From an uncultured virus (IMG/VR IMGVR_UViG_3300006213_000874) (taxonomy: Duplodnaviria; Heunggongvirae; Uroviricota; Caudoviricetes): a stretch of 64,000 nt of DNA. Shown here one piece after another: positions 1 through 64,000 of the stretch. The DNA lies in the IMG/VR virus record IMGVR_UViG_3300006213_000874. One strand, written 5' to 3'. Within the stretch, counting starts at the first letter, position 1. Every line of letters begins with the position of its first letter. The notes beneath the pieces are model-generated. The model searched no databases. It saw only the letters and a list, made by a program, of their open reading frames with translations, and had not been told where the DNA came from. The position numbers were made by a program, and so were the translations under genes.

Positions 1-1821
1 TAGGATTTTAGGCCAAGCTATCTGAAAATCGTGCAGTTTATTCAAAAACTGGCGCAAAGGCCGGTGTTAAGCGCGTTTACGGCTACAGCGACGGAGCGGG
101 TCAAAGAAGATATCGCCTGTGTGCTCAGCCTGCAGCAGCCGAACATACTTGTGACCGGGTTTGACCGGAAAAATCTGTATTTTGCAGTGGAAACACCACG
201 CAAAAAAGACAGCTATATTATGGAATACATGATGGGACACCCGGACGAAAGCGGCATTATATACTGTGCGACAAGGAAAAATGTAGATGCTTTATACCAA
301 AAACTGCAAAACGCGGGCGTTTTGGCGACAAGGTATCACGCGGGGTTATCCGCGGCAGAACGCAGGCAGAACCAGGAAGATTTTATTTATGACAAAACGC
401 CGGTTATGGTTGCAACCAACGCGTTTGGAATGGGGATAGACAAATCCAATGTCCGTTATGTGATCCATTACAACATGCCGCAGAGTCTTGAGAATTACTA
501 TCAGGAAGCGGGCAGGGCGGGCCGTGACGGCGAACGAGCGGAATGCGTCCTGCTGTATTCGGCGCAGGATGTGATGATCAACCGGTTTTTGTTAGACAGC
601 AAGGAGCCGAATGAGGAACAGACAAAAGAAGATCTGGCAGCTATCAGGGAACGGGATGAGGAACGTTTGCGCATTATGACCTATTACTGTCTGACGACAG
701 ACTGCCTGCGGACGTATATCCTGCGTTATTTTGGAGAAGCAGGGCCAGTGCGCTGTGAAAATTGCTTAAACTGTGCGCGCGAATACGAAGAAACGGATGT
801 TACACAAGCGGCGGAAAAAATCATAGCCGGAATCCGCGAAGCCAGGCAGCGGTATGGGATCCATGTGATCGCCGGGATGCTGGCAGGAGAAAACCGCGCA
901 AAGCTGCGGGAATACGGGCTGTTAGAATATCTGTCATATGGCAGCTTAAAGGAATTGGGGGAAGCGGAAATCAAAAGGATTATCCATCAAATGCTGGAGC
1001 AAAAGCTGCTGTCCGTGACGAATGACAGGTACGGGCTTTTGCGGGTCAGCGCCGATGCGGCGCAGCGGCTGCAGGCAGGGCAGCGTGTGATTCTAAAAAA
1101 GGTGAAGCAGGAAGCGGAGAAAGCATCCACAGCCAGAAAGGAATCCGCCGCGAAGATGCGCAGATCGGATATTTTAAATTCCAAAGGGCTGGAGCTGTTT
1201 GAAAAACTCCGCCTGCTGCGTACGCAGATCGCGCGGGAAGAAAGTATGCCGCCATATATTATTTTTTCCGACCGGACGCTGGTCGACCTCTGCGTAAAAG
1301 CACCGCTGCAAAAAGAGGAAATGATGCAGGTATCGGGTGTCGGGGAACATAAGTTTGCACGGTATGGAGAGCGTTTTCTGGAACAGATCCGCGCGTTTAC
1401 CGGGGGAATCCGTGAAAAATATTATTTTGGTGAACGGGAGGAAGTGCAGGATCAAAGTGGTCTGCTTGCAGGAGCCAGGGCGAAAAAGACAGACTTTTTT
1501 CTCACGCCCGAACAGGCGGCGGATTTTCCTTATGCGGAAAAATACCTGGTAACGGAAATTGCGGAAAAGCTGAACAGCCTGCGTGATGCGCAGACAACCA
1601 AGAAAATATCCGGCGCGGAATTGTTCCGCCGCATGCAGGCCAAAGAATATGCGGGAGAAGAACGTAAGGATGGGATCTGGAAAAAGTTCGTTACCCAAAA
1701 AGGACAGGACGCGGGGCTGTGGATCGGTATGCGGATGAGCAGGAACGGCATGGAATATGAAGACATTTATTATAATGAAAATGCGCAGAGGATGATTGTA
1801 GAACTGGTTTGTACCAAATAG
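1..1821 (+). CDS. recQ: RecQ family DNA helicase, 3' part (helicase C, Zn/RQC, HRDC); in-frame TAG at 1-3
   Basis: DFRPSY, FTATAT, YHAGL, VATNAFGMGIDKSNVR, YYQEAGRAGRDG motifs; HRDC-like PPYIIFSDRTL. The 5' part lies outside the window. Confidence 0.95.
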
Positions 1822-1828
1822 GCAAAAT

Positions 1829-1868
1829 AAAATCCCGCAGGATTTAACGGTTGGGCCTGCGGGATTTT
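1829..1868 (+). terminator. Intrinsic terminator (probably bidirectional) after recQ
   Basis: aaaatcccgcagg...cctgcgggatttt inverted repeat with A/T tracts on both sides. Confidence 0.8.
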
Positions 1869-1885
1869 ACTGAGTTTCATGTCAG

Positions 1886-1951
1886 AGCAGGTAATGGGAA
1901 CCCACCCTACCAGCTTGGGAAGCTGGTGTACTACCGATATACGATACCTGC
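1886..1951 (-). pseudogene. tRNA-Gly(CCC) with 5-nt T-loop deletion
   Basis: Minus strand: GCAGGTA acceptor, CCAGC-TTCCCAA-GCTGG anticodon arm, T-arm GTGGG-TT-CCCAT (only TT left of the loop), TACCTGC-T; 66 nt. Confidence 0.8.
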
Positions 1952-2362
1952 ATGATTGCTGAAATTGCTAAACTGCTGTTTTGAATTTTTTGTTCTTATT
2001 TTGTGCTCTCTCGAACACCTGTAAACATAGTATAACGCATTTGCTTTTAGATTTCAAGTAAAAAATTTCAAAAAATGCAAAAAGTACCACCGGTAATTTT
2101 TGGCATGAATGGTAATTTACCATACCGGCCACTTGAAAAACAGGCGCATAGCGGGCTATGTAACTGATTTTTGCCTGGTTCTATCAGAGAAAAAGACAAG
2201 TAAGTTTGTTCGATTATTTCTTTCCGGTTCCATACCTATCGAAAGAAAGAGTGAAATTTAAACGGGATTGCAATTGTGTCCGTGTATGAAATATGTTAGA
2301 ATAAAAAAACATGGATTACGATAAACGGGCACACGCTGCCTGGCACAATAGGAGGATGATTT

Positions 2363-3268
2363 ATGCCGATTAAGATTCAGGATGCGCTTCCGGCGCGTGA
2401 AATTCTGGAAAATGAAAATATATTTGTCATGACGGAGTACCGTGCGATGCATCAGGATATCCGTCCGCTCAGCGTACTGATGCTGAATCTGATGCCGACA
2501 AAGATTGTTACGGAAACACAGTTTTTGCGCAAGCTGTCCAATTCCCCGCTTCAGGTGGAAGTGGAGTTTTTGCATATGGCCAGCCATGTGTCCACGCATG
2601 TGGACCAGACGCACTTAAACACCTTTTACCAGGTATTTGACCAGATCCGGGATAAAAAATATGACGGAATGATTATTACCGGAGCGCCGTTAGATTTTGT
2701 GGCATTTGAGGATGTAGATTATTGGGAAGAGCTAAAAGAGATCATGGAATGGACAAAGACGCATGTACACTGTACGCTGCATTCCTGCTGGGGATCATTT
2801 GCCGGATTGTATTATCATTACGGCATCCAGAAACAGGACCGCGATGAAAAGCTGTCAGGGATTTATACACATCAGGTGATCAAGAAAAAATCGCCGCTGT
2901 TTCGTGGTTTCGATGATATTTTTTATGCGCCCCACTCCAGGGCGACCGAGATTACAGCCGAACAGATTCAGGCCATACCGGAGCTGGAAATTATGGCGGT
3001 ATCGGACGAAGCAGGCGTCGCCATTGCGAAAAGTACGGACAGCAGGCAGTTTTTTATTACCTGCCATCCGGAATACGACTCCGATACGTTAAAACTGGAA
3101 TACGAGCGGGATGTCAAAAAAGGCATGCATCCACAGATTCCCGTCCATTATTTTCCGGATGACGACCCGGCGAAAGAGCCGGTTGTAAACTGGCGGTCCG
3201 CGGCGCAGCTTTTGATATCAAACTGGCTGAATTATTATGTATACCAGAGTACTCCGTATGAGCTGTAG
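2363..3268 (+). CDS. metA: Homoserine O-acyltransferase (MetA family)
   Basis: MPIKI start, LNLMPTK, ITGAP, catalytic CWG, HPEY, NWLNYYVYQxTPY; GGAGG RBS. Confidence 0.96.
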   Translation: MPIKIQDALPAREILENENIFVMTEYRAMHQDIRPLSVLMLNLMPTKIVTETQFLRKLSNSPLQVEVEFLHMASHVSTHVDQTHLNTFYQVFDQIRDKKYDGMIITGAPLDFVAFEDVDYWEELKEIMEWTKTHVHCTLHSCWGSFAGLYYHYGIQKQDRDEKLSGIYTHQVIKKKSPLFRGFDDIFYAPHSRATEITAEQIQAIPELEIMAVSDEAGVAIAKSTDSRQFFITCHPEYDSDTLKLEYERDVKKGMHPQIPVHYFPDDDPAKEPVVNWRSAAQLLISNWLNYYVYQSTPYEL

Positions 3269-3360
3269 GAATATTTATGAAATAGCGGTTTTATGCGGGT
3301 TTTCAATGCGTTTTCATTTTTACGAAACCTCACATAATTTAACAATTATTCACGGAAAAA

Positions 3361-3424
3361 CGGTGTATTAATGGTGTAAATGGTGTAGTAAATGGTGCAG
3401 TAAATTTTAAAAATGGTGTAGCAG
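3361..3424 (+). repeat. Five GGTG(T/C)A direct repeats, putative integrase arm-type sites of the att junction
   Basis: GGTGTA at 3362, 3373, 3382, 3415 and GGTGCA at 3394, about 100 bp past the metA stop. Confidence 0.65.
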
Positions 3425-3507
3425 AAAAAGGAAAGGGCCTTGATATTTTTCTTGACCATTGTCAGTATTAGACATATAATGTGATTATATTAAGAAAGGG
3501 GGTATTT

Positions 3508-3939
3508 ATGTCTGATAATATTGATTTAGAAACAGATTCAGAAAATACTGTTGTCGAAGAAGAAGCCCAGGGAATCGCGATGGAGCTGCTGCACGATTTG
3601 AAGGAGCATAACCGGAGGATGGACGATCATAACAAGAGGCTCGTTTCCGCTCTTAAAATGTCTGCGATATCTTTCGGAGCGACTGTAATCATTGTGGTCG
3701 GGATGTTTTTCTTTGGCATGCTGTTTTTCTTAAATCAGTACGAGTTTGAGAACTATTCACAGGATGGTGGCGGTTACAATAATATTAACACTGGGGAACA
3801 GGGGGATTTGTACAACGGGGCAGAAATATCAGAGGATGAAAAAGAAGAACGGCAAAGCGAAAGGAATGATTCACAAGAAGCCGTCCAATGGCCGGAACAA
3901 GAATCGGAGCCGGAGAACAAAGAAAAGGATAATAATTAA
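3508..3939 (+). CDS. Phage single-pass membrane protein with acidic C-terminus
   Basis: RBS before ATG 3508; hydrophobic FGATVIIVVGMFFFGMLFFL segment. Confidence 0.75.
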   Translation: MSDNIDLETDSENTVVEEEAQGIAMELLHDLKEHNRRMDDHNKRLVSALKMSAISFGATVIIVVGMFFFGMLFFLNQYEFENYSQDGGGYNNINTGEQGDLYNGAEISEDEKEERQSERNDSQEAVQWPEQESEPENKEKDNN

Positions 3940-4010
3940 ATTTAGGAAAAAATAAAGGATTTTGTCAATAAAAGCTTTGTAATATTTGGTTTAAAGGGGT
4001 GGTATCTACG

Positions 4011-4217
4011 TTGAAAGTGCCCGATTTTACATTGCCAGAATTGGAATACATAAAGAAAAACGGAAATCTAACGCCGAGAGAGGCGGAGGTACTTGAATTG
4101 AGAAATCAAGAATACCCTCCGACCATAGAGAGCATTGCTGAAACGTGGGGGTGCAGTCCGTCTACAGTCAGTAAAACCATAGGAAGTCTAAAGAAAAAGA
4201 TAATAAGGCTTTTGTAA
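4011..4217 (+). CDS. Small LuxR/sigma-region-4-like HTH regulator
   Basis: LTPREAEVLEL...IAETWGCSPSTVS. Confidence 0.75.
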   Translation: MKVPDFTLPELEYIKKNGNLTPREAEVLELRNQEYPPTIESIAETWGCSPSTVSKTIGSLKKKIIRLL

Positions 4218-4309
4218 TGGTTTAAACAATATTACAATTTCACTACAAGAACATGCTATTGAGTATGTTCTTTTTTGTTTGTAAAATAAAATTCATAGGA
4301 GGTATTTCT

Positions 4310-4516
4310 ATGAATTTAAGTTTTTTATCAAAAGAACAGTCGGAAGAATATAAAAACAAGATGAACTTGACGGAAGATGAAGATCAGATTTTTGATATGT
4401 TAACAAAGAATTATTCTGTTGTCAAGATTTCAGATATTATGCAAATGTCAACTCGGACGGTCGACAGAAGAATTAAAAATATCAAATCGAAAATGAAAAA
4501 TCTAAATCTGGTTTAA
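4310..4516 (+). CDS. Small LuxR/sigma-region-4-like HTH regulator
   Basis: GGAGG RBS; LTEDEDQIF...ISDIMQMSTRTVDRRIKNIK. Confidence 0.78.
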   Translation: MNLSFLSKEQSEEYKNKMNLTEDEDQIFDMLTKNYSVVKISDIMQMSTRTVDRRIKNIKSKMKNLNLV

Positions 4517-4692
4517 TGGCCGGATTTTTCTATGCAGTCTATTAGGTAGCTATTCAAACTATTAAATCCTTTTTCTTTTGCTAATTTCCCCCATTCCTCT
4601 TTTTTCCCCTTTTTTGCCATTATCGTTATCCTATCATAATTTTTCTCATTCCAACGGTTTTTAACTTCCGATGATGTTTTTGTTTTTACCAT
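4513..4692 (-). CDS. Arc-like ribbon-helix-helix protein
   Basis: RWNEKNYDRITIMAKKGKKEEW...SLNSYL; GGAGG RBS on the minus strand. Confidence 0.72.
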   Translation of the reverse strand: MVKTKTSSEVKNRWNEKNYDRITIMAKKGKKEEWGKLAKEKGFNSLNSYLIDCIEKSGH

Positions 4693-4723
4693 GACGAAAC
4701 CTCCATTTTTAATAAACAGTATA

Positions 4724-4761
4724 ATACTTTTGCAAGTATGTTGCAATACTTTATAAAGTAT
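4724..4761. promoter_or_regulatory. Paired palindromic operators in divergent promoters
   Basis: atacttttgcaagtat and atactttataaagtat overlapping TTGCAA/TATAAT elements. Confidence 0.6.
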
Positions 4762-4792
4762 GCTATAATGAAAATAAATGGAGGTGTTGAAA

Positions 4793-5767
4793 ATGGCAGA
4801 TTTAAATTGCTTGTGGGGAATATACTACGATATGATAAAAAGATGTTATGATAAAAATTATTTTTTATACAAAAGTTATGGAGAAATCGGAGTAACCGTT
4901 TGCCCTGAATGGTTAAATAATAGAAGTAGTTTTAACGAATGGGCAAATTTGAAAAATTACAAAAAGGGAATGCGCTTAAAATTGCGTGAAAAAGAAGTTG
5001 GATATTTTCCGAGTAATTGCTATTTTAGTAACAAAAGAGAAAGAAAGTTAAAAGAAAATAAACAAAAAGAAGGCAGTAAAACATACAGAAGTGATAAATT
5101 CAAAAGTATTTTAGGCGTTGAAAAATATATAGATAGTCCTATATACATATCTTATTATGCAATGATTGATAGATGTTGTAATCCGAAGAACAAGTCCTAT
5201 AAATGGTATGGCGCAAAAGGCATAAAAGTATGTGATGAATGGACAGAAGATATAATCGGATTTGAAAGATTTTCTGTTTGGTCTTTAGGGAATGGGTGGA
5301 GAAAAGGTCTTACAATAGACAGAATAAATGCGGATAAAGATTATTGCCCAGAAAATTGTAGGTGGATAACTATACAAGAACAGCAGATAAACAAATCAAA
5401 TTCTTTAAATTTTATGTATAGTGGTCAGATTAGAAATTTATCGGAAATAGCGAAAGAAAATAATTTGTGTTATTCAAATTTGTATAGGAAAATAATGTAT
5501 GATAATTATTCTGTTGAAGATGCGATAAATTATTTAAAAAGAAGAAGAAAAGGAAAGAAAAATAGCATGTACCATTCAAAACAAGTTGCGCAAATAGATA
5601 GTAATGGAGAAATAGCAAAAGTTTTTCCAAGCGCAAAATCAGCGGCTGATTCCTACGGAAAATCTTCTGGAAGCTTAACAAAGGCTTGTAGAAACGGGAC
5701 AACATGGTTGGGGAAAAGATGGAAATATATAACCGAAGATGAATATGACGAATTTTTAAAAAAGTAG
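4793..5767 (+). CDS. HNH-type homing endonuclease-like protein (duplicated domain, NUMOD1-like C-terminus)
   Basis: MIDRCCNP..YGAKGIKVCDEW..LTIDRINADKDYCPENCRW; C-terminal FPSAKSAA. Confidence 0.8.
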   Translation: MADLNCLWGIYYDMIKRCYDKNYFLYKSYGEIGVTVCPEWLNNRSSFNEWANLKNYKKGMRLKLREKEVGYFPSNCYFSNKRERKLKENKQKEGSKTYRSDKFKSILGVEKYIDSPIYISYYAMIDRCCNPKNKSYKWYGAKGIKVCDEWTEDIIGFERFSVWSLGNGWRKGLTIDRINADKDYCPENCRWITIQEQQINKSNSLNFMYSGQIRNLSEIAKENNLCYSNLYRKIMYDNYSVEDAINYLKRRRKGKKNSMYHSKQVAQIDSNGEIAKVFPSAKSAADSYGKSSGSLTKACRNGTTWLGKRWKYITEDEYDEFLKK

Positions 5768-5840
5768 CTTTTAAAAGAGGCGTAAACTTGTCGTTTTCGT
5801 CTCTTTTTTATATGGTAAAACAATTACAGGAGATGATTTT

Positions 5841-6071
5841 ATGTTCAATGATGACCTTTTGTGCAAAATCTTCGCGCATGAGGAAATGCAAAAAATTCCT
5901 ATAGGGACACAAGCAACAGCTGTCCATGTGTTTGAAGAAATCTTAGAAGATATATTGGAGGAAAATCCATATGAGCAATTATCCGGCTTACTCGTACCAG
6001 CAACCCCAGATGATGGGGTATCAGCAGAATTTCAATCAGACTATGCAGATGCAGAACCCCTATATGGATAG
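5841..6071 (+). CDS. Phage hypothetical protein
   Basis: GGAG RBS; 76-aa ORF overlapping the next gene. Confidence 0.6.
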   Translation: MFNDDLLCKIFAHEEMQKIPIGTQATAVHVFEEILEDILEENPYEQLSGLLVPATPDDGVSAEFQSDYADAEPLYG

Positions 6072-6495
6072 GTCTGTGCAGATGCAGCAATATCAGCAGG
6101 GGCAGCAGGTGCTACCAACACAAATGCAGGGAGCATATCAGCAGCCCGGACTTATCGGGAAAATGGTGAATGACGTGTCTATGGTTTCCCCAAACGATGT
6201 ACCTATGGATGGAAACATTGCCATTTTCCCAAAGGGAGACATGTCTGAAATCTACTGTAAGCAGTGGAAGCAGGACGGGACCATTCAGACAGTCGTTTAT
6301 AAGCCTGTTTTAGAACAGAATCAGACAGAGGCTACAAATACACCGCAGATGGATTTTAGCGCCTTAAATGAGGACGTTAGGGCGCTTAGGGAAGATATAA
6401 AAGGTGTTCGGGATATGATTGAAAAATCTATGGCGGTTCCGGCAACTAAAACATCCCAGAGAGGGAAGAAAGCGGAGGTAAGTGCTGATGAATAG
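5971..6495 (+). CDS. Gln/Met-rich phage protein
   Basis: GGAGG RBS; Q/M-rich N-terminus then VPMDG..FPK..IYCKQW domain. Confidence 0.8.
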   Translation: MSNYPAYSYQQPQMMGYQQNFNQTMQMQNPYMDRSVQMQQYQQGQQVLPTQMQGAYQQPGLIGKMVNDVSMVSPNDVPMDGNIAIFPKGDMSEIYCKQWKQDGTIQTVVYKPVLEQNQTEATNTPQMDFSALNEDVRALREDIKGVRDMIEKSMAVPATKTSQRGKKAEVSADE

Positions 6496-6766
6496 ACAAA
6501 TGCAGATACAGCAGATGATGGGAAATCCACAGTTTCAACAGCAGTACCAACAGAGATTAAGAGTGATGAACCCAGCACAGATTTTAGACCAGATAGCAAA
6601 CAACCCCAAAATGATGGAAAATCCAATGGTGAAAAACATCATGGAAATGCGGAATAACCACGACACCGAGGGGCTGACCGGAATGGCAGAAAATATGTTC
6701 CGCGAAAACGGGAGAGATTATGGAGAGTTTGAAAGCGGATTGAAACAGCAGTTAGGGTTTAAATGA
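6488..6766 (+). CDS. Gln/Met/Asn-rich small phage protein
   Basis: GGAGG RBS; coupled to the upstream stop; MMGNP/NPM repeats. Confidence 0.75.
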   Translation: MNRQMQIQQMMGNPQFQQQYQQRLRVMNPAQILDQIANNPKMMENPMVKNIMEMRNNHDTEGLTGMAENMFRENGRDYGEFESGLKQQLGFK

Positions 6767-6923
6767 ACGGACCCAAGCAGTGTGTTTTAATGTATAAAAT
6801 TCAGAAAATCCTTGAATTTATAAGGTTTTTCTGGCGGACCACACAAAGTACATATTAGGGTTTGGCGCGCAGATAAAAACCGGTTCCCTATTTGTAAATA
6901 CACTTCAAATAGGAGGCACTAAT

Positions 6924-7856
6924 ATGTTTAATTCAAACAATTCAACACCATTTACGATGCCGGTACAACCTGCCGGATATGGAAACGGCGGTGGCTTTGG
7001 TGGCTGGGGAGATGACTGGATTGCCCTGATTGTACTGGCTATGGTATTCGGCTATGGAAACTTCGGTTTCGGCGGCATGGGCGGCATGGGTGGCATGGGA
7101 ATGTTCTGGCCGTTTATGATGGGCGGTTTTGGAGGATTCGGCGGTAACGGCTGCGGATGCGGCGGAACGAATGCCATCGATGCATCCATCCAGCGCGGAT
7201 TTGATACCCAGTCCATAATCGGAAAGTTAGACGGTATCAACAACGGCTTATGTGACGGCTTCTATGCAGTCAACACGTCCATTCTGAACTCACAAAGCGG
7301 CATCCAGAACAGTTTGTGTCAGGGCTTTAACGGCGTGAACACAAATATCATGCAGGGCAACTTTGGTTTGCAACAGGCTATCAACGGTGCTTCTGTGGCT
7401 AATATGCAGGGACAGAACGCTTTGCAGAGCCAGTTAGCAAGCTGCTGCTGCGAAACGCAGAGAGCAATTGACGGTGTAAACTATAACATGGCGACCAATA
7501 CCTGTGCTATTACCAATCAGATGAACAACAACACCAGAGACATTATCGAGAGCAACAATGCTGGTACAAGAGCAATCCTTGACTACCTGTGCCAGAAAGA
7601 AAATGCAGACCTTCGGGCAGAAAACCAGAGCCTTAGACTGGAGAAGAGCCAGACGGCACAGAACGCATTTATTGCAGCAAACCAGAGCGCACAGACAGCC
7701 GAACTCATTAGGCGATTGGGGGCTGATTGCCCGGTTAATGCCGTGGTGGTTCAGCCGAACACGCCTGTTACTTTCCCGACAAACTGCTGCGGTGGTGTAA
7801 ACTACGCAGGATATGGCAATAACGGCGGGTGCGGCTGCAATAGTGGCTGCTGCTAA
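6924..7856 (+). CDS. Gly/Asn/Cys-rich phage protein with N-terminal hydrophobic helix (spore-coat-like composition)
   Basis: GGAGG RBS; WIALIVLAMVFG, GCGCG, SCCCET, C-terminal GCGCNSGCC. Confidence 0.85.
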   Translation: MFNSNNSTPFTMPVQPAGYGNGGGFGGWGDDWIALIVLAMVFGYGNFGFGGMGGMGGMGMFWPFMMGGFGGFGGNGCGCGGTNAIDASIQRGFDTQSIIGKLDGINNGLCDGFYAVNTSILNSQSGIQNSLCQGFNGVNTNIMQGNFGLQQAINGASVANMQGQNALQSQLASCCCETQRAIDGVNYNMATNTCAITNQMNNNTRDIIESNNAGTRAILDYLCQKENADLRAENQSLRLEKSQTAQNAFIAANQSAQTAELIRRLGADCPVNAVVVQPNTPVTFPTNCCGGVNYAGYGNNGGCGCNSGCC

Positions 7857-7948
7857 TGGATGCGAAAGAAACTGATACTCTCGCCATTCTTGACGAGATT
7901 ATCAGAAATCAGGAAGAAATACTAAGAAAACTCGCCAACATAAGTTAG
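7856..7948 (+). CDS. 30-aa coiled-coil peptide
   Basis: TAATG overlap with the previous stop; LDEIIRNQEEILRKL. Confidence 0.45.
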   Translation: MDAKETDTLAILDEIIRNQEEILRKLANIS

Positions 7949-7989
7949 GCTGATTATTCCCCACAACAAAGGTGGGTTGATTATAAGCT

Positions 7990-8021
7990 AAGGGGCGAGA
8001 TGTAACAGTCTTGTCCCTTTT
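7990..8021 (+). terminator. Intrinsic terminator
   Basis: aaggggcgaga...tcttgtccctttt. Confidence 0.65.
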
Positions 8022-8043
8022 GCGTTGTACATTGACAACTGAA

Positions 8044-8741
8044 TATGGCTAACAGTTTGTATGCTTTATGCTTGCAATTTTCTCTGTTTGTGATATAATA
8101 AATGTGACACATAAATTCATAGGAGTGTTGCGAATGGCAGGTAGACCAAAGAAAACAGACGACGAAAAACGGACAAACTTTATAAATGTCCGCTTGAATA
8201 ATTCGGAGAAAGAAAAACTTGAATTTCTATCGGAAAAGCAAGGAATTTCAAAACATCAAGTTATCAGAAACGGGATTGAATTGCAGTATAAGGAGGAAAA
8301 AATGAATAGGAAAATTAAGTTTAGGGCGTGGTGTGAAACATATACTGGAACAAGCGGCATAAAGAAGTTTATGGAAAACTGTTTTAAGCAAATCAAATTA
8401 GAATCTACAAGCATCAATCCGCAAGGTAGTTTTATAGGAAAACAAGGAACTTGGAGCGGATTGCACGAAAGCGTATTTATGCAATACATAGGGATTGAAG
8501 ATAAAAACAAAAAGGAAATATATGAGAGCGATGTAGTAAAAATAGATGGAAAACGAGAACTTTTTACCGTTGTTTGGGTGTGTGATACCGCAAGGTTTGG
8601 ATTGCAAAGCAAGGGAGAACTTCTTTATTTTGAGTTGGGAATTGGAAGCAGGATTGAAGTTGTAGGAAATAAATACGAAAATCCAGAACTTTTGCAAAAC
8701 TAAATCATTTATCAAATAGAGCATACAAACTGTTAGCCATA
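8044..8741. repeat. Perfect 22-bp inverted repeat (8044-8065 / 8720-8741) flanking a self-promoted cassette
   Basis: tatggctaacagtttgtatgct versus agcatacaaactgttagccata. Confidence 0.92.
8134..8703 (+). CDS. RHH-YopX family fusion (internal start at 8302)
   Basis: MAGRPKK..INVRL RHH; IKFRAW, MQYIGIEDKNKKEIYESDVV, EVVGNKYENPELL are YopX motifs. Confidence 0.82.
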   Translation: MAGRPKKTDDEKRTNFINVRLNNSEKEKLEFLSEKQGISKHQVIRNGIELQYKEEKMNRKIKFRAWCETYTGTSGIKKFMENCFKQIKLESTSINPQGSFIGKQGTWSGLHESVFMQYIGIEDKNKKEIYESDVVKIDGKRELFTVVWVCDTARFGLQSKGELLYFELGIGSRIEVVGNKYENPELLQN

Positions 8742-8759
8742 GGAGGCTAGCAGTTTTTT
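8727..8759 (+). terminator. Intrinsic terminator whose 5' arm lies in the right inverted repeat
   Basis: aaactgttagcc-atagga-ggctagcagttt followed by T tract. Confidence 0.75.
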
Positions 8760-8785
8760 ATTTGGAGAAATGGAGGTTAAAATAT

Positions 8786-9199
8786 ATGGCATGTAAAAAT
8801 GTATGCAGGCTGTGCGACAGACTGATTTTGAGCCAGTCAATTACGTTTACTGGCGGCAATCTGGTTATCAATCTGCCCGCCGGAAGTTACAACAATAACT
8901 GCAAATACTGCATTGTCTTAGCACAGGCAATCCCGACAACTACGACAATCGGCGCACCTGTGGTATTCACAATCGGAACAGGAACACAGCTTTATCCTCT
9001 TGCGAACAGATGTTGCAGACCTGTTACGGCGTGTGGCGTGCGTACCCGCACAAAATATTCTGTATGCGTGGAGACGACGGAGACAGGGGCGACATTCAAA
9101 ATGCTTGGAAATCCGGCGTGTCAGCCGAACAACAACCTGCGGGCAGTTAATGGTACTGCACCCGTGTCAGAACCGGCAACACCAGAGGCAGGAGCATAG
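8786..9199 (+). CDS. Cys-rich beta-structured phage protein
   Basis: GGAGG RBS; MACKNVCRLC..NRCC. Confidence 0.8.
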   Translation: MACKNVCRLCDRLILSQSITFTGGNLVINLPAGSYNNNCKYCIVLAQAIPTTTTIGAPVVFTIGTGTQLYPLANRCCRPVTACGVRTRTKYSVCVETTETGATFKMLGNPACQPNNNLRAVNGTAPVSEPATPEAGA

Positions 9200-9215
9200 A
9201 GAGGAGGTAAAAAGT

Positions 9216-10064
9216 ATGCATATCAAGAGAATCCATGAAATGGAAGAAAAGTTGACAGAAATCGCCCTTTGCGAGATTAACAAGGGCATTGAATGTGTCA
9301 ATACCGCCGAAATGGGCGCAGTTATCGACATGATAAAAGATTTGGCTTGTGCCGAAAAAGAGGCAAGAGAAGCCAAAGAAATGGAAAAAGAAGAGGAAGG
9401 TGAAAAGAAAGAAAACGAATACTTTCTGAAAAAGCTGAAAGAAGAATACGGAGAAGAAGAGGGAGAAAAGAGGTTTTACAGCGGACAGCCTAGAAGCCGC
9501 ACGTCTGGTCGGTTTATGAGGCGCGGAGACGGGCGTAGGAGAGGATATGAGGAGCCACCTTATTATCACACCATGCCAGATTACAGAATGGATTTGGCAG
9601 ATTACAAAGGAAAGACAGCCGAGGAACTTAGGGACTTAGATAGAGCTTCAGGGCGATTATATTTTTCTGAACCTATGGGCGTCAATATGAGCGGTGGAAA
9701 TTCTTCTGTCAGTAACACAAGCTCGGAAAATAGCGGCGGAAATACGAGGTCATATACAGAGGGTTTTGAGGATGGACAGACCAGGGGATATTCCGAAGGA
9801 TATGAACGAGGAAGAAATGACGGAAGAAACTCGCAAAGCAGAGATAGGCGTGAGGGGCGTTCAGGGCAGTCCAGACGCGGATATATGGAAACTAAAGAAG
9901 CACGCAAAGAAAATACACCAGAAAACAAGCAGTACCGAATGAAAGAATTGGAAACATACGCAAAGGAATTGACCGAAGACGTAGTTGACATGATTGCAGA
10001 CGCTACGCCGGAGGAGCGTTCTCTTATGAAGCAGAAAATGCAGGTGCTTTTGCAAAAACTGTAA
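9216..10064 (+). CDS. Charged phage protein with GYxEG repeats
   Basis: GGAGG RBS; 282 aa; YTEGFEDG/YSEGYERG. Confidence 0.8.
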   Translation: MHIKRIHEMEEKLTEIALCEINKGIECVNTAEMGAVIDMIKDLACAEKEAREAKEMEKEEEGEKKENEYFLKKLKEEYGEEEGEKRFYSGQPRSRTSGRFMRRGDGRRRGYEEPPYYHTMPDYRMDLADYKGKTAEELRDLDRASGRLYFSEPMGVNMSGGNSSVSNTSSENSGGNTRSYTEGFEDGQTRGYSEGYERGRNDGRNSQSRDRREGRSGQSRRGYMETKEARKENTPENKQYRMKELETYAKELTEDVVDMIADATPEERSLMKQKMQVLLQKL

Positions 10065-10073
10065 AATAAAGCC

Positions 10074-10116
10074 TTGACTTATGCCTAGATGTATGTTAAA
10101 TTATATCTAGGCATAA
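10074..10116 (+). promoter_or_regulatory. Sigma-A promoter with 12-bp inverted-repeat operator (module A)
   Basis: TTGACT; ttatgcctagat...atctaggcataa. Confidence 0.7.
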
Positions 10117-10132
10117 AAGCGAGGTGGTGAAA

Positions 10133-10318
10133 ATGTCGCCTAGAACTGGCAGACCTATTATCGGGAGCGAGCCGAAAAATCAACAAATTGCATTGAGGGT
10201 AACAGCTACAACAAAGAGGAAATTTCAAGAGTGTTCTGAAATTACCGGAAAAACTCAAACAAATTTGCTTGAAGAAATGGTTGACGACTTGCACGATAGG
10301 TTGACGGAAAAAGAATAG
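10133..10318 (+). CDS. RHH (Arc/CopG-like) repressor, module A
   Basis: MSPRTGRP..IALRV beta strand then two helices. Confidence 0.8.
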   Translation: MSPRTGRPIIGSEPKNQQIALRVTATTKRKFQECSEITGKTQTNLLEEMVDDLHDRLTEKE

Positions 10319-10409
10319 AGCGTTACCGCCCTGAACAAGTGATAAACGCTCTACACCGAGGTTTCCCTCTGATAAATACAATCATATCACAGCGGAGACC
10401 TCTTTTCAA
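10316..10409 (-). ncRNA. Putative antisense sRNA locus with its promoter (module A)
   Basis: Two hairpins; minus-strand TTGAAA-17-TATGAT with extended TG. Confidence 0.55.
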
Positions 10410-10653
10410 GATATTTTTACAAAAGATGAACCCACGCTCATGGGAGAAAGAGGTACATAATAAGAAGAAAAATAATGATAATGCTTTACGCGCTCTCTTC
10501 AATCATTGATGACATTGCATATTTCGTTGTCGGAAATTGCGAGGATTTTCAATGCGAGATTAAAACTCATTGGAGAGAACATTCTATCGGTTAGTATGTT
10601 TTCTGCTGATTTGGGGAGTGGCTACCGCTCCCTTTTGTGATATGGAGGTATTT

Positions 10654-11634
10654 ATGGAAAAGCCAACGCTTAATTGGAGATGTAAAGATATATCTGGGTA
10701 TAGGAAAGGAACGATAACTGTAAAAAATCCAACCGATAGCAGAAGTAAGAACGGATCTATAATATGGGAATGCGAGTGTGAGTGCGGAAACAAGGTTTAT
10801 TTAACAAAACAACAAATAGAGAAAAATCCTTATTGTGGAAAACGCAATAAAACATATAATTTTATAGATTTTAAAGACAAACAAATAGGTGTTCTTCATG
10901 TTATCGAATATACAGGAGATTCAAAATGGTTATGCGAATGTGAGTGTGGAAATCGGAAAATTGTTCATAGGTCTGTTTTGCGAAAAGGAGCAACATATGC
11001 TTGCTCATGCAATCACAAACTTCATAAATCCGATTGCAATACAACGCATGGAAAGAGCAATACAAGGCTTTATCATGTTTGGTGCGGAATGAAAAACAGA
11101 TGTTACAATAAAAATTTAGATGAATATCACAGATATGGCGGCAGAGGAATAACAATCTGCCCTGAATGGCTGGGGAAGAACGGCTTTCAGAATTTTTGTA
11201 AATGGGCATATGCGAATGGGTACGACGAAAATGCAAAGCGTGGAGATTGTACAATAGACAGAATTAACAATGATGGAAATTATGAACCGTCAAATTGCCG
11301 GTGGGCTACATATATTGAACAAGCCAATAATAGGAGTGACAATCATTTAATAGAGATAAGTGGGGTTGTTAAAGGAATTAAGGATTGGTGCGATGAATAC
11401 GGAATAAAAATCGGAACGTATAAAACGAGAGTTCGCAGAGGAACGGACGATGTTTCTGCTATTACTACGCCAATAAGAAAATTCAGCAAAGATTTAACCG
11501 AAAAAGAGAGAAAAGAAAGAAAACAAAAGAGACTTGAAAGAATTAAAAAATGGCAGGAAGAAAACAAAGATAAAGTTAAAGAATATCAAAGAAAAAGCGA
11601 GGAAAAGAAAAAATCAGAAAAGAAAGCCGATTAG
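10654..11634 (+). CDS. HNH-type homing endonuclease-like protein with WxCxCxCG repeats
   Basis: WECECECGN, WLCECECGN, YGGRGITICPEW, TIDRINNDGNYEPSNCRW. Confidence 0.85.
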   Translation: MEKPTLNWRCKDISGYRKGTITVKNPTDSRSKNGSIIWECECECGNKVYLTKQQIEKNPYCGKRNKTYNFIDFKDKQIGVLHVIEYTGDSKWLCECECGNRKIVHRSVLRKGATYACSCNHKLHKSDCNTTHGKSNTRLYHVWCGMKNRCYNKNLDEYHRYGGRGITICPEWLGKNGFQNFCKWAYANGYDENAKRGDCTIDRINNDGNYEPSNCRWATYIEQANNRSDNHLIEISGVVKGIKDWCDEYGIKIGTYKTRVRRGTDDVSAITTPIRKFSKDLTEKERKERKQKRLERIKKWQEENKDKVKEYQRKSEEKKKSEKKAD

Positions 11635-11672
11635 GGGCAGAAATGCCCCTTTTCTTGAAAGAGGGTGTATCT

Positions 11673-11996
11673 ATGAATTTTATTGTGAATAATCATATAT
11701 GGAAGCTGCAATTCGCAAAAGGCGGCAGCGAAAATCTGCGTAGATCGGACGGCAGTTATACTTTTGGTGCGACGGACAATTCTGTCAAAACAGTTTTTCT
11801 CATGCAGAATATGTCGGATTACATGACGGATAAGGTATTAGTTCACGAATTGTCGCACGTCCATGCGCTAGAGTATGACTATTCAATTCCGCTATGGGTA
11901 GAAGAAATCGTTTGTGATTTCCTAAGTCTGTATGGCAGGAGCGTAGTCTATTTGGCGGATAGTATAATGCCAAAGATTTTAAGGAGGATAGCATGA
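11673..11996 (+). CDS. Small HExxH metallopeptidase-like protein
   Basis: VLVHELSH..EE. Confidence 0.7.
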   Translation: MNFIVNNHIWKLQFAKGGSENLRRSDGSYTFGATDNSVKTVFLMQNMSDYMTDKVLVHELSHVHALEYDYSIPLWVEEIVCDFLSLYGRSVVYLADSIMPKILRRIA

Positions 11997-12448
11997 CAAA
12001 TATAGAGTTACTTAAATACATACAACGCACAAATCCCGAAATGACAATAGAGCATATGATTGAAGAATTATCCAAGTGCCGATATTCGTCGGTTGCACTT
12101 TGTATGGTGTGTGAGAATGATAAAAATGTATTGCAAACCAAAGAATCTATGGTATACTAAACTTGTCTAAGGTTTTAGTGAGCGATTTAGATTTCGCTAT
12201 TCAAATTAAAGGCTTGCGATTTTGCAGGCTTTTTATTATGCCCTGCGACAACGATGAATGGCTCAAATTCGCCTTGAAATTGATTTGATGATAATTTATA
12301 GGTCAAGAGGATAAAACGCCTTAAAACGCAAAATACGAGTTCAGAGAGTGTTTCAGCACTCTTTTTTTAATTTTCTTGAAATTTTCTCTTGACTTTTGTT
12401 GTTAGCTACATTATACTAAACGTAGTTAGCTACAAAGGAGGTGATTGT

Positions 12449-12625
12449 TTGGCTAACGCAAGCAGAGCCGAATACTTTAGGGAACGAAGAAAAACCATGA
12501 AACAGTTTAATGTAATGCTCAAGAGAGAAAAAATTGAAGCATTGGAAGAAAAGATTAAGTCTCAAGGGAAAACAAAGGTTGAGTGGTTCGAGGGAATCGT
12601 TGATAAAGAATTGGGCGAAAAATAA
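12449..12625 (+). CDS. RHH-like regulator, module B
   Basis: GGAGG RBS, TTG start; promoter with gttagctaca repeated twice. Confidence 0.72.
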   Translation: MANASRAEYFRERRKTMKQFNVMLKREKIEALEEKIKSQGKTKVEWFEGIVDKELGEK

Positions 12626-12631
12626 TAAGAA

Positions 12632-12724
12632 TGGAGCAATCAGCTTTTGCAAGGGCTATTGATTGCTCCACAACCCCAAACGGAGTACGCAAATATTATA
12701 GCACTGTGTACCTTTGTTTGGCAA
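12632..12724 (-). ncRNA. Putative antisense sRNA locus (module B)
   Basis: Two hairpins; minus-strand TTGCCA-18-TATAAT with TG extension. Confidence 0.55.
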
Positions 12725-12848
12725 CCAATAAATCAAATGGAGGTATATTTTTATGACATTTTTTAGAAATAAAAATTAGGTATTGACTTTTTGACATTCA
12801 TAAAGTATAGTGTACTTAGTGACATTCAAAAAGTGAGGTGAAAAGCGT

Positions 12849-13010
12849 ATGTCACCAATGGGCAGACCAAAGTCTGACAATCCCAAGTCCGAACAAGTCA
12901 CAGTAAGGCTTGATAAAGAACATTCTGAAATTCTCAAAGAGTATTGCGAGAAAGAGAAAGTTGAAAAAGCAGAAGCCATAAGACGAGGGATAAGAAAATT
13001 AAAAGAGTAG
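12849..13010 (+). CDS. RHH (CopG-like) repressor, module C, 53 aa (not in the ORF track)
   Basis: MSPMGRPKSDNPKSEQVTVRLD...AEAIRRGI; promoter with tgacattca repeated twice. Confidence 0.82.
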   Translation: MSPMGRPKSDNPKSEQVTVRLDKEHSEILKEYCEKEKVEKAEAIRRGIRKLKE

Positions 13011-13106
13011 CCGTTTCAAGTTTGGCGACCAGATACGACTACTCAACGCACCAACCCCATGAGAGATTGATAAATCCATTATATCAGCCTCTTATGGGAA
13101 AATCAA
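13005..13106 (-). ncRNA. Putative antisense sRNA locus (module C)
   Basis: Two hairpins; minus-strand TTGATT-17-TATAAT with TG extension. Confidence 0.58.
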
Positions 13107-13133
13107 TCATTTTTTCTTATAGGAGGATTTTTT

Positions 13134-13361
13134 ATGATGTTTTTTAGAAAGAAAAAGGAACTCAAAGAGAAGTTACAGAGGATTGACAAAGAACTTAAAA
13201 ACCGCACAGCCGAGGTGTCGGACGATATTTGGGATTTAGGGGATTTCCTTATGCTGCTTAATATTGCGGAATATTCCAAACCATTAGGAAAGTCAAAAGC
13301 TATTGTTTACGCCCTTAAAATCGGGTATCTGGCAGGAATGGGTGGTACTGAAAATGAGTAA
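13134..13361 (+). CDS. Hypothetical protein
   Basis: GGAGG RBS; coupled to the next ORF. Confidence 0.65.
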   Translation: MMFFRKKKELKEKLQRIDKELKNRTAEVSDDIWDLGDFLMLLNIAEYSKPLGKSKAIVYALKIGYLAGMGGTENE

Positions 13362-13602
13362 GAATGACATTTTAGACCAAGTTTTTACCGCCACTTGCAA
13401 ACTTGAACTTATGAGAACGGTAATTGAAACGCTTATTAACATGGTTGAGGATAATGGAGATATTAAGACACTAGAGCAGGCTATGAATTTTGCATATATC
13501 CAAGGTACTATTGATGATTTTCTCCATATCACACATGATGGCGTACATTTTGCTATTCAGACATTGAATAGCTTGCAGAAAGGTGGTTCTTCTGATGAAT
13601 GA
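13354..13602 (+). CDS. Hypothetical protein
   Basis: Overlapping start/stop arrangement. Confidence 0.6.
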   Translation: MSKNDILDQVFTATCKLELMRTVIETLINMVEDNGDIKTLEQAMNFAYIQGTIDDFLHITHDGVHFAIQTLNSLQKGGSSDE

Positions 13603-14431
13603 CATTCAAACCGCAACCATGCAGACACCTATTGAAATTGCGTTAGGCATTGATGAAAACGGCATGACAACCGCAAGAAAACTGTATGCGTTTTTGGAGT
13701 TAGAGCCGAAAAATTATTCTCGTTGGTGCAAAAGTAATATTGCCGACAATGAATTTGCTACGGAAAACGAGGATTATAAGGTTTTCGTCATTGATGAAGA
13801 AAACCCTTTAGGCGGTAGACCTACACAAGATTTTAAGCTGACCGCCCACTTTGCAAAGAAACTCTCATGCAAAGGTAATGGAGAACGTGCGGAGCAGGCA
13901 AGGGAATATTTTTCCGCGCTTGATGACAAGGTCAAAGAGGTTGCCATAAACCGTAGCCAGTTATCCCAATCCACACAAGCATTGTTCGGTATCATTGAAA
14001 GCATGGCAAAGCAGGAGTTAGAACAGAAACGCCAAGCGGAGCAATTAAACCGTATTGAGCAAAAACAGGAAGTCATATCTGATACCTTTACCCATACTTC
14101 AACCGACGAAGATTTCAAAGCATGGGTAAATCGCTGTATTGCCAAGATTGCCGAAAGTCCGAATTATGCGAATGGTACTGGCAGGTCGGCAAGGTATCAG
14201 AATGTCCGTACCGAGAGTTACGACAGATTAAGGCAGAAATGGAACTGTAACCTTAATGATAGGGTTGCAAGGGCTAAAGGTCGGGCTTTGGAAAACAAGC
14301 CTAACATTACCAAAAAGGAACTTGATTCCATTAACAAGTTATCCGTCATTTCAGAGGATAAGAGCCTAAAACCTGTCTATGAAACGGTCGTTAAGGAAAT
14401 GATGATTTGCTACTGTGTAAACATTTCTTGA
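13595..14431 (+). CDS. Phage antirepressor (AntA/AntB-like N-terminus)
   Basis: TARKLYAFL..GGRPTQDFKLT..AKKL..AREYF. Confidence 0.85.
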   Translation: MNDIQTATMQTPIEIALGIDENGMTTARKLYAFLELEPKNYSRWCKSNIADNEFATENEDYKVFVIDEENPLGGRPTQDFKLTAHFAKKLSCKGNGERAEQAREYFSALDDKVKEVAINRSQLSQSTQALFGIIESMAKQELEQKRQAEQLNRIEQKQEVISDTFTHTSTDEDFKAWVNRCIAKIAESPNYANGTGRSARYQNVRTESYDRLRQKWNCNLNDRVARAKGRALENKPNITKKELDSINKLSVISEDKSLKPVYETVVKEMMICYCVNIS

Positions 14432-14457
14432 CACGTTCCCAACTCTATACATCATTT

Positions 14458-14486
14458 AGGGCGGTAGTGGTCGGCTACTGCCCTTT
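14458..14486. terminator. Bidirectional terminator
   Basis: agggcggtagt...gctactgccctt between convergent genes. Confidence 0.7.
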
Positions 14487-14582
14487 ATTCTGTTTTCAAG
14501 GTACGGAATTGCGTTAGTCGGATTTGCACCAACTACTAGGCGACTAGCACGCAAATTTATTGGATAGACTGCGGTTGCAGGC

Positions 14583-14726
14583 TTAATCTTTTTTATCTTT
14601 GAAGTGTGATGGCTTTCCGTAAATGTCTTTGCTGTCAACGGTACATTTTTTGCAGTATTTCTTTTTGCTTTTATCACGGTCTTTGTTTAGTTGTCCATAT
14701 TCACAATTCTTGCAATCATATTTCAT
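14583..14726 (-). CDS. 47-aa CxxC/CxxC zinc-finger-like protein
   Basis: GGAGG RBS; MKYDCKNC...YCKKC. Confidence 0.55.
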   Translation of the reverse strand: MKYDCKNCEYGQLNKDRDKSKKKYCKKCTVDSKDIYGKPSHFKDKKD

Positions 14727-14801
14727 TCAAAATCCCTCCATTTCAAAAATTATAATTCCGTTGTGGGTGCGTGTCAAGGCGGAAAGGGCGGTTATACCGC
14801 C

Positions 14802-15062
14802 CTATATCGTGTTGACATATTCCATAACGTGCTTTATGGTCTCATCATGCGATTTTCCTGCCATAAGCCGTTTCGATATCGTTGTAAGTTGTCGGCTGTT
14901 TGCGTCAATAATCTTTTTGAGTGCCTCTGTGGGTATCCTTCCAGTCGATACATACCAAGACAGTGGATAGACGGCATTTTCTGCCTCGTTCGCGCTTAGG
15001 CCGCGTTTCCATAGTCTTGTTACAAGGGCAAACTCTATTTCGTTAAAATATTTTTGCGTCAT
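14802..15062 (-). CDS. Hypothetical protein
   Basis: ORF with RBS, followed by a hairpin. Confidence 0.6.
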   Translation of the reverse strand: MTQKYFNEIEFALVTRLWKRGLSANEAENAVYPLSWYVSTGRIPTEALKKIIDANSRQLTTISKRLMAGKSHDETIKHVMEYVNTI

Positions 15063-15155
15063 ATCCTTTTCTTTCTCCCCTATATCCCTGGGGGCTGGGA
15101 ATTTTATTGACAAATGGCAGTCGGGAGGCTTACGCTCCCTGCGCCGCTGGTCTTC

Positions 15156-15413
15156 CTATGATACAAGATTTAAAATCTCGCTTCTTTTCGTCCGTACCAT
15201 TATACGAGCTGTTTTTTCGTCAATTTGACCGTTTGTCATTTTTACAATCAGATTTGTAACCGCTGTAAATGCGTCAAATTCCGCCTTGTACGCCTCGTCA
15301 AAGGTCTTTTCTTTTTCTTCGTTGGTCGGATCGGCCATCATGGCATCGTCTGCCTTGTTTGCGATTTCCTCCAGTCTTGCAAGTTCTTCCAATCTCTTTT
15401 TTAATTCATTCAT
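15156..15413 (-). CDS. Hypothetical helical protein
   Basis: AAGGTGG RBS; 85 aa. Confidence 0.7.
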   Translation of the reverse strand: MNELKKRLEELARLEEIANKADDAMMADPTNEEKEKTFDEAYKAEFDAFTAVTNLIVKMTNGQIDEKTARIMVRTKRSEILNLVS

Positions 15414-15483
15414 AATTTTTCCACCTTTTAACCTTTCTTTTTATTTTGTTCCAACCCCGGCATTTCTGCCGGACGCTTGCGGC

Positions 15484-15897
15484 CTATTTGCTGTATACTC
15501 CCAAAACCTCTGCTCCGCTGATTATCAACTCGCCCATATCGTTTCCACTCTCGGCATAATCTCCGCCCAAAACGTGGACATTGCCGCCAAAATAGATTTT
15601 AACCTGCTCTATGGATTTTGCGATTGATGCATCGTCTTCGGCATCAAATCCGATTACGCAAGTGCCGTCAAGCTCTCCAGCGTCATAAAATCCTGCGTAA
15701 ATACCATCCTCAATATACGGATAAACCAACTCGCCGTCCTCGTCAAAATCCGGATCCTGGAAAAGCTGGTTGGAATTGCTGGCCGTATCGCCGATATTGT
15801 AGCATATTCCGTCGTCAACCCTCAATCCGTAAAACTCAAAATCTGTACCGCTGATTGCTTTCTTAATGTCATCAATCGTTAATTTTGTCATATCCAT
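15484..15897 (-). CDS. Acidic hypothetical protein
   Basis: GGAGG RBS; upstream minus-strand TTGACA/TATAAT promoter. Confidence 0.75.
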   Translation of the reverse strand: MDMTKLTIDDIKKAISGTDFEFYGLRVDDGICYNIGDTASNSNQLFQDPDFDEDGELVYPYIEDGIYAGFYDAGELDGTCVIGFDAEDDASIAKSIEQVKIYFGGNVHVLGGDYAESGNDMGELIISGAEVLGVYSK

Positions 15898-16058
15898 TCC
15901 CTCCTGTCTGGCTTGTTGTTTGCCTGTTTCTTTAACTGTCTTTATTATATCACTTTCAAAAGAAATGTCAAGCCTTTTTATAACTTTTCTAAGAAATATT
16001 TTTTGTTGACTTTTTCGTCGTTATAATATATATTAGGAAATAGAAAGGAGGCTTTAAA

Positions 16059-16295
16059 ATGCTGAAATACAAATTTAATATGGAAGAAGCGCTGGAGCGT
16101 GCGAAATTTAACACGTACAAAGCAAAGACAACTGGACTTTTAAGCCAAGATACGCTAAAAAAAATAAAGGCAGAAAGTACAGATATTAGCCTTAAAGCAT
16201 TAAATAATTTATGCTTAATTTTAGATATGCCGCCAGGGGCGATTCTGGATTTCGAAATCACAGACAAGGAAAAAGAAGATAGAAAAAAACTTTGA
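16059..16295 (+). CDS. Cro/C1-type HTH regulator
   Basis: ISLKALNNLCLILDMPPGAIL; GGAGG RBS. Confidence 0.82.
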   Translation: MLKYKFNMEEALERAKFNTYKAKTTGLLSQDTLKKIKAESTDISLKALNNLCLILDMPPGAILDFEITDKEKEDRKKL

Positions 16296-16423
16296 TTATT
16301 TTAAAAATATCTCTTTACAAAGTGATAAGAATATGATATTATATAATTGTCAAGAGTGAAACCAAATGACAATAACCGACAAGGCAGAGGGCAAGCGAAG
16401 CCTCAAGGGGAAAGGAGAAAAAC

Positions 16424-16576
16424 ATGAACGAAATGAAAGAATTTGTTGCATACAGCAAAAAGCTTTTAAGGGTACTTAAAAAGATAAAATCAGCATTGCA
16501 GAACAAAGATTATGCAGAGGTTGAAAAGCTGGTTGATGAACTGATTGATGACACCGAGGGCGATATCCAGGCATAA
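16424..16576 (+). CDS. 50-aa helical protein (not in the ORF track)
   Basis: AAGGAG RBS, own promoter upstream and hairpin downstream. Confidence 0.6.
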   Translation: MNEMKEFVAYSKKLLRVLKKIKSALQNKDYAEVEKLVDELIDDTEGDIQA

Positions 16577-16686
16577 CAGAATAAGGGTTCACAGAAAGGG
16601 CGGTCTTGTCACCGCCCCAACTGCTATTATAGGGTATCATATTTTTCTTGTTTCGGCAACTGTAAATTATTGCATGGTGCATTAAA

Positions 16687-16813
16687 AATTCATTTCATAA
16701 TGAATTAAAAATGAATTGCATAATGAATTTCATAATGCATTAATAATGCATTTAATAATTCATTTATAACTGCATTACATAAATGCATTTTTAATGAAGT
16801 TAGTAAATGCATT
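16687..16813. repeat. Array of about 11 AATKMATT octamers with 11-13 bp period
   Basis: AATGAATT/AATGCATT/AATTCATT units read directly. Confidence 0.8.
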
Positions 16814-16841
16814 ATGAACTTTAAGAACGGAGGTTTTATAA

Positions 16842-17498
16842 ATGAGTGGAACGGAACAAAATAAACTTGATAAGTTGAACGCGCGTTATAAGCGTCAAAA
16901 TGACAAGATACAAAAGAATTATGACAGAGTATCGGCAGTTCTTCCAAAGGGCAGTACAGATCGCATAAAAGCGTTAGGGATAAGCACAAATCAGTTTATA
17001 AACAGTGCGGTATCTTCCGAACTGGACAAGCTGGAAAGCGGTAAAAATCCAAAGAGAAAGCCAAAAGAGCCAACGCCTGACAAGGTAAACGGAAAGCCTG
17101 TTTACAGGTTCTGGAGAGAAGATGAATATATCAAGCGTGGCGGTCAGTGGTGGCATGAGGTTGTATTTTTCCATGATGACATGGAACTAAATGACTTGTT
17201 TATTAAATTTCTTGATATTTCGGCAAAGGAAAATGAAAACTATAAAGACGGATGCCGCCTGTGGTTTGATTTGATAAATCCGCAAAGGGAAGTAGGTAAA
17301 ATAAGTGATTTGGAATTATTAAAAATGACAGATGAAGAAATAGGCAAAATCCCTGATGAACTGCTAGAGGAAACCATAGACCAGAACGAGGAATTAAAGG
17401 CGCTTTTGAAAGATTGTGTGTATAATGGCAATTATAAATCGTTGCTTGAATTTATTGGATTTTACGAACTTGTGGAAACGACAAAAGACAATAAATAA
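16842..17498 (+). CDS. Protein with N-terminal Arc-like RHH domain
   Basis: NYDRVSAVLPKG..STNQFINSAV. Confidence 0.72.
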   Translation: MSGTEQNKLDKLNARYKRQNDKIQKNYDRVSAVLPKGSTDRIKALGISTNQFINSAVSSELDKLESGKNPKRKPKEPTPDKVNGKPVYRFWREDEYIKRGGQWWHEVVFFHDDMELNDLFIKFLDISAKENENYKDGCRLWFDLINPQREVGKISDLELLKMTDEEIGKIPDELLEETIDQNEELKALLKDCVYNGNYKSLLEFIGFYELVETTKDNK

Positions 17499-17653
17499 TT
17501 GCATTTACGAAATGCAGTTAATAAGTGATATTAATAATACAAGCCGTCTATATCGCAAGCATAGTCGGCTTAAATTGATATATGGCATATGTTCTTGAAT
17601 GATTGTATTATATGCCATATATCCGCAATATGTCAAGTAGGAGTGCGGCAGAA

Positions 17654-17977
17654 ATGAAGCATGGAAATAAATATTATTTGCAACTAAGCAGGAAGATTTT
17701 CACAGAGGAATACAGCAATTTGTCAAACAACGCAAAATGGCTTTTCGTGGTTTTGAATGAACTGGAACAGGAATTTTGCGGAGATAAAGCAGAGGACTAT
17801 TTTTATCGTTCCAATGAGGAATTGGCGAAAGACTGCAATTTCGGACTGTCAACGCTCAAGAAAGCCAAATCCGATCTATTAAAGACCGATTTAGTCCAGT
17901 CGCGGCAAGGGCATTTTGTAGACGATTTCGGAAAGAAAAGCGAAAAGCATTTTACATACTACCGAATAAAGTCATAA
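17654..17977 (+). CDS. Winged-HTH protein resembling a replication initiator N-terminus (short)
   Basis: LSNNAKWLFVVL..FYRSNEELAKDCNFGLSTLKKAKSDL. Confidence 0.7.
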   Translation: MKHGNKYYLQLSRKIFTEEYSNLSNNAKWLFVVLNELEQEFCGDKAEDYFYRSNEELAKDCNFGLSTLKKAKSDLLKTDLVQSRQGHFVDDFGKKSEKHFTYYRIKS

Positions 17978-17980
17978 TTA

Positions 17981-18054
17981 GCAAAGGCCAATATTTATAC
18001 CATTGCCCAAAGGCCAAAATATAACCCACGGCAAAGGTCAGATTTTAACCCACG
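17981..18054 (+). repeat. Three iteron-like repeats followed by an AT-rich tract
   Basis: CAAAGGYCA-N-ACC at 17982, 18008, 18032. Confidence 0.7.
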
Positions 18055-18580
18055 TATATAAGAACTGTATTTTATATTAAGAATTGGATTATAATTATCT
18101 AAGATTTAGTAAATAACATAGTATTGCTAAAGCAATACGTTGTATATTTATAATATATACAATAAAACATAGCACAGTATATATTATTATCCACAGAGTA
18201 TATTATACCAGTAGTCTATAGCGTACATATAGCCATAGTGTGCAGTGTTAGCCAATACAGTATATATATTCATATATCACAGAATATTAATCCAATACAG
18301 TAAATCTTTGGTCAATAAAGTATAACATACACACATTACCGGTATGTATTAAATTATTATAATACGCGCGCGGATATATATTATATACAGCTTGCAGAAT
18401 ATATGTTCTGTAAATCCACAGTTGACAGATAAATAAATCTATGATATGGTTTTAATAATTTAACAGATTTACTTAACTTTTTTGGATGGAATTGTAGAGG
18501 GAAACTAAAACCCGGAGGTCATGACGCTATCATGGCTTTCTGGGTTATTTTTATTTTTAGGCAGAATGGAGGTGTGGAAA

Positions 18581-19129
18581 GTGGCAGATAAAGAGTATAA
18601 GCGTAAAGGATATGCGCCGGATTTGTCAGAAACAGATAACATAATGGCGGTTACTGATATTCTTTTAACGACTGTTAAATCTGGCAGACCTGCGGAATAC
18701 CCAGAAGATGGGCATGGGCTTGAAAGATTCAAGAAAACGACGGTTGAATACTTGGAGCATGTGCAGGAAATAAACAGTGGTGACGATGTGTCAAAGAAAG
18801 TCATTCCGGATATTGAATCATGGGCTTGCTATTTAGGCATTACAAGGGCTACATTGGCCACATATGCAAGGACAAGGGGAGAGGATTGGAAGCAGTTTAT
18901 AGCGGTTGTCAAGAATGGCATAGCGGCGGTTAAGAAAGACGCTGCATTCCATCAGCAGATAGCCCCGGTTATGGCCATGTTTGACTTTACAAACAATCAC
19001 GACTACGTGAATACAAATGAGTTTAAGTTAAATGCAAGTGTTACAGAAGATGCAAAGAAAGTATTAACCGCTAAAGAACTTCCTAAATTGGGAGATGTGG
19101 ATAGTGCAGAAGTAAATGATAATATATAA
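18581..19129 (+). CDS. Terminase small subunit (probable)
   Basis: GRP, WACYLGITRATLATY HTH, FDFTNNHDY end typical of packaging proteins. Confidence 0.7.
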   Translation: MADKEYKRKGYAPDLSETDNIMAVTDILLTTVKSGRPAEYPEDGHGLERFKKTTVEYLEHVQEINSGDDVSKKVIPDIESWACYLGITRATLATYARTRGEDWKQFIAVVKNGIAAVKKDAAFHQQIAPVMAMFDFTNNHDYVNTNEFKLNASVTEDAKKVLTAKELPKLGDVDSAEVNDNI

Positions 19130-19799
19130 ACATATATAATTATTATGTTCTGTGCAGTGATTATATATATAAAAAATTGCTTATTGTGGTATGTATGTGT
19201 GATTATATGATAGTTAATCAATGGGGCTGCGGGTCATGAAAGGGCTAAGTTCCATGAGCATTTCTTTACACGAAAAAAGCCACAAAGAGCGGGCGCCTCA
19301 CCAATGGCAAAGCGTGTCCGACATCATGGCTGGAACATGCCAGGGGCAAGAGGGGGGGGGCGGACAAGAGGACGGTTCTGACGGCTATGGGACTGCCGAA
19401 ACTGGGCGGCAGTGAGGTTAAAGGGATAGATGTTGTGGAGTATGGGGAGCGAGGTACAACATATTGATTTTGCAGTGTAAAAAATAGCAAGGTAAATTTT
19501 ACACAGTTATTTTCAAACATATGTTCATTGATTTTTGTGCATATTGACGATAAAAAAGAGCCTTGTTGGGTGTGGGAGTGGTTGGAAGTACCCACCCCCG
19601 GGGTTTGTAGGAGAGCCACCGAGCCGCTTATTAAGCTGGTTCTGCAAATTTTTTAGAAAAAAGGGGGTTGCAACAAGTCGATCTAAAAATTTCCCGAAAA
19701 ATAAAAAGGCATCCAAACATAGGACACCTTAAAATTATTTTTCAAAAACAAAAAGGTAATATTTAATTATATTATATATACCGCGCTGAACATTGATAA

Positions 19800-20012
19800 T
19801 TACATACCCCTTTTAATCCACTGTATATCATAACCAACAATATCCAATATTTCCAAAATTTCATTGTACTTAAATGTTTCTTTGGAAAGACGGTTACTAA
19901 AGTTTTGATAGCCAAGATTGGTATTGTGTCTTTTGTTTAGTTCGTCATTTATCTGTGCCATTGTGTAGCCGGATTTTATGATAAGTGCTTTCAAATCATT
20001 TTTGTAAGCCAT
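19800..20012 (-). CDS. Small HTH regulator divergent from the recombinase
   Basis: GGAGG RBS; SGYTMAQIN..NFSNRL..ILDIVGY. Confidence 0.7.
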   Translation of the reverse strand: MAYKNDLKALIIKSGYTMAQINDELNKRHNTNLGYQNFSNRLSKETFKYNEILEILDIVGYDIQWIKRGM

Positions 20013-20055
20013 AAGATACACCTCCTTGAATGGAATACATTATATCATAATAAAT

Positions 20056-20127
20056 TTTCATTGTAAAGTTATAAAAAGACTTGCGTTTTATTATGAAAAG
20101 GTGTATAATTTCATTATAAAGTTATAA
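20056..20127. promoter_or_regulatory. 19-bp direct repeats in divergent promoters (operator or res subsites)
   Basis: tttcattRtaaagttataa at 20056 and 20109. Confidence 0.65.
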
Positions 20128-20144
20128 TTAAGGAGGTAAATACA

Positions 20145-20717
20145 ATGAAGGTCGGATATGTCAGAGTTAGCACAGTAGAGCAGAACGAGGACAGGCAGCT
20201 AAAAGGACTTGAAAACTTCGGGATTGACAAATGGTACATTGAAAAGATTTCTGGTAAGAACACGAACAGACCAGAGTTTCAGAAAATGATGTCAGAAGTC
20301 AAAGAGGGAGATATAATCTACGTTCACGCATTGTCAAGGCTTGCAAGGAATGCAAGGGATTTGCTGAATATTCAGTATGAATTACAGGAAAAAGGCGTGA
20401 ATTTAGTTAGCAACAAAGAAAGCATAGATACAACAACCCCTGTTGGCAGAGCGTTTTTTGGAATGTTGGCAGTGATGAACCAGTTTGAGCGTGAGGTCAT
20501 GTTGGAAAGACAGGCAGAGGCTATCGCTGTTGCGAAAGAAAAAGGCACATACCGTCACAGGGGGGATAAAAAAATTGACGTGGATTTGTTTGACGAGAAT
20601 TATAGCCTTTACATTGACGGAAACTTGACTAAGGTTGAGTTTGCAAAGAATATAGGCGTTTCCAGACCCACTCTTGATAAGATTTTGAAGAAAAGAGAGG
20701 GAGGAGAGGAAATATGA
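20145..20717 (+). CDS. Serine resolvase/invertase
   Basis: GYVRVST with catalytic Ser, SG..RPEF, SRLARN, C-terminal HTH. Confidence 0.93.
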   Translation: MKVGYVRVSTVEQNEDRQLKGLENFGIDKWYIEKISGKNTNRPEFQKMMSEVKEGDIIYVHALSRLARNARDLLNIQYELQEKGVNLVSNKESIDTTTPVGRAFFGMLAVMNQFEREVMLERQAEAIAVAKEKGTYRHRGDKKIDVDLFDENYSLYIDGNLTKVEFAKNIGVSRPTLDKILKKREGGEEI

Positions 20718-21184
20718 AAATATTTGGTTATGTCAGGGATAAAGACGGAAATTTTGAAAATCGCAAAAATAAAGTCATTGAATTTTCAAAACAGATGGAT
20801 TTTTCGATAGATAAATTTATCTGTGAAAAATCTTCTGAAAACTACGAAGATATGACAGAGATTAGAAAGCTACTGGAAGACGAAAAGGATTTTGTTCTTT
20901 TAGTTTCTGACGCATCGGATTTATTTGAAGATGACTATGCCTGTGTAAAACTCTTACCGATTTTAGAGAAAAATAATGTGTTTTTGGTAGACGCATATTA
21001 TCCTAATTTGGACTATCGAATGATGATGGAGAAAAACTGTAAAGATTGTCCGTCAAACTTCTTGCAAAATCGCCTTATGGTAATATTGGAAATATATTTG
21101 AGGAAAAAGTATGATGGGAGCGATGACAATATGGTTTATGGTGATATGAGGACAAGGCTTTCTGAATGGAAAAACAGCTTGTAA
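20714..21184 (+). CDS. Degenerate resolvase-fold protein lacking the catalytic Ser
   Basis: MKIFGYVRDKD (versus GYVRVST), FICEKSS. Confidence 0.55.
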   Translation: MKIFGYVRDKDGNFENRKNKVIEFSKQMDFSIDKFICEKSSENYEDMTEIRKLLEDEKDFVLLVSDASDLFEDDYACVKLLPILEKNNVFLVDAYYPNLDYRMMMEKNCKDCPSNFLQNRLMVILEIYLRKKYDGSDDNMVYGDMRTRLSEWKNSL

Positions 21185-21295
21185 ACCAAACAACAAGTTC
21201 TAACCAACAAAAGATAAAATCTCAAACCACTCCCGATTAAATCAATCAAAACACCAAAGCTACCAACAACAAAATCAAATATAAGGCGGTGCAAC

Positions 21296-21478
21296 ATGAA
21301 CACAGTACAAGAAAACATAGAACTTTTCCGAAAACTGCAATCAGCACTTATCGAGGACAAAGTTTTGTATGACGCATTTGCCGCAAGTATAGAAAGTGCA
21401 ATAAAAGAACTTCCACCACACATAGACAGAGAATGTGCGGCAAAGAGAATAGCGGATAGGATTATTGGGAGGGGATAA
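21296..21478 (+). CDS. Hypothetical protein
   Basis: RBS; 60 aa. Confidence 0.55.
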   Translation: MNTVQENIELFRKLQSALIEDKVLYDAFAASIESAIKELPPHIDRECAAKRIADRIIGRG

Positions 21479-21655
21479 GAATGTGGGTAAAAGGAAAGCC
21501 AAACATAAGTGGAAATTACAAAGTTAGATACAAGGGAAAAGAGGGAAGAGACGACTATACAACTTCGGGCGGTGGTCATTGGTGGAATACAGGAACAATT
21601 CACGACCAAGAAGAGGTTGAATATGATCCAGCCAGTTTTAGGGAATTATAATTTT

Positions 21656-21727
21656 AGGGCTATCGCCAAACGGTAAGGCACAGCGCTTTGACTGCTGTAT
21701 TTCCGGGTTCGAGTCCTGGTAGCCCTG
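21656..21727 (+). tRNA. tRNA-Gln(TTG)
   Basis: Cloverleaf; AGGGCTA/TAGCCCT acceptor, CTTTGAC loop, GTTCGAG. Confidence 0.9.
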
Positions 21728-22132
21728 TTGCCGCGACTTGCGCCGGAGTTGCGCGGGAATAAAGTTAATGGGTCGCGGTATTAAATCTGAAAGCGAGGGA
21801 GTTTTGATGATTATTGCCATCTTTGGGATAATTGTTTTTCAACTCGTGGAACGGATTGCCATAGTCGAGAAATCCTCAACAGAGGTTTTGAGGAAATGCA
21901 TCTGTATGTTAGGGTTTTCATACAATGCAATTCCGGCAAGGCATGAAGTCCCGTGAAAGCCATATCTGCAAGAAGATAATCCGCAAAATGCTGAAAAGCC
22001 AGTATTGATTATTAAAAATTATAATTGAGATAATGAACCAACAAAACTATCAAACATTGCGGATATGGCGGATTTAAGAAAATATATAAACTTATCGGCG
22101 GCGGCTTGTTGGTCTCGTTGCCGCCGGTTTAT

Positions 22133-22205
22133 GCGGGCATAGCTCAATCGGAAGAGCACTGGACTCCAAAACCAGAAGTCGTAGGTTCGACCCCCTCTGC
22201 CCGTG
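22133..22205 (+). tRNA. tRNA-Trp(CCA), T-stem with two mismatches
   Basis: GCGGGCA/TGCCCGT acceptor, CTCCAAA loop; T-stem GTAGG/CCCTC. Confidence 0.78.
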
Positions 22206-22329
22206 CTTAGTATCAAATATTTGTATTATTCGATATCTCCTTTTAACCCCGTAGTGGAATGCTGTTAAGAGCCATCGCACGGCTTGCGGGGATTCGGTGG
22301 AGCGACCACCATTATAAAAACAATCCGTG

Positions 22330-22615
22330 TAAAAATGTCACAAGTCTTGCAGGCAGGATGTCTAATGCCGAGGGGAAACTTGGAAAGATAATTTTCGGTT
22401 CATTTGTTGGAGATCCAGGAGGGAAAAACTATATTGAACTGCCAATAAAGAGTGCGGACGTTTTTAGCAACAATATACTAGCGATCAATGGTGATTTTGT
22501 TGTGTATGGCGGCTTCGTTATTGGTTTCAACTTCTACAAAGAAAATGTCGTGTGTATATTATCTGCTGCGAGAAGCGGGGCCATAAGGATCAATTATATA
22601 TATTTCCATGTTTAG
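22330..22615 (+). pseudogene. Orphan fragment resembling a tail-fibre tip domain
   Basis: Short coiled segment then beta-rich INGD..IRINY end; no strong RBS. Confidence 0.35.
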
Positions 22616-22680
22616 GCGCGTCAGTTGAAAGATAAGTGAAATGGTTTGTGTGGCGGGGAGGAACCCGCAAAAGGGAGGAT

Positions 22681-22869
22681 ATGGGAATGGCGAGCACGAC
22701 AAGAAAACCAATTCCAAGGAAGTATGAAGAGTGCCTAAATTGCCCGAACGATATTCCTGGTTATGGAAAGTGTAAGATAAAGTTTGACAATTTTTATTAT
22801 CGGAGAGGGAAAAATAATCGTTGTTTCCATTGTCAAGAGGAAATCAGAAAATTGAAATTAGGATTCTAA
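22681..22869 (+). CDS. Cys-rich small protein
   Basis: GGAGG RBS; CLNC, CFHC. Confidence 0.55.
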   Translation: MGMASTTRKPIPRKYEECLNCPNDIPGYGKCKIKFDNFYYRRGKNNRCFHCQEEIRKLKLGF

Positions 22870-22977
22870 AATCCATTTTAAGCCATTTTAACCCCACGCC
22901 CTATAATTTCATCACCGAAACACAAAAGAGGGCGTTTTGGGGCAAATAGGAGCGTTAGAGAGGTATCAAAACAATAA

Positions 22978-23060
22978 GGGAAGTTATACAGTAGGGGCAG
23001 CGGGGCAGTCTGTAAAACTGTTATCTTTGGATTCGGGCGGTTCGACTCCGCCACTTCCCA
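22978..23060 (+). tRNA. tRNA-Tyr(GTA), atypical D-arm
   Basis: GGGAAGT/ACTTCCC acceptor, CTGTAAA loop, long variable arm, GGCGG-TTCGACT-CCGCC. Confidence 0.82.
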
Positions 23061-23178
23061 TTTTGATAATACTTGCCATTATCAAATCAAGCACAGCATG
23101 AGCCTTTAGGGTATAGTGCGGTAGTCTGATAAACTATGTGGGGAATGGGAGGCAAGTTTCCAAACCCCATGCTTGTAT

Positions 23179-23250
23179 GGTGTCATAGCCAAGTGGATAA
23201 GGCAACAGACTGCAACTCTGTTATCGAGGGTTCAAATCCCTCTGACATCT
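23179..23250 (+). tRNA. tRNA-Cys(GCA)
   Basis: GGTGTCA/TGACATC acceptor, CTGCAAC loop, U73 discriminator. Confidence 0.9.
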
Positions 23251-23423
23251 CTTTTTATAAAAACCTGTCGGTCAAGCCTATATGGTGAGCAAAAATAGAG
23301 AATCAGTAAAGCCTTAAATGACCGTAAAACCCGTGATAGCCCCGGACACGCAAGGGATTAGTTTCCCGGATACGGAAATCGTCACGAATTGCCGCATAGT
23401 TGTGAAAGGTCTATGCGGAATAT

Positions 23424-23497
23424 GCGGGAGTACCCAAGTGGTGATTGGATGCGTCTTATACACGTCAACGCCGCAGGTTCGATTCCTGCTTCCCGTA
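23424..23497 (+). tRNA. tRNA-Ile(TAT)
   Basis: GCGGGAG/TTCCCGT acceptor, GCGT-CTTATAC-ACGT, GCAGG-TTCGATT-CCTGC. Confidence 0.8.
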
Positions 23498-23602
23498 CTT
23501 AACAGCGGAATAGCCCGACGGGGCAAAAAGTGGCAAACTCCACAAGCCGCCTGTCCGTTGTTTAACAAAATTGTGGAGAGAAAAGCATAGTGGAGGTGCG
23601 AT

Positions 23603-24334
23603 ATGGAAAGAAAATCCAACAGAAAATTAGCAACAGAAAGACAGATTTCGTATGCAAATGCAATTTCAAGCACGCTTGGTTCTGGTCTTTCTTTTTCAAA
23701 AGATGATAGTTATTACGAAGTAAACAAATTCATAACAGAAAACGAGGAAAAATATAAAAACAAAGGTAATGAAAAACTTGCAAGTATAAGGCAAATTGAC
23801 TACGCAAACGCTATATCCAATTTCTGCAATATCGGCATTTCTTTTGATGAAAATAGTACATACATAGAAGTTGCAGATTTCATATCGAAAAATAAAGACG
23901 AATACATGAGAATGAGATGGAGAGAGTCCATTTGCGAATATAAAAAAACGGAAAACAGCATTGATGTTCCAAAAGAAAGCATGTTGTTTATTTGTGATAA
24001 CTTGTTTAAGAAACATGGGTTATACGCATTTATCGGAAAAGATGACATGGTTTTGTATATTGGAAAATCAATAGATTTATCATCAAGAATACCAACATCG
24101 TACAAAGAAAGAAAAGAATATGCAAAAATAAATAAGATTATGTATTATGTTGATGAAAACATGGCAAACGTAAACATAATGGAAATATTGCTGATAGCAG
24201 AATATAACCCGGTTTTAAATACAGAAAGTAAAACTGAAGATGTTCCCACAAAATTTCACAGCGGGATTGATATATTAAACGATTTCAAAGAGATACCGCA
24301 TTTTTGTGATTGTGAAATGGGGGTGGGGGCATGA
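23603..24334 (+). CDS. GIY-YIG domain protein with duplicated N-terminal motif
   Basis: GLYAF..LYIGKS..R..E..PVLN; KLA(T/S)xRQIxYANAIS twice. Confidence 0.75.
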   Translation: MERKSNRKLATERQISYANAISSTLGSGLSFSKDDSYYEVNKFITENEEKYKNKGNEKLASIRQIDYANAISNFCNIGISFDENSTYIEVADFISKNKDEYMRMRWRESICEYKKTENSIDVPKESMLFICDNLFKKHGLYAFIGKDDMVLYIGKSIDLSSRIPTSYKERKEYAKINKIMYYVDENMANVNIMEILLIAEYNPVLNTESKTEDVPTKFHSGIDILNDFKEIPHFCDCEMGVGA

Positions 24335-25404
24335 GTGATTTAGTTGCCGTATCTGAAAAAGAAATTGAAGAAAAAGTTAAGTTTTTATCTTCCGCAAAAT
24401 GCAACCATACACAGCATATGTATATTGACATTACTGGAGATTTGGTGCAGGGCACGCTTTTGTCAAGGATAATGTACTGGTTTTCTGTTGATAAAAACAA
24501 AAAATCAAAAGTCCGCATATTTAAAGACGATTATTTTTGGATTGCAAAACAGCGCAAGGACTGGTGGGAAGAAATACGGATAACCGAAAGGCAGTACGAT
24601 AAAGCCATTAAAGAGTTAGAGAAAAAAGGATTTGTTGTACTTGCTAAATATAAATTTAACTCTATGCCAACGATACATATAAGACCAGATTATGAAAATA
24701 TAAATTCTGCAACAAAGGAATGGGAAAATCAGTTGCGAAAAGAAATTGTTGCAGAGTACAAAAGAGAATTACAGAATGAGACAGACGGGAATAACACAAA
24801 ATGTAATTCCCAAGGGATTGGCACAAAGTGCAAAACGGGAGTTACGCAAGAAAGCAATCTTTTAACATTGATTACTAACAATGACTACTCTGACATTAAT
24901 TACATACCAGAAACTACAAAGGCAGAAACATTATCTAAAGATAATGACGAGGCAGATACAATCTCTTCAAAAAAGAGCTTGCCGACCTACGCCAAAAAGA
25001 AAACCAGATCAGAGTTGATGGAACTTGAAGCCGATATGTGCAGACGGTTTGTAAAGATTGGCAGTCAGTATGACATAACCGACACAGCCCTTAAAAACAT
25101 AGTCAATGCGTTTGCGAGGTATTCTAGTAAATTTACAGAGCGTACAGAGAAAATACATCCGATTCTGAAAGATAAAACTCTGGAAAAGATATTTGTTACA
25201 CTGGCGACAATATCGGATACAGAGTACAGCCATTTTGAAAATGTAGCGGACTATGAGCCAGACATCGACGGATTGAGTTATCTTGACAAAATGGTGGACG
25301 AACACTTTAGCTCCGAACATGGAGGCAGTACAGACTGGCATATCTCTCATTTTGCAAGACCTGATTATCTAGAAAAGATGGCACAGCATATTGTTGAGTG
25401 GTAG
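24331..25404 (+). CDS. Phage replication initiator / replisome organiser
   Basis: N-terminal wHTH (LLSRIMYW..WWEEIRITERQYDKAIKEL), low-complexity linker with short DNA repeats. Confidence 0.75.
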   Translation: MSDLVAVSEKEIEEKVKFLSSAKCNHTQHMYIDITGDLVQGTLLSRIMYWFSVDKNKKSKVRIFKDDYFWIAKQRKDWWEEIRITERQYDKAIKELEKKGFVVLAKYKFNSMPTIHIRPDYENINSATKEWENQLRKEIVAEYKRELQNETDGNNTKCNSQGIGTKCKTGVTQESNLLTLITNNDYSDINYIPETTKAETLSKDNDEADTISSKKSLPTYAKKKTRSELMELEADMCRRFVKIGSQYDITDTALKNIVNAFARYSSKFTERTEKIHPILKDKTLEKIFVTLATISDTEYSHFENVADYEPDIDGLSYLDKMVDEHFSSEHGGSTDWHISHFARPDYLEKMAQHIVEW

Positions 25405-25416
25405 GGAGGTTATCTG

Positions 25417-25710
25417 ATGGAATACTCAAACACACGTTTATGCAGCGGATATTTAAACAAACCAAAACCCTGTGAACATTTTGAAAGCTGCGACATGAAG
25501 ATCGGGTTTCAGTGGGACGAGAACGGAAACGAGCATTACATAATTGGCAGGGGTTGTAATTCCATGAGCTGCAAGCGAGACAATCCGGATTACAAGCCAT
25601 TGACCAAGGCACAGTTCATAGAGATGTATAAGCAAATGCCGAACCGCACAAATATTTCTCTTTATGTGCTATTGGAGTGCGCAAGGATTAACGGAATGGT
25701 GGAGGAATAG
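25417..25710 (+). CDS. Hypothetical protein
   Basis: GGAGG RBS. Confidence 0.65.
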   Translation: MEYSNTRLCSGYLNKPKPCEHFESCDMKIGFQWDENGNEHYIIGRGCNSMSCKRDNPDYKPLTKAQFIEMYKQMPNRTNISLYVLLECARINGMVEE

Positions 25711-25713
25711 CTT

Positions 25714-26085
25714 ATGAATCGCCAACAAAGACGCTATGCAGAGCGCAAAAACCAAAAATACAAAACCGCCACATACAACCTCACCAAGAGCCAGCTTGAT
25801 AATGCCGTCAAAGATTCCGTCAAGTCAGAACTGGAAAAAGCATACCAGGACGGCGTAAATGAGGGAGTAAATCAGGCGATGATTCTGTTGCTTACCTTGC
25901 CGCTTGAAGTCCTCATGGATTTCTACTGGAAGAAAAGCTATACAAAGAAAATTCCCGAATTTACCCAATACGTACTGGATTATTACGCGGCATGGCAGAA
26001 CGGCGAACTGGACATGGACAAGCTGAAAGAGGATTTGTGGGAGTATGGCGGCGTGAGATTGGAGGCGTCTGCGAATGGAGATTGA
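25714..26085 (+). CDS. Hypothetical phage protein
   Basis: MNRQQRR start; GGAGG RBS. Confidence 0.7.
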   Translation: MNRQQRRYAERKNQKYKTATYNLTKSQLDNAVKDSVKSELEKAYQDGVNEGVNQAMILLLTLPLEVLMDFYWKKSYTKKIPEFTQYVLDYYAAWQNGELDMDKLKEDLWEYGGVRLEASANGD

Positions 26086-26644
26086 TGTTTTTAAACATGA
26101 TGACAACTGGCAGGATGTGAAAAATGCCGCAATGAATACAATAAACAAAAATACGGGGAAATATCCTGATTCGGAGTGGAAAAGAAAATTGCTCATGTCA
26201 GAACATTCGCCGATCAGGAGGATAAAATTCTACTGGAGATGGAGTGGACTTAAATCATGGGTCAGCGTACATATGGTGCGGCATAAAATTGGCATTGAGC
26301 ACTGGGTATCAACGCAAAGACCAGACAGGACGGATAATCAGGATAAAAACAGGGATAAATTAACACAAGGCACGCTGGTAAATCATGCATGCGAGGCAGA
26401 TGCGCAGGCATTGATAAACATTAGCAGAAAAAGATTGTGCGGATGTGCCGCCACACAAACGAGGCTGGCGTGGAAATCGGTAAAAGAAAAAGTAGCAGAG
26501 ACGGAGCCGGAACTTGCCGGCTGCATGGTGAGAGAGTGTATTTACCGTGGATTTTGCCCGGAAATGTTTTCTTGCGGATATTATAAAACCGATGAATACA
26601 GAAAAGAATTGGAGGAATACAGGCATGGAATTAACGGGAACTAA
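26075..26644 (+). CDS. thyX: FAD-dependent thymidylate synthase ThyX-like
   Basis: EHSP, RHK-x7-S motif, RLC, C-terminal CxxxGxCPE. Confidence 0.8.
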   Translation: MEIDVFKHDDNWQDVKNAAMNTINKNTGKYPDSEWKRKLLMSEHSPIRRIKFYWRWSGLKSWVSVHMVRHKIGIEHWVSTQRPDRTDNQDKNRDKLTQGTLVNHACEADAQALINISRKRLCGCAATQTRLAWKSVKEKVAETEPELAGCMVRECIYRGFCPEMFSCGYYKTDEYRKELEEYRHGINGN

Positions 26645-26867
26645 AACAGATGAAATACGTCACCCATCGCATTACTGTTTCGGTAAATATGAGCCTGTAA
26701 AAGTGATACAGGACTGGGGACTATCATTTTGTTGCGGAAACGTCCTAAAATATATTGCAAGGGCAGGAAGAAAAGACGGAAACAGTAAACTGCAAGACCT
26801 GCTAAAAGCAAAGCAGTATATTGAGTTTGAAATTAAGGAGTTGGAGAATGAAAATAATCACACTTGA
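26625..26867 (+). CDS. DUF3310-like phage protein
   Basis: HPSHY..GNVLKYIARAGRKDG..DLLKA. Confidence 0.85.
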   Translation: MELTGTKTDEIRHPSHYCFGKYEPVKVIQDWGLSFCCGNVLKYIARAGRKDGNSKLQDLLKAKQYIEFEIKELENENNHT

Positions 26868-29848
26868 AACATTAAAGACCATGCCGAACGGAACGGTGTT
26901 CAGCGAAATTGACAAGTGGGGAAATCTTGAAAACGGAATCCACATACTGACCGGAAGATTTGAAAACCGCGCTGGATTTAACGGGGAAATGGATTTGTAC
27001 CCGTGGCTGGCTTCAAACGAAAATGGGGAGCATGACGTTTTTGAAATGTTTGATAATGGGGAACTGATAAAAGACAGAGATTTCCCTACAGAATGGGTTA
27101 CAAGCGATACATCACCCGTTGACTACGAAGAAAGTCAACTGTTTGCGGTATTCTCAAAAGCAGAGGTTGAAAAGATGATTAAGGTTCTGCAATGGTCGTT
27201 ATCAGATTTGGAAGATGATTTTGATATGGACGAGGTTTTGATATGATTTTCAGGAATAAAGATACTGAACCGGAAAAAACCGGCTGCCTGATTTGTGATG
27301 ACTTGCTTAATACAGACACCGAGCCGATACCAAAAGAACTTCTTGAAAATATGCCGGCTCAACAAAAGGGAAGCGTAATCAGCGGAACATTTGGAATATT
27401 CAGCATAAAGGAATTTGAAAAGATTTCGGGAGGATTGAAAGATGTGTGAATTTTGTGAAATAACTGTAAATATCAAAGGTGTGAAATACGGGAAAATTGT
27501 AGACTTGAAAAATACCGCAGGCAGTACGGATATAAAGGACTGTCAAATTATTATACATAAAGACCAAAATCCAGCTCTTGCGATATTTGACAGGTTTGGT
27601 GGAGCATCATTCATTGAAATATCAAATTGCCCCATGTGCGGCAGAAATTTGACGGAGGAATAACAGATGTATCAAGCGGTTTATAAATGCAGGTTGTGCG
27701 GAGAAACTTTCAAAAAGGGAAATGAAAGTCTTGGAAGAGCTGTTGGAATTGCAGGCAGGTTGACGAATGAGGATAATTTTGCACAAGGAGACGTTTATGG
27801 AAGCAGATACGCAATACATAATTGTAAAGACGATTCTTGTGGATTTGCTGATTTTCAAGGCTTTAAGAAAGCGGAGGAATAACCAATGCATATTAACAAA
27901 GCAGAAACAAGCATGATGGACATTTCAAAATTTGTCAACGAATCGAAACAAAGCAGAGAATACAGGGATTACATCATAGAAACAGAAAGCTATGCGCTTA
28001 TGAAAAAGGAATTGTACGAAGAATTGGAAATGGGAGGTTTTGTAACATCTGCATTGAGAAAGGCGAGAAACAAAAGTTAGGAGGACTAATCTATGTTTGA
28101 GGTTATATACATATCCCCCTCATGCAAACAGGCAGTGAATTTCATAAATGACCTTGCCATTAAATTAAAACAGCGTGGAATTGACAGTTTTGATATGGAC
28201 TGCAAAAACATTCAACTCAAATCGGAGAAGTTTATTGTTTCGGCGGTTGATATATTTGGAAATAATCTTGGATTGAGCCACCACATGACGGAATACTACA
28301 TAGACATGGTATCGGACACAGTATTTCCAAGAAATTGTACAAAAATGTGTGAATTGGAAAGATTAAAAGACTTAAAATGCACTTTCGGAGAGGGAACAAA
28401 GAAAATTTCCGAGGAAGAATTGATTGAGATTTTGACGGAGGAATAATTTATGTGGCTATTAAAATTACACTTTTCAATATCGGTATTATGTATGCTGACA
28501 TTTATCGGGTTTAAGTCGCTTTATAAACAGCAGGTGAAAGATAACGGTTGGATTGACGAGGAAAAGAAGAAAAAGAAAAGCGTATTTGCGTATTTTATGT
28601 TTTTCGTGCCGATTATGAATATTCTGTTTGTCATCATAATGTTTTTGATGATTGGTATGAAAAAAAAGGATTTTGACAAGATGTGCGAGGACGCAAAGAA
28701 AGATAGTGAGGCATCAACCCATGACTAAAACCGAATTACTCTCAACCTACACAGCGGAACAGCTTGCCGGCATGGTTATCAACTTGCAAGGCGCAAGCGA
28801 AGTAAAGAATGACGAAATACATAAATTGAAATGGCAAATATCAAGTCTGGAAGAAGAAAACGGAAGATTGCAATCTAAACTTGATACATACAACAACTAT
28901 CTTCTTCCAAGATGTACAAAAGAAGCAAAAGAAATGATAGACCATAATCATTTTACAGGAGTTAGAATCGTAACATGGGAACAGTGGAATAATCGGGTAG
29001 AGAAATCTATGAACATATCAGACATTCAGAAATGCCAAGATGAATATGAAAATCTTTTGAAAGAAAGCCCCTTAGAGGGAGTAATGAATAAAATTACCAA
29101 AGATATTCTCGAACAGAAAAATAATGCTATGGCAATGGAATTTACAAGGATAATTTGCGATTTGCTGAAAAGATACGGCGTGTATGTTCGCTGCACGGAA
29201 ACCAAATTCGGTGAGAAGATAACCGCAAATTCCATTGAAGAACAATACGGCATTGTATTTGACAGCATGGACTTTTCGCAACATGATAAGGAATTTATGG
29301 ACAAGATTAAAGAGTTGGAAGAAGAACTGGAAAAATCCAATAGAGAACACGCAAAAACCTTATGGGAATTTTGCGACAGCGTAAAGAAAGAGGATTACGA
29401 GAAAGAAGTCAATCACTTACAATCAGAAGTCGAGAAATATCGCAAAGCCTTTGAGGAAACAAAGAAAGAGCGTGACTGCCAGATTACGGAGTATCAAAGC
29501 AGAACCGAAAAGGACAAAACAGAACTTGAAAGAACCAAAAACACCATAAACCAGATTGATGATATTCTGGAAAAGTTATTTGGTGTGCGGCATGATACGG
29601 TTGACAAACCGGATGAATTTGAAAAGATTTTGCATGAAAGAATAAAAGGGAATGCAACCGATTTTCTCCCAACAGAACCTATCAAAGTAGCGGAAATGCT
29701 GATAACAGCAAAAGGAGGGTGCGAACCGTTACATATTGGGAACGATGTGTTTAAAGATACATACCGCATATTTGACGTATCAGAGTTAAGGCAGATAGCG
29801 GAACATTTATTGATTTATTGCAATCATAACAAGGAGGAAGAAGAATGA
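26848..29848 (+). other. Run of small co-oriented phage ORFs (26848-27246, 27243-27449, 27442-27663, 27667-27882, 27886-28080, 28093-28446, 28450-28728 membrane, 28721-29848 coiled-coil)
   Basis: Tight coupling, GGAGG RBSs, several CxxC motifs; no functions recognised. Confidence 0.7.
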
Positions 29849-30387
29849 AGAATTTGAAATTAGGGTTGATTATTGCAGCAGGAGTAATTGCAGTCATTTT
29901 GCTCTGTGTGTTTGGGGTACAGAGTTCGCAGAATAAGGCGTTTGCTTTAGAGGAACAAGTGAACACAGCACAGTCAGACATTAAGGTGCAGGAAAAGCGC
30001 AGGGTAGATTTGGTTTATAATCTTGCAGATTGTGTGAAACAGTATGACAAACATGAGGCAGAAACATTAAAAGCCATTGTTGAGGGGCGCGGTTCCACTG
30101 GCGATATCGAAAATGCGACTACAGCGATTACAGCGGTATCAGAAGCGTATCCAGAATTAAAGTCGAATGAAAATTATAAGCAGCTTATGAACGAATTGGC
30201 AATGACTGAAAACCTGATTGCGGAATATAGGAGCAACTATAATAAGCAGATCAAAGAATACAACAGATATGTGAAAGCGTTTCCGACAAGAATATTTCTG
30301 AATATTCTTGGGTATGAAAAACAGAATTATACATATTTGGATTATGAAGCACCCGTAGACTCACCCAAAAATCTTTTTGGAGAATAA
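29845..30387 (+). CDS. lemA: LemA family protein
   Basis: N-terminal TM, RRVDLVYNL, EAYPELKSNENY, FPT. Confidence 0.9.
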   Translation: MKNLKLGLIIAAGVIAVILLCVFGVQSSQNKAFALEEQVNTAQSDIKVQEKRRVDLVYNLADCVKQYDKHEAETLKAIVEGRGSTGDIENATTAITAVSEAYPELKSNENYKQLMNELAMTENLIAEYRSNYNKQIKEYNRYVKAFPTRIFLNILGYEKQNYTYLDYEAPVDSPKNLFGE

Positions 30388-30389
30388 GT

Positions 30390-31217
30390 ATGAGCAGATA
30401 CAACCACGGAAATAATGGATTTGATTTTGGAGATTTTGAAATTACCAAGAGAGAAATTTTAGCAAGTGTTTCTATTATAGCCGCAATGTTACTGATTGGT
30501 GTTCTGATTTCCAGCAAGATTTCGGAACACCAGCTAGACGCAAACGAAGTCTACAACAAAGCGGTCAAAATAGATAATACAGACTTGTTCCAGTATGGCA
30601 TGGACACAAATGTAGGAAATGCGTTTGTATATGGCGATTTAGTGGCGGTTGATACAGTTACATATCCAGAGGTTGGCGGAGAGTATATGTACATCGAAAA
30701 AGTGAAAGAAAAATATACAAAGCATACTCGCACCGTTACATATAAAGACAGTAATGGCAAGAAGCATACTAAAAAAGAAACATATTGGACTTGGGATAGG
30801 GTAGGTAGTGAGGATAAGAAATGCCAAGAAATATCCTTTTGTGGAATTGTCTTTAGTAGCAATAAGATTGATTTACCAAACACGAATTATATTGATACAA
30901 TCAAAGAAACAAGTCATATCAGATACAAATATTATGGCATAGGAACAAAATACATAGGAACAATTTTCACAGATTTAAGGAATCAAACAATATCGGATAA
31001 TACAAAGTTTTATGTTGATAAAAATATAGAGGAAACAGTCGAGCATTTGGAAGCTGGCGGCGGCGTGATTATATTCTGGATATTCTGGATTACACTAATC
31101 GGCGGATGTGTGTTTGGGTTTTATTATTTAGACAATAAATGGTTGGAGCAGGTGTCATATGAAAGTCTTAGTCAACAATTCCCTATACGAAATGGGGAGA
31201 AAGGAAAAATATTTTAA
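30390..31217 (+). CDS. Two-TM membrane protein, likely LemA partner
   Basis: N- and C-terminal hydrophobic helices; directly follows lemA. Confidence 0.75.
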   Translation: MSRYNHGNNGFDFGDFEITKREILASVSIIAAMLLIGVLISSKISEHQLDANEVYNKAVKIDNTDLFQYGMDTNVGNAFVYGDLVAVDTVTYPEVGGEYMYIEKVKEKYTKHTRTVTYKDSNGKKHTKKETYWTWDRVGSEDKKCQEISFCGIVFSSNKIDLPNTNYIDTIKETSHIRYKYYGIGTKYIGTIFTDLRNQTISDNTKFYVDKNIEETVEHLEAGGGVIIFWIFWITLIGGCVFGFYYLDNKWLEQVSYESLSQQFPIRNGEKGKIF

Positions 31218-31348
31218 AGAATGGAATGAATGGAGAAAAAGAAATATGAACGGAAGAATTTATAAATTTCTTGTTTTGTTAAAATTAGCAAAATCTCCAA
31301 CTTTTGAATCGCATAGACAGTTTAGGAAAATGAAATGGGGCATGACAT

Positions 31349-31894
31349 TTGAAAGTAATCGCAAATGAAAGCATATACGAAATGGGAAGAAAAGAATACA
31401 GGGGCGTTTTAAAAGCCGCAAGCAAACAAATACCGTGCGGCATATATGCGGTTGAAAAAGACGGTATCTGCGAACTGCGGAAAGATACATTTGACAGCAA
31501 AGAGGAATTGAAGAAAGCTGTTGCAGAATATGCGGCGAAAGGGTTCAAGGTTTATTATAATTCACAGATTGGAGGATTTATTATGACAACATTTAAAACA
31601 GGAGACATAGTTATTTGCAAAAAGCATAGCGTAGCGCAGAAACTTGTTTGCGATTCTAAGGGAATAAGAATCGAAAATTATATTGACGATTATTTCTTTA
31701 ATCGGGAAGCTGTGATTGAAAACACTTACAAAGAAGCAATGGAAGAACGCTTTAAAAACGATTTACATGAAGAATTTAAAGACGAGGAAGAATATATAGT
31801 GAGATTTTTGGGCGATAATACAACCCTTGCATGGCTTAAAGCGGAAGAACTTGTCTTAAAGATTCCGAAGGAACAGTTTATAGGCTTGGTTTAG
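31349..31894 (+). CDS. Hypothetical protein, apparent fusion of two genes (internal GGAGG and ATG near 31582)
   Basis: Internal RBS in frame. Confidence 0.55.
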   Translation: MKVIANESIYEMGRKEYRGVLKAASKQIPCGIYAVEKDGICELRKDTFDSKEELKKAVAEYAAKGFKVYYNSQIGGFIMTTFKTGDIVICKKHSVAQKLVCDSKGIRIENYIDDYFFNREAVIENTYKEAMEERFKNDLHEEFKDEEEYIVRFLGDNTTLAWLKAEELVLKIPKEQFIGLV

Positions 31895-32185
31895 GGGAAA
31901 ATGCAAATGAACAATAACTGCAACCTAACCACCTGCCGCTACAACCAATCTGGCACTTGCACGAATGAGGACAAGCGTCAAGAGTGCGTAGAGGTCAGTA
32001 AGAGCGCGTTGTGTTTGGAGGATATGGAGGATGAGATTAACAGATAAGCAAGCAAAGAATTTATCTGGCGCCGCATGGGTTGATTATTTTAGAGGTTATC
32101 CTAATCTTTGCGATCGCAGAGCAGAAAACAACAACTGGCGCAAAATGCACCATTTACCGATGATTAGGCGGAGGGGGAAGAGGAA

Positions 32186-32757
32186 ATGATTGAAATTGGA
32201 AACGGAAACAAAATTGTGAATTGCCAAATATGCGATTCAAGAAATGGAAAGCTGATTCTGAACGGAAAAGAAATTCTGAAACCACCAGTAGAAATGAATA
32301 ATGTAACGATGATTAACGGAAGTGTATTTGTAGGAGGATATGAATATATAGGAGGAGAATGGAAACGGACTTTAAGGGCGTTATTCCACAAGTATTTTTA
32401 GGAGAGCGCGAAAATGAAACTTGGCGAATACGTAGAAAGTATCTGCCAAGAACCTTTGAGTAAATATCAAAAAGCGTTCCTTGAAGATATGGAGCAAAAG
32501 TTAAAGAATGGCTATGAAATATCCATGCCGCCACGAATAGGCAGGACATTAAGTATTCAGACAATATGGGCGATAGAGCAATGGAAACGGTTGGAGGTCT
32601 GCAAGTGAGCAAAGATAAAACAGAACTGAAAAATTCCGTCATTGAAAAGGCAGAAGAAATCGCAGAAGTGCTTTCAAAGAATAGCGACTGCGAACTCCGC
32701 ACATCTCCTAATGGCGTGGCGGTTATCAAAGTAAAAAAGGAGGTCGTTTCAAAATGA
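32186..32757 (+). other. Three small ORFs (32186-32401, 32414-32608, 32605-32757)
   Basis: RBS-preceded, coupled. Confidence 0.55.
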
Positions 32758-33015
32758 TTAGTTTAAGCGTTGAAGAAAAATGCCAAAACTGCCCTTATTT
32801 TTCTCCAAATGTAGAGCAGATAGACACAACGGAATTAGGCGATAAGAAAAAATTGTTGCAAACTGTTTATTGCGACCACAAAGACTTCTGCAATAATGTT
32901 GAGGAATATTTAGAAAGCAGAAAATAACATATCTAACACCGTACATAAAGCGTTTGTGCGGAATAGTCAAAGCGTGACTTACTTTTTATTTGAAGGGAGG
33001 TTGCGCTTTTCTTTT

Positions 33016-34770
33016 ATGGCAAGTCAAGAATTACTCAAAGAAATTTCCGATGCAGAAAAATATATAGAAAGACACGGGATAGATATTGACGCCGTTAATG
33101 CGTTTCATACTTATGTATTCTGGGCGGATGAAGAAGATAAGGACATAGAAACTGCCCTTAAAATCGCACCAAGGGCAAAAGAACTGATGAACCAGTATGT
33201 CATAAACGGTGCAGGCGGCGACATATGGGAACTTGAAAAGTTCTGCTTTGCCAACAAGACAGGGCATGAAATGGTGGATAAGTGGTATGAGATATTGAAG
33301 TTGGAGGCTCTACATCTATTTGAAAGTTTCTGCTTTTACATGGAAAAGAACCGCCCGCCAGAGGAACGGTTTTACCAGCCAAGAGTAAATCCGCTAAGAC
33401 AAGTGGCGCAGCTTATACAAGACCTATTCGATGATAAACTTGACGAGGGAATGGTATTCTGCCCCGGACGAATAGGAAAAACCCAAATAGTCAAAATGGG
33501 TAATTTATGGTTCGGTTCAAACCGACCAGAACGGTCAAATTTATATTCTGCATACTCTGACAAGATAACCGGCGGATTTTATGACGGGACAAACGAACTA
33601 ATTACCGACCCAACCTATACATACGCTGAAATTTTCCCAAAGAATGTTGAGAAAAAGCCGATTACAGACGGAAAAGACTTGACGATAGACCTTATCCGAA
33701 AGAAAACTTACCCAACATTTACCATGCGGTCTATCTACGGAACATTGAATGGAGCGTGTGACTGTGACGGATTGGGCATATATGACGACTTGTTTAGTGG
33801 TATTGATGAAGCGTTGAGCGAGGACAGGCAGAGGACAGTGTGGGGCAAGTTTGACAATAACTACATGCCAAGAATAAAGCCAGGGAAAGCAAAACTATTA
33901 GGAATTGGCACAAGATGGGCACCAAAAGATGTACAAGGACGCAGACTTGAACTTTTAAATAATGACCCTGACTATGCAGACATACGGCATAGAGAAATCA
34001 TAATACCAGCATTAAACGAAAACGGAGAAAGCAACTTTGATTATCCATATAAATTAGGCTATACAACGCTTGATTATAAGCGCAGAATGGCTTCTTTTGA
34101 AAACAATGACGATATGGCTTCGTGGTTTGCGCAGTATCAGCAAGAACCGATTGAGCGAAAAGGTCAGATGTTCAATGTTGACAACATGAATTTCTTCAAA
34201 CCGCAGGAAATCGAAGGAATAAGACCAGATAGAATATTTGCAGCAAATGACCCGGCTTATGGAGGTGGCGACTTTGTATCAATGCCTATTTGCTATGAAA
34301 TCAACGGAAATCATTATGTGGTTGACGCTGTTTACAACGATGGGGAAAAGGACATTACAATTCCAGAGGTCACAAGCAGAATGGAAGACCATTTAGATAA
34401 ATTCCCAAAGAAAACAGCAGAAGTGCATTTCGAGGAAACAAAGACTACAGACGGATATCGGAAAGACTGTGAAAAGATATGGAAAGAAGACGGATATCCA
34501 ATAAACACGACCCATGACCCGGCGGACAATCAAAGCGCAAAAATGGACAGGATAAAAAACCATGCGCCAGATATAAGAAAACTGTACTTTTTGGACATGA
34601 AGTATCAAAGCAAGGAATACAGAAAGTATTTTCAAAACATTCTATCCTGCACCTACGAGGGGAAAATGAAACATGATGACGGAATTGACTCTACGGCGCA
34701 GCTTTGCGACATGATTTATGGAAATAAGCGCAAAAATCGTAAAACAATCATAATGCCAAGCCCAATCTAA
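33016..34770 (+). CDS. terL: Terminase large subunit
   Basis: PGRIGKT Walker A, YDD Walker B, GTRW, YQQEP, DPA and HDDGID nuclease motifs. Confidence 0.93.
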   Translation: MASQELLKEISDAEKYIERHGIDIDAVNAFHTYVFWADEEDKDIETALKIAPRAKELMNQYVINGAGGDIWELEKFCFANKTGHEMVDKWYEILKLEALHLFESFCFYMEKNRPPEERFYQPRVNPLRQVAQLIQDLFDDKLDEGMVFCPGRIGKTQIVKMGNLWFGSNRPERSNLYSAYSDKITGGFYDGTNELITDPTYTYAEIFPKNVEKKPITDGKDLTIDLIRKKTYPTFTMRSIYGTLNGACDCDGLGIYDDLFSGIDEALSEDRQRTVWGKFDNNYMPRIKPGKAKLLGIGTRWAPKDVQGRRLELLNNDPDYADIRHREIIIPALNENGESNFDYPYKLGYTTLDYKRRMASFENNDDMASWFAQYQQEPIERKGQMFNVDNMNFFKPQEIEGIRPDRIFAANDPAYGGGDFVSMPICYEINGNHYVVDAVYNDGEKDITIPEVTSRMEDHLDKFPKKTAEVHFEETKTTDGYRKDCEKIWKEDGYPINTTHDPADNQSAKMDRIKNHAPDIRKLYFLDMKYQSKEYRKYFQNILSCTYEGKMKHDDGIDSTAQLCDMIYGNKRKNRKTIIMPSPI

Positions 34771-34785
34771 AGGAGGATTACATAC

Positions 34786-35202
34786 ATGGAAATAAAAGAA
34801 GTTTTCAACTCAAAAGAAGAATTAAATGCTTGCCTTAAATGGTGGCAGGAAAAGCTGTTTTTGACAGACTGGATTATTAAAGCGAGAATTTCTGAACCAT
34901 GCGACTTTATTACAGAAAACTCTTGTGGAGAAAACGAATTTGACATGGTAAACAAATGCTGCGTAATCCGAATTTTGGACAAGAAGTATTACGGCGACCG
35001 CATTATGAAATATTGCGCTGAAAAAGTGCTAGTCCATGAATTGCTTCACTGTAAATACAACTGGATAGCAAACGAAAGTTCTTATGAGGGAAAGTATGTT
35101 GATGTCATGGAGCATGGATTGTTAGAACAAATGGCAAAGTCGCTGATTATGGCTAAGTACGATTTGAGTCTTGATTATTTCGGTGATATGGAGGTGGAGT
35201 AA
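34786..35202 (+). CDS. HExxH metallopeptidase-like protein
   Basis: VLVHELLH. Confidence 0.7.
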   Translation: MEIKEVFNSKEELNACLKWWQEKLFLTDWIIKARISEPCDFITENSCGENEFDMVNKCCVIRILDKKYYGDRIMKYCAEKVLVHELLHCKYNWIANESSYEGKYVDVMEHGLLEQMAKSLIMAKYDLSLDYFGDMEVE

Positions 35203-35642
35203 TGACAACCAAGGAATACTTATCTCAAATCAGCAGACTTGACCGCATGATAAAAAACAAACTTACAGAACTTTCCCAATTAAAAGAAATGACGCACGGA
35301 TTATCTGCCATTCCAAACGAGGAAAGAGTGCAGTCAACACCGAACGTTGACAAAATTGGAACTGCATACTGCAAAATAGAGTCTATGGAAGAAAACATAG
35401 ACAGACTGATTGACGAATACGCAGACAAGAAAAACGAAATCATTTCACAGATTGACGGAATGGAAGATGAAATACTGTATGATATTCTTTTTTCTAGGTA
35501 CATAGCCAGGAAAACATTTGAGAAAATTGCAGACAACATGAACTATTCTTTCAGGCAGACAACAAGGATTCACGGAAAAGCGTTGCAAGAATTTGAAAAG
35601 AAATATGGACATCTGTATATTGAAGATGAAAACGTGTCCTAG
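35202..35642 (+). CDS. ArpU/RinA-like late transcription regulator
   Basis: KEYLSQI..RYI..FEKIADNMNYS..HGKAL. Confidence 0.8.
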   Translation: MTTKEYLSQISRLDRMIKNKLTELSQLKEMTHGLSAIPNEERVQSTPNVDKIGTAYCKIESMEENIDRLIDEYADKKNEIISQIDGMEDEILYDILFSRYIARKTFEKIADNMNYSFRQTTRIHGKALQEFEKKYGHLYIEDENVS

Positions 35643-35783
35643 AATGTCCTATTGTCGGCATGATATTATTAAAATCGAAGAACGAACAAAGTTTTTCATT
35701 GACAAATCCTCTAAACGAAAAGGCGTTGCCGCAATGGTAGCGTCTTTTTGCATGGGGAAAATCAAATTTAAGGAGGGGATTGC

Positions 35784-36014
35784 ATGAGCAGAACCAAAAA
35801 CATAATCCCCGAATTTACAAAGGACGAGCAAGACTACATAAAGGAACACGCAAACTTTATGGAAGAAGAATTGCTTTTCTTTGAACTACGAAATAAACAG
35901 CACACTTATGAATACTGCGCAATGGAAATGGGAATGTGCGTGTCGGCAGTCAAGAAAGTATCAAAGAAAACTATTTCTAAGATTATGAGAGTGATACGGC
36001 ATATGGATATTTGA
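35784..36014 (+). CDS. Small HTH regulator, paralogue of 4011 and 4310
   Basis: PEFTKDEQDYIKE..ELRN..MGMCVSAV..KIMRV. Confidence 0.72.
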   Translation: MSRTKNIIPEFTKDEQDYIKEHANFMEEELLFFELRNKQHTYEYCAMEMGMCVSAVKKVSKKTISKIMRVIRHMDI

Positions 36015-36038
36015 TTTGCGTGGAAAGAGAGGGCAATT

Positions 36039-36456
36039 ATGGCAAAGACAGAATTGACAATAGAAGCAAGGTTGAATGTTTCTGATGAAACAGCGGCAGC
36101 TTGCGTTGTACTTTTAAATATGTATCTTAAAGAAAATTCATCAGAATTGATTGTTGAAGAAGACAGAGAAACAGGCGTGGCACAAATTGAAATAAGAAAC
36201 AACAACGCAACTACCGAGCAATAATCGGCGGTTACTTTTATTTTGGAGATTGAGCATGAAGAAATATAGACCAGTAAAAATATTCTGTCCGCAATGCAAA
36301 GGGTATGTCGGCACGCATGATGGGCGGTCGACAATGCCAAAATCAGTAAAATGTAATATCTGTAATAAGCTGGTTGTTTATAATTCAGAAACAAGGAAAA
36401 CAGAAATAAAGCCAATTCCGCAACGGACACAAGGAAGCGGTATGAGGTTTTACTAA
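36039..36456 (+). other. Two small ORFs (36039-36224; Zn-ribbon 36256-36456)
   Basis: CPQC/CNIC in the second ORF. Confidence 0.6.
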
Positions 36457-36469
36457 AGGCGGTGATTAA

Positions 36470-38050
36470 ATGCAAATAGGCAGATTGGAAATATTTACAG
36501 ATGAGCCGGAAATCACAGAGAAAAATGTAATAAGGGTTTTGAGGAACGCACTGCCAAAGCATTTAATCAATGCCGATCGGTGCGATTTTTTATTGAATTA
36601 CGAAGCTGGGGAACAGCCGAATACAGCAATCAAAACAACCAGAAAAGATATTCAAAGCTTCTGTCCTGATAACTTAGCACACAAAATCACGGAATTTAAG
36701 CTCGGATTTATCTGGGGATTCCCAATCAGCATGGTGCAGAGAGGGAAAAAAGACAGCGGAGAAAAGAAAGACGAATCTCCATCTATTGCACTTCTTAATG
36801 AACAGTACGAAATGGCAAAGGTGAGAAAAAGAACACAGGAGCTTGCTAGGTTTATTGAGATATGCGGGATAGGGTTTAGCTACATAGATATAAACACGGA
36901 ATACGAAGATGGAGATAGCTACTTCACTTTAAACATACTAGACCCAAGAACAACATTTATTGTCAAGTCAAGATATTATCCAGACCACAGACCTTTGCTT
37001 GCGGTATCTTATCGTGAAGATGAAATGGGAAATAGATATTTTACCTGTTTTACAAAACTGCAAAGATTTGAAATTTCTGGCGCACTGAAAATAAAAAATG
37101 GGAAAATACAAAAAGATGATAACGGAGAGCCAATCACAAATTGGTTTGAAAGGGAGCGAAGCGGAGAAAAAAATCCGCTCGGAATGCTGCCGATAATTGA
37201 GTGGATTCGTTCTTATGACAGAATGGGATGTTTTGAACACCAGATACCTGCAATGAACGACCTTAATGCTTTGCGCTCAAATTTTATGAATTCGATACAG
37301 CAGAACACAAATTCTCTCTGGCATTACAACGATGTGGACTTCCCAGTAGATGAAAACGGAAACGAAATAAACCCGAAGACAGGAGAGATTGTAAGAACAT
37401 TCACCACGCCAGACGGAAAATCCCCGACAATAAACCCGCTGACGCTTGATTACAACTATGATGGGCTTTTAAATAAAATAGTTTACGACAGGTCAATCAT
37501 TCTGGAAGAATGCGACGTTCCGCAGAGAAGCGAAAATGTATCAAATTCAACTGGAATAGCCACATCGGATGCTACGGGGTGGAGTGCGGCGGAAAACGCA
37601 GCGAATAAGCAGCAGAATATTACGGAAGATTGCAAAATGGAGGAAGTGAGGGTTGTTTGCAGGGCAATGCAAATTTCTCCATACGTTCCACAGGACAGCC
37701 CGATTTTAGACATAAAATATTCGGACACAAAACCAAACATAAAAAGGCAGAAAAATTATGAACTGACGATAAAGGCGAATTACATGGCAACATTGCTGAA
37801 TTTGGGATTTTATGGAGAACACGTTATCAAAGGAGCAAACGCATTTGATGACCCAGAGCAGGTATGGATTGACAGCCGGGAAATGATAGAGGCTATTCAG
37901 AAAAGTAAAATCACAAAGCCAACGGAAAACGAAGATCTGGAAGAAACAAGGACAACAGACGGCGGAATAGAAGCGCAAATATCCAATTCGCCAATGCTTG
38001 ACGGAATGTCAAAAGAAAAACCAGAGAAAGCGGGGGATGATAAGATGTGA
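36470..38050 (+). CDS. Portal protein (SPP1 gp6-like)
   Basis: 526 aa after terL; NPLGMLPIIE, STGIA. Confidence 0.88.
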   Translation: MQIGRLEIFTDEPEITEKNVIRVLRNALPKHLINADRCDFLLNYEAGEQPNTAIKTTRKDIQSFCPDNLAHKITEFKLGFIWGFPISMVQRGKKDSGEKKDESPSIALLNEQYEMAKVRKRTQELARFIEICGIGFSYIDINTEYEDGDSYFTLNILDPRTTFIVKSRYYPDHRPLLAVSYREDEMGNRYFTCFTKLQRFEISGALKIKNGKIQKDDNGEPITNWFERERSGEKNPLGMLPIIEWIRSYDRMGCFEHQIPAMNDLNALRSNFMNSIQQNTNSLWHYNDVDFPVDENGNEINPKTGEIVRTFTTPDGKSPTINPLTLDYNYDGLLNKIVYDRSIILEECDVPQRSENVSNSTGIATSDATGWSAAENAANKQQNITEDCKMEEVRVVCRAMQISPYVPQDSPILDIKYSDTKPNIKRQKNYELTIKANYMATLLNLGFYGEHVIKGANAFDDPEQVWIDSREMIEAIQKSKITKPTENEDLEETRTTDGGIEAQISNSPMLDGMSKEKPEKAGDDKM

Positions 38051-38670
38051 GATTATTTGATGAATTAAACGATTTTTCGGAAGATGAGATATTAGACATA
38101 GATGCCTATTTTGACGAAATGGAACTTTCAGAAGAAGCGAAGGAAGAAAGAAAGAAATTCGCAAAGGGCATGAAAGAAATCATGCTTTTTCTTTTCTCTC
38201 TTTTTCTTGTGATGGAAGAAAATAGCTATATGGACAAGCGGTTTATCATATCGCAGCTACAGTCAAGATATTTGGACTTGGTTGTTGAATATATGAAAAT
38301 CGACAAATACATTGAAGAACACATAAAAGAATTTTCAGAAGAAACCGTAGATACAACGCTTAGGCACATTGACGAAGAATTTTATCTTTCGGAAGACAGA
38401 GGCGTACTTATATCTGTCAACGAAGCAAACAGTACGCTGAATTACAAAGATTTTGCAAATGCAATAACAGACGGAAAAACAGAAAAGCAATGGATAACAG
38501 AAAAAGACCAAAGGGTAAGAAAAACACACAAAAGACTGGACGATGCAATAATTCCGATAAATGATACGTTCGTTGTAGGAAATACGCTCATGCGATTCCC
38601 GCACGACACTTTTTATGGAATTGATTACAAGGAACTGTCTAATTGCCGCTGTACAGTGCGGTACATTTAA
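38047..38670 (+). CDS. Minor head protein (Mu gpF / SPP1 gp7-like)
   Basis: KQWIT..D.RVR..H..NCRC. Confidence 0.88.
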   Translation: MRLFDELNDFSEDEILDIDAYFDEMELSEEAKEERKKFAKGMKEIMLFLFSLFLVMEENSYMDKRFIISQLQSRYLDLVVEYMKIDKYIEEHIKEFSEETVDTTLRHIDEEFYLSEDRGVLISVNEANSTLNYKDFANAITDGKTEKQWITEKDQRVRKTHKRLDDAIIPINDTFVVGNTLMRFPHDTFYGIDYKELSNCRCTVRYI

Positions 38671-38723
38671 AAATTAAATATTTTTAGAAATTAAGCACTC
38701 AGAGAAATCTGGGTTCTTTTATT

Positions 38724-38819
38724 TTGCGCTAGGGACAGCGCAATAAAAGTTTCGCAAAACGATAGGGAAATCGGAAATCGCAAATCAAAAACATTGTGAG
38801 GGAACACATTAAAACGCAG
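38724..38819 (+). promoter_or_regulatory. Three AGGGA(A/C)-hexaloop hairpins in the scaffold leader
   Basis: ttgcgct-agggac-agcgcaa, cgat-agggaa-atcg, tgtg-agggaa-caca. Confidence 0.65.
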
Positions 38820-38834
38820 AAAGAGGTAAGAAGA

Positions 38835-39488
38835 ATGAGTAAAGAAAGCAGAAAAATCCCAATGAATCTACAGTTTTTTGCAGAGCCGGGAGAGCCGGAC
38901 GGACAGCAGACACCGACAGCAGAAGACGGAAAAGAGCCGGACGGACAGCAGACACCGACAGCAGAAGACGGAAAAGAGCCTACTGTTCAGGAGCTTATGG
39001 TAGAACTCGCCAAGTTGAAAAAGGCGCAGGAGCGCGCTGCAAGCGAAGCGGCAGAGTACAAGAAAAAGTACAACGCAAAGCTGTCTGAGAAAGAAAGAGT
39101 AGACGCAGAAAAGGCAGAGCGGGAAGCAGAAAGAGAAGAACAATTCCAGCAGCTTTTGAGGGAAAACAAAATCAACAAACTGGAAAAGTATTACCTTGGA
39201 GAACTTAAATACACGCCGGACGAAGCAAGCCAGATGGCGATCGCAGAGGTTGATGACGATTTTGACGCAAAACTGAAAATTCAGCTTGCTGTAGACAAGA
39301 GGAAAAAGAAGGAGTATGAAGCGGAATTTATTAAATCAAGACCGCAGATGAATGCCGGAACGGGTGACGGAAAGGTTGTTACATTAGAACAGTTCACAAA
39401 GATGGGGGTAGCGGACAGGGTTAAACTCAAACGCTCCGACCCAGACGGATATGAAAGATTAAGAAAGGCAGAACAGGGAGGAAAATAA
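38835..39488 (+). CDS. Capsid scaffolding protein
   Basis: MNLQFFAE motif, coiled-coil, directly upstream of the capsid gene. Confidence 0.85.
   Translation: MSKESRKIPMNLQFFAEPGEPDGQQTPTAEDGKEPDGQQTPTAEDGKEPTVQELMVELAKLKKAQERAASEAAEYKKKYNAKLSEKERVDAEKAEREAEREEQFQQLLRENKINKLEKYYLGELKYTPDEASQMAIAEVDDDFDAKLKIQLAVDKRKKKEYEAEFIKSRPQMNAGTGDGKVVTLEQFTKMGVADRVKLKRSDPDGYERLRKAEQGGK
38891..38980 (+). repeat. Perfect 42-bp tandem duplication in the scaffold gene
   Basis: EPDGQQTPTAEDGK twice. Confidence 0.92.
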
Positions 39489-39491
39489 AAT

Positions 39492-40325
39492 ATGGCATTA
39501 CCAGCAGGAGTTACAGGAATTGCAGATTTGTTCGACCCAGAGGTGGTCGGAGACCTTATTAACAAGAAACTGATTGACGAAATTAGGTTTACGCCGCTTG
39601 CACTTGTAGATGATACGCTTGAAGGGCAGCCGGGGAGCAAGGTCAAACTTCCGTCATTTAATTATGTAGGAAGCGCAGAGAAGGTAGCAGAAGATGAAGA
39701 CCTGCCAATCAAGAAATTAACGCAGACCGAAGAAGAAGTTGAAATCATGGAGTATGGTCTTGGAATTGAGATTACAGACAGAGGGGCTGTTATGGGATTT
39801 GGAGATCCTCTCGATGAAGCCGCAAGGCAGATTACGATTGCCGTTGCGGACGGGGTAGAGAGCAGCATAATTGACGCAGCAAGCACAACAGCTTCTTTGG
39901 TCGGAACATCTACGGCAACAAAGGTTACAGACAGGATTGCAGAGGATCTGGAACTTTTCGGGGAGGAAATCGACGGAGAAAAAGTTCTTGTGGTTCCCCC
40001 AAAAGTGCATACAGCATTAAGAAAATCATCTGACTGGATTCCAAATACACAGATGGGCGCAGACATCATTGTAAAGGGAACGGTAGGGATGATTTACGGA
40101 TGCCAGATTGTTACGTCCAACAGGCTGAAAACAAAGAATGAGGGATTTATCATCAAGCCAGGTGCACTGGCTATCATTTCAAAGAGAAATACGCTTGTAG
40201 AGTTTGACAGGGATATTCTTGGAAGAAAAACCCTGATTACAGGCTCCAAAATGTTTGCCCCATATGTTTACGACAAAAGCAAGTTAATAAAGATTAGTTT
40301 TGGTGGCGGAAGTACGGGGGCATAG
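39492..40325 (+). CDS. Major capsid protein
   Basis: DPEV, TLEGQPG..P.F.Y.G.A, G..G.I.G motifs. Confidence 0.9.
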   Translation: MALPAGVTGIADLFDPEVVGDLINKKLIDEIRFTPLALVDDTLEGQPGSKVKLPSFNYVGSAEKVAEDEDLPIKKLTQTEEEVEIMEYGLGIEITDRGAVMGFGDPLDEAARQITIAVADGVESSIIDAASTTASLVGTSTATKVTDRIAEDLELFGEEIDGEKVLVVPPKVHTALRKSSDWIPNTQMGADIIVKGTVGMIYGCQIVTSNRLKTKNEGFIIKPGALAIISKRNTLVEFDRDILGRKTLITGSKMFAPYVYDKSKLIKISFGGGSTGA

Positions 40326-40336
40326 GAGGGTTCGCT

Positions 40337-40609
40337 ATGGGAATGATTTACCACAAAAAAAGAATGTGGAAAAAACTGAGTGAAAAAGAGGGTTCAGAAC
40401 CGAAAAATCAAAATATGGATTACTGGGAAACAGAACGAGAAAAAGAAGAAACAAATTACAACGAACAGATGAATTATACAAAAACAGACATCAATAAAAT
40501 GCCAACATCTCAGCTTCAAAGACTTGCAGCAGAATCGGGCATAGAGGATGCAGAGCAGAAAAACGGAGGGGAATTAAAGAAGCTGCTGATTGAAAAATTT
40601 TCTTTGTAA
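40337..40609 (+). CDS. Small protein with Rho-N-like C-terminus
   Basis: INKMPTSQLQRLAAESGI..LKKLL. Confidence 0.65.
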   Translation: MGMIYHKKRMWKKLSEKEGSEPKNQNMDYWETEREKEETNYNEQMNYTKTDINKMPTSQLQRLAAESGIEDAEQKNGGELKKLLIEKFSL

Positions 40610-40764
40610 GGCGGTGAAAATATGATTGATAAAAACGGAAATGAGAAAAAATACAGAAAAATTGATTGGGGAGAAGGGCCGAAAACAAAGACAGATATAG
40701 GAGCGAACCCAACATGCGTTATTGACTGTGAGATACAAGAGAGAGACGACGGGAGAGTGGTTCT

Positions 40765-41100
40765 GTGCTGACATTGGAAAGCGATATACTGGAAGATTTG
40801 ACGGCTGAATTATCGGAAACAGATAAGAAGTTCAAACAGTCCATCATGATTCTGAAAATCAAAAATGCAATAAGAGAAGTGAAGCGGGCAAGGAATTACC
40901 CGAAACACTATACAGAAAGCGCAATCGTGGAAGATTTGGAAAACTACTATTCCAACATCCGAAGCATTGCGCTTTTTGATTACAACATGATAGGTGCAGA
41001 GGGGCAGTCGTCGTCATCCGAAAATGGAACATCGAGGAATTTCATAGACCGGGATAAGCTGTTTAGCGGCATTATCCCGTTGTCGAGAACAGGGAGGTAA
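40765..41100 (+). CDS. Head-tail connector (gp15/gp6-like)
   Basis: GAEGQSSSSENGTSR motif. Confidence 0.8.
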   Translation: MLTLESDILEDLTAELSETDKKFKQSIMILKIKNAIREVKRARNYPKHYTESAIVEDLENYYSNIRSIALFDYNMIGAEGQSSSSENGTSRNFIDRDKLFSGIIPLSRTGR

Positions 41101-41103
41101 AAT

Positions 41104-41958
41104 TTGAAGTATATTAATTATGACGTAAAAAGCATGGCAATCAGTCCATCGCAAGGAGAAAAGGCAAAGCTTATCAGCGGCGCAGTTAACTACTTTGGTG
41201 TGTATTTCAATTTTGACGATGAGTTTGCTGCAATCCCTGGGGGAAAGGCAGTTGAGTTTTACAAAAACAAGCAGACAAGACGGGTTGACCTTGTAGAAAA
41301 CCAGTGTGCCATTCCAAATGAACTGCTGACTGATAACAAAAATTTTGAAATGCGAGTTATCAGCGGCAATACAATCGGCACAACGTGGGCAAGCGTGGCG
41401 ATTACAGAAAGCGGAGTCATCATGCCAGAGGAACCGGAAGAAGAAGCGCCGTCCGGCATGGAATATGTCAAGACCGTAAGTGGCGACGAAGCGGTTCCTT
41501 ATTTAAGAGAGGCTTCCAACGGTCTGGAATACTCAAAAGACGGAGTAGATTGGAATAGCGGACTGGACGGCGTTCCAGAAGTTCCGGCGACTCCAAAGGG
41601 GGCAATATTCGGAAGGGCAAATAAGGACTGGGTGCGCATCGACAAGATGATTGATGAACTAAAAGAACAGGTTTCCAATCTGACAGGCTCAAACGCAATC
41701 GTCGAGGTAAAAGTTGATGGGGTGGCACTTACTCCGGTTGACGGTTCGGTTGACATTGATTTGTCTGCATACGCAAAGACGGCAGACGTTACAAGCGAAT
41801 ACGCCACAAAGACGGAGGTTGCAGATTTACAGACCCTAACCGGAGCGGCAACCGGGCTGACAGACCTTGATTATTCCGAAACGGACACGACAAATATCGT
41901 GACAAAAATCAATGAGATTGCTGCGTTGCTACGGGCAAGAGGCATAGCGACAGAATAA
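41104..41958 (+). CDS. Virion fibre/collar-like protein (BppU-like N-terminus)
   Basis: YFNFDDE..CAIPNELL; C-terminal KINEIAALLRARG. Confidence 0.55.
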   Translation: MKYINYDVKSMAISPSQGEKAKLISGAVNYFGVYFNFDDEFAAIPGGKAVEFYKNKQTRRVDLVENQCAIPNELLTDNKNFEMRVISGNTIGTTWASVAITESGVIMPEEPEEEAPSGMEYVKTVSGDEAVPYLREASNGLEYSKDGVDWNSGLDGVPEVPATPKGAIFGRANKDWVRIDKMIDELKEQVSNLTGSNAIVEVKVDGVALTPVDGSVDIDLSAYAKTADVTSEYATKTEVADLQTLTGAATGLTDLDYSETDTTNIVTKINEIAALLRARGIATE

Positions 41959-42080
41959 AATAGAAATAGTCAGCCGATTGTGCGTACCGTCACGTTGCGA
42001 AGCGGCGGGGCGTTGCAGGGCATCCGTCATCAGGCGGTGGAGGGCAGACGGATAAAAGAAACGGAAGGGATTGATAAGTT

Positions 42081-42407
42081 ATGACATTACCAATCGTTAT
42101 CAGCCTTATTGGCTTGTGCGTAAGCGCTTTGTCGGTGGGTGCTGCTATTTATTTCAGCTCAAAAAACAGCCGGCACACAGACATAAAAGACATCGAGCGC
42201 CAGGTTGCGGAACGTACAGAAGTAAACTTGAAGCTCGATACTATAAATCAGAACACACAGGAAATCCGGTATGACGTATCAGCGGTGAAAAAGGACGTGC
42301 AGAAACACACAGAAAAAATAATCGAACTGGAACAGTCCGCGCGTTCGGCGCACCACCGACTGGACGGACTTGAAGACCGTCTAAATGCAAGGGAGGTGCA
42401 GGAATGA
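42081..42407 (+). CDS. Holin-associated TM plus coiled-coil protein
   Basis: N-terminal TM; EQSARSAHHRLD. Confidence 0.7.
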   Translation: MTLPIVISLIGLCVSALSVGAAIYFSSKNSRHTDIKDIERQVAERTEVNLKLDTINQNTQEIRYDVSAVKKDVQKHTEKIIELEQSARSAHHRLDGLEDRLNAREVQE

Positions 42408-42610
42408 TGGATGATAGATTTGTCAGATGGATAAAAGCGGCGGGAATCAGGGCCGGAAAAACAGCATCACAGGTAGCCTTGTCTATGATTACGGTAGGTC
42501 AAGCGGTTATGGACGTGAACTGGGTAAATGTATTGTCGGTATCTGCGGTTGCGGCGGTTATTTCTATTCTGACAAGTGTTGCAGGACTGCCAGAGGTTAA
42601 GGAGGAATAG
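42404..42610 (+). CDS. Holin (r1t type)
   Basis: AAGIRAGKT..VNW..SVAGLPEV. Confidence 0.88.
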   Translation: MMDDRFVRWIKAAGIRAGKTASQVALSMITVGQAVMDVNWVNVLSVSAVAAVISILTSVAGLPEVKEE

Positions 42611-42612
42611 CT

Positions 42613-42987
42613 TTGTCAAAAGAAACTCAATTTGATTTTGCTTCATGGGAGCCACCAAGAGACTATTTGTACATAGAAGAAAAACAATCCCCAAAAGGAC
42701 TTAGAGATATAATTGTTGAGGAAGTTGATATCTTAAAAACAACAGAGAAGCTTAGTGAAAGAGTTAGAAAAGAAGCAATTAAAGGAATGACCGAAGAACA
42801 AATTTTATCTTACGACCTTGGGGCAAATAATACATTGAACTGCTTAAAATCATTAATTTTCAATGAAGCAAGAAAAGAAGAAAACCTCTTAATTTATCAG
42901 AAGAACGGAAAGAGCCGGAACGTTCGCAGATACAGAAAACTTTCTGATGTTCTGAAAGAAGCGGACAACGAGGCGGTGGTCGATTGA
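42613..42987 (+). CDS. Hypothetical protein
   Basis: GGAGG RBS, TTG start. Confidence 0.55.
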   Translation: MSKETQFDFASWEPPRDYLYIEEKQSPKGLRDIIVEEVDILKTTEKLSERVRKEAIKGMTEEQILSYDLGANNTLNCLKSLIFNEARKEENLLIYQKNGKSRNVRRYRKLSDVLKEADNEAVVD

Positions 42988-43457
42988 GAACCCTCCTAAA
43001 AAACAAGCAATCCATGAAATACGCCCTCCAAATCGGAGAAGTGCCAATCTACAACCGTGATGAAAACGGCGAAATCATATACGAGTACTACGAGGACAGC
43101 GACGGGAATATCATCTATTACCTTGATGAAAACGGAAATAAAATACCGTCTGAAACAGGGGAATATGAGATAGGCTATAGCGAGCCTGTCTATTTTTTAT
43201 CCAGTTTAGCAATGAGCGGTGGAGAGGCAGAGGCGCAGGAATTTGGATTGTCAACCTCTGACTATAACGCCACTCTGCTATGTCAAAAAGGTGATTATCC
43301 AATCGTTGAGGGTAGCCTTATTTGGACGAAAAGCGAGGTAGGGTACAAAGATACCAACAATGAGATTATCGACCCTATATCGGCAGATTATGAGGTCATA
43401 AAGGTATCTGAAAGCCTTAATTTTGTGAAGTATGTGTTAAAGGCAGTAGTAAAATAA
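42984..43457 (+). CDS. Head closure / head-tail adaptor
   Basis: Position; GYSEPV, FG, ADYEVIKV. Confidence 0.72.
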   Translation: MRTLLKNKQSMKYALQIGEVPIYNRDENGEIIYEYYEDSDGNIIYYLDENGNKIPSETGEYEIGYSEPVYFLSSLAMSGGEAEAQEFGLSTSDYNATLLCQKGDYPIVEGSLIWTKSEVGYKDTNNEIIDPISADYEVIKVSESLNFVKYVLKAVVK

Positions 43458-43486
43458 ATTAGACAGATAGAAAGGAAGATAGAAAG

Positions 43487-44840
43487 ATGATTTTACAGTA
43501 TGAAATGAACGGAAAAGAAATATATAGAGAGGCGGAGCAAATTGCTTTTTCAGAGATTGTCGCAGTTGGGAAACAATTTGATGACGTATATTCTGTACTT
43601 GACTTTGCAAAAGAACAGATAAAATACACGCCAGACACCATAGAAATTTGTTCTCCGTCTTTGGATGATAAAGATAGGATAAAAGAAATGAAAACCGTAA
43701 AAATGGTTGTATTGAGCAATGGACCTAAAAAGAAAGATAATGAAACTCTTTTGTTTGACGAGCAGTCAGAATCCTATTTGCTTAACAACAATGGAAAAAC
43801 ACTGAAAAAGTTTTAAGGCGGTAGCGCATGGAAAAGAAAACAGTAAATATTCTTGGAGCAGAATATACGATTGAAACAGATGAAGAAATCCTAAAAGATG
43901 GCGCAGACGGCATCTGCCATCCATACTCCAATCGGATAAGGATAAGACCAAAAGAGAATATGCTTGGTGACGGAGATACAAAAGAAGAAAAAGACCGGTG
44001 TTATAAGGAAACGCTTTCTCACGAATGTATTCATGCGTATTTTAGGGAAAGTGGACTGTACAGCTACATGAAAGACGAGGTTCTCGTAGATTGGATTGCA
44101 ACGCAATTTCCGAAAATGGCTAAGACTTTTTGGGAATTGGATATTTTGTAGGAGGATATATGGAAACCATTAAACACATTACGGCAGAAGTCGGGGAAGA
44201 ATGCAAGGTAGATGTTGAAATGCTTCATGAAACGCTTACAAAACTTCCAGCTAAAATGTACTTTGAACTGTACAGAAAGATGTATGAAAAAATATATGGG
44301 CTGCCGCCGTTTATGGGATTTAACGGGGGATGCTGCGGGATGATTGGAGAAATACAAGAGGATAATGCAAAGCATTATAAAGAACAGCCGAAAATATCGA
44401 AATCATATGCGGTTGGATGAGAGGATAAGGATATGAGTCCAGAAGAATTTTATGAAAAAATGTTACAATTAAAAAATGATTTTGGAGATAACGAAGAAAT
44501 GGTTCATATAAAAATGGACGACCTTTTATGCAAAGTGTTATCAGCACTTGGATATAGCGACGGGGTTGAGGTTTTTAACGAAACGGGAAAGTGGTTTTCG
44601 TAATAGAGATATTGCGCGCTTTATAGGAGGAACGGCATGGAAGTTAAAAAATTCAATAAAATTGAAATCGTGTCAAATGGGGAGGGGACAAATGTGTTTA
44701 TTGACGGAGAAAAAGTTGACTTGGAAGACGTAACAGAGCTTACACTTGGAATTGCAAAAGACACAGACGGGAAATTTTCGCACATTGAACTTTTGGCAAA
44801 GAGAAGACTGTGTTTTTTAATCACGAAAAAAAGAAAATAA
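43487..44840 (+). other. Accessory ORFs inside the connector module (43487-43816, HExxH 43828-44151, 44160-44420, 44637-44840)
   Basis: RBS-preceded ORFs; SHECIH in 43828. Confidence 0.65.
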
Positions 44841-44843
44841 CAA

Positions 44844-45347
44844 ATGGCAAAGAAAATACTTAAAGCCAATCTATCGGTTTCATCAATCCGCCAGCTACAA
44901 CAAGACCTCGAGAAATACAAAACAGACATAGAGCGAAAATGCAATCTGTTTGCGGAACGCCTGGCGCAAGAGGGTGTAAGCATAGCAAAAATGAATATCG
45001 GAGTATATGACGCAATATACACCGGAGAGCTTCTTGCGAGCATTAATTATGAACAGGGCGGGGTCATACAGCATGGTTCCAAGTGGGTTGTATACACAAA
45101 CTGCCCGTGGGCCCTATTTGTAGAATTTGGAACTGGAATTGTAGGTGAACAAAATCAGCACCCAGTCACATCAATTATCGGATGGAAATACGACGTAAAC
45201 GACCACGGCGAAAAGGGATGGTTTTATTTTAGGGACGGAGAATGGCACTGGACAAAAGGAATGCCAAGTCGTCCGTTTTTTTATGAAACCGGAATGGAAC
45301 TGAGACAAAATATCGTGCGGATTGCAAGGGAGGTTTTCGGGACGTGA
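44844..45347 (+). CDS. HK97 gp10-like tail component
   Basis: FVEFGTG..GMPSRPF. Confidence 0.85.
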   Translation: MAKKILKANLSVSSIRQLQQDLEKYKTDIERKCNLFAERLAQEGVSIAKMNIGVYDAIYTGELLASINYEQGGVIQHGSKWVVYTNCPWALFVEFGTGIVGEQNQHPVTSIIGWKYDVNDHGEKGWFYFRDGEWHWTKGMPSRPFFYETGMELRQNIVRIAREVFGT

Positions 45348-45404
45348 GGGGTAAGGAATCTCTTTTTTTAGTTTAAAAAATAAATCATCAGGAGGTATGA
45401 ATTT

Positions 45405-46085
45405 ATGTTAGTAGAAATCATTGGAAAAAGAAACGAAGAAAGGCTTATCACTACAAGTCTTAAAATTGCTGAAAAGTTCGGCAAGGAACACGCCCATGTC
45501 CTCAGAGATATTCGGGATATGGAATGTAGCGATGCGTTTAGAGAATCCAATTTTGGATTGTCCTCTTATAAGTCCACACAAGGAAAAGCATTGCCAATGT
45601 ACGAAGTGACAAGGGATGGGTTCACCTTGTTGGCTATGGGATATACCGGAAAAGAAGCAATGAAGTTCAAAGAGGACTACATCAACGCGTTTAACGCAAT
45701 GGAAAATGAATTAAAACGCATTTACACCGAGCGTCAACAATGGAAGATAGAGCGTGACAAAGGCGTTGTTATTCGTCACATCCTCACAGACACAATCAAG
45801 ATGAAGATTGCAGACAGCCCACACAAGCGGTTTGCATATCCAAATTATACAAATCTGATTTACCGAACTTTGTTTGGAAAAACCGCAAAAGAACTTGAAC
45901 AGGAATGTGGCGTAAAGGCAAGAGAAAATTTAAGGGATTATTTTACCGGAAATGCCTTGGAACAGGTACAGAGCATGGAAATGCTGGTTTCAAGCCTTAT
46001 CGGGTGTGGTTGGGGATATGAAAAAATAAAAGAATTTGTATCTGAAAACTGCAAATATAAGATTGAGGAGGAAATACATGATTAA
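45405..46085 (+). CDS. Rha family antirepressor/regulator
   Basis: TTSLKIAEKFGKEH..VLRDI..TRDGFTLLAMGYTG..FK..YI..FN. Confidence 0.92.
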   Translation: MLVEIIGKRNEERLITTSLKIAEKFGKEHAHVLRDIRDMECSDAFRESNFGLSSYKSTQGKALPMYEVTRDGFTLLAMGYTGKEAMKFKEDYINAFNAMENELKRIYTERQQWKIERDKGVVIRHILTDTIKMKIADSPHKRFAYPNYTNLIYRTLFGKTAKELEQECGVKARENLRDYFTGNALEQVQSMEMLVSSLIGCGWGYEKIKEFVSENCKYKIEEEIHD

Positions 46086-46247
46086 AACAAAAACCAGAGA
46101 AATCACAAAAGAATATGACCCAATCAGCGGAAATGTTCTGCGGAAAATTAAAACCAAGTCTGTAACGACGGACGATACAAACTATGTGAGCAAAGAAAAT
46201 GACTATGATTCAGAAGAGCTTCCGTTTCGGGATGTGAGGTGGTAAAT

Positions 46248-46514
46248 ATGTCAGTAGCAAGAATTATTACAACGACAGAAAAGTTTGGCGAGATGGGAAA
46301 GCTAGTTGAGAGGATTGAAACGGAGGAATTTCCGGAAGAATGCGGATGCAGATGCGGAAAACAGGAAGAAAACAAATCTAAAAGCGAAGAAATCAATCAA
46401 GAATTGATAGACTCGGGGTTCCAGGTGTTTAAAAGCACCAAATTAATGTGCGAGATTTTAGAAGAAATAGGGCGAATGAAATCTTTTGGGGTTCCATGCC
46501 CGTTTTTCTGGTAA
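46248..46514 (+). CDS. Hypothetical protein
   Basis: GAGGTGG RBS. Confidence 0.5.
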   Translation: MSVARIITTTEKFGEMGKLVERIETEEFPEECGCRCGKQEENKSKSEEINQELIDSGFQVFKSTKLMCEILEEIGRMKSFGVPCPFFW

Positions 46515-46529
46515 CTGGCGGCGATATAA

Positions 46530-46925
46530 ATGCTCGACAGCATAGAAAGCCAGATTTTTTCGCTCATAAAAGCAAAATTTCCAGAACGGGTAAAAAAGAA
46601 ATACCCAGACCTAGATTTTACTACAATCGACAAATCATCCACAAAGCCAAAATTCCCGACCGTCTACATACATCTTATGGAACCGACAGAGGCAGGAGAA
46701 ACGCTTGAAGGCTCATCTTTGAATGCTGTAAACGCATCGTTTCAGATTGATGTAAGCGACAACCAGAGCCAGGCAAGGGCGGATGAAGTGGCAAAAGAGA
46801 TATTAAAAATCATGAAATCCATGCGGTTTTCGGCAAAACCATTACCATTCCATAACAACGTCGGGGATGTGTACCGGACAACCGCAAGATACCGGAGACT
46901 TATCGGAGCCAGGGACATTATATAG
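46530..46925 (+). CDS. Tail terminator/completion protein
   Basis: Position before the major tail gene; FPTVY, FQIDV, ARY. Confidence 0.78.
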   Translation: MLDSIESQIFSLIKAKFPERVKKKYPDLDFTTIDKSSTKPKFPTVYIHLMEPTEAGETLEGSSLNAVNASFQIDVSDNQSQARADEVAKEILKIMKSMRFSAKPLPFHNNVGDVYRTTARYRRLIGARDII

Positions 46926-46987
46926 AAAGTTAACCAGAGAGCAGCAATGCTCTTATTTTTATGCAAATTTTTAAGGAGGGATGACCT

Positions 46988-47464
46988 ATGGCAGCTCAAG
47001 CACTAAGCACTATAGGAGTGATTTTCGGATGGGGACTTGGTACGATGACAACCCCGCCGACAGAATTTAAACAAATAGAGGAATGCATAAGCATCGGTGG
47101 CGTAGAAGTTACACAGGACAAACTCGACGCAACCCCGCTGGAATCGAAAAGAAAAAAATATGTCGCTGGGCACGAGGACACAGGAGGCGAACTTCAGACC
47201 GTTTTCAATAATACGGACACATTTGACGACCAGTGGGACGAAATGAAAGACGCATACAACAACAGGACAGCAGGGCAGTCCATGTGGTTTTGCGCATACC
47301 ATCCGGGAAAAGAAAAAATGGCTCCGTACATAGTCGAGCCGGGATCCAGACCCAGGTCTGAATACGCAGTTGGAAACGTGTTGCAGTACACGATCACAAA
47401 CACACTGGTTGATTTGCCAGAAGAAATCCCGGCGGTCAGACCAACAGCACCAACAACTACTTAA
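46988..47464 (+). CDS. Major tail protein
   Basis: LDATPLE..YVAG.EDTGG. Confidence 0.85.
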   Translation: MAAQALSTIGVIFGWGLGTMTTPPTEFKQIEECISIGGVEVTQDKLDATPLESKRKKYVAGHEDTGGELQTVFNNTDTFDDQWDEMKDAYNNRTAGQSMWFCAYHPGKEKMAPYIVEPGSRPRSEYAVGNVLQYTITNTLVDLPEEIPAVRPTAPTTT

Positions 47465-47486
47465 CAACAGAAAGGACTCACATATT

Positions 47487-47972
47487 ATGCTGAAATTAAA
47501 TGTAAAAGGAACGGAATATAATCTGAAATTCGGGTATCGGTCATTTAGGCGCGCCGGGGTTCTGAAAGAAGCGGTTGCAATGCAAAGAAGGATGCAAGAA
47601 CTCGGAAAGAAAAAGAAAAAGCCGGAAGAAGAAACTGCGGAAGAAATGGAAATGCTTGAAGAAATGGAAATGCTTGAAGAAATGTTTAATTTAAATTCAA
47701 AACTTGTTCTTGCCGCGCTGCAAAAATACCACAAAGAATTTAGGGCTGACTACAAGAACCCGGAATCTGTAAGAGAGTGCGAAGAAAAGGTGGATGACCT
47801 TCTGGATGAATACATGGACGAAGAAGGAGCGATGGACGTAGGAACAATGTTTGCAGCTCTTTTGCAGGAACTGTTTTCACAAGGTTTTTTACCGAGGAAC
47901 GGGGAGAACCCGGAGGCGAAAGAGACGAACGAACCAGATGCTGCGACGGAGACGGAGAAAACCGAGAACTAA
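47487..47972 (+). CDS. Tail assembly chaperone (gpG)
   Basis: Follows the major tail gene; GFL slippery site. Confidence 0.85.
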   Translation: MLKLNVKGTEYNLKFGYRSFRRAGVLKEAVAMQRRMQELGKKKKKPEEETAEEMEMLEEMEMLEEMFNLNSKLVLAALQKYHKEFRADYKNPESVRECEEKVDDLLDEYMDEEGAMDVGTMFAALLQELFSQGFLPRNGENPEAKETNEPDAATETEKTEN

Positions 47973-48382
47973 CGTGGGAACTTTACTGTGAGGAAATACG
48001 CCCATACTGGCTCATGGTCACAAAAGGGTACGGATTTACAGTTGACGACATAGACTGGTCATGCCCGACAGACCTTGAGCCGTATGCAAAGGCGCATAAT
48101 CTTGAGCTGATGGAACGCGACGCGCAGATGCACAGCATGGGGAAATACACAGAAATAGCATTCAGCGTAGTCATGGCGCATTTTGGCGCAGGTCTTGCCG
48201 GAAAAGATTCTCACGCGGAATATATCGAAAAGCCGTTCATGCAGATGGATGACCCGAACAGGGAACTTACAGAAGAAGAAATTCAGATTGAAGTCGACCG
48301 GTTCTTTGAGGATGAGCGAAGACGGCGCGAAGAATGGAAAAGAAAGAAAAGACGCGCAGAAATGCGGAATGCGGAACGGTAG
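47885..48382 (+). CDS. -1 frameshift extension of the chaperone (gpGT)
   Basis: T TTT TTA at 47885-47891; the -1 frame is open through ELTWELYCEEIRPYW to 48382. Confidence 0.82.
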   Translation, partial: FFTEERGEPGGERDERTRCCDGDGENRELTWELYCEEIRPYWLMVTKGYGFTVDDIDWSCPTDLEPYAKAHNLELMERDAQMHSMGKYTEIAFSVVMAHFGAGLAGKDSHAEYIEKPFMQMDDPNRELTEEEIQIEVDRFFEDERRRREEWKRKKRRAEMRNAER

Positions 48383-48541
48383 TGCGTCAAGATCTATTGT
48401 TCTTTCAAAATACAGAATCGACGATGTGTCTTTAATAGACGACACTCAATTTATAATAGAAAAAGCAAACTTTATGCATTCTATAAAATTTATTGTAAAT
48501 AAATTTTGCGAAAAAGCAAATCATCATGGAGGAATGATTTT

Positions 48542-49235
48542 ATGAATGAAATGATTGAGGAAGCAAAAAAGACACCGATTGAGATTGCATTACAGATTGA
48601 TGACGAGGGATATACCACATCAAGAAAACTTTATTTCTGGCTATATGAAAACGGCAGCCACTATGCAAAATGGCTTAAAGAAAATGTAACAGAAAATCCG
48701 TTTGCAGAGGAAAATGAGGTTTTCGCCAATCTTGCGAAAACCTCAAAAACAGGGAGGCAGACCGACAGAGGACTACAAAATAACTGATTCACTTGCCAAA
48801 AGAATTTCTATGGCTACCAAGTCAGGACGCGGAGAAGAAGCAAGGAACTATTTCATAGGTTGCGAACAGGCACTTGCCAAAGTTTCAGAACAAATTCATA
48901 AAACAGAGATAGAAAGAGCAAAGGGAATAGCGGTGCGCCAGGCGCTAACAAAAGCAATTCAGCAATCGGGAGAAAATGAACGTATGCACGGACGTGCCTA
49001 TTCCAATTACACAGACCACATCGTATACAAACAGGTTTTCGGGATGAAAGCAAAGGAACTGCGGGAGAAATACGGGATAGGAAATAAAGATAATTTGAGA
49101 GACTGCTTTACAGACGAGGAATTAAAGAGTGTTCAAAACGCAGAAATGCTCATTTCAAGCCTCATGGAATACGGATGGGGATTTAACGAAATAAAAGATT
49201 TTGTGCTGAACAAGGTAAACAGAATGATTGAATAG
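48542..49235 (+). pseudogene. AntA-like antirepressor split by a +1 frameshift
   Basis: TPIEIAL..RKLY in one frame, GGRPTEDY onward in the next; A5 run at ~48745. Confidence 0.8.
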
Positions 49236-49838
49236 CGCCGGAATCAGGCGTTATTTTTATGCCCGTTTTTAAATTTAAAATCAGGAGGGGAAACAATGCA
49301 AGAAGCTGAAAAGATGCTCAAAACGTTAAAAAGCATTGATTGTACTTTAAAACGAATTGAGCAGTTGATTAAAACGGGAAATAAATACGAAGACATAAAC
49401 AGCGTAATTCCCGGTGCTCCGTACAATAAAAAATACAAGGTTGATTGTGGGAAGTATCCTCTATCAGGAACTTAACCAGTTATGGTAATGTTCTGGCATT
49501 TCCATAATTCCAATTTCAACCCATGCGCGACGATAAAACTCATGCTCTTCTCCTGCTTCGCAAAAAGTTTTTCGTTAACGGCATTTAGCACTTTTTGGTG
49601 AATAGAGTGGTGGATTTCGTCGCTGTGATTACTTACATAGGATTTGAAATCTTTAAAATCTTTCATGAAAAACACCTCCTTTCCGAGGAGATTATAACAC
49701 AAATTTACAAAATATGCGCTTGACAAGGCAGTGATTGGTTGGCAGAGATAGACTACCGCGCGACATGGGTTCCGGTTTTTCTTGATTTACCAATCTGTTG
49801 TGGTACAATATAAAAAAACTACAAGGGAGGATAAACCG

Positions 49839-50244
49839 ATGAAGAAAAAACTTATAACACTGATACTGGCAGCGTGTGTTCTGTAGAGCGGGTGCGGAGA
49901 AGAATCGAGCAACAGTCGGGAATCGGAAACCGTTGCGGAATCAGAAAAAGACGAAAAGACAGATTCAAAAGAACCCGAAGAAGAATCTAACCAGGATAAA
50001 AGCGGGCAAGAATCCGAAAACAAAGAAAGCAAAAAGAACAAAAAGAAGTCCAAAAAGAAAAGCAAACCAAAGAAAAAGTCAAATGATGAACCCGAAGAAA
50101 AGTCCGACGCACAAAAGAAAGGGGGAGGAATTAGGAGAAAAGTTAAACGAAAAATTGGAATCCATTGATTGGGACGAAAATTACGAAAAGGCAGAAGAAG
50201 CCGGAAAGAAAGCGGCGGAATGGCTAAACAAATTATTTGAGTAA
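49839..50244 (+). pseudogene. Lipoprotein with premature TAG and frameshift
   Basis: MKKKLITLILAACVL*SGC (TAG 49884); G5 run at ~50121 shifts frame. Confidence 0.75.
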
Positions 50245-50269
50245 AAATATACATAGGAGGATAAAGCAT

Positions 50270-50883
50270 ATGATGATACAGTGTCCAGAGTGCGGAAAGG
50301 AAATAAGCGATAGAGCAGAGTTTTGTCCTAATTGCGGGTTCCCAATGAGAGAATGCACAACCGCAAGCCATGTAACTGTTAGAAGCATTTTTGAAATAAA
50401 TGGTGTTGCGTTTGATGTTTTGAGAGTGAAAAACAAGGCTTTTATTAAAACGGTAGCAAATGTATCAAAAAAGGTTGCGAAACTTTGTAAGTGTGAGAAA
50501 GAGAAAGCGGAAGAGGTTGTATATGGGTACTTTTTAGCCACACACGGAGATTGCATTTACGATATTGCAGAATTAAGAAACAAAATAAATCATATAAAAT
50601 CTGCGAACGGGAAAAAATTATATTGTCCATATTGCCTTAGCAGAAATATTGATTCAATGGAGACGGTTCATGAATCAGTATCAATAGGAAAGTCGGAGAT
50701 CAGAAAAAGAGCGCTGTCACGAGAGCCGGAAACAAAGCTGGTAGAGCCGGAATGATTATGGCAACAGGCGGATTATGGGCGTTAACACCAAAAAAATCAG
50801 ATTACAAGGAAGTGAGTAAAGGGGAAACTTCATATTATACAACTGTTACAAGGACTTGCGCGGATTGCGGTTCTGCATTTTGA
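50270..50883 (+). pseudogene. Zinc-ribbon protein with frameshift
   Basis: CPEC/CPNC, CPYC; partner CADC lies in another frame after the A5 run at ~50704. Confidence 0.72.
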
Positions 50884-51008
50884 TCATATTCTCATGTTGA
50901 CAGGAGTTTATCTTGGATGTTTGTTGTGAGGTTTTTAACATCAATATTGAATGACAAATAAAATATGCTGTGATATAATGAATGAAAATGCAAAGGAGGA
51001 TTTTATCA

Positions 51009-51587
51009 ATGAAATCAAAAACAAAGAAATTTCTTTCCGCAATTTTAACCCTGGCCGTTTTGTTTTCCGCGCTTATTCCGATTCATGCACGGGCGGCGAA
51101 AGAAGATGGAAGCAAAAAGAATCCGTATTCTGCATACAAGTCATGCAAAACGGAAGTGTATGGCGCTTCGTATGCGGGAAAGTTTAAGATCAGGCTTGTT
51201 GATTATAAAGACGGAAAAGAAGCGCTGAAATTTCTAAAAGAAAACGGGGTCAAAAAGAACCCGGGGAAGTCAAAGGAATATGTATACCTGAAATTCAAAA
51301 TCAAATGCATATCAGCCGATGAAGAAGTTCCGGCAGACTTGATTTTGAATGAATATTCGAGTTTCTTTGACTCAAAATGCAAGAAACAGTTAAAAGCAGA
51401 ATTGATTCCGGTTGGCGATGGGAACAAAGAACTTTCATATAATACGATGATTTCGCCCGGCGAAACTGTTATTTGCTCAATTGCACTTTCGGTTAAATCT
51501 GGAAGCACGCCGATTACATACAGAATTTCAGCCGGATATGATGAAGATTATAATGAAATAGAGAAATGGTTTACAACAAAGAAGTAA
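51009..51587 (+). CDS. Secreted Ig-like (DUF4352-like) protein
   Basis: Signal peptide; GSKKNP; EYVYLKFKIK; own promoter and terminator. Confidence 0.75.
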   Translation: MKSKTKKFLSAILTLAVLFSALIPIHARAAKEDGSKKNPYSAYKSCKTEVYGASYAGKFKIRLVDYKDGKEALKFLKENGVKKNPGKSKEYVYLKFKIKCISADEEVPADLILNEYSSFFDSKCKKQLKAELIPVGDGNKELSYNTMISPGETVICSIALSVKSGSTPITYRISAGYDEDYNEIEKWFTTKK

Positions 51588-51725
51588 TAAGCGATTGGAT
51601 TCTTTGTAAATTAATTTGGCGGGGAGAAAACCCCGCCGTCTTTATAAATTTTATTTTGCAACATTAAATGAATATCTTTTTCTTTGTTGTACAACAGAAA
51701 CAAACTATAAAGGAGAAGCTCTAAA

Positions 51726-52904
51726 ATGAACAAAAAATTTTACGAAAGAACATGGTTTGTCGTGATGTGCTGCATAATCTTTCCGCCTGCCGGAATATTT
51801 CTGATATGGAAAAACAAAAAGCCAGACAGGAAAAACTCCAGAATCTTTATCAGCGCGATTCTTTGCTTGTGGACGTTGGCTATTGTTATGGGCGGTTCGG
51901 ATGGAGAAAATTTGTCTAACGAAAGCAGAGAACAGCAAGAAGAAACCACAAAGACCGAAGCAGAAAACGAGAAAAGCGACAGACAGGAAGTAAAAGAAAA
52001 AGGCAAAAAGGCAAGGGAAAACAGGGGCAGAAAGGCAAAAAAAGAAAAGCCGAACAAAAAATTAAAGCGCGCAATAGAATCTATCGGAATGGACTATTCG
52101 CGTGTAAAGAATATAAAGAATCTAAGCGACTGGTCGTCTGGCAAACGATATAGTTTCGTATATGACGGATTCAGATACATAGTATATGAACTTGGGAACG
52201 GCGAGATAGAATCCGTAAATACAGACGTTAAAAGGGCAAAAATTTACGAGAGAGGATATAAGTCGCTAAACTATAAAGATTTTGAGCCAGATGCAAACGT
52301 TGTAGAACCCTTGCAGACAGATGCTATTGAAAGGCTTTCTAAATACATCAAGGGAGAAACTTCCATAAAAAGCAAAATAGGCTCAATGATGTATTCCAGA
52401 ATATATGATTACTATTCGATTTCTGGGGAAGTTAAGGCGAAAAATGCTGTCAGTAAAAAGGATTTTACTTTTACGGTTGACTATATCGTAAAAAACGGAA
52501 GTTATGAGTGCGTGTATTTGGCGATTGACGGAGAGGTTGCTTTTGGTTCAGACCAGACACCAGAACTTCCTAAAGAGGAATTGGAGCAGGAGGACAGTTC
52601 GAAAAACGCAGAATCAATCATACTATCCGATGGGAAAGAGGGGAAATACGGTCAATACGATTCGTTTGACGGAGAACCATATTTGAGGTATCATGTTCCG
52701 GTTGGAAATTATAAGGTCAAGTGCAATATTCGAGGCGGATTTTACATTGAAACCATTGAACTTCACAAAGAAGATGGATGGGACACAGCAACCACTATAC
52801 AGCAGATAAATATGTCAGAGGGAGAAGTAACGGAGATTGTAATAGAGGACGGTCAGTGCATTAGCCTTATTATAAACACAGAGATAGAACTGATTAAACA
52901 ATAA
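51726..52904 (+). CDS. Membrane-anchored extracytoplasmic protein
   Basis: KKFYERTWF..FPPAGIFLIW two-TM N-terminus; terminator after. Confidence 0.82.
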   Translation: MNKKFYERTWFVVMCCIIFPPAGIFLIWKNKKPDRKNSRIFISAILCLWTLAIVMGGSDGENLSNESREQQEETTKTEAENEKSDRQEVKEKGKKARENRGRKAKKEKPNKKLKRAIESIGMDYSRVKNIKNLSDWSSGKRYSFVYDGFRYIVYELGNGEIESVNTDVKRAKIYERGYKSLNYKDFEPDANVVEPLQTDAIERLSKYIKGETSIKSKIGSMMYSRIYDYYSISGEVKAKNAVSKKDFTFTVDYIVKNGSYECVYLAIDGEVAFGSDQTPELPKEELEQEDSSKNAESIILSDGKEGKYGQYDSFDGEPYLRYHVPVGNYKVKCNIRGGFYIETIELHKEDGWDTATTIQQINMSEGEVTEIVIEDGQCISLIINTEIELIKQ

Positions 52905-53018
52905 GATGCATTAAGGGATAGCGATTTTGCTGTCCCTTTTAAAATTTTTAATTTTCCTCTTGACTTTTGTTTAAACAGATGTTATATTTTGTTTATACAA
53001 AAGAAAGGAGATGATAAG

Positions 53019-53195
53019 TTGTCGCCTAGAACTGGCAGACCAACAAACAATCCCAAAGAAAATTATACAGGGATTAGGTTATCTGACGATGAACTTAAAA
53101 AGTTGAAGTTTTGCATGGAAAAAACTGGAATGACAAAAACAGGCGTGATACGTGCGGGGATTGAACTTGTTTATGAACAGATAACAAAGAAATAA
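53019..53195 (+). CDS. RHH repressor, module D
   Basis: (M)SPRTGRPTNNPK..GIRL..TKTGVIRAGI; promoter TTGACT with ttttgtttaWaca repeated twice. Confidence 0.82.
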   Translation: MSPRTGRPTNNPKENYTGIRLSDDELKKLKFCMEKTGMTKTGVIRAGIELVYEQITKK

Positions 53196-53292
53196 AGCGG
53201 TAACGCTCCGACCAAAGAACATACCGCTTTAAACCAAAACTCCCATAAGAAGCTGACGCATACAGTATAACAGCCTCTTGTGGGAATGTCAA
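53193..53292 (-). ncRNA. Putative antisense sRNA locus (module D)
   Basis: Two hairpins; minus-strand TTGACA-17-TATACT with TG extension. Confidence 0.6.
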
Positions 53293-53315
53293 ACATTTTC
53301 ATAGGAGGTTTTTAT

Positions 53316-53927
53316 ATGGATGATTTAATGATTAAAAATGTGGATGTATTTGGCGATAGCATAATGGCTGTAAAAGACAAAGACGGGAACATATGGGCCG
53401 GTGTTAGCTACTTTTGTCGTGCGCTTGGAATGGATAAAAAGCAGAAAGACAATCAGGTAGAGAGAGTGCAGCAAGACGACGTATTAAAGAGGGGTGCCGG
53501 TAAATTTCCGGCAGGGGTATTCGACCCAGCAAATGAAGCAGTTGCGCTTCGCATTGACTTCGTTCCAATATGGCTTACAAAAATTAGAATAACTCCAAAA
53601 ATGAAAAATGAACGCCCGGAACTTGCGGAGAAACTACTGAATTACCAATTGAAAGCCAAAGACATCCTTGCCGACGCTTTCCTCCCAAACAGGGAGCCGG
53701 AACAAACCCAGGTATGCAATCCATCCGAAATCCAGTTAGGAGAACTTGCAAGCTATCTTAAAATCATGGACAAGGTAGCGAACCGCCAGAATCTCGCATC
53801 TTATAAGATTGCAGAGAACTTCAAGAGAGTGTCGGAGCAGTTCGGCGTACAGCTTTCAGATGATTTTGTGAACGTGCCGGAATATGTGCAGCAGACCCTT
53901 AAACTTGAGGGAGGTGCGGCAAAATGA
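53316..53927 (+). CDS. Antirepressor with P22 Ant-like N-terminal domain
   Basis: CRALGM..Q..D.VL..PIWL.KI..KL..YQ..L..AF. Confidence 0.82.
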   Translation: MDDLMIKNVDVFGDSIMAVKDKDGNIWAGVSYFCRALGMDKKQKDNQVERVQQDDVLKRGAGKFPAGVFDPANEAVALRIDFVPIWLTKIRITPKMKNERPELAEKLLNYQLKAKDILADAFLPNREPEQTQVCNPSEIQLGELASYLKIMDKVANRQNLASYKIAENFKRVSEQFGVQLSDDFVNVPEYVQQTLKLEGGAAK

Positions 53928-54344
53928 CCGAAAAACAGAAAAAGGAATACGCAGACGCTCTGAAAGACAGAACAAAGGAGTTTTTAGACCGCATAGGCAC
54001 TGACGACGATGAGGGGCAGCGCATTATCAAGCTGATTTACTTCTTTGCCCGCAGCGGATTTAAGGAGTATGGGGCTGGAAGAAAGGCGGTGCAGCATGAG
54101 TAAAATCAAAGAAACCATAACCGCCGTGTCTGCCGGGAATGAACCGGGAGCGGTCAGGATCAAGAGAGAAGAACAAGAACGGATGCCAGAATGGTATTTT
54201 GCTACGGCTATGAAATGCGCTGTTGTAATCGCCGCGATAGCTGCCGCAACTGCAATTATCATATTTGCAGACTTATGGAAAGTTCTTGCTTTGATTGTAG
54301 CTGGGATTTTTTATACTTTGATTTACTTTGCGTTGCAGAATTAG
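53924..54344 (+). other. Two small ORFs (53924-54103; membrane protein 54096-54344)
   Basis: Coupled starts; two TM helices in the second. Confidence 0.55.
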
Positions 54345-54616
54345 GGGGGGGGTGCACAGAGCGAAACAAATAGAGAGCGAACATACAATGAAATGGAGAA
54401 AAGAGCAGATTAAGAATATGGTGTATGGGATGAACGCAAACTGTTGCGTCATAAACATGATATACGGATTTGCCAGAAAATGTTTTGAGATATCCAGAGA
54501 AAAGGCAAAAGAAAAATTATAAAGTGGTTATTGCAAAAGGCGTCTTCTTGGGAAGACGTCTTTTTTATGCCCATTTTTAAATTATCGAAATAAAAATCAT
54601 AGAGGAGGAAAATGAT

Positions 54617-55264
54617 ATGTTGGTAGAAATGAGGAAGCTCAACAAAAGAGAAATCAATGTTGTCACAAGCCTTGATGTGGCTGAAACATTTGAAAAGGAA
54701 CATAAGAACGTATTGAGGGATATAAGAGAATTACCTTGTAGCGAAGAATTTCGACTGCTCAATTTTGTGCCGTCGGAATATCTAAATCAGCAGAACCACA
54801 AGCAGCCAATGTATTACATTACAAGAGACGGATTTACTCTTTTAGTCATGGGTTACACCGGCGAAAAGGCTATGAAATTTAAGGAGGCTTACATAAGACA
54901 GTTCAATGCTATGGAGGCTACACTGCAAGGAAAGCTGATTGAGCGAGAAAAAGGAATCGTAGTCCGGCAAGCATTTACGAAAGCGTTAAAAGAAAGCGGA
55001 GAGAACGAAAGAACGCACGGACACGCTTATTCGCTTTACACGGACTTGATTTACAAGGCAGTTTTCGGGAAGAACGCCAAACAGCTAAGAGAGGAATATG
55101 GAATAGCAAAACAGGACAATCTAATAGATTGCTTTGCCCAGGAAGAACTCGCAAAGGTAAAATCTGTTGAAATGGTTGTCAGCGGTCTTGTAGATTGTGG
55201 TTGGGGATATGATGATGTGAAGGGTTTTATAACCAACAGCACAAGAAAGTTGATTGCAGCTTAA
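54617..55264 (+). CDS. Rha family antirepressor/regulator
   Basis: VTSLDVAETFEKEH..TRDGFTLLVMGYTG. Confidence 0.92.
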   Translation: MLVEMRKLNKREINVVTSLDVAETFEKEHKNVLRDIRELPCSEEFRLLNFVPSEYLNQQNHKQPMYYITRDGFTLLVMGYTGEKAMKFKEAYIRQFNAMEATLQGKLIEREKGIVVRQAFTKALKESGENERTHGHAYSLYTDLIYKAVFGKNAKQLREEYGIAKQDNLIDCFAQEELAKVKSVEMVVSGLVDCGWGYDDVKGFITNSTRKLIAA

Positions 55265-55731
55265 TATATAATATTGAAAAAAGGATTCTTTTTTTGCGCC
55301 CATTTTTAAAAATCGGAGGTATTGACCATGAAAAGTGAAAGAAAAAATAAAGAAGAACGACTTGAGGATGCATTGCTGGAATACATTGAACGCCACGACA
55401 AAGATGCGCGGCCAGACACATTAGAAACAATCCCGGCTGCGGCAATGGCGTTTGTTTAGCTTTGGAAAATTATTTAGTTTTCTGCTCGTTTAATTCAGAT
55501 AATTTGTCATAGACATTTTGCATAAATTTTGCCACGTCTTTTCTGTTTTGGTCATTTGCTGCATGTGGCCAGCTTTGCGGTTTTGCGACGGTAATGTCCT
55601 TGACATATTCGAGCAATACAGAATTATCAATCACGGTATCACCTCCTTTGGGAGAATTATACCACAAACAACAGGTAAGCACCCAATCTATGGGTGCTAT
55701 TTTTATTATGCTTTGTAAAGGCGGTGAAGGC

Positions 55732-58700
55732 ATGGCAGAAATAGATTCCCTTGAGATTCAAATAACAGCGAGCAGCAGAGCGGCGGCAACGGCAATAGAT
55801 GCGCTCAACAGAAAGCTTGGGACGCTTGCAAACTCCCTTAATTTTGATGCGCCTGGTCTGGAAAAACTGGATAAAATCCACGGAGACAACATAAAAAACC
55901 TTGGAACAGGTCTAAACGCACTCGGAAAAGGACTGCAAAGCATACAGTCCATCCGAAGGATAGATTTCGGAAAAATTGCAACCGATGTGCGAAGGCTGTC
56001 AAACATCCAGTCCGGGAATCTCCAAACACTCGGAAACGCTATGCGCCCGCTTGCAGATGGAATCAATGCGCTGTCAAAAGCAAAGGTTGACAATTCCAAC
56101 CTTACCAATCTGATAAACAGCCTTACAAGACTGTCAAATGCGAACCTAAGCAACCTTAACGGGGCAAACTTCACGCAGCTTGGAACTTCCATAAAGGATT
56201 TTGCAAATGCCGTATCGGGCGCAAACAAGGTGGAGCAATCCACAATCGCTATGACAAACGCGGTTGCAAAGCTGGCAGCAGCCGGAAAAAACATAGGAAA
56301 AGTCACCGGAGCATTGCCGCACCTTGCAAACAGCCTGAAAGCCTTTATGAACACCATGCATGAAGCGCCGCAGGTAGCAAATGAGACAATCACATTTGCA
56401 CAGGCAATCGGGACACTGGCAAGTGCAGGGGACAAAACCAAGGCAACCGCAAGCAATTTAAAACAGCTTGGTACGGAACTGAAAAACTTTATGCAGACCA
56501 TGTCCGCGGCACCGAATGTCAGCGACAGTGTTATCAGAATGACAACCGCACTTTCTGGACTTGTTAATCAGGGCGGGAGGGTGACGCTTTCGTCAAACTC
56601 CCTAAGCAGCAGCTTTAGCCGGGTATCTGGAATGTCTGGAAGGCTCAGGACAAACTTTCGGAATCTGACAGGCTCCATGTCCGGTCTGAGCGGAGCGACC
56701 TCAAAAACGGCGTCCAGCCTTAAAGGATTTTTACGGCAGCTCATGTCAGCAACCGGTGTGTATTTCAGCATATACGGCGCAATCCGGGGACTGAAATCTG
56801 CAATCGATATTTCGTCCGACCTGACAGAAGTACAGAACGTTGTGGACGTGGCGTTTGGAGATATGGCATACAAAGTCGAGGAATTTGCAAAGGTTTCCGT
56901 AAAAGATTTTGGAATGTCGGAACTTACCACAAAAGAAATAGCCGGACGGTTCCAGGCAATGTCAACCGCAATCGGTGTAAGTGCAGATAAAATCGGACAG
57001 GCAAACACGTTTTTAAGCGGGCAGACAAAAGGATATGTTGCGGTTTCCGATTCGATGGCAGACGTTTCTATTAACCTGACGAAGTTAGCCGCTGATATGG
57101 CATCGTTTTACAACGTCGAACAGACCGACGTAGCCAAAAGCCTTGAATCCATATTCACGGGAACCACGGCCCCGCTGCGAAAATATGGTCTTGACCTGAC
57201 ACAGGCAACTCTTTCCGAGTGGGCATTGAAACAGGGACTTGACGCTGATATAAGTTCCATGTCTCAGGCCGAAAAGACCATGCTGCGGTATCAGTATGTC
57301 CTGTCAAATACAAAAGCAGCACAGGGCGACTTCGCGCGTACAGCAGACTCGTGGGCTAATCAAACACGTGTTCTGGCACAGCAGTTTGAAATACTGGCTT
57401 CTGTAATCGGCGGCGTTTTTATTAACGCTTTTAAGCCGGTTGTCAAGACACTAAATGCCGTTATGGCAAAAGTAATATCATTTGCAAAAACCGTAGCAGA
57501 CGCACTTGGCACAATTTTCGGCTGGACATTTGAGGTAAATCCAGGCGGAATAACAAATGATTTTGGCGACATGTCATCTGGTATCGAAGATGTTGCAGAC
57601 AGTGCAGGAGATGCGGCAGATAAAGTAAAAGACACGACAGACGAAGTAAAAGACCTGAAAGCGAATTTGCAGGGAATTGATAAGCTACATGTCATAAGCC
57701 TTGATAAAGACAAAGACAAAGGAAAGGACAAGGGAACCGGAAAAGACAAGGACAAGGGAGACGGAATTGGCGGAATAGGCGGCTTAGATACAAACCTGTT
57801 TGAAACCAAGAGTGTATTGAAAAAATATAAAAGCAGCATTGACACACTGTACAAACTGGGAGAGTACATAGGAAAAACTCTGACAAAAGCATTAAACAGC
57901 ATAAACTGGGATAAAGTATACGCTGCGGCAGACAATTTCGGGATTGGTCTGGCGCAGTTTTTAAATGGGCTGATTTCGCCAGAACTGTTTGCTGCGGTTG
58001 GTCGGACGATAGCCGGGGCGTTGAATACCGCACTCCATGTGCTTGACAATTTCGGAGCAACTTTTGACTGGAAAAATCTTGGAGATTCGCTTTCTGCTGG
58101 ACTGGTTGCGTTCTTGAAAGGCATTGACTGGGAAACCGCGCTGTCCGCTGCTGCAAACTGGGGAACCGGAATTGCGACGACTCTGAATAGTTTTATATCT
58201 CCAGAATCATTCGGGCTTGTCGGAGAATCAATAGCAAAGGCTTTAAACACAGCGGTGCAATTCGCGCTTAGTTTCGGACAAGAATTTGACTGGACAAATT
58301 TTGGAGAATCTCTTGCTACGGGAGTAAACGAATTCTTTAGAAACTTTAATTTTGAAAATCTGGCAGAGGCAATTAACGTGTGGGCAAAAGGAATTCTTGA
58401 CACCATGATAACATTTCTGGACAAAACAGAATGGTACATGATTGGAGAAAGAATTGGAACATTTCTTGCGGAATTAGACTTTGCAGAAATAGGAGGGAAA
58501 ATCGGGCAAGCAATATGGAAAGCTATAAACGCGGGGATAGAGCTGTTTAAGGGGATGTTTTCCAAAGCACCGATAGAAGCGGCAATAATAGCCGCTTTTG
58601 CAGCACTAAAATTAACGGGAGCAGGCTCGATTATAGCAGGAGGGATAGCAAAGGCGCTATCTTCCACGAAAGCAAAAATATCCACAGCAATAACAAAAGT

Positions 58701-61700
58701 GTTAAAAACAGCACTGTTGAAACCTATATCAAAATTTTTTACGGCAACCCTGATTCCGTCTATTACGGGACTTTTTTCAACGGTCGGAAGTGCATTTGGA
58801 CTTTCTGGAAGTGCGGCGGTAGCGGCAGGTGGAGGAGTCGTTGTTGCCGGAATCGTCACGGCTGTTGCGACGATAAAAGACCTCTGGGGCACGTCCGAAA
58901 TTTTCAGAAAATCTGTATTGGATGCCTTCGATAAAATAAAGAAAAGCGTTTCTGATGCTTTTGAAAAAGTATCGGGAGCGGTAAAACCTCTGATTGATGC
59001 ATTTGGAGAACTTGGAAAAGCACTTTCAGACTTTTATCAGAAAGGCCCTTTAAAACCGATAGTTGAGCTGCTTGCAAGCCTTGCCGTAACGCTGGGTGGT
59101 GCAGTAATATCAACAGCGATAGACGTTATATCTGATGCGTTTTCCGCCCTTGCAAACGTTCTGACGGGGGCTGTTGAAGTTATAACAGGCGTCTTGGAGG
59201 CACTTAACGGAATTATTCATCTTGATTTTGACATGGCAATAAGCGGAGCCGCAAAAGCCGCGAAAGGAATACTTGATGCGTTTTCTGGAATTTTAGGAGG
59301 AATAATAAACGCCGGAGTTGATATTGTAAAAGGTCTGCTGAAAGGAATTTTAAGTGGATTTTCCAATATTGGCAGCTGGCTTAAAAAGAATATATTTGAC
59401 CCGTTTATTAATGCGTTCAAGAATATTTTCGGAATCCATTCTCCATCAACAGTAATGGCAGAACAAGGCAGATTTTTAATACAAGGCCTGCTAAATGGAA
59501 TATCCGGCATGATTGGCAAAGTTACCAAGCTGTTTGCAGATATAAAAAACAGTATCGCAAGAGTATGGGGCGAAGCAAAAAAGAACACAACCGAAGCGTG
59601 GAACACAATATCAAACAAAGTCAGCGAAACGTGGGGAAACATGAAGTCCTGGGCGTCGGAAAAGTTTTCTGCTATAAAAAATTCGGTTACGGGCGCATGG
59701 GACAAGGCAAAAGAAAAAACCGTAAGCGCATGGACAACAATATCAAATAAGATAAGCGAAACCTGGAACAACATAAAGTCTTGGGCGTCGGAAAAGTTCA
59801 ATGCGGCAAAGAAATCCATAAGCGATGCATGGGAAAGCGCGAAGTCCAAGACAACAAGCACGTGGAGCACGATTTCTTCAAAGTTGAGCAGTACATGGAA
59901 CAACATAAAAACATGGGCATCTGATAAGTTTTCAAGTGCAAAAAATTCAATAGTAAATGCATGGAATACCGCAAAAACAAAGACACAGAGTACATGGGAC
60001 ACAATCAAAAACAAAATATCGAGCGTCTGGAAAAACATAAAGTCAACCATATCGGGGGCGCTGACCGGAGAAGGAGGCATAGCAGGAAAACTGTCATCCG
60101 CATGGTCGAACATCAAAAGCACGGCATCAAAAATGTGGAAACAGATTGCTGACAGCATCTTAAGCCCGATTAAAAAAGCAATAGACGGTGTGAAAAATGG
60201 GATTAACTGGGTTCTGGAAAAGGTCGGGGCTAAAAAGAGCGTGATTAAAGGAAGCCCGAAATATGCTAAAGGCTCCAATGGAATCCCAGAAGACACGTTT
60301 GGCATAGTCAACGACCAGAAAGGCTCCACATACCGCGAACTAATCGTACCGCCGCACGGAAAGCCGTTCATCCCAAAAGGACGAAACGTCATGCTTCCGC
60401 TTGAAAAAGGAACAAAAATCATGCCCGCAATGGAAACCAAGCGTTTTATTGGCGGGCTTCCTCATTTTGAGGGCGGAATAGGCGATTTTATCGGCGGCGC
60501 ATGGGAGAAAGTAAAAAACTTTACTGGACAGATATGGGATTATATTTCAGAGCCGAAAAAGATTGTCCAGATTGCCATAGATAAATTCACGAGCATGACG
60601 GGCATTTTGGAACCTATGCTATCAATCGCAAAAGGGGCAGTAAGCACGATCGCGGACGGAGCGACCAGTTTTGTCAAGAAAATATTTGACGAAGAACTAA
60701 AGGTTGACTACAAAGTCGGCGCAGGCGTGCAGCAATGGGCTGGACTTGCAGCAAAAGCCTTGCAGATAACAGGACAGTATTCAGCCGCCAACCTCTCCTA
60801 TCTTTTGCAGCAGATGCAACATGAGTCAAGTGGAAATCCGATGTCCATAAACCTATGGGATTCAAATGCAAAAAAGGGAACTCCATCCAAGGGATTGATG
60901 CAGGTGATTGACCCCACATTCCAGTCTTACGCAAAACCTCCATATAACAAGAACATTTATGATCCGTTATCGAACATTATTGCTTCTATAAGGTATTCGT
61001 TGGCAAAATACGGAAGTCTTTATAACGCATGGGCCAAAAGAGGATTTATAGGATATGAGTCCGGAATTGGAAAAATAACCATATCGGATATCATACCGGG
61101 ATACGCAAACGGCGGGTTCCCAGAATCCGGGCAACTATTTATGGCAAGGGAAAACGGATCGCCGGAAATGGTAGGAAAAATCGGGAGCCGGACGGTGGTG
61201 GCAAACAACGAACAGATTACGGACGCGGTGGCAAAGGCAATTGCGGAAAAGATGAATGAAACAACGGACGAATTTGGAAAGATCATGAACCAACTTTTGA
61301 AAAAGATGGAAAAAATCTTTCTATCCGCGTCCGAACAAAAAGGTGTTGACCGAAAGTCTTTATACTTTGTGGCAGACAGACTTATTGCCAACATCAAAGA
61401 TTCCTTTTCTTCGATAACAAATGAGTTTTTAAAAACCGGAACAATTTCTGACAACGAAGTACAATCGTTACTAGAAAAAACCGCGCAAATAATAGAAAAA
61501 GGCAGGCAAGACAACCAAGAAAACGCCGACGCGCTGAGTTTGATATACAAAAGCATATCATCAAATTCGGTGGATGCATTTAACGCTATGAATGAAGCTG
61601 CAAGCGCATATAGAAAATATGCAGAAAGCGCGAAAAAAGAAACAAAAAGAAAAGAAGAAATAGATATAGAAATAAATACAGACGTAAAAGAAGAAAGTGT

Positions 61701-62607
61701 TTACGATGCGGCAAAAAGCGTCATGGATGGAATGCGAGACGGAATGGATAAATATGTTTCAGAAATGGAACAATGGGTAAATTCTGTTAGAGAATCAACG
61801 CAAGAATGGTTTTCGATGGTTGGAGATGGAATTTATGTTTATGGGCAGGAGGCTTCTGACGGATATGGAGATGGGATATATGACGGATATGAAGATGTGG
61901 TAAATTCGGCGGAATCAGTTGCAAGCGGAGCAGAAAGTGCGTTTTCTGGAACAGAAGAGGAGGTTCAAATAGATGGCGTGAATATTGTTTCTGGACTTCA
62001 AAGTGGAATGGAAGAAAGGTGGGGAGAGCTTTTAGAATGGATCGCTGAAAAAAAAGAAGAATTAACGCTAAGTCTTTCGGAATTAGAAGAAGCAATGATG
62101 CCGGTTGGCGAGGGGATTATCAACGGACTGGCGCATGGCATGGAATCGATGTGGTATTCCGTAGAAGAGTGGGCAAAGAAAATAGAAGATACATTTTCTT
62201 CTGCCAAAAGCACGGAAAAGAATATGGAATACTTGCAAAGTGTAGCAACAAAAATTGCAGATAGCGCAGAAATTACAGGAAAAGATAAAACGGGATCTTT
62301 GGATAAACAAAAGTACAAAATAGCGGACCTTACACAAATTACAAAAAATAATAGCGTCGGGAAAGTCGTAGATCTTCGTGAGTACAACAAGAAAACAAAT
62401 TATTCTGGAACAGACGTAAAAAACCAGAACGCAAGGGACATGTCTGTGAGCATGATTACAGCAATAAACCAGGCAATTGTGCCTGCGCTACAAAAGATAG
62501 GAAATACGACCGTTGAATTAAAAGGGGATGCAAAAGGGTTGTTTGATGCGGTAGTAAAAGAAAACAGCAAATATAAAACGATAACCGGAGCATCCGCAAT
62601 GCGGTAA
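55732..62607 (+). CDS. Tape measure protein with lytic transglycosylase domain
   Basis: About 2290 aa, Trp-periodic repeats, HESSGNP..GLMQ SLT motif. Confidence 0.93.
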   Translation: MAEIDSLEIQITASSRAAATAIDALNRKLGTLANSLNFDAPGLEKLDKIHGDNIKNLGTGLNALGKGLQSIQSIRRIDFGKIATDVRRLSNIQSGNLQTLGNAMRPLADGINALSKAKVDNSNLTNLINSLTRLSNANLSNLNGANFTQLGTSIKDFANAVSGANKVEQSTIAMTNAVAKLAAAGKNIGKVTGALPHLANSLKAFMNTMHEAPQVANETITFAQAIGTLASAGDKTKATASNLKQLGTELKNFMQTMSAAPNVSDSVIRMTTALSGLVNQGGRVTLSSNSLSSSFSRVSGMSGRLRTNFRNLTGSMSGLSGATSKTASSLKGFLRQLMSATGVYFSIYGAIRGLKSAIDISSDLTEVQNVVDVAFGDMAYKVEEFAKVSVKDFGMSELTTKEIAGRFQAMSTAIGVSADKIGQANTFLSGQTKGYVAVSDSMADVSINLTKLAADMASFYNVEQTDVAKSLESIFTGTTAPLRKYGLDLTQATLSEWALKQGLDADISSMSQAEKTMLRYQYVLSNTKAAQGDFARTADSWANQTRVLAQQFEILASVIGGVFINAFKPVVKTLNAVMAKVISFAKTVADALGTIFGWTFEVNPGGITNDFGDMSSGIEDVADSAGDAADKVKDTTDEVKDLKANLQGIDKLHVISLDKDKDKGKDKGTGKDKDKGDGIGGIGGLDTNLFETKSVLKKYKSSIDTLYKLGEYIGKTLTKALNSINWDKVYAAADNFGIGLAQFLNGLISPELFAAVGRTIAGALNTALHVLDNFGATFDWKNLGDSLSAGLVAFLKGIDWETALSAAANWGTGIATTLNSFISPESFGLVGESIAKALNTAVQFALSFGQEFDWTNFGESLATGVNEFFRNFNFENLAEAINVWAKGILDTMITFLDKTEWYMIGERIGTFLAELDFAEIGGKIGQAIWKAINAGIELFKGMFSKAPIEAAIIAAFAALKLTGAGSIIAGGIAKALSSTKAKISTAITKVLKTALLKPISKFFTATLIPSITGLFSTVGSAFGLSGSAAVAAGGGVVVAGIVTAVATIKDLWGTSEIFRKSVLDAFDKIKKSVSDAFEKVSGAVKPLIDAFGELGKALSDFYQKGPLKPIVELLASLAVTLGGAVISTAIDVISDAFSALANVLTGAVEVITGVLEALNGIIHLDFDMAISGAAKAAKGILDAFSGILGGIINAGVDIVKGLLKGILSGFSNIGSWLKKNIFDPFINAFKNIFGIHSPSTVMAEQGRFLIQGLLNGISGMIGKVTKLFADIKNSIARVWGEAKKNTTEAWNTISNKVSETWGNMKSWASEKFSAIKNSVTGAWDKAKEKTVSAWTTISNKISETWNNIKSWASEKFNAAKKSISDAWESAKSKTTSTWSTISSKLSSTWNNIKTWASDKFSSAKNSIVNAWNTAKTKTQSTWDTIKNKISSVWKNIKSTISGALTGEGGIAGKLSSAWSNIKSTASKMWKQIADSILSPIKKAIDGVKNGINWVLEKVGAKKSVIKGSPKYAKGSNGIPEDTFGIVNDQKGSTYRELIVPPHGKPFIPKGRNVMLPLEKGTKIMPAMETKRFIGGLPHFEGGIGDFIGGAWEKVKNFTGQIWDYISEPKKIVQIAIDKFTSMTGILEPMLSIAKGAVSTIADGATSFVKKIFDEELKVDYKVGAGVQQWAGLAAKALQITGQYSAANLSYLLQQMQHESSGNPMSINLWDSNAKKGTPSKGLMQVIDPTFQSYAKPPYNKNIYDPLSNIIASIRYSLAKYGSLYNAWAKRGFIGYESGIGKITISDIIPGYANGGFPESGQLFMARENGSPEMVGKIGSRTVVANNEQITDAVAKAIAEKMNETTDEFGKIMNQLLKKMEKIFLSASEQKGVDRKSLYFVADRLIANIKDSFSSITNEFLKTGTISDNEVQSLLEKTAQIIEKGRQDNQENADALSLIYKSISSNSVDAFNAMNEAASAYRKYAESAKKETKRKEEIDIEINTDVKEESVYDAAKSVMDGMRDGMDKYVSEMEQWVNSVRESTQEWFSMVGDGIYVYGQEASDGYGDGIYDGYEDVVNSAESVASGAESAFSGTEEEVQIDGVNIVSGLQSGMEERWGELLEWIAEKKEELTLSLSELEEAMMPVGEGIINGLAHGMESMWYSVEEWAKKIEDTFSSAKSTEKNMEYLQSVATKIADSAEITGKDKTGSLDKQKYKIADLTQITKNNSVGKVVDLREYNKKTNYSGTDVKNQNARDMSVSMITAINQAIVPALQKIGNTTVELKGDAKGLFDAVVKENSKYKTITGASAMR

Positions 62608-62616
62608 AAAGGGGTG

Positions 62617-63027
62617 ATGCGATTGCCGGGAAAATACAAAGGCTGGGACATTAAAATGCCGAAAGGCATTGTCCCAGCCAAATTTATTATGGGATTCAAA
62701 GAAACACCTGACGCTCTTATGGATTTAGACCCACGACGGACAGGGGAGGGACTTTTGATTAGAAATGTGCTTCCTTATGTGGCAACCACAATAGATATAA
62801 CGTTTGTCCCAATGTCCATGTCGGAAAAAATGGAGCTGCAAGAATATTTTCCGCCGTCTGTATATGTAAAAGCTCCGGTAACATACTGGAACGAAAAGCA
62901 CAACGATTATTTTACAGGAGATTTTTATATACCGGAAATACCGTGGGAAAGATATGTGGACTGCTATAACGAACCTATCTACATAGCTACTCCAATACAG
63001 CTCATAGGGTATGGTGAAAAACGATGA
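62617..63027 (+). CDS. Distal tail protein (probable)
   Basis: Directly after the TMP; YWN..Y.TGDFY.P. Confidence 0.72.
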   Translation: MRLPGKYKGWDIKMPKGIVPAKFIMGFKETPDALMDLDPRRTGEGLLIRNVLPYVATTIDITFVPMSMSEKMELQEYFPPSVYVKAPVTYWNEKHNDYFTGDFYIPEIPWERYVDCYNEPIYIATPIQLIGYGEKR

Positions 63028-64000
63028 TTAATGTAAGCGATAAAGTCAGGGAACTGTACAAGACGGACAGAGTCCCGATACGCAAAGAGCCGATCACAAA
63101 AAAACTGTATATCAGGATTCTGGAAACCGGAACCGTCATAAGCGACGCGGACATGGAACTGGAAAACTTTACGCTTGAGGAAAGTATATGTAGCGCAGGC
63201 GAAATAGTTTTCGGTTCCTGTGAAGCGTCGTTCGTTTCGTTCGCTGTATACCAGACAGTCGAGGATTTGTCCAGTAAGACCGTCCGTATCTGGCAGACTA
63301 TAAACGGAAATGAGGTTCCGTTTGGAACATACAAGGTTGCAACAGTGACAAAACGGGACGGCGACCCAAGGTGGAAAGACATAACCGCCTACGACAGAAT
63401 GCCCGAACTTGACCGGGACGCTACGGCGTGGTTTACGGATTTCTGGAACAGGCATACGGTATCTACGATAAAAGAGTTCCGGCTGTCGTTTTTTGGGTTT
63501 ATGGGGTTCGATATAGTGGAACAGACGCTTATAAACGACCACATGGAGATTAAAAAGACCATAGACCCGGAATTTATAAAGGCAAGATACATTGCCCAGA
63601 AGATCGGCGAGATCAATGCGAGTTTCGGTCATTTTACAAGAGAGAATAAATTTAAGTACATTGATATAGGATCTCTTGCTCTATATCCAGCGGAAGACCT
63701 GTACCCGTCAGAAGATTTATTCCCGTCTGAGTCAACCGAAATTTTGTCCGGGGATTCTGCTATGCTGTATTTTGCGGACGAGAGCCATTACGAAGATTAC
63801 TATGTGCGAGCGATAGATAGCGTGCAGATTAAGGATTCTGATGGGAGCGCGGGAATTATAGTTGGAGAGGAAAATAAAAACCCTTACATTATACACAGCA
63901 ATTTCTTTGCATTTGGAAAAAGCGAACAGGAATTAAGGAATATTGCGAAAACATTTCTTTGGTCAGTTAAACGAAAGTTTTATATACCAAACACGACAAG
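63024..64000 (+). CDS. Tail tip/baseplate protein, truncated by the window
   Basis: ATGA overlap; LEESICS..FGSCEAS, LYPAEDLYPS; frame open to the window end. Confidence 0.75.
   Translation, partial: MINVSDKVRELYKTDRVPIRKEPITKKLYIRILETGTVISDADMELENFTLEESICSAGEIVFGSCEASFVSFAVYQTVEDLSSKTVRIWQTINGNEVPFGTYKVATVTKRDGDPRWKDITAYDRMPELDRDATAWFTDFWNRHTVSTIKEFRLSFFGFMGFDIVEQTLINDHMEIKKTIDPEFIKARYIAQKIGEINASFGHFTRENKFKYIDIGSLALYPAEDLYPSEDLFPSESTEILSGDSAMLYFADESHYEDYYVRAIDSVQIKDSDGSAGIIVGEENKNPYIIHSNFFAFGKSEQELRNIAKTFLWSVKRKFYIPNTT

Follow-up and report, generated by a model that had tools for sequence, protein, structure and literature searches.

Four small control cassettes (modules A to D) were confirmed in the window, the whole 64,000-nt stretch of a gut-type prophage analysed here, and the cassette probably keeps a phage gene of the antirepressor type off through two layers, autorepression by an RHH protein and an antisense-driven refolding of the leader from hairpin 2 (H2) to hairpin 3 (H3). 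New here is a phage Ant-type cargo placed under predicted refolding of the pT181/pSK41 kind, downstream of an autoregulated RHH gene. Judged from sequence, the cassette family is widespread in Firmicutes phages and the four modules of the window belong to it; its hosts are mainly Firmicutes, and many specificities coexist.

Architecture of the four modules

Sequence and computational tools resolved each cassette into a promoter with its operator pair, an RHH gene, hairpin 1 (H1), H2 with an antisense promoter embedded in it, an H3 that spans the SD, and a cargo region. A profile search of the window gave exactly four matches, modules A to D (E values of 2e-13, 9e-12, 1e-11 and, for module B, which was outside the profile's training alignment, 2e-6), the next-best match being a partial promoter (E 0.0025); the common architecture claimed by the initial annotation is thus borne out by sequence and profile.

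Module A (10074-10409)
10074..10102, + strand: promoter, TTGACT-17-TAAATT
10079..10116, no strand: operator, inverted repeat with 12-bp arms (10079-10090 and 10105-10116)
10133..10318, + strand: RHH repressor A, 61 aa, strand triplet Q-A-R
10309..10373, - strand: predicted antisense RNA, ~65 nt, start set by analogy with SF370
10316..10353, - strand: hairpin 1, predicted antisense-RNA terminator, then a U-tract on the minus strand
10358..10402, + strand: hairpin 2; no H3 and no SD after it, cargo lost
10381..10409, - strand: antisense promoter, TTGAAA-17-TGA TATGAT

Module B (12389-12780)
12389..12417, + strand: promoter, TTGACT-17-TATACT
12401..12434, no strand: operator, 10-bp direct repeat at 12401 and 12425
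12449..12625, + strand: RHH-like repressor B, 58 aa, PHROG 3896
12621..12688, - strand: predicted antisense RNA, ~68 nt
12632..12671, - strand: hairpin 1, predicted antisense terminator
12677..12721, + strand: hairpin 2, ON fold
12695..12724, - strand: antisense promoter, TTGCCA-18-TGC TATAAT
12706..12748, + strand: hairpin 3, OFF fold, covers SD 12739-12743, then a U-tract
12754..12780, + strand: cargo stub, 8 codons, near copy of the start of the C cargo

Module C (12783-14431)
12783..12811, + strand: promoter, TTGACT-17-TATAGT
12792..12828, no strand: operator, 9-bp direct repeat at 12792 and 12820
12849..13010, + strand: RHH repressor C, 53 aa, Pfam RHH_1 above cut-off, triplet Q-T-R
13000..13071, - strand: predicted antisense RNA, ~70 nt
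13005..13044, - strand: hairpin 1, predicted antisense terminator; UUGGCG in the sense-strand loop
13056..13098, + strand: hairpin 2, ON fold
13078..13106, - strand: antisense promoter, TTGATT-17-TGA TATAAT
13088..13133, + strand: hairpin 3 (13088-13126), covers SD 13122-13126, plus U-tract
13134..13361, + strand: cargo 1, 75 aa, no family match
13345..13602, + strand: cargo 2, ~85 aa, no family match
13595..14431, + strand: cargo 3, AntA/AntB-domain protein, 278 aa

Module D (52960-53927)
52960..52988, + strand: promoter, TTGACT-17-TATATT
52965..52995, no strand: operator, 9-bp direct repeat at 52965 and 52987, AT-rich, weakest of the four
53019..53195, + strand: RHH repressor D, 58 aa, PHROG 876
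53186..53257, - strand: predicted antisense RNA, ~71 nt
53193..53229, - strand: hairpin 1, predicted antisense terminator
53241..53285, + strand: hairpin 2, ON fold
53264..53292, - strand: antisense promoter, TTGACA-17-TGT TATACT
53272..53315, + strand: hairpin 3 (53272-53310, 18 bp), covers SD 53304-53308, plus U-tract
53316..53927, + strand: cargo, P22_AR_N-domain antirepressor-like protein, 203 aa

Each forward TTGACT promoter (starting at 10074, 12389, 12783 and 52960 in A, B, C and D, spacer 17 nt each) is overlapped by its own repeat pair, as annotated initially apart from the start of C, which had been put at 12784. The RHH genes encode 61, 58, 53 and 58 aa, matching the 53-61 aa first given; the Pfam RHH_1 cut-off was passed by C only, and A, C and D matched PHROG 876 and B PHROG 3896. 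H1 is located at the RHH stop codon in all four modules, and the minus-strand TGn-TATRMT boxes with -35 hexamers at 17, 18, 17 and 17 nt were as described; the antisense starts proposed earlier (10375, 12689, 13072 and 53258) likely lie 1-2 nt further downstream, at about 10373, 12688, 13071 and 53257. A ribosome-binding site and cargo had been expected after each leader, with antirepressors after C and D: sequence inspection of A found no ribosome-binding site after its leader, the antirepressor-like assignment stood for D, and in C the 75-aa ORF and then the ~85-aa ORF precede AntA, which is only third in the operon. The cargo described as truncated or decayed is indeed lost in A and reduced to the 8-codon stub in B. 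What the first reading had missed is the third hairpin, H3, found in B, C and D and not in A, which buries the cargo SD, shares one arm with H2 and is mutually exclusive with it.

Conservation of the antisense promoter and leader hairpins

A strong antisense promoter (score of at least 13.5) was found behind related RHH genes in 108 of 138 non-redundant viral loci and in 62/83 held-out genome loci, whereas the rate was 0.8% in shuffles and 1% among 298 gene ends of other kinds; its spacer was 17 nt in 114 of 130 loci. Operator repeats of at least 8 nt were present in 80/124 loci (2.6% in shuffles), their sequence being tracked by three RHH strand residues (the strand triplet), and the RHH protein likely represses its own promoter. 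Repressor C is predicted to be a homodimer pairing via residues 16-21 (score 0.58 vs 0.00 for the best control), a score that likely reflects likeness to solved RHH dimers; CopG was a weak profile match to the cassette RHHs (E 0.23), and Arc was absent among the solved-structure matches of the RHH profile search. The autorepressing RHH, the cis antisense RNA ending at H1, the antirepressor-type cargo, and the portability and orthogonality of the switch, all proposed initially, are supported by conservation in more than 200 loci, the wobble bias, the operator code and the SF370 RNA (see below). Multiplication within one prophage, also proposed, looks unlikely: the RHHs of the other modules are 20-40% identical to that of C, the antisense targets of the four have at most 8 contiguous nt in common, and heads are shuffled among phages.

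Wobble pairs were counted in a strand-blind repeat alignment. H1 showed 92 A·C to 1 G·T (29:22 expected), that is, G·U on the antisense strand, while H2 (G·T 105 : A·C 47) and H3 (G·T 119 : A·C 14; control 100:102) were biased towards the mRNA strand; the held-out ratios were 40:2 for H1, a modest 54:34 for H2 and 50:6 for H3. By this sequence signature, H1 is assigned to the antisense strand and H2 to the mRNA. The cognate pairing energy of H2 was -18.5 kcal/mol vs -8.7 for non-cognate pairs (top 5% in 98/118 loci and in 41/57 held-out loci), and that of H3 -12.6 vs -8.5 kcal/mol (top 5% in 39/118, ~6 expected). RNAalifold, run on a MAFFT alignment of 60 leaders, gave no consensus pair, and there is therefore no column-wise covariation among these leaders. 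An Rfam search with the leaders found no match to any existing family, plasmid antisense families included, and the C4-type models (P1/P4 C4/CI) gave none at the gathering threshold nor at E<=10. YUNR, the U-turn motif expected for loop-loop kissing, occurred in 97/115 loops (70% of shuffled loops and 195/332 control hairpins), a weak enrichment.

The antisense RNA 5' end lies 34-57 nt upstream of the cargo SD (5th-95th percentile, 118 loci) and the RNA covers the cargo ribosome-binding site in none of the 118, the distance being 34 nt or more in every one, so that the switch is likely pT181/pSK41-like and not P22 Sar-like; the Sar/RNAII-like mechanism implied by the first reading, with an RNA covering or abutting this site, is not supported. 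By this geometry, the antisense RNA can likely act only indirectly, via H2 and the SD-sequestering H3. With the antisense-covered part blocked in constrained folding, the SD paired with the spacer arm in 109/118 loci; in 38/118 it was already so paired without blocking, and a clean ON-to-OFF switch was predicted in only 57/118. Shuffling of the spacer weakened H3 in 115/118 loci, and an anti-SD motif was found within the antisense-promoter spacer in 89/118 (21% when shuffled). In module D, equilibrium folding favours OFF over ON by 2 kcal/mol, and consequently ON would need a co-transcriptional trap.

Proposed mechanism and its alternatives

On entry into a naive cell, the RHH promoter (P_RHH) would fire, and H2 would be the first of the two alternative folds to form on the nascent transcript; the SD would then be accessible and cargo would be produced in a brief burst. 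RHH would then accumulate and shut its promoter, and the antisense RNA would accumulate as well; the 17-bp spacer of its own promoter also serves as the anti-SD arm. This RNA likely nucleates at the H1 loop and its own 5' tail and then takes the 5' arm of H2; once occupied, this arm would release the 3' arm to pair with the SD, forming H3. H3 would block translation in nearly all copies, and in those with a U-tract (~25-40%) it may also terminate transcription; the H3 of B and that of C were, however, not picked up by the terminator scan. In the lysogen the two layers together would keep the cargo silent, including the cargo of an incoming phage that bears the same head. A and B are heads that lost their cargo and kept the repressor and antisense parts.

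The effect of the antisense promoter might instead be chiefly a cis one, exerted through interference between converging transcription or through duplex cleavage by RNase III, with H2 and H3 tuning translation and not being switched by RNA. We consider this unlikely: the promoter is near-consensus and faces P_RHH, convergent transcription alters antisense RNA levels in pIP501 (available portion of PMC5703833) and a clean switch is predicted only for the 57 loci given above, but H1 appears selected as an antisense-strand RNA hairpin with a U-tract, a discrete 69-nt RNA is present in SF370, and interference alone would not require an H2 and H3 sharing an arm and both carrying the mRNA-strand G·U bias. 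It also seems quite improbable that H2 and H3 are protein-bound DNA inverted repeats (bound, for example, by the cargo) and that the antisense RNA only trims or destabilises the 3' end of the RHH mRNA; the overlap of the RNA with the RHH stop region and its label in Le Rhun et al., antisense to the SPy_0978 3' UTR (PMC4829319), would suit such a role, whereas the H3 bias (119:14) and the anti-SD spacer motifs (89/118) point to an mRNA structure aimed at the cargo SD, and the H2 arms, unlike the operators, have no sequence in common across loci. A STAR-like switch of opposite sign, with H2 as default terminator and the antisense RNA activating the cargo, is very hard to credit: H2 is followed by a short T run in module A, but at least 5 U in 8 nt follow the stem of H2 in 3/118 loci vs 49/118 for H3 (14/57 held-out), and once H2 is opened its anti-SD arm becomes available and is predicted to pair with the SD (109/118).

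Known systems, published RNAs and stacked heads

The proposed two-layer off-switch recalls P22 immI, a moron-like block in which a small RHH repressor gene under its own control and an antirepressor-type gene flank an intergenic region that encodes a cis antisense RNA of ~70 nt (available portions of PMC2629481 and PMC7968456). As in immI, the small RHH gene opens the operon and its promoter is overlapped by operators (binding predicted), the antisense RNA lies in the repressor-antirepressor intergenic region (expression known for the SF370 homologue) and the D cargo carries a P22_AR_N domain. The cassette differs in that its antisense RNA does not cover the target ribosome-binding site, and in its many coexisting specificities, stacked heads and mainly Firmicutes hosts; in the gene map, none of the four window modules is immediately preceded by a divergent, RBS-bearing ORF that could be an mnt-like repressor. 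According to the available portion of PMC5703833, pT181 RNAI, pIP501 RNAIII and pSK41 RNAI bind a pre-emptor and so free an arm for an RBS-containing stem-loop, which terminates transcription in pT181 and only sequesters the RBS in pSK41. The cassette likewise has a predicted pre-emptor (the 5' arm of H2) and a predicted RBS stem-loop on antisense binding (B, C and D, not A), but it targets phage Ant-type genes or small ORFs and not a plasmid Rep, its leader is downstream of an autoregulated RHH gene, its antisense RNA is one terminal hairpin plus a tail, and the antisense promoter's own spacer serves as anti-SD arm. The gene order is that of pMV158 copG-rnaII-repB, where an RHH autorepressor is followed first by a countertranscript, made up of a 5' tail and a terminator hairpin, and next by the target gene. 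There, however, the target is a rolling-circle Rep and the 48-nt RNAII pairs immediately upstream of the repB initiation signals, neither of which applies to the cassette, and the H2/H3 switch is not described in the abstract and introduction of PMC4485353. From P1/P4 C4/CI-type RNAs the cassette RNA differs by coming from the opposite strand.

Spy_sRNA800369, a 69-nt, minus-strand, Northern-validated RNA of an S. pyogenes SF370 prophage (Le Rhun et al., PMC4829319), was classed there as antisense to the 3' UTR of SPy_0978, a hypothetical gene, and was reported as an expressed RNA only, without repressor, switch, cargo link or family. The SF370 locus has the cassette order (SPy_0978 RHH, leader, small ORF, antirepressor), and the RNA matches the one predicted for it within ~1-2 nt, in a mapping that uses an offset inferred from a second sRNA; it thus appears to be the antisense RNA of a homologous cassette, expression being known for this one relative. 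For the phage of the window, a look for raw RNA reads found none, all 21 runs being contigs. A literature search by the Spy_sRNA800369 name and locus tag found no follow-up paper. The candidate structured RNAs DNAVirus_3515/3517, 2809 and 1135 (78-80 nt, Clostridia gut phages; Fremin et al., PMC10690425 supplement) sit at most 25 bp upstream of Bro-N/AntA/ORF6N/Rha genes, 3515 being marked as a terminator overlapping an opposite-strand candidate, and, judged by these table descriptions, not by sequences, they are probably pieces of the cassette leader; they are table entries without mechanism, 'Bro-N' and 'repressor' being absent from the main text. Streptococcal prophage sRNAs upstream of integrases (PMC6431027) are also short antisense RNAs facing a leader, the SF370 one having a hairpin-loop motif resembling that of module C, but they target an integrase and have no RHH head.

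Ant-type genes were present in at least 71/107 operons, and the cargo consists of Ant-type genes or small unknown ORFs. The cargo is called antirepressor-type by its domain names; AriS, a protein of the AntA/KilAC type, targets SOS and phage genes and is not a classical antirepressor (PMC9043618). Cargo-less heads stood in front of another head in 27/45 cases vs 2/206 for cargo-bearing heads, and they retain full antisense promoters and hairpins. It is conceivable, as a tentative reading, that cargo-less heads of differing specificity are gathered by prophages into a modular library for immunity. A stored head would then act in trans to silence whichever antirepressor-type cassette matches it, be it on a phage that is entering or on one already resident, and a phage could escape by exchanging its head. 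The cargo-less heads may instead be neutral relics of events in which a new head was inserted at the start of the cargo. In favour of the library reading, none of the 27 adjacent head pairs shared an operator, up to five repressors occur in one array, and cargo-bearing cassettes on other contigs are matched at 87-100% identity by some of the stored antisense regions.

The cassette and its distribution

The window covers the leftmost 64 kb of a virus record of 70.8 kb and reads as prophage DNA judging by its gene content, since host-type recQ, tRNA and metA genes at the left end are followed by portal, capsid and tape-measure genes; the relatives point to Clostridia as the host. All four modules described in the initial annotation were found, small corrections aside. 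The cassette comprises a head (a promoter with an operator pair, the RHH repressor gene and an antisense leader) and a downstream cargo gene; the leader consists of H1, a hairpin at the RHH stop, H2, the predicted ON fold with an embedded minus-strand antisense promoter, and H3, the predicted OFF fold over the cargo Shine-Dalgarno sequence (SD):

10074-10409: module A, cargo-less head, early or accessory region
12389-12779: module B, cargo-less head, early or accessory region
12783-13133: module C, head followed by its cargo, early or accessory region
52960-53927: module D, accessory block ahead of the tape-measure gene

A profile made from the sequences alone of 60 leaders matched exactly these four modules (B being outside the training alignment), and a profile search of the window for a fifth copy found none. 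The RHH gene claimed for each module lies above the Pfam RHH cut-off in C and below it in A, B and D; A, C and D match PHROG 876 (transcriptional repressor family) and B matches PHROG 3896. A solved-structure search returned weak RHH matches alone (ParG, E 0.019; CopG, E 0.23). The RHH of C is predicted to form a homodimer via residues 16-21 (score 0.58, best control 0.00; pLDDT ~76; runs sharing at least 94% of contacts); 20 of 30 solved dimers reached the mark used for this score, as did 1 of 23 monomers, and that C passes it likely reflects resemblance to solved RHH dimers. At 8134-8703, a YopX domain is joined to an RHH domain (PHROG 876); this fusion gene has a promoter of its own and no antisense leader.

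The cassette is real and widespread, joining the logic of P22 immI to a probable refolding switch of the pT181/pSK41 type. Four scans of viral contigs gave at least 235 loci, with about 1000 matching stretches estimated. Among the viral matches listed, 306 RHH matches had 179 distinct downstream regions, of which 138 remained at <75% identity once one long fusion was removed; 108 of these 138 carried an antisense promoter scoring at least 13.5; the score was reached by 0.8% of shuffles, by 5/138 when the sense strand was scored, and by 1% of 298 other gene ends. With a lower threshold, 60-100 nt from the stop, the promoter was present in 126/138 loci and 25/298 other gene ends; its spacer was 17 nt in 114/130. 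Among 83 new, non-redundant loci from bacterial genomes, judged by an identical promoter score and position window, 72 passed (62 at 13.5 or more), the records belonging mainly to Lachnospiraceae, Oscillospiraceae and other Clostridia. Of 73 further matches, 9 were examined: antisense promoter and hairpins were also present in phiCD211, CDKM15, Javan489, Javan570, MismyG, Javan727 and a C. perfringens plasmid; both were absent from a Geobacillus plasmid CopG homologue, and phiFN37 fell outside the scoring, its annotated start truncating the region. In phage CDKM15 (L239, 891-1780) the cassette lies immediately downstream of the phage's CRISPR array.

Antisense RNA and leader folds

The column-wise covariation proposed as a check in the initial annotation did not appear: of the 92 eligible leaders, 60 (59 loci plus module A) were aligned with MAFFT, RNAalifold found zero consensus pairs in this alignment, and cognate-versus-swapped pairing and wobble-strand tests were therefore used instead. 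For the latter, inverted repeats were aligned on Watson-Crick pairs alone and mismatches counted afterwards. The plus strand of H1 showed 92 A·C and 1 G·T mismatches (29 and 22 expected from composition), so that the H1 wobbles are G·U on the antisense strand; the bias was reversed in H2 (G·T 105, A·C 47) and in H3 (G·T 119, A·C 14). Control regions gave 100:102, and held-out loci 40:2 for H1, 54:34 for H2 and 50:6 for H3. This strand-specific bias indicates that H1 is the terminator of a real antisense RNA, and that H2 and H3 are mRNA structures. H1 was also more stable on the antisense strand in 113/118 loci and was followed there by a U-rich tail (at least 8 U in 11 nt) in 62/118; the earlier claim of an antisense RNA ended by hairpin 1 is thus supported, with a median length of ~73 nt.

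For the phage of the window, the 21 sequencing runs found all consisted of contigs instead of raw reads, and none contained half of the sequence words. An RNA of this kind has been detected in Streptococcus pyogenes. Javan489, the SF370 prophage record, has the order RHH, leader, small ORF, antirepressor. Spy_sRNA800369 (minus strand, 800301-800369, 69 nt, coverage 878) was Northern-validated by Le Rhun et al. and, in the consulted text of that paper, is assigned solely as antisense to the 3' UTR of the hypothetical SPy_0978 (PMC4829319). When the SF370 coordinate offset is inferred from another sRNA of this prophage (778640-778642), the RNA begins ~7 nt past the predicted TATAAT and reaches the U-tract at the RHH stop; an orphan, experimentally detected prophage RNA thereby gains a predicted target and mechanism. 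SP119_SR103, a candidate for another expressed case, was rejected: it is preceded by a head-morphogenesis gene, not by an RHH. Prophage antisense RNAs upstream of integrases are described in the consulted part of Rosinski-Chupin et al. (PMC6431027); the SF370 integrase-leader antisense RNA (L247, 1175-1266) shares a hairpin-loop motif resembling H1 of C.

H3 is formed by the H2 3' arm, which is also the antisense promoter spacer, paired with the cargo SD; this common arm makes H2 and H3 mutually exclusive. The switch was analysed in 118 loci possessing both an SD and a start codon, out of 126 with the promoter; the other 8 lacked an SD and were left out. Cognate arms paired better than swapped arms for both H2 (-18.5 vs -8.7 kcal/mol) and H3 (-12.6 vs -8.5 kcal/mol); shuffling the spacer weakened H3 in 115/118, and the spacer held an anti-SD motif in 89/118, against 21% when shuffled. 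In folding predictions, pairing of the SD with the spacer arm rose from 38/118 to 109/118 once the antisense-covered part was blocked, with a clean shift (<0.3 to >0.5) in 57/118. At least 5 U in 8 nt occurred downstream of H3 in 49/118 loci (14/57 for held-out H3) and downstream of H2 in 3/118. Among the window modules, H3 is present in B, C and D and absent in A; the OFF fold of D is predicted to be slightly more stable than the ON fold, so that ON would need H2 to form first.

The gene order is that of P22 immI; according to the consulted sources, however, Sar directly blocks the ant RBS and Mnt is present (PMC2629481, PMC7968456), whereas the antisense RNA of the cassette never overlaps the SD. 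The order RHH-antisense-target is also that of pMV158, whose RNA, in the text consulted, abuts the rep initiation signals (PMC4485353); here 34-57 nt separate the antisense 5' end from the SD downstream of it, with overlap in none of the 118 loci. The anatomy of the H2/H3 leader is that described in PMC5703833, as consulted, for pT181 (pre-emptor, RBS-containing stem-loop, termination) and for pSK41 (sequestration only). We regard a switch resembling pT181/pSK41 refolding as quite probable, although the lack of column-wise covariation, a YUNR motif enriched weakly and a terminator scan that left H3 of B and of C unflagged speak against it. The cassette likely works like both P22 immI and pT181/pSK41, and is a member of neither family, since defining features of each, when tested, were not found. 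Such a refolding switch would carry over to phage regulatory genes the antisense-driven attenuation familiar from plasmid copy control.

In the Rfam comparison suggested in the initial annotation, neither the window nor 16 related loci had a leader match at gathering score, and at E<=10 all matches were chance-level; one of these, CopA on the antisense strand of C (19.6 bits against a cut-off of 60, E 3.9), was not counted. Fremin et al. list unexplained candidate RNAs upstream of these same cargo types (PMC10690425; supplement rows in PMC8040213, both as consulted), which, likened by position and cargo type, are probably pieces of the cassette leader. The literature searched, most subscription journals lying outside it, held no earlier account of the cassette or of the switch.

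Operator specificity and stacked heads

The cassette has diversified into many specificities, predicted to be orthogonal, which are stacked. Of 124 loci, 120 had the forward promoter, in the form TTGACT in 105, and in 80/124 it was overlapped by repeats of at least 8 nt, compared to 2.6% of shuffles. RHH proteins read DNA through three strand residues; here, the operator sequence is tracked by residues -2 and -4 relative to the conserved strand arginine.

Strand triplets of the RHH repressors and their operators
R-T-R: GGCAGACA
Q-K-R: GTGTACAC
D-K-R: GGAACTC
S-R-R: GTATCCAC
Q-A-R: GCCTAG (module A)
Q-T-R: GACATTCA (module C)

Mean operator similarity was 7.0 for same-triplet pairs and 3.9 for the others (111 loci), which is consistent with RHH autoregulation and is not proof of it, as kinship adds to the tracking. 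The orthogonality proposed for the four heads of the window is upheld computationally: their operators all differ, their antisense targets have at most 8 contiguous nt in common, and the predicted antisense duplexes reach -127 to -139 kcal/mol for cognate and -21 to -46 kcal/mol for cross pairs. The family offers a naturally occurring collection of many repressor-operator pairs whose three-residue code can be read, together with antisense switches from gut Clostridia that, by prediction, do not cross-react; the consulted part of PMC3753616 names orthogonal attenuators as a bottleneck in synthetic biology.

Among the matches listed there were 251 distinct modules, 45 of them without cargo. A second RHH head within 500 nt was found in 27/45 cargo-less and 2/206 cargo-bearing modules, B ahead of C being one case. 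The antisense promoter scored 14.55 and 14.57 in cargo-less and cargo-bearing modules, respectively, with hairpins about equally intact, a comparison biased because modules were defined by presence of the antisense promoter and RHH-only heads also exist. None of the 27 adjacent pairs had a common operator, which argues against simple duplication and does not imply selection, given the many operator classes. The stacks are either leftovers of head replacement or an immunity library that is retained; if stacked heads do give immunity, phage-phage conflict in the gut would gain a new layer. Tandem RHH heads with differing operators, up to five, occur in related loci (L253, 785-2019; L278; L173; L105-L109), the last group being phages otherwise alike whose stacked heads differ.

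The 8-codon stub of B (within 12738-12785) is approximately a copy of the C cargo start (within 13118-13165), as if head C had inserted at the 5' end of the cargo. In two related loci (L003, L004) the RHHs are 94-96% identical to that of C, yet leaders and cargo are different, indicating that head, leader and cargo recombine independently. A PHROG 374 HNH endonuclease lies at 10654-11634, 240 nt past the cargo-less module A; in two relatives (L028, L037) such an endonuclease is itself the direct cargo. It possibly drives cassette movement.

Cargo genes and other elements of the window

The cargo can be termed putatively antirepressor-type from its domain names: among the 107 first ORFs, AntA, ORF6N, Rha, Bro-N or P22_AR_N domains occur in 41, another encodes an IrrE/ImmA-type peptidase, and the other 65, mostly of 60-100 aa, have no Pfam match. 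When 46 modules with a small first ORF were followed downstream (55 of 74 candidate ORFs scanned), the Ant-type (antirepressor-like) gene was second or third in 30, bringing the operons with such a gene to at least 71/107. The small ORFs were rejected as a single family (mean column identity 11%); no Pfam match was found for them, and no PHROG match except two HNH nucleases among 21 tested. To our knowledge, AntA/Bro-N/Rha/ORF6N 'antirepressor' genes are common in Firmicutes phages and their regulation is mostly unknown; the cassette supplies a control-circuit model for them. According to the consulted part of PMC9043618, AriS, an AntA-KilAC protein of Listeria, acts on SOS and phage gene timing. 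Three further Ant-type genes of the window (45405, 48542-49235 and 54617; two Rha, one AntA split over two frames) lack the cassette leader.

Other elements of the window include:

17535-18060: unit with a fifth leader of similar logic and unrelated sequence, with two hairpins and a minus-strand TTGACA-18-TATAAT promoter at 17636-17607
17654-17977: gene following this leader, 107-aa replication-initiator/DnaD-like (PHROG E 2e-6 to 5e-4), with three repeats spaced at 24-26 nt downstream of it
16680-16830: AT-rich array of short, partly palindromic repeats
16842: 218-aa gene downstream of the array, N-terminus matching unknown PHROGs 31631 and 13890

The unit at 17535-18060, whose H3 is weak, resembles by analogy a plasmid cop-antisense-rep-iteron unit. 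Five clustered Rfam tRNA matches and an int-alpA match barely above the cut-off lie at 21656-23576.
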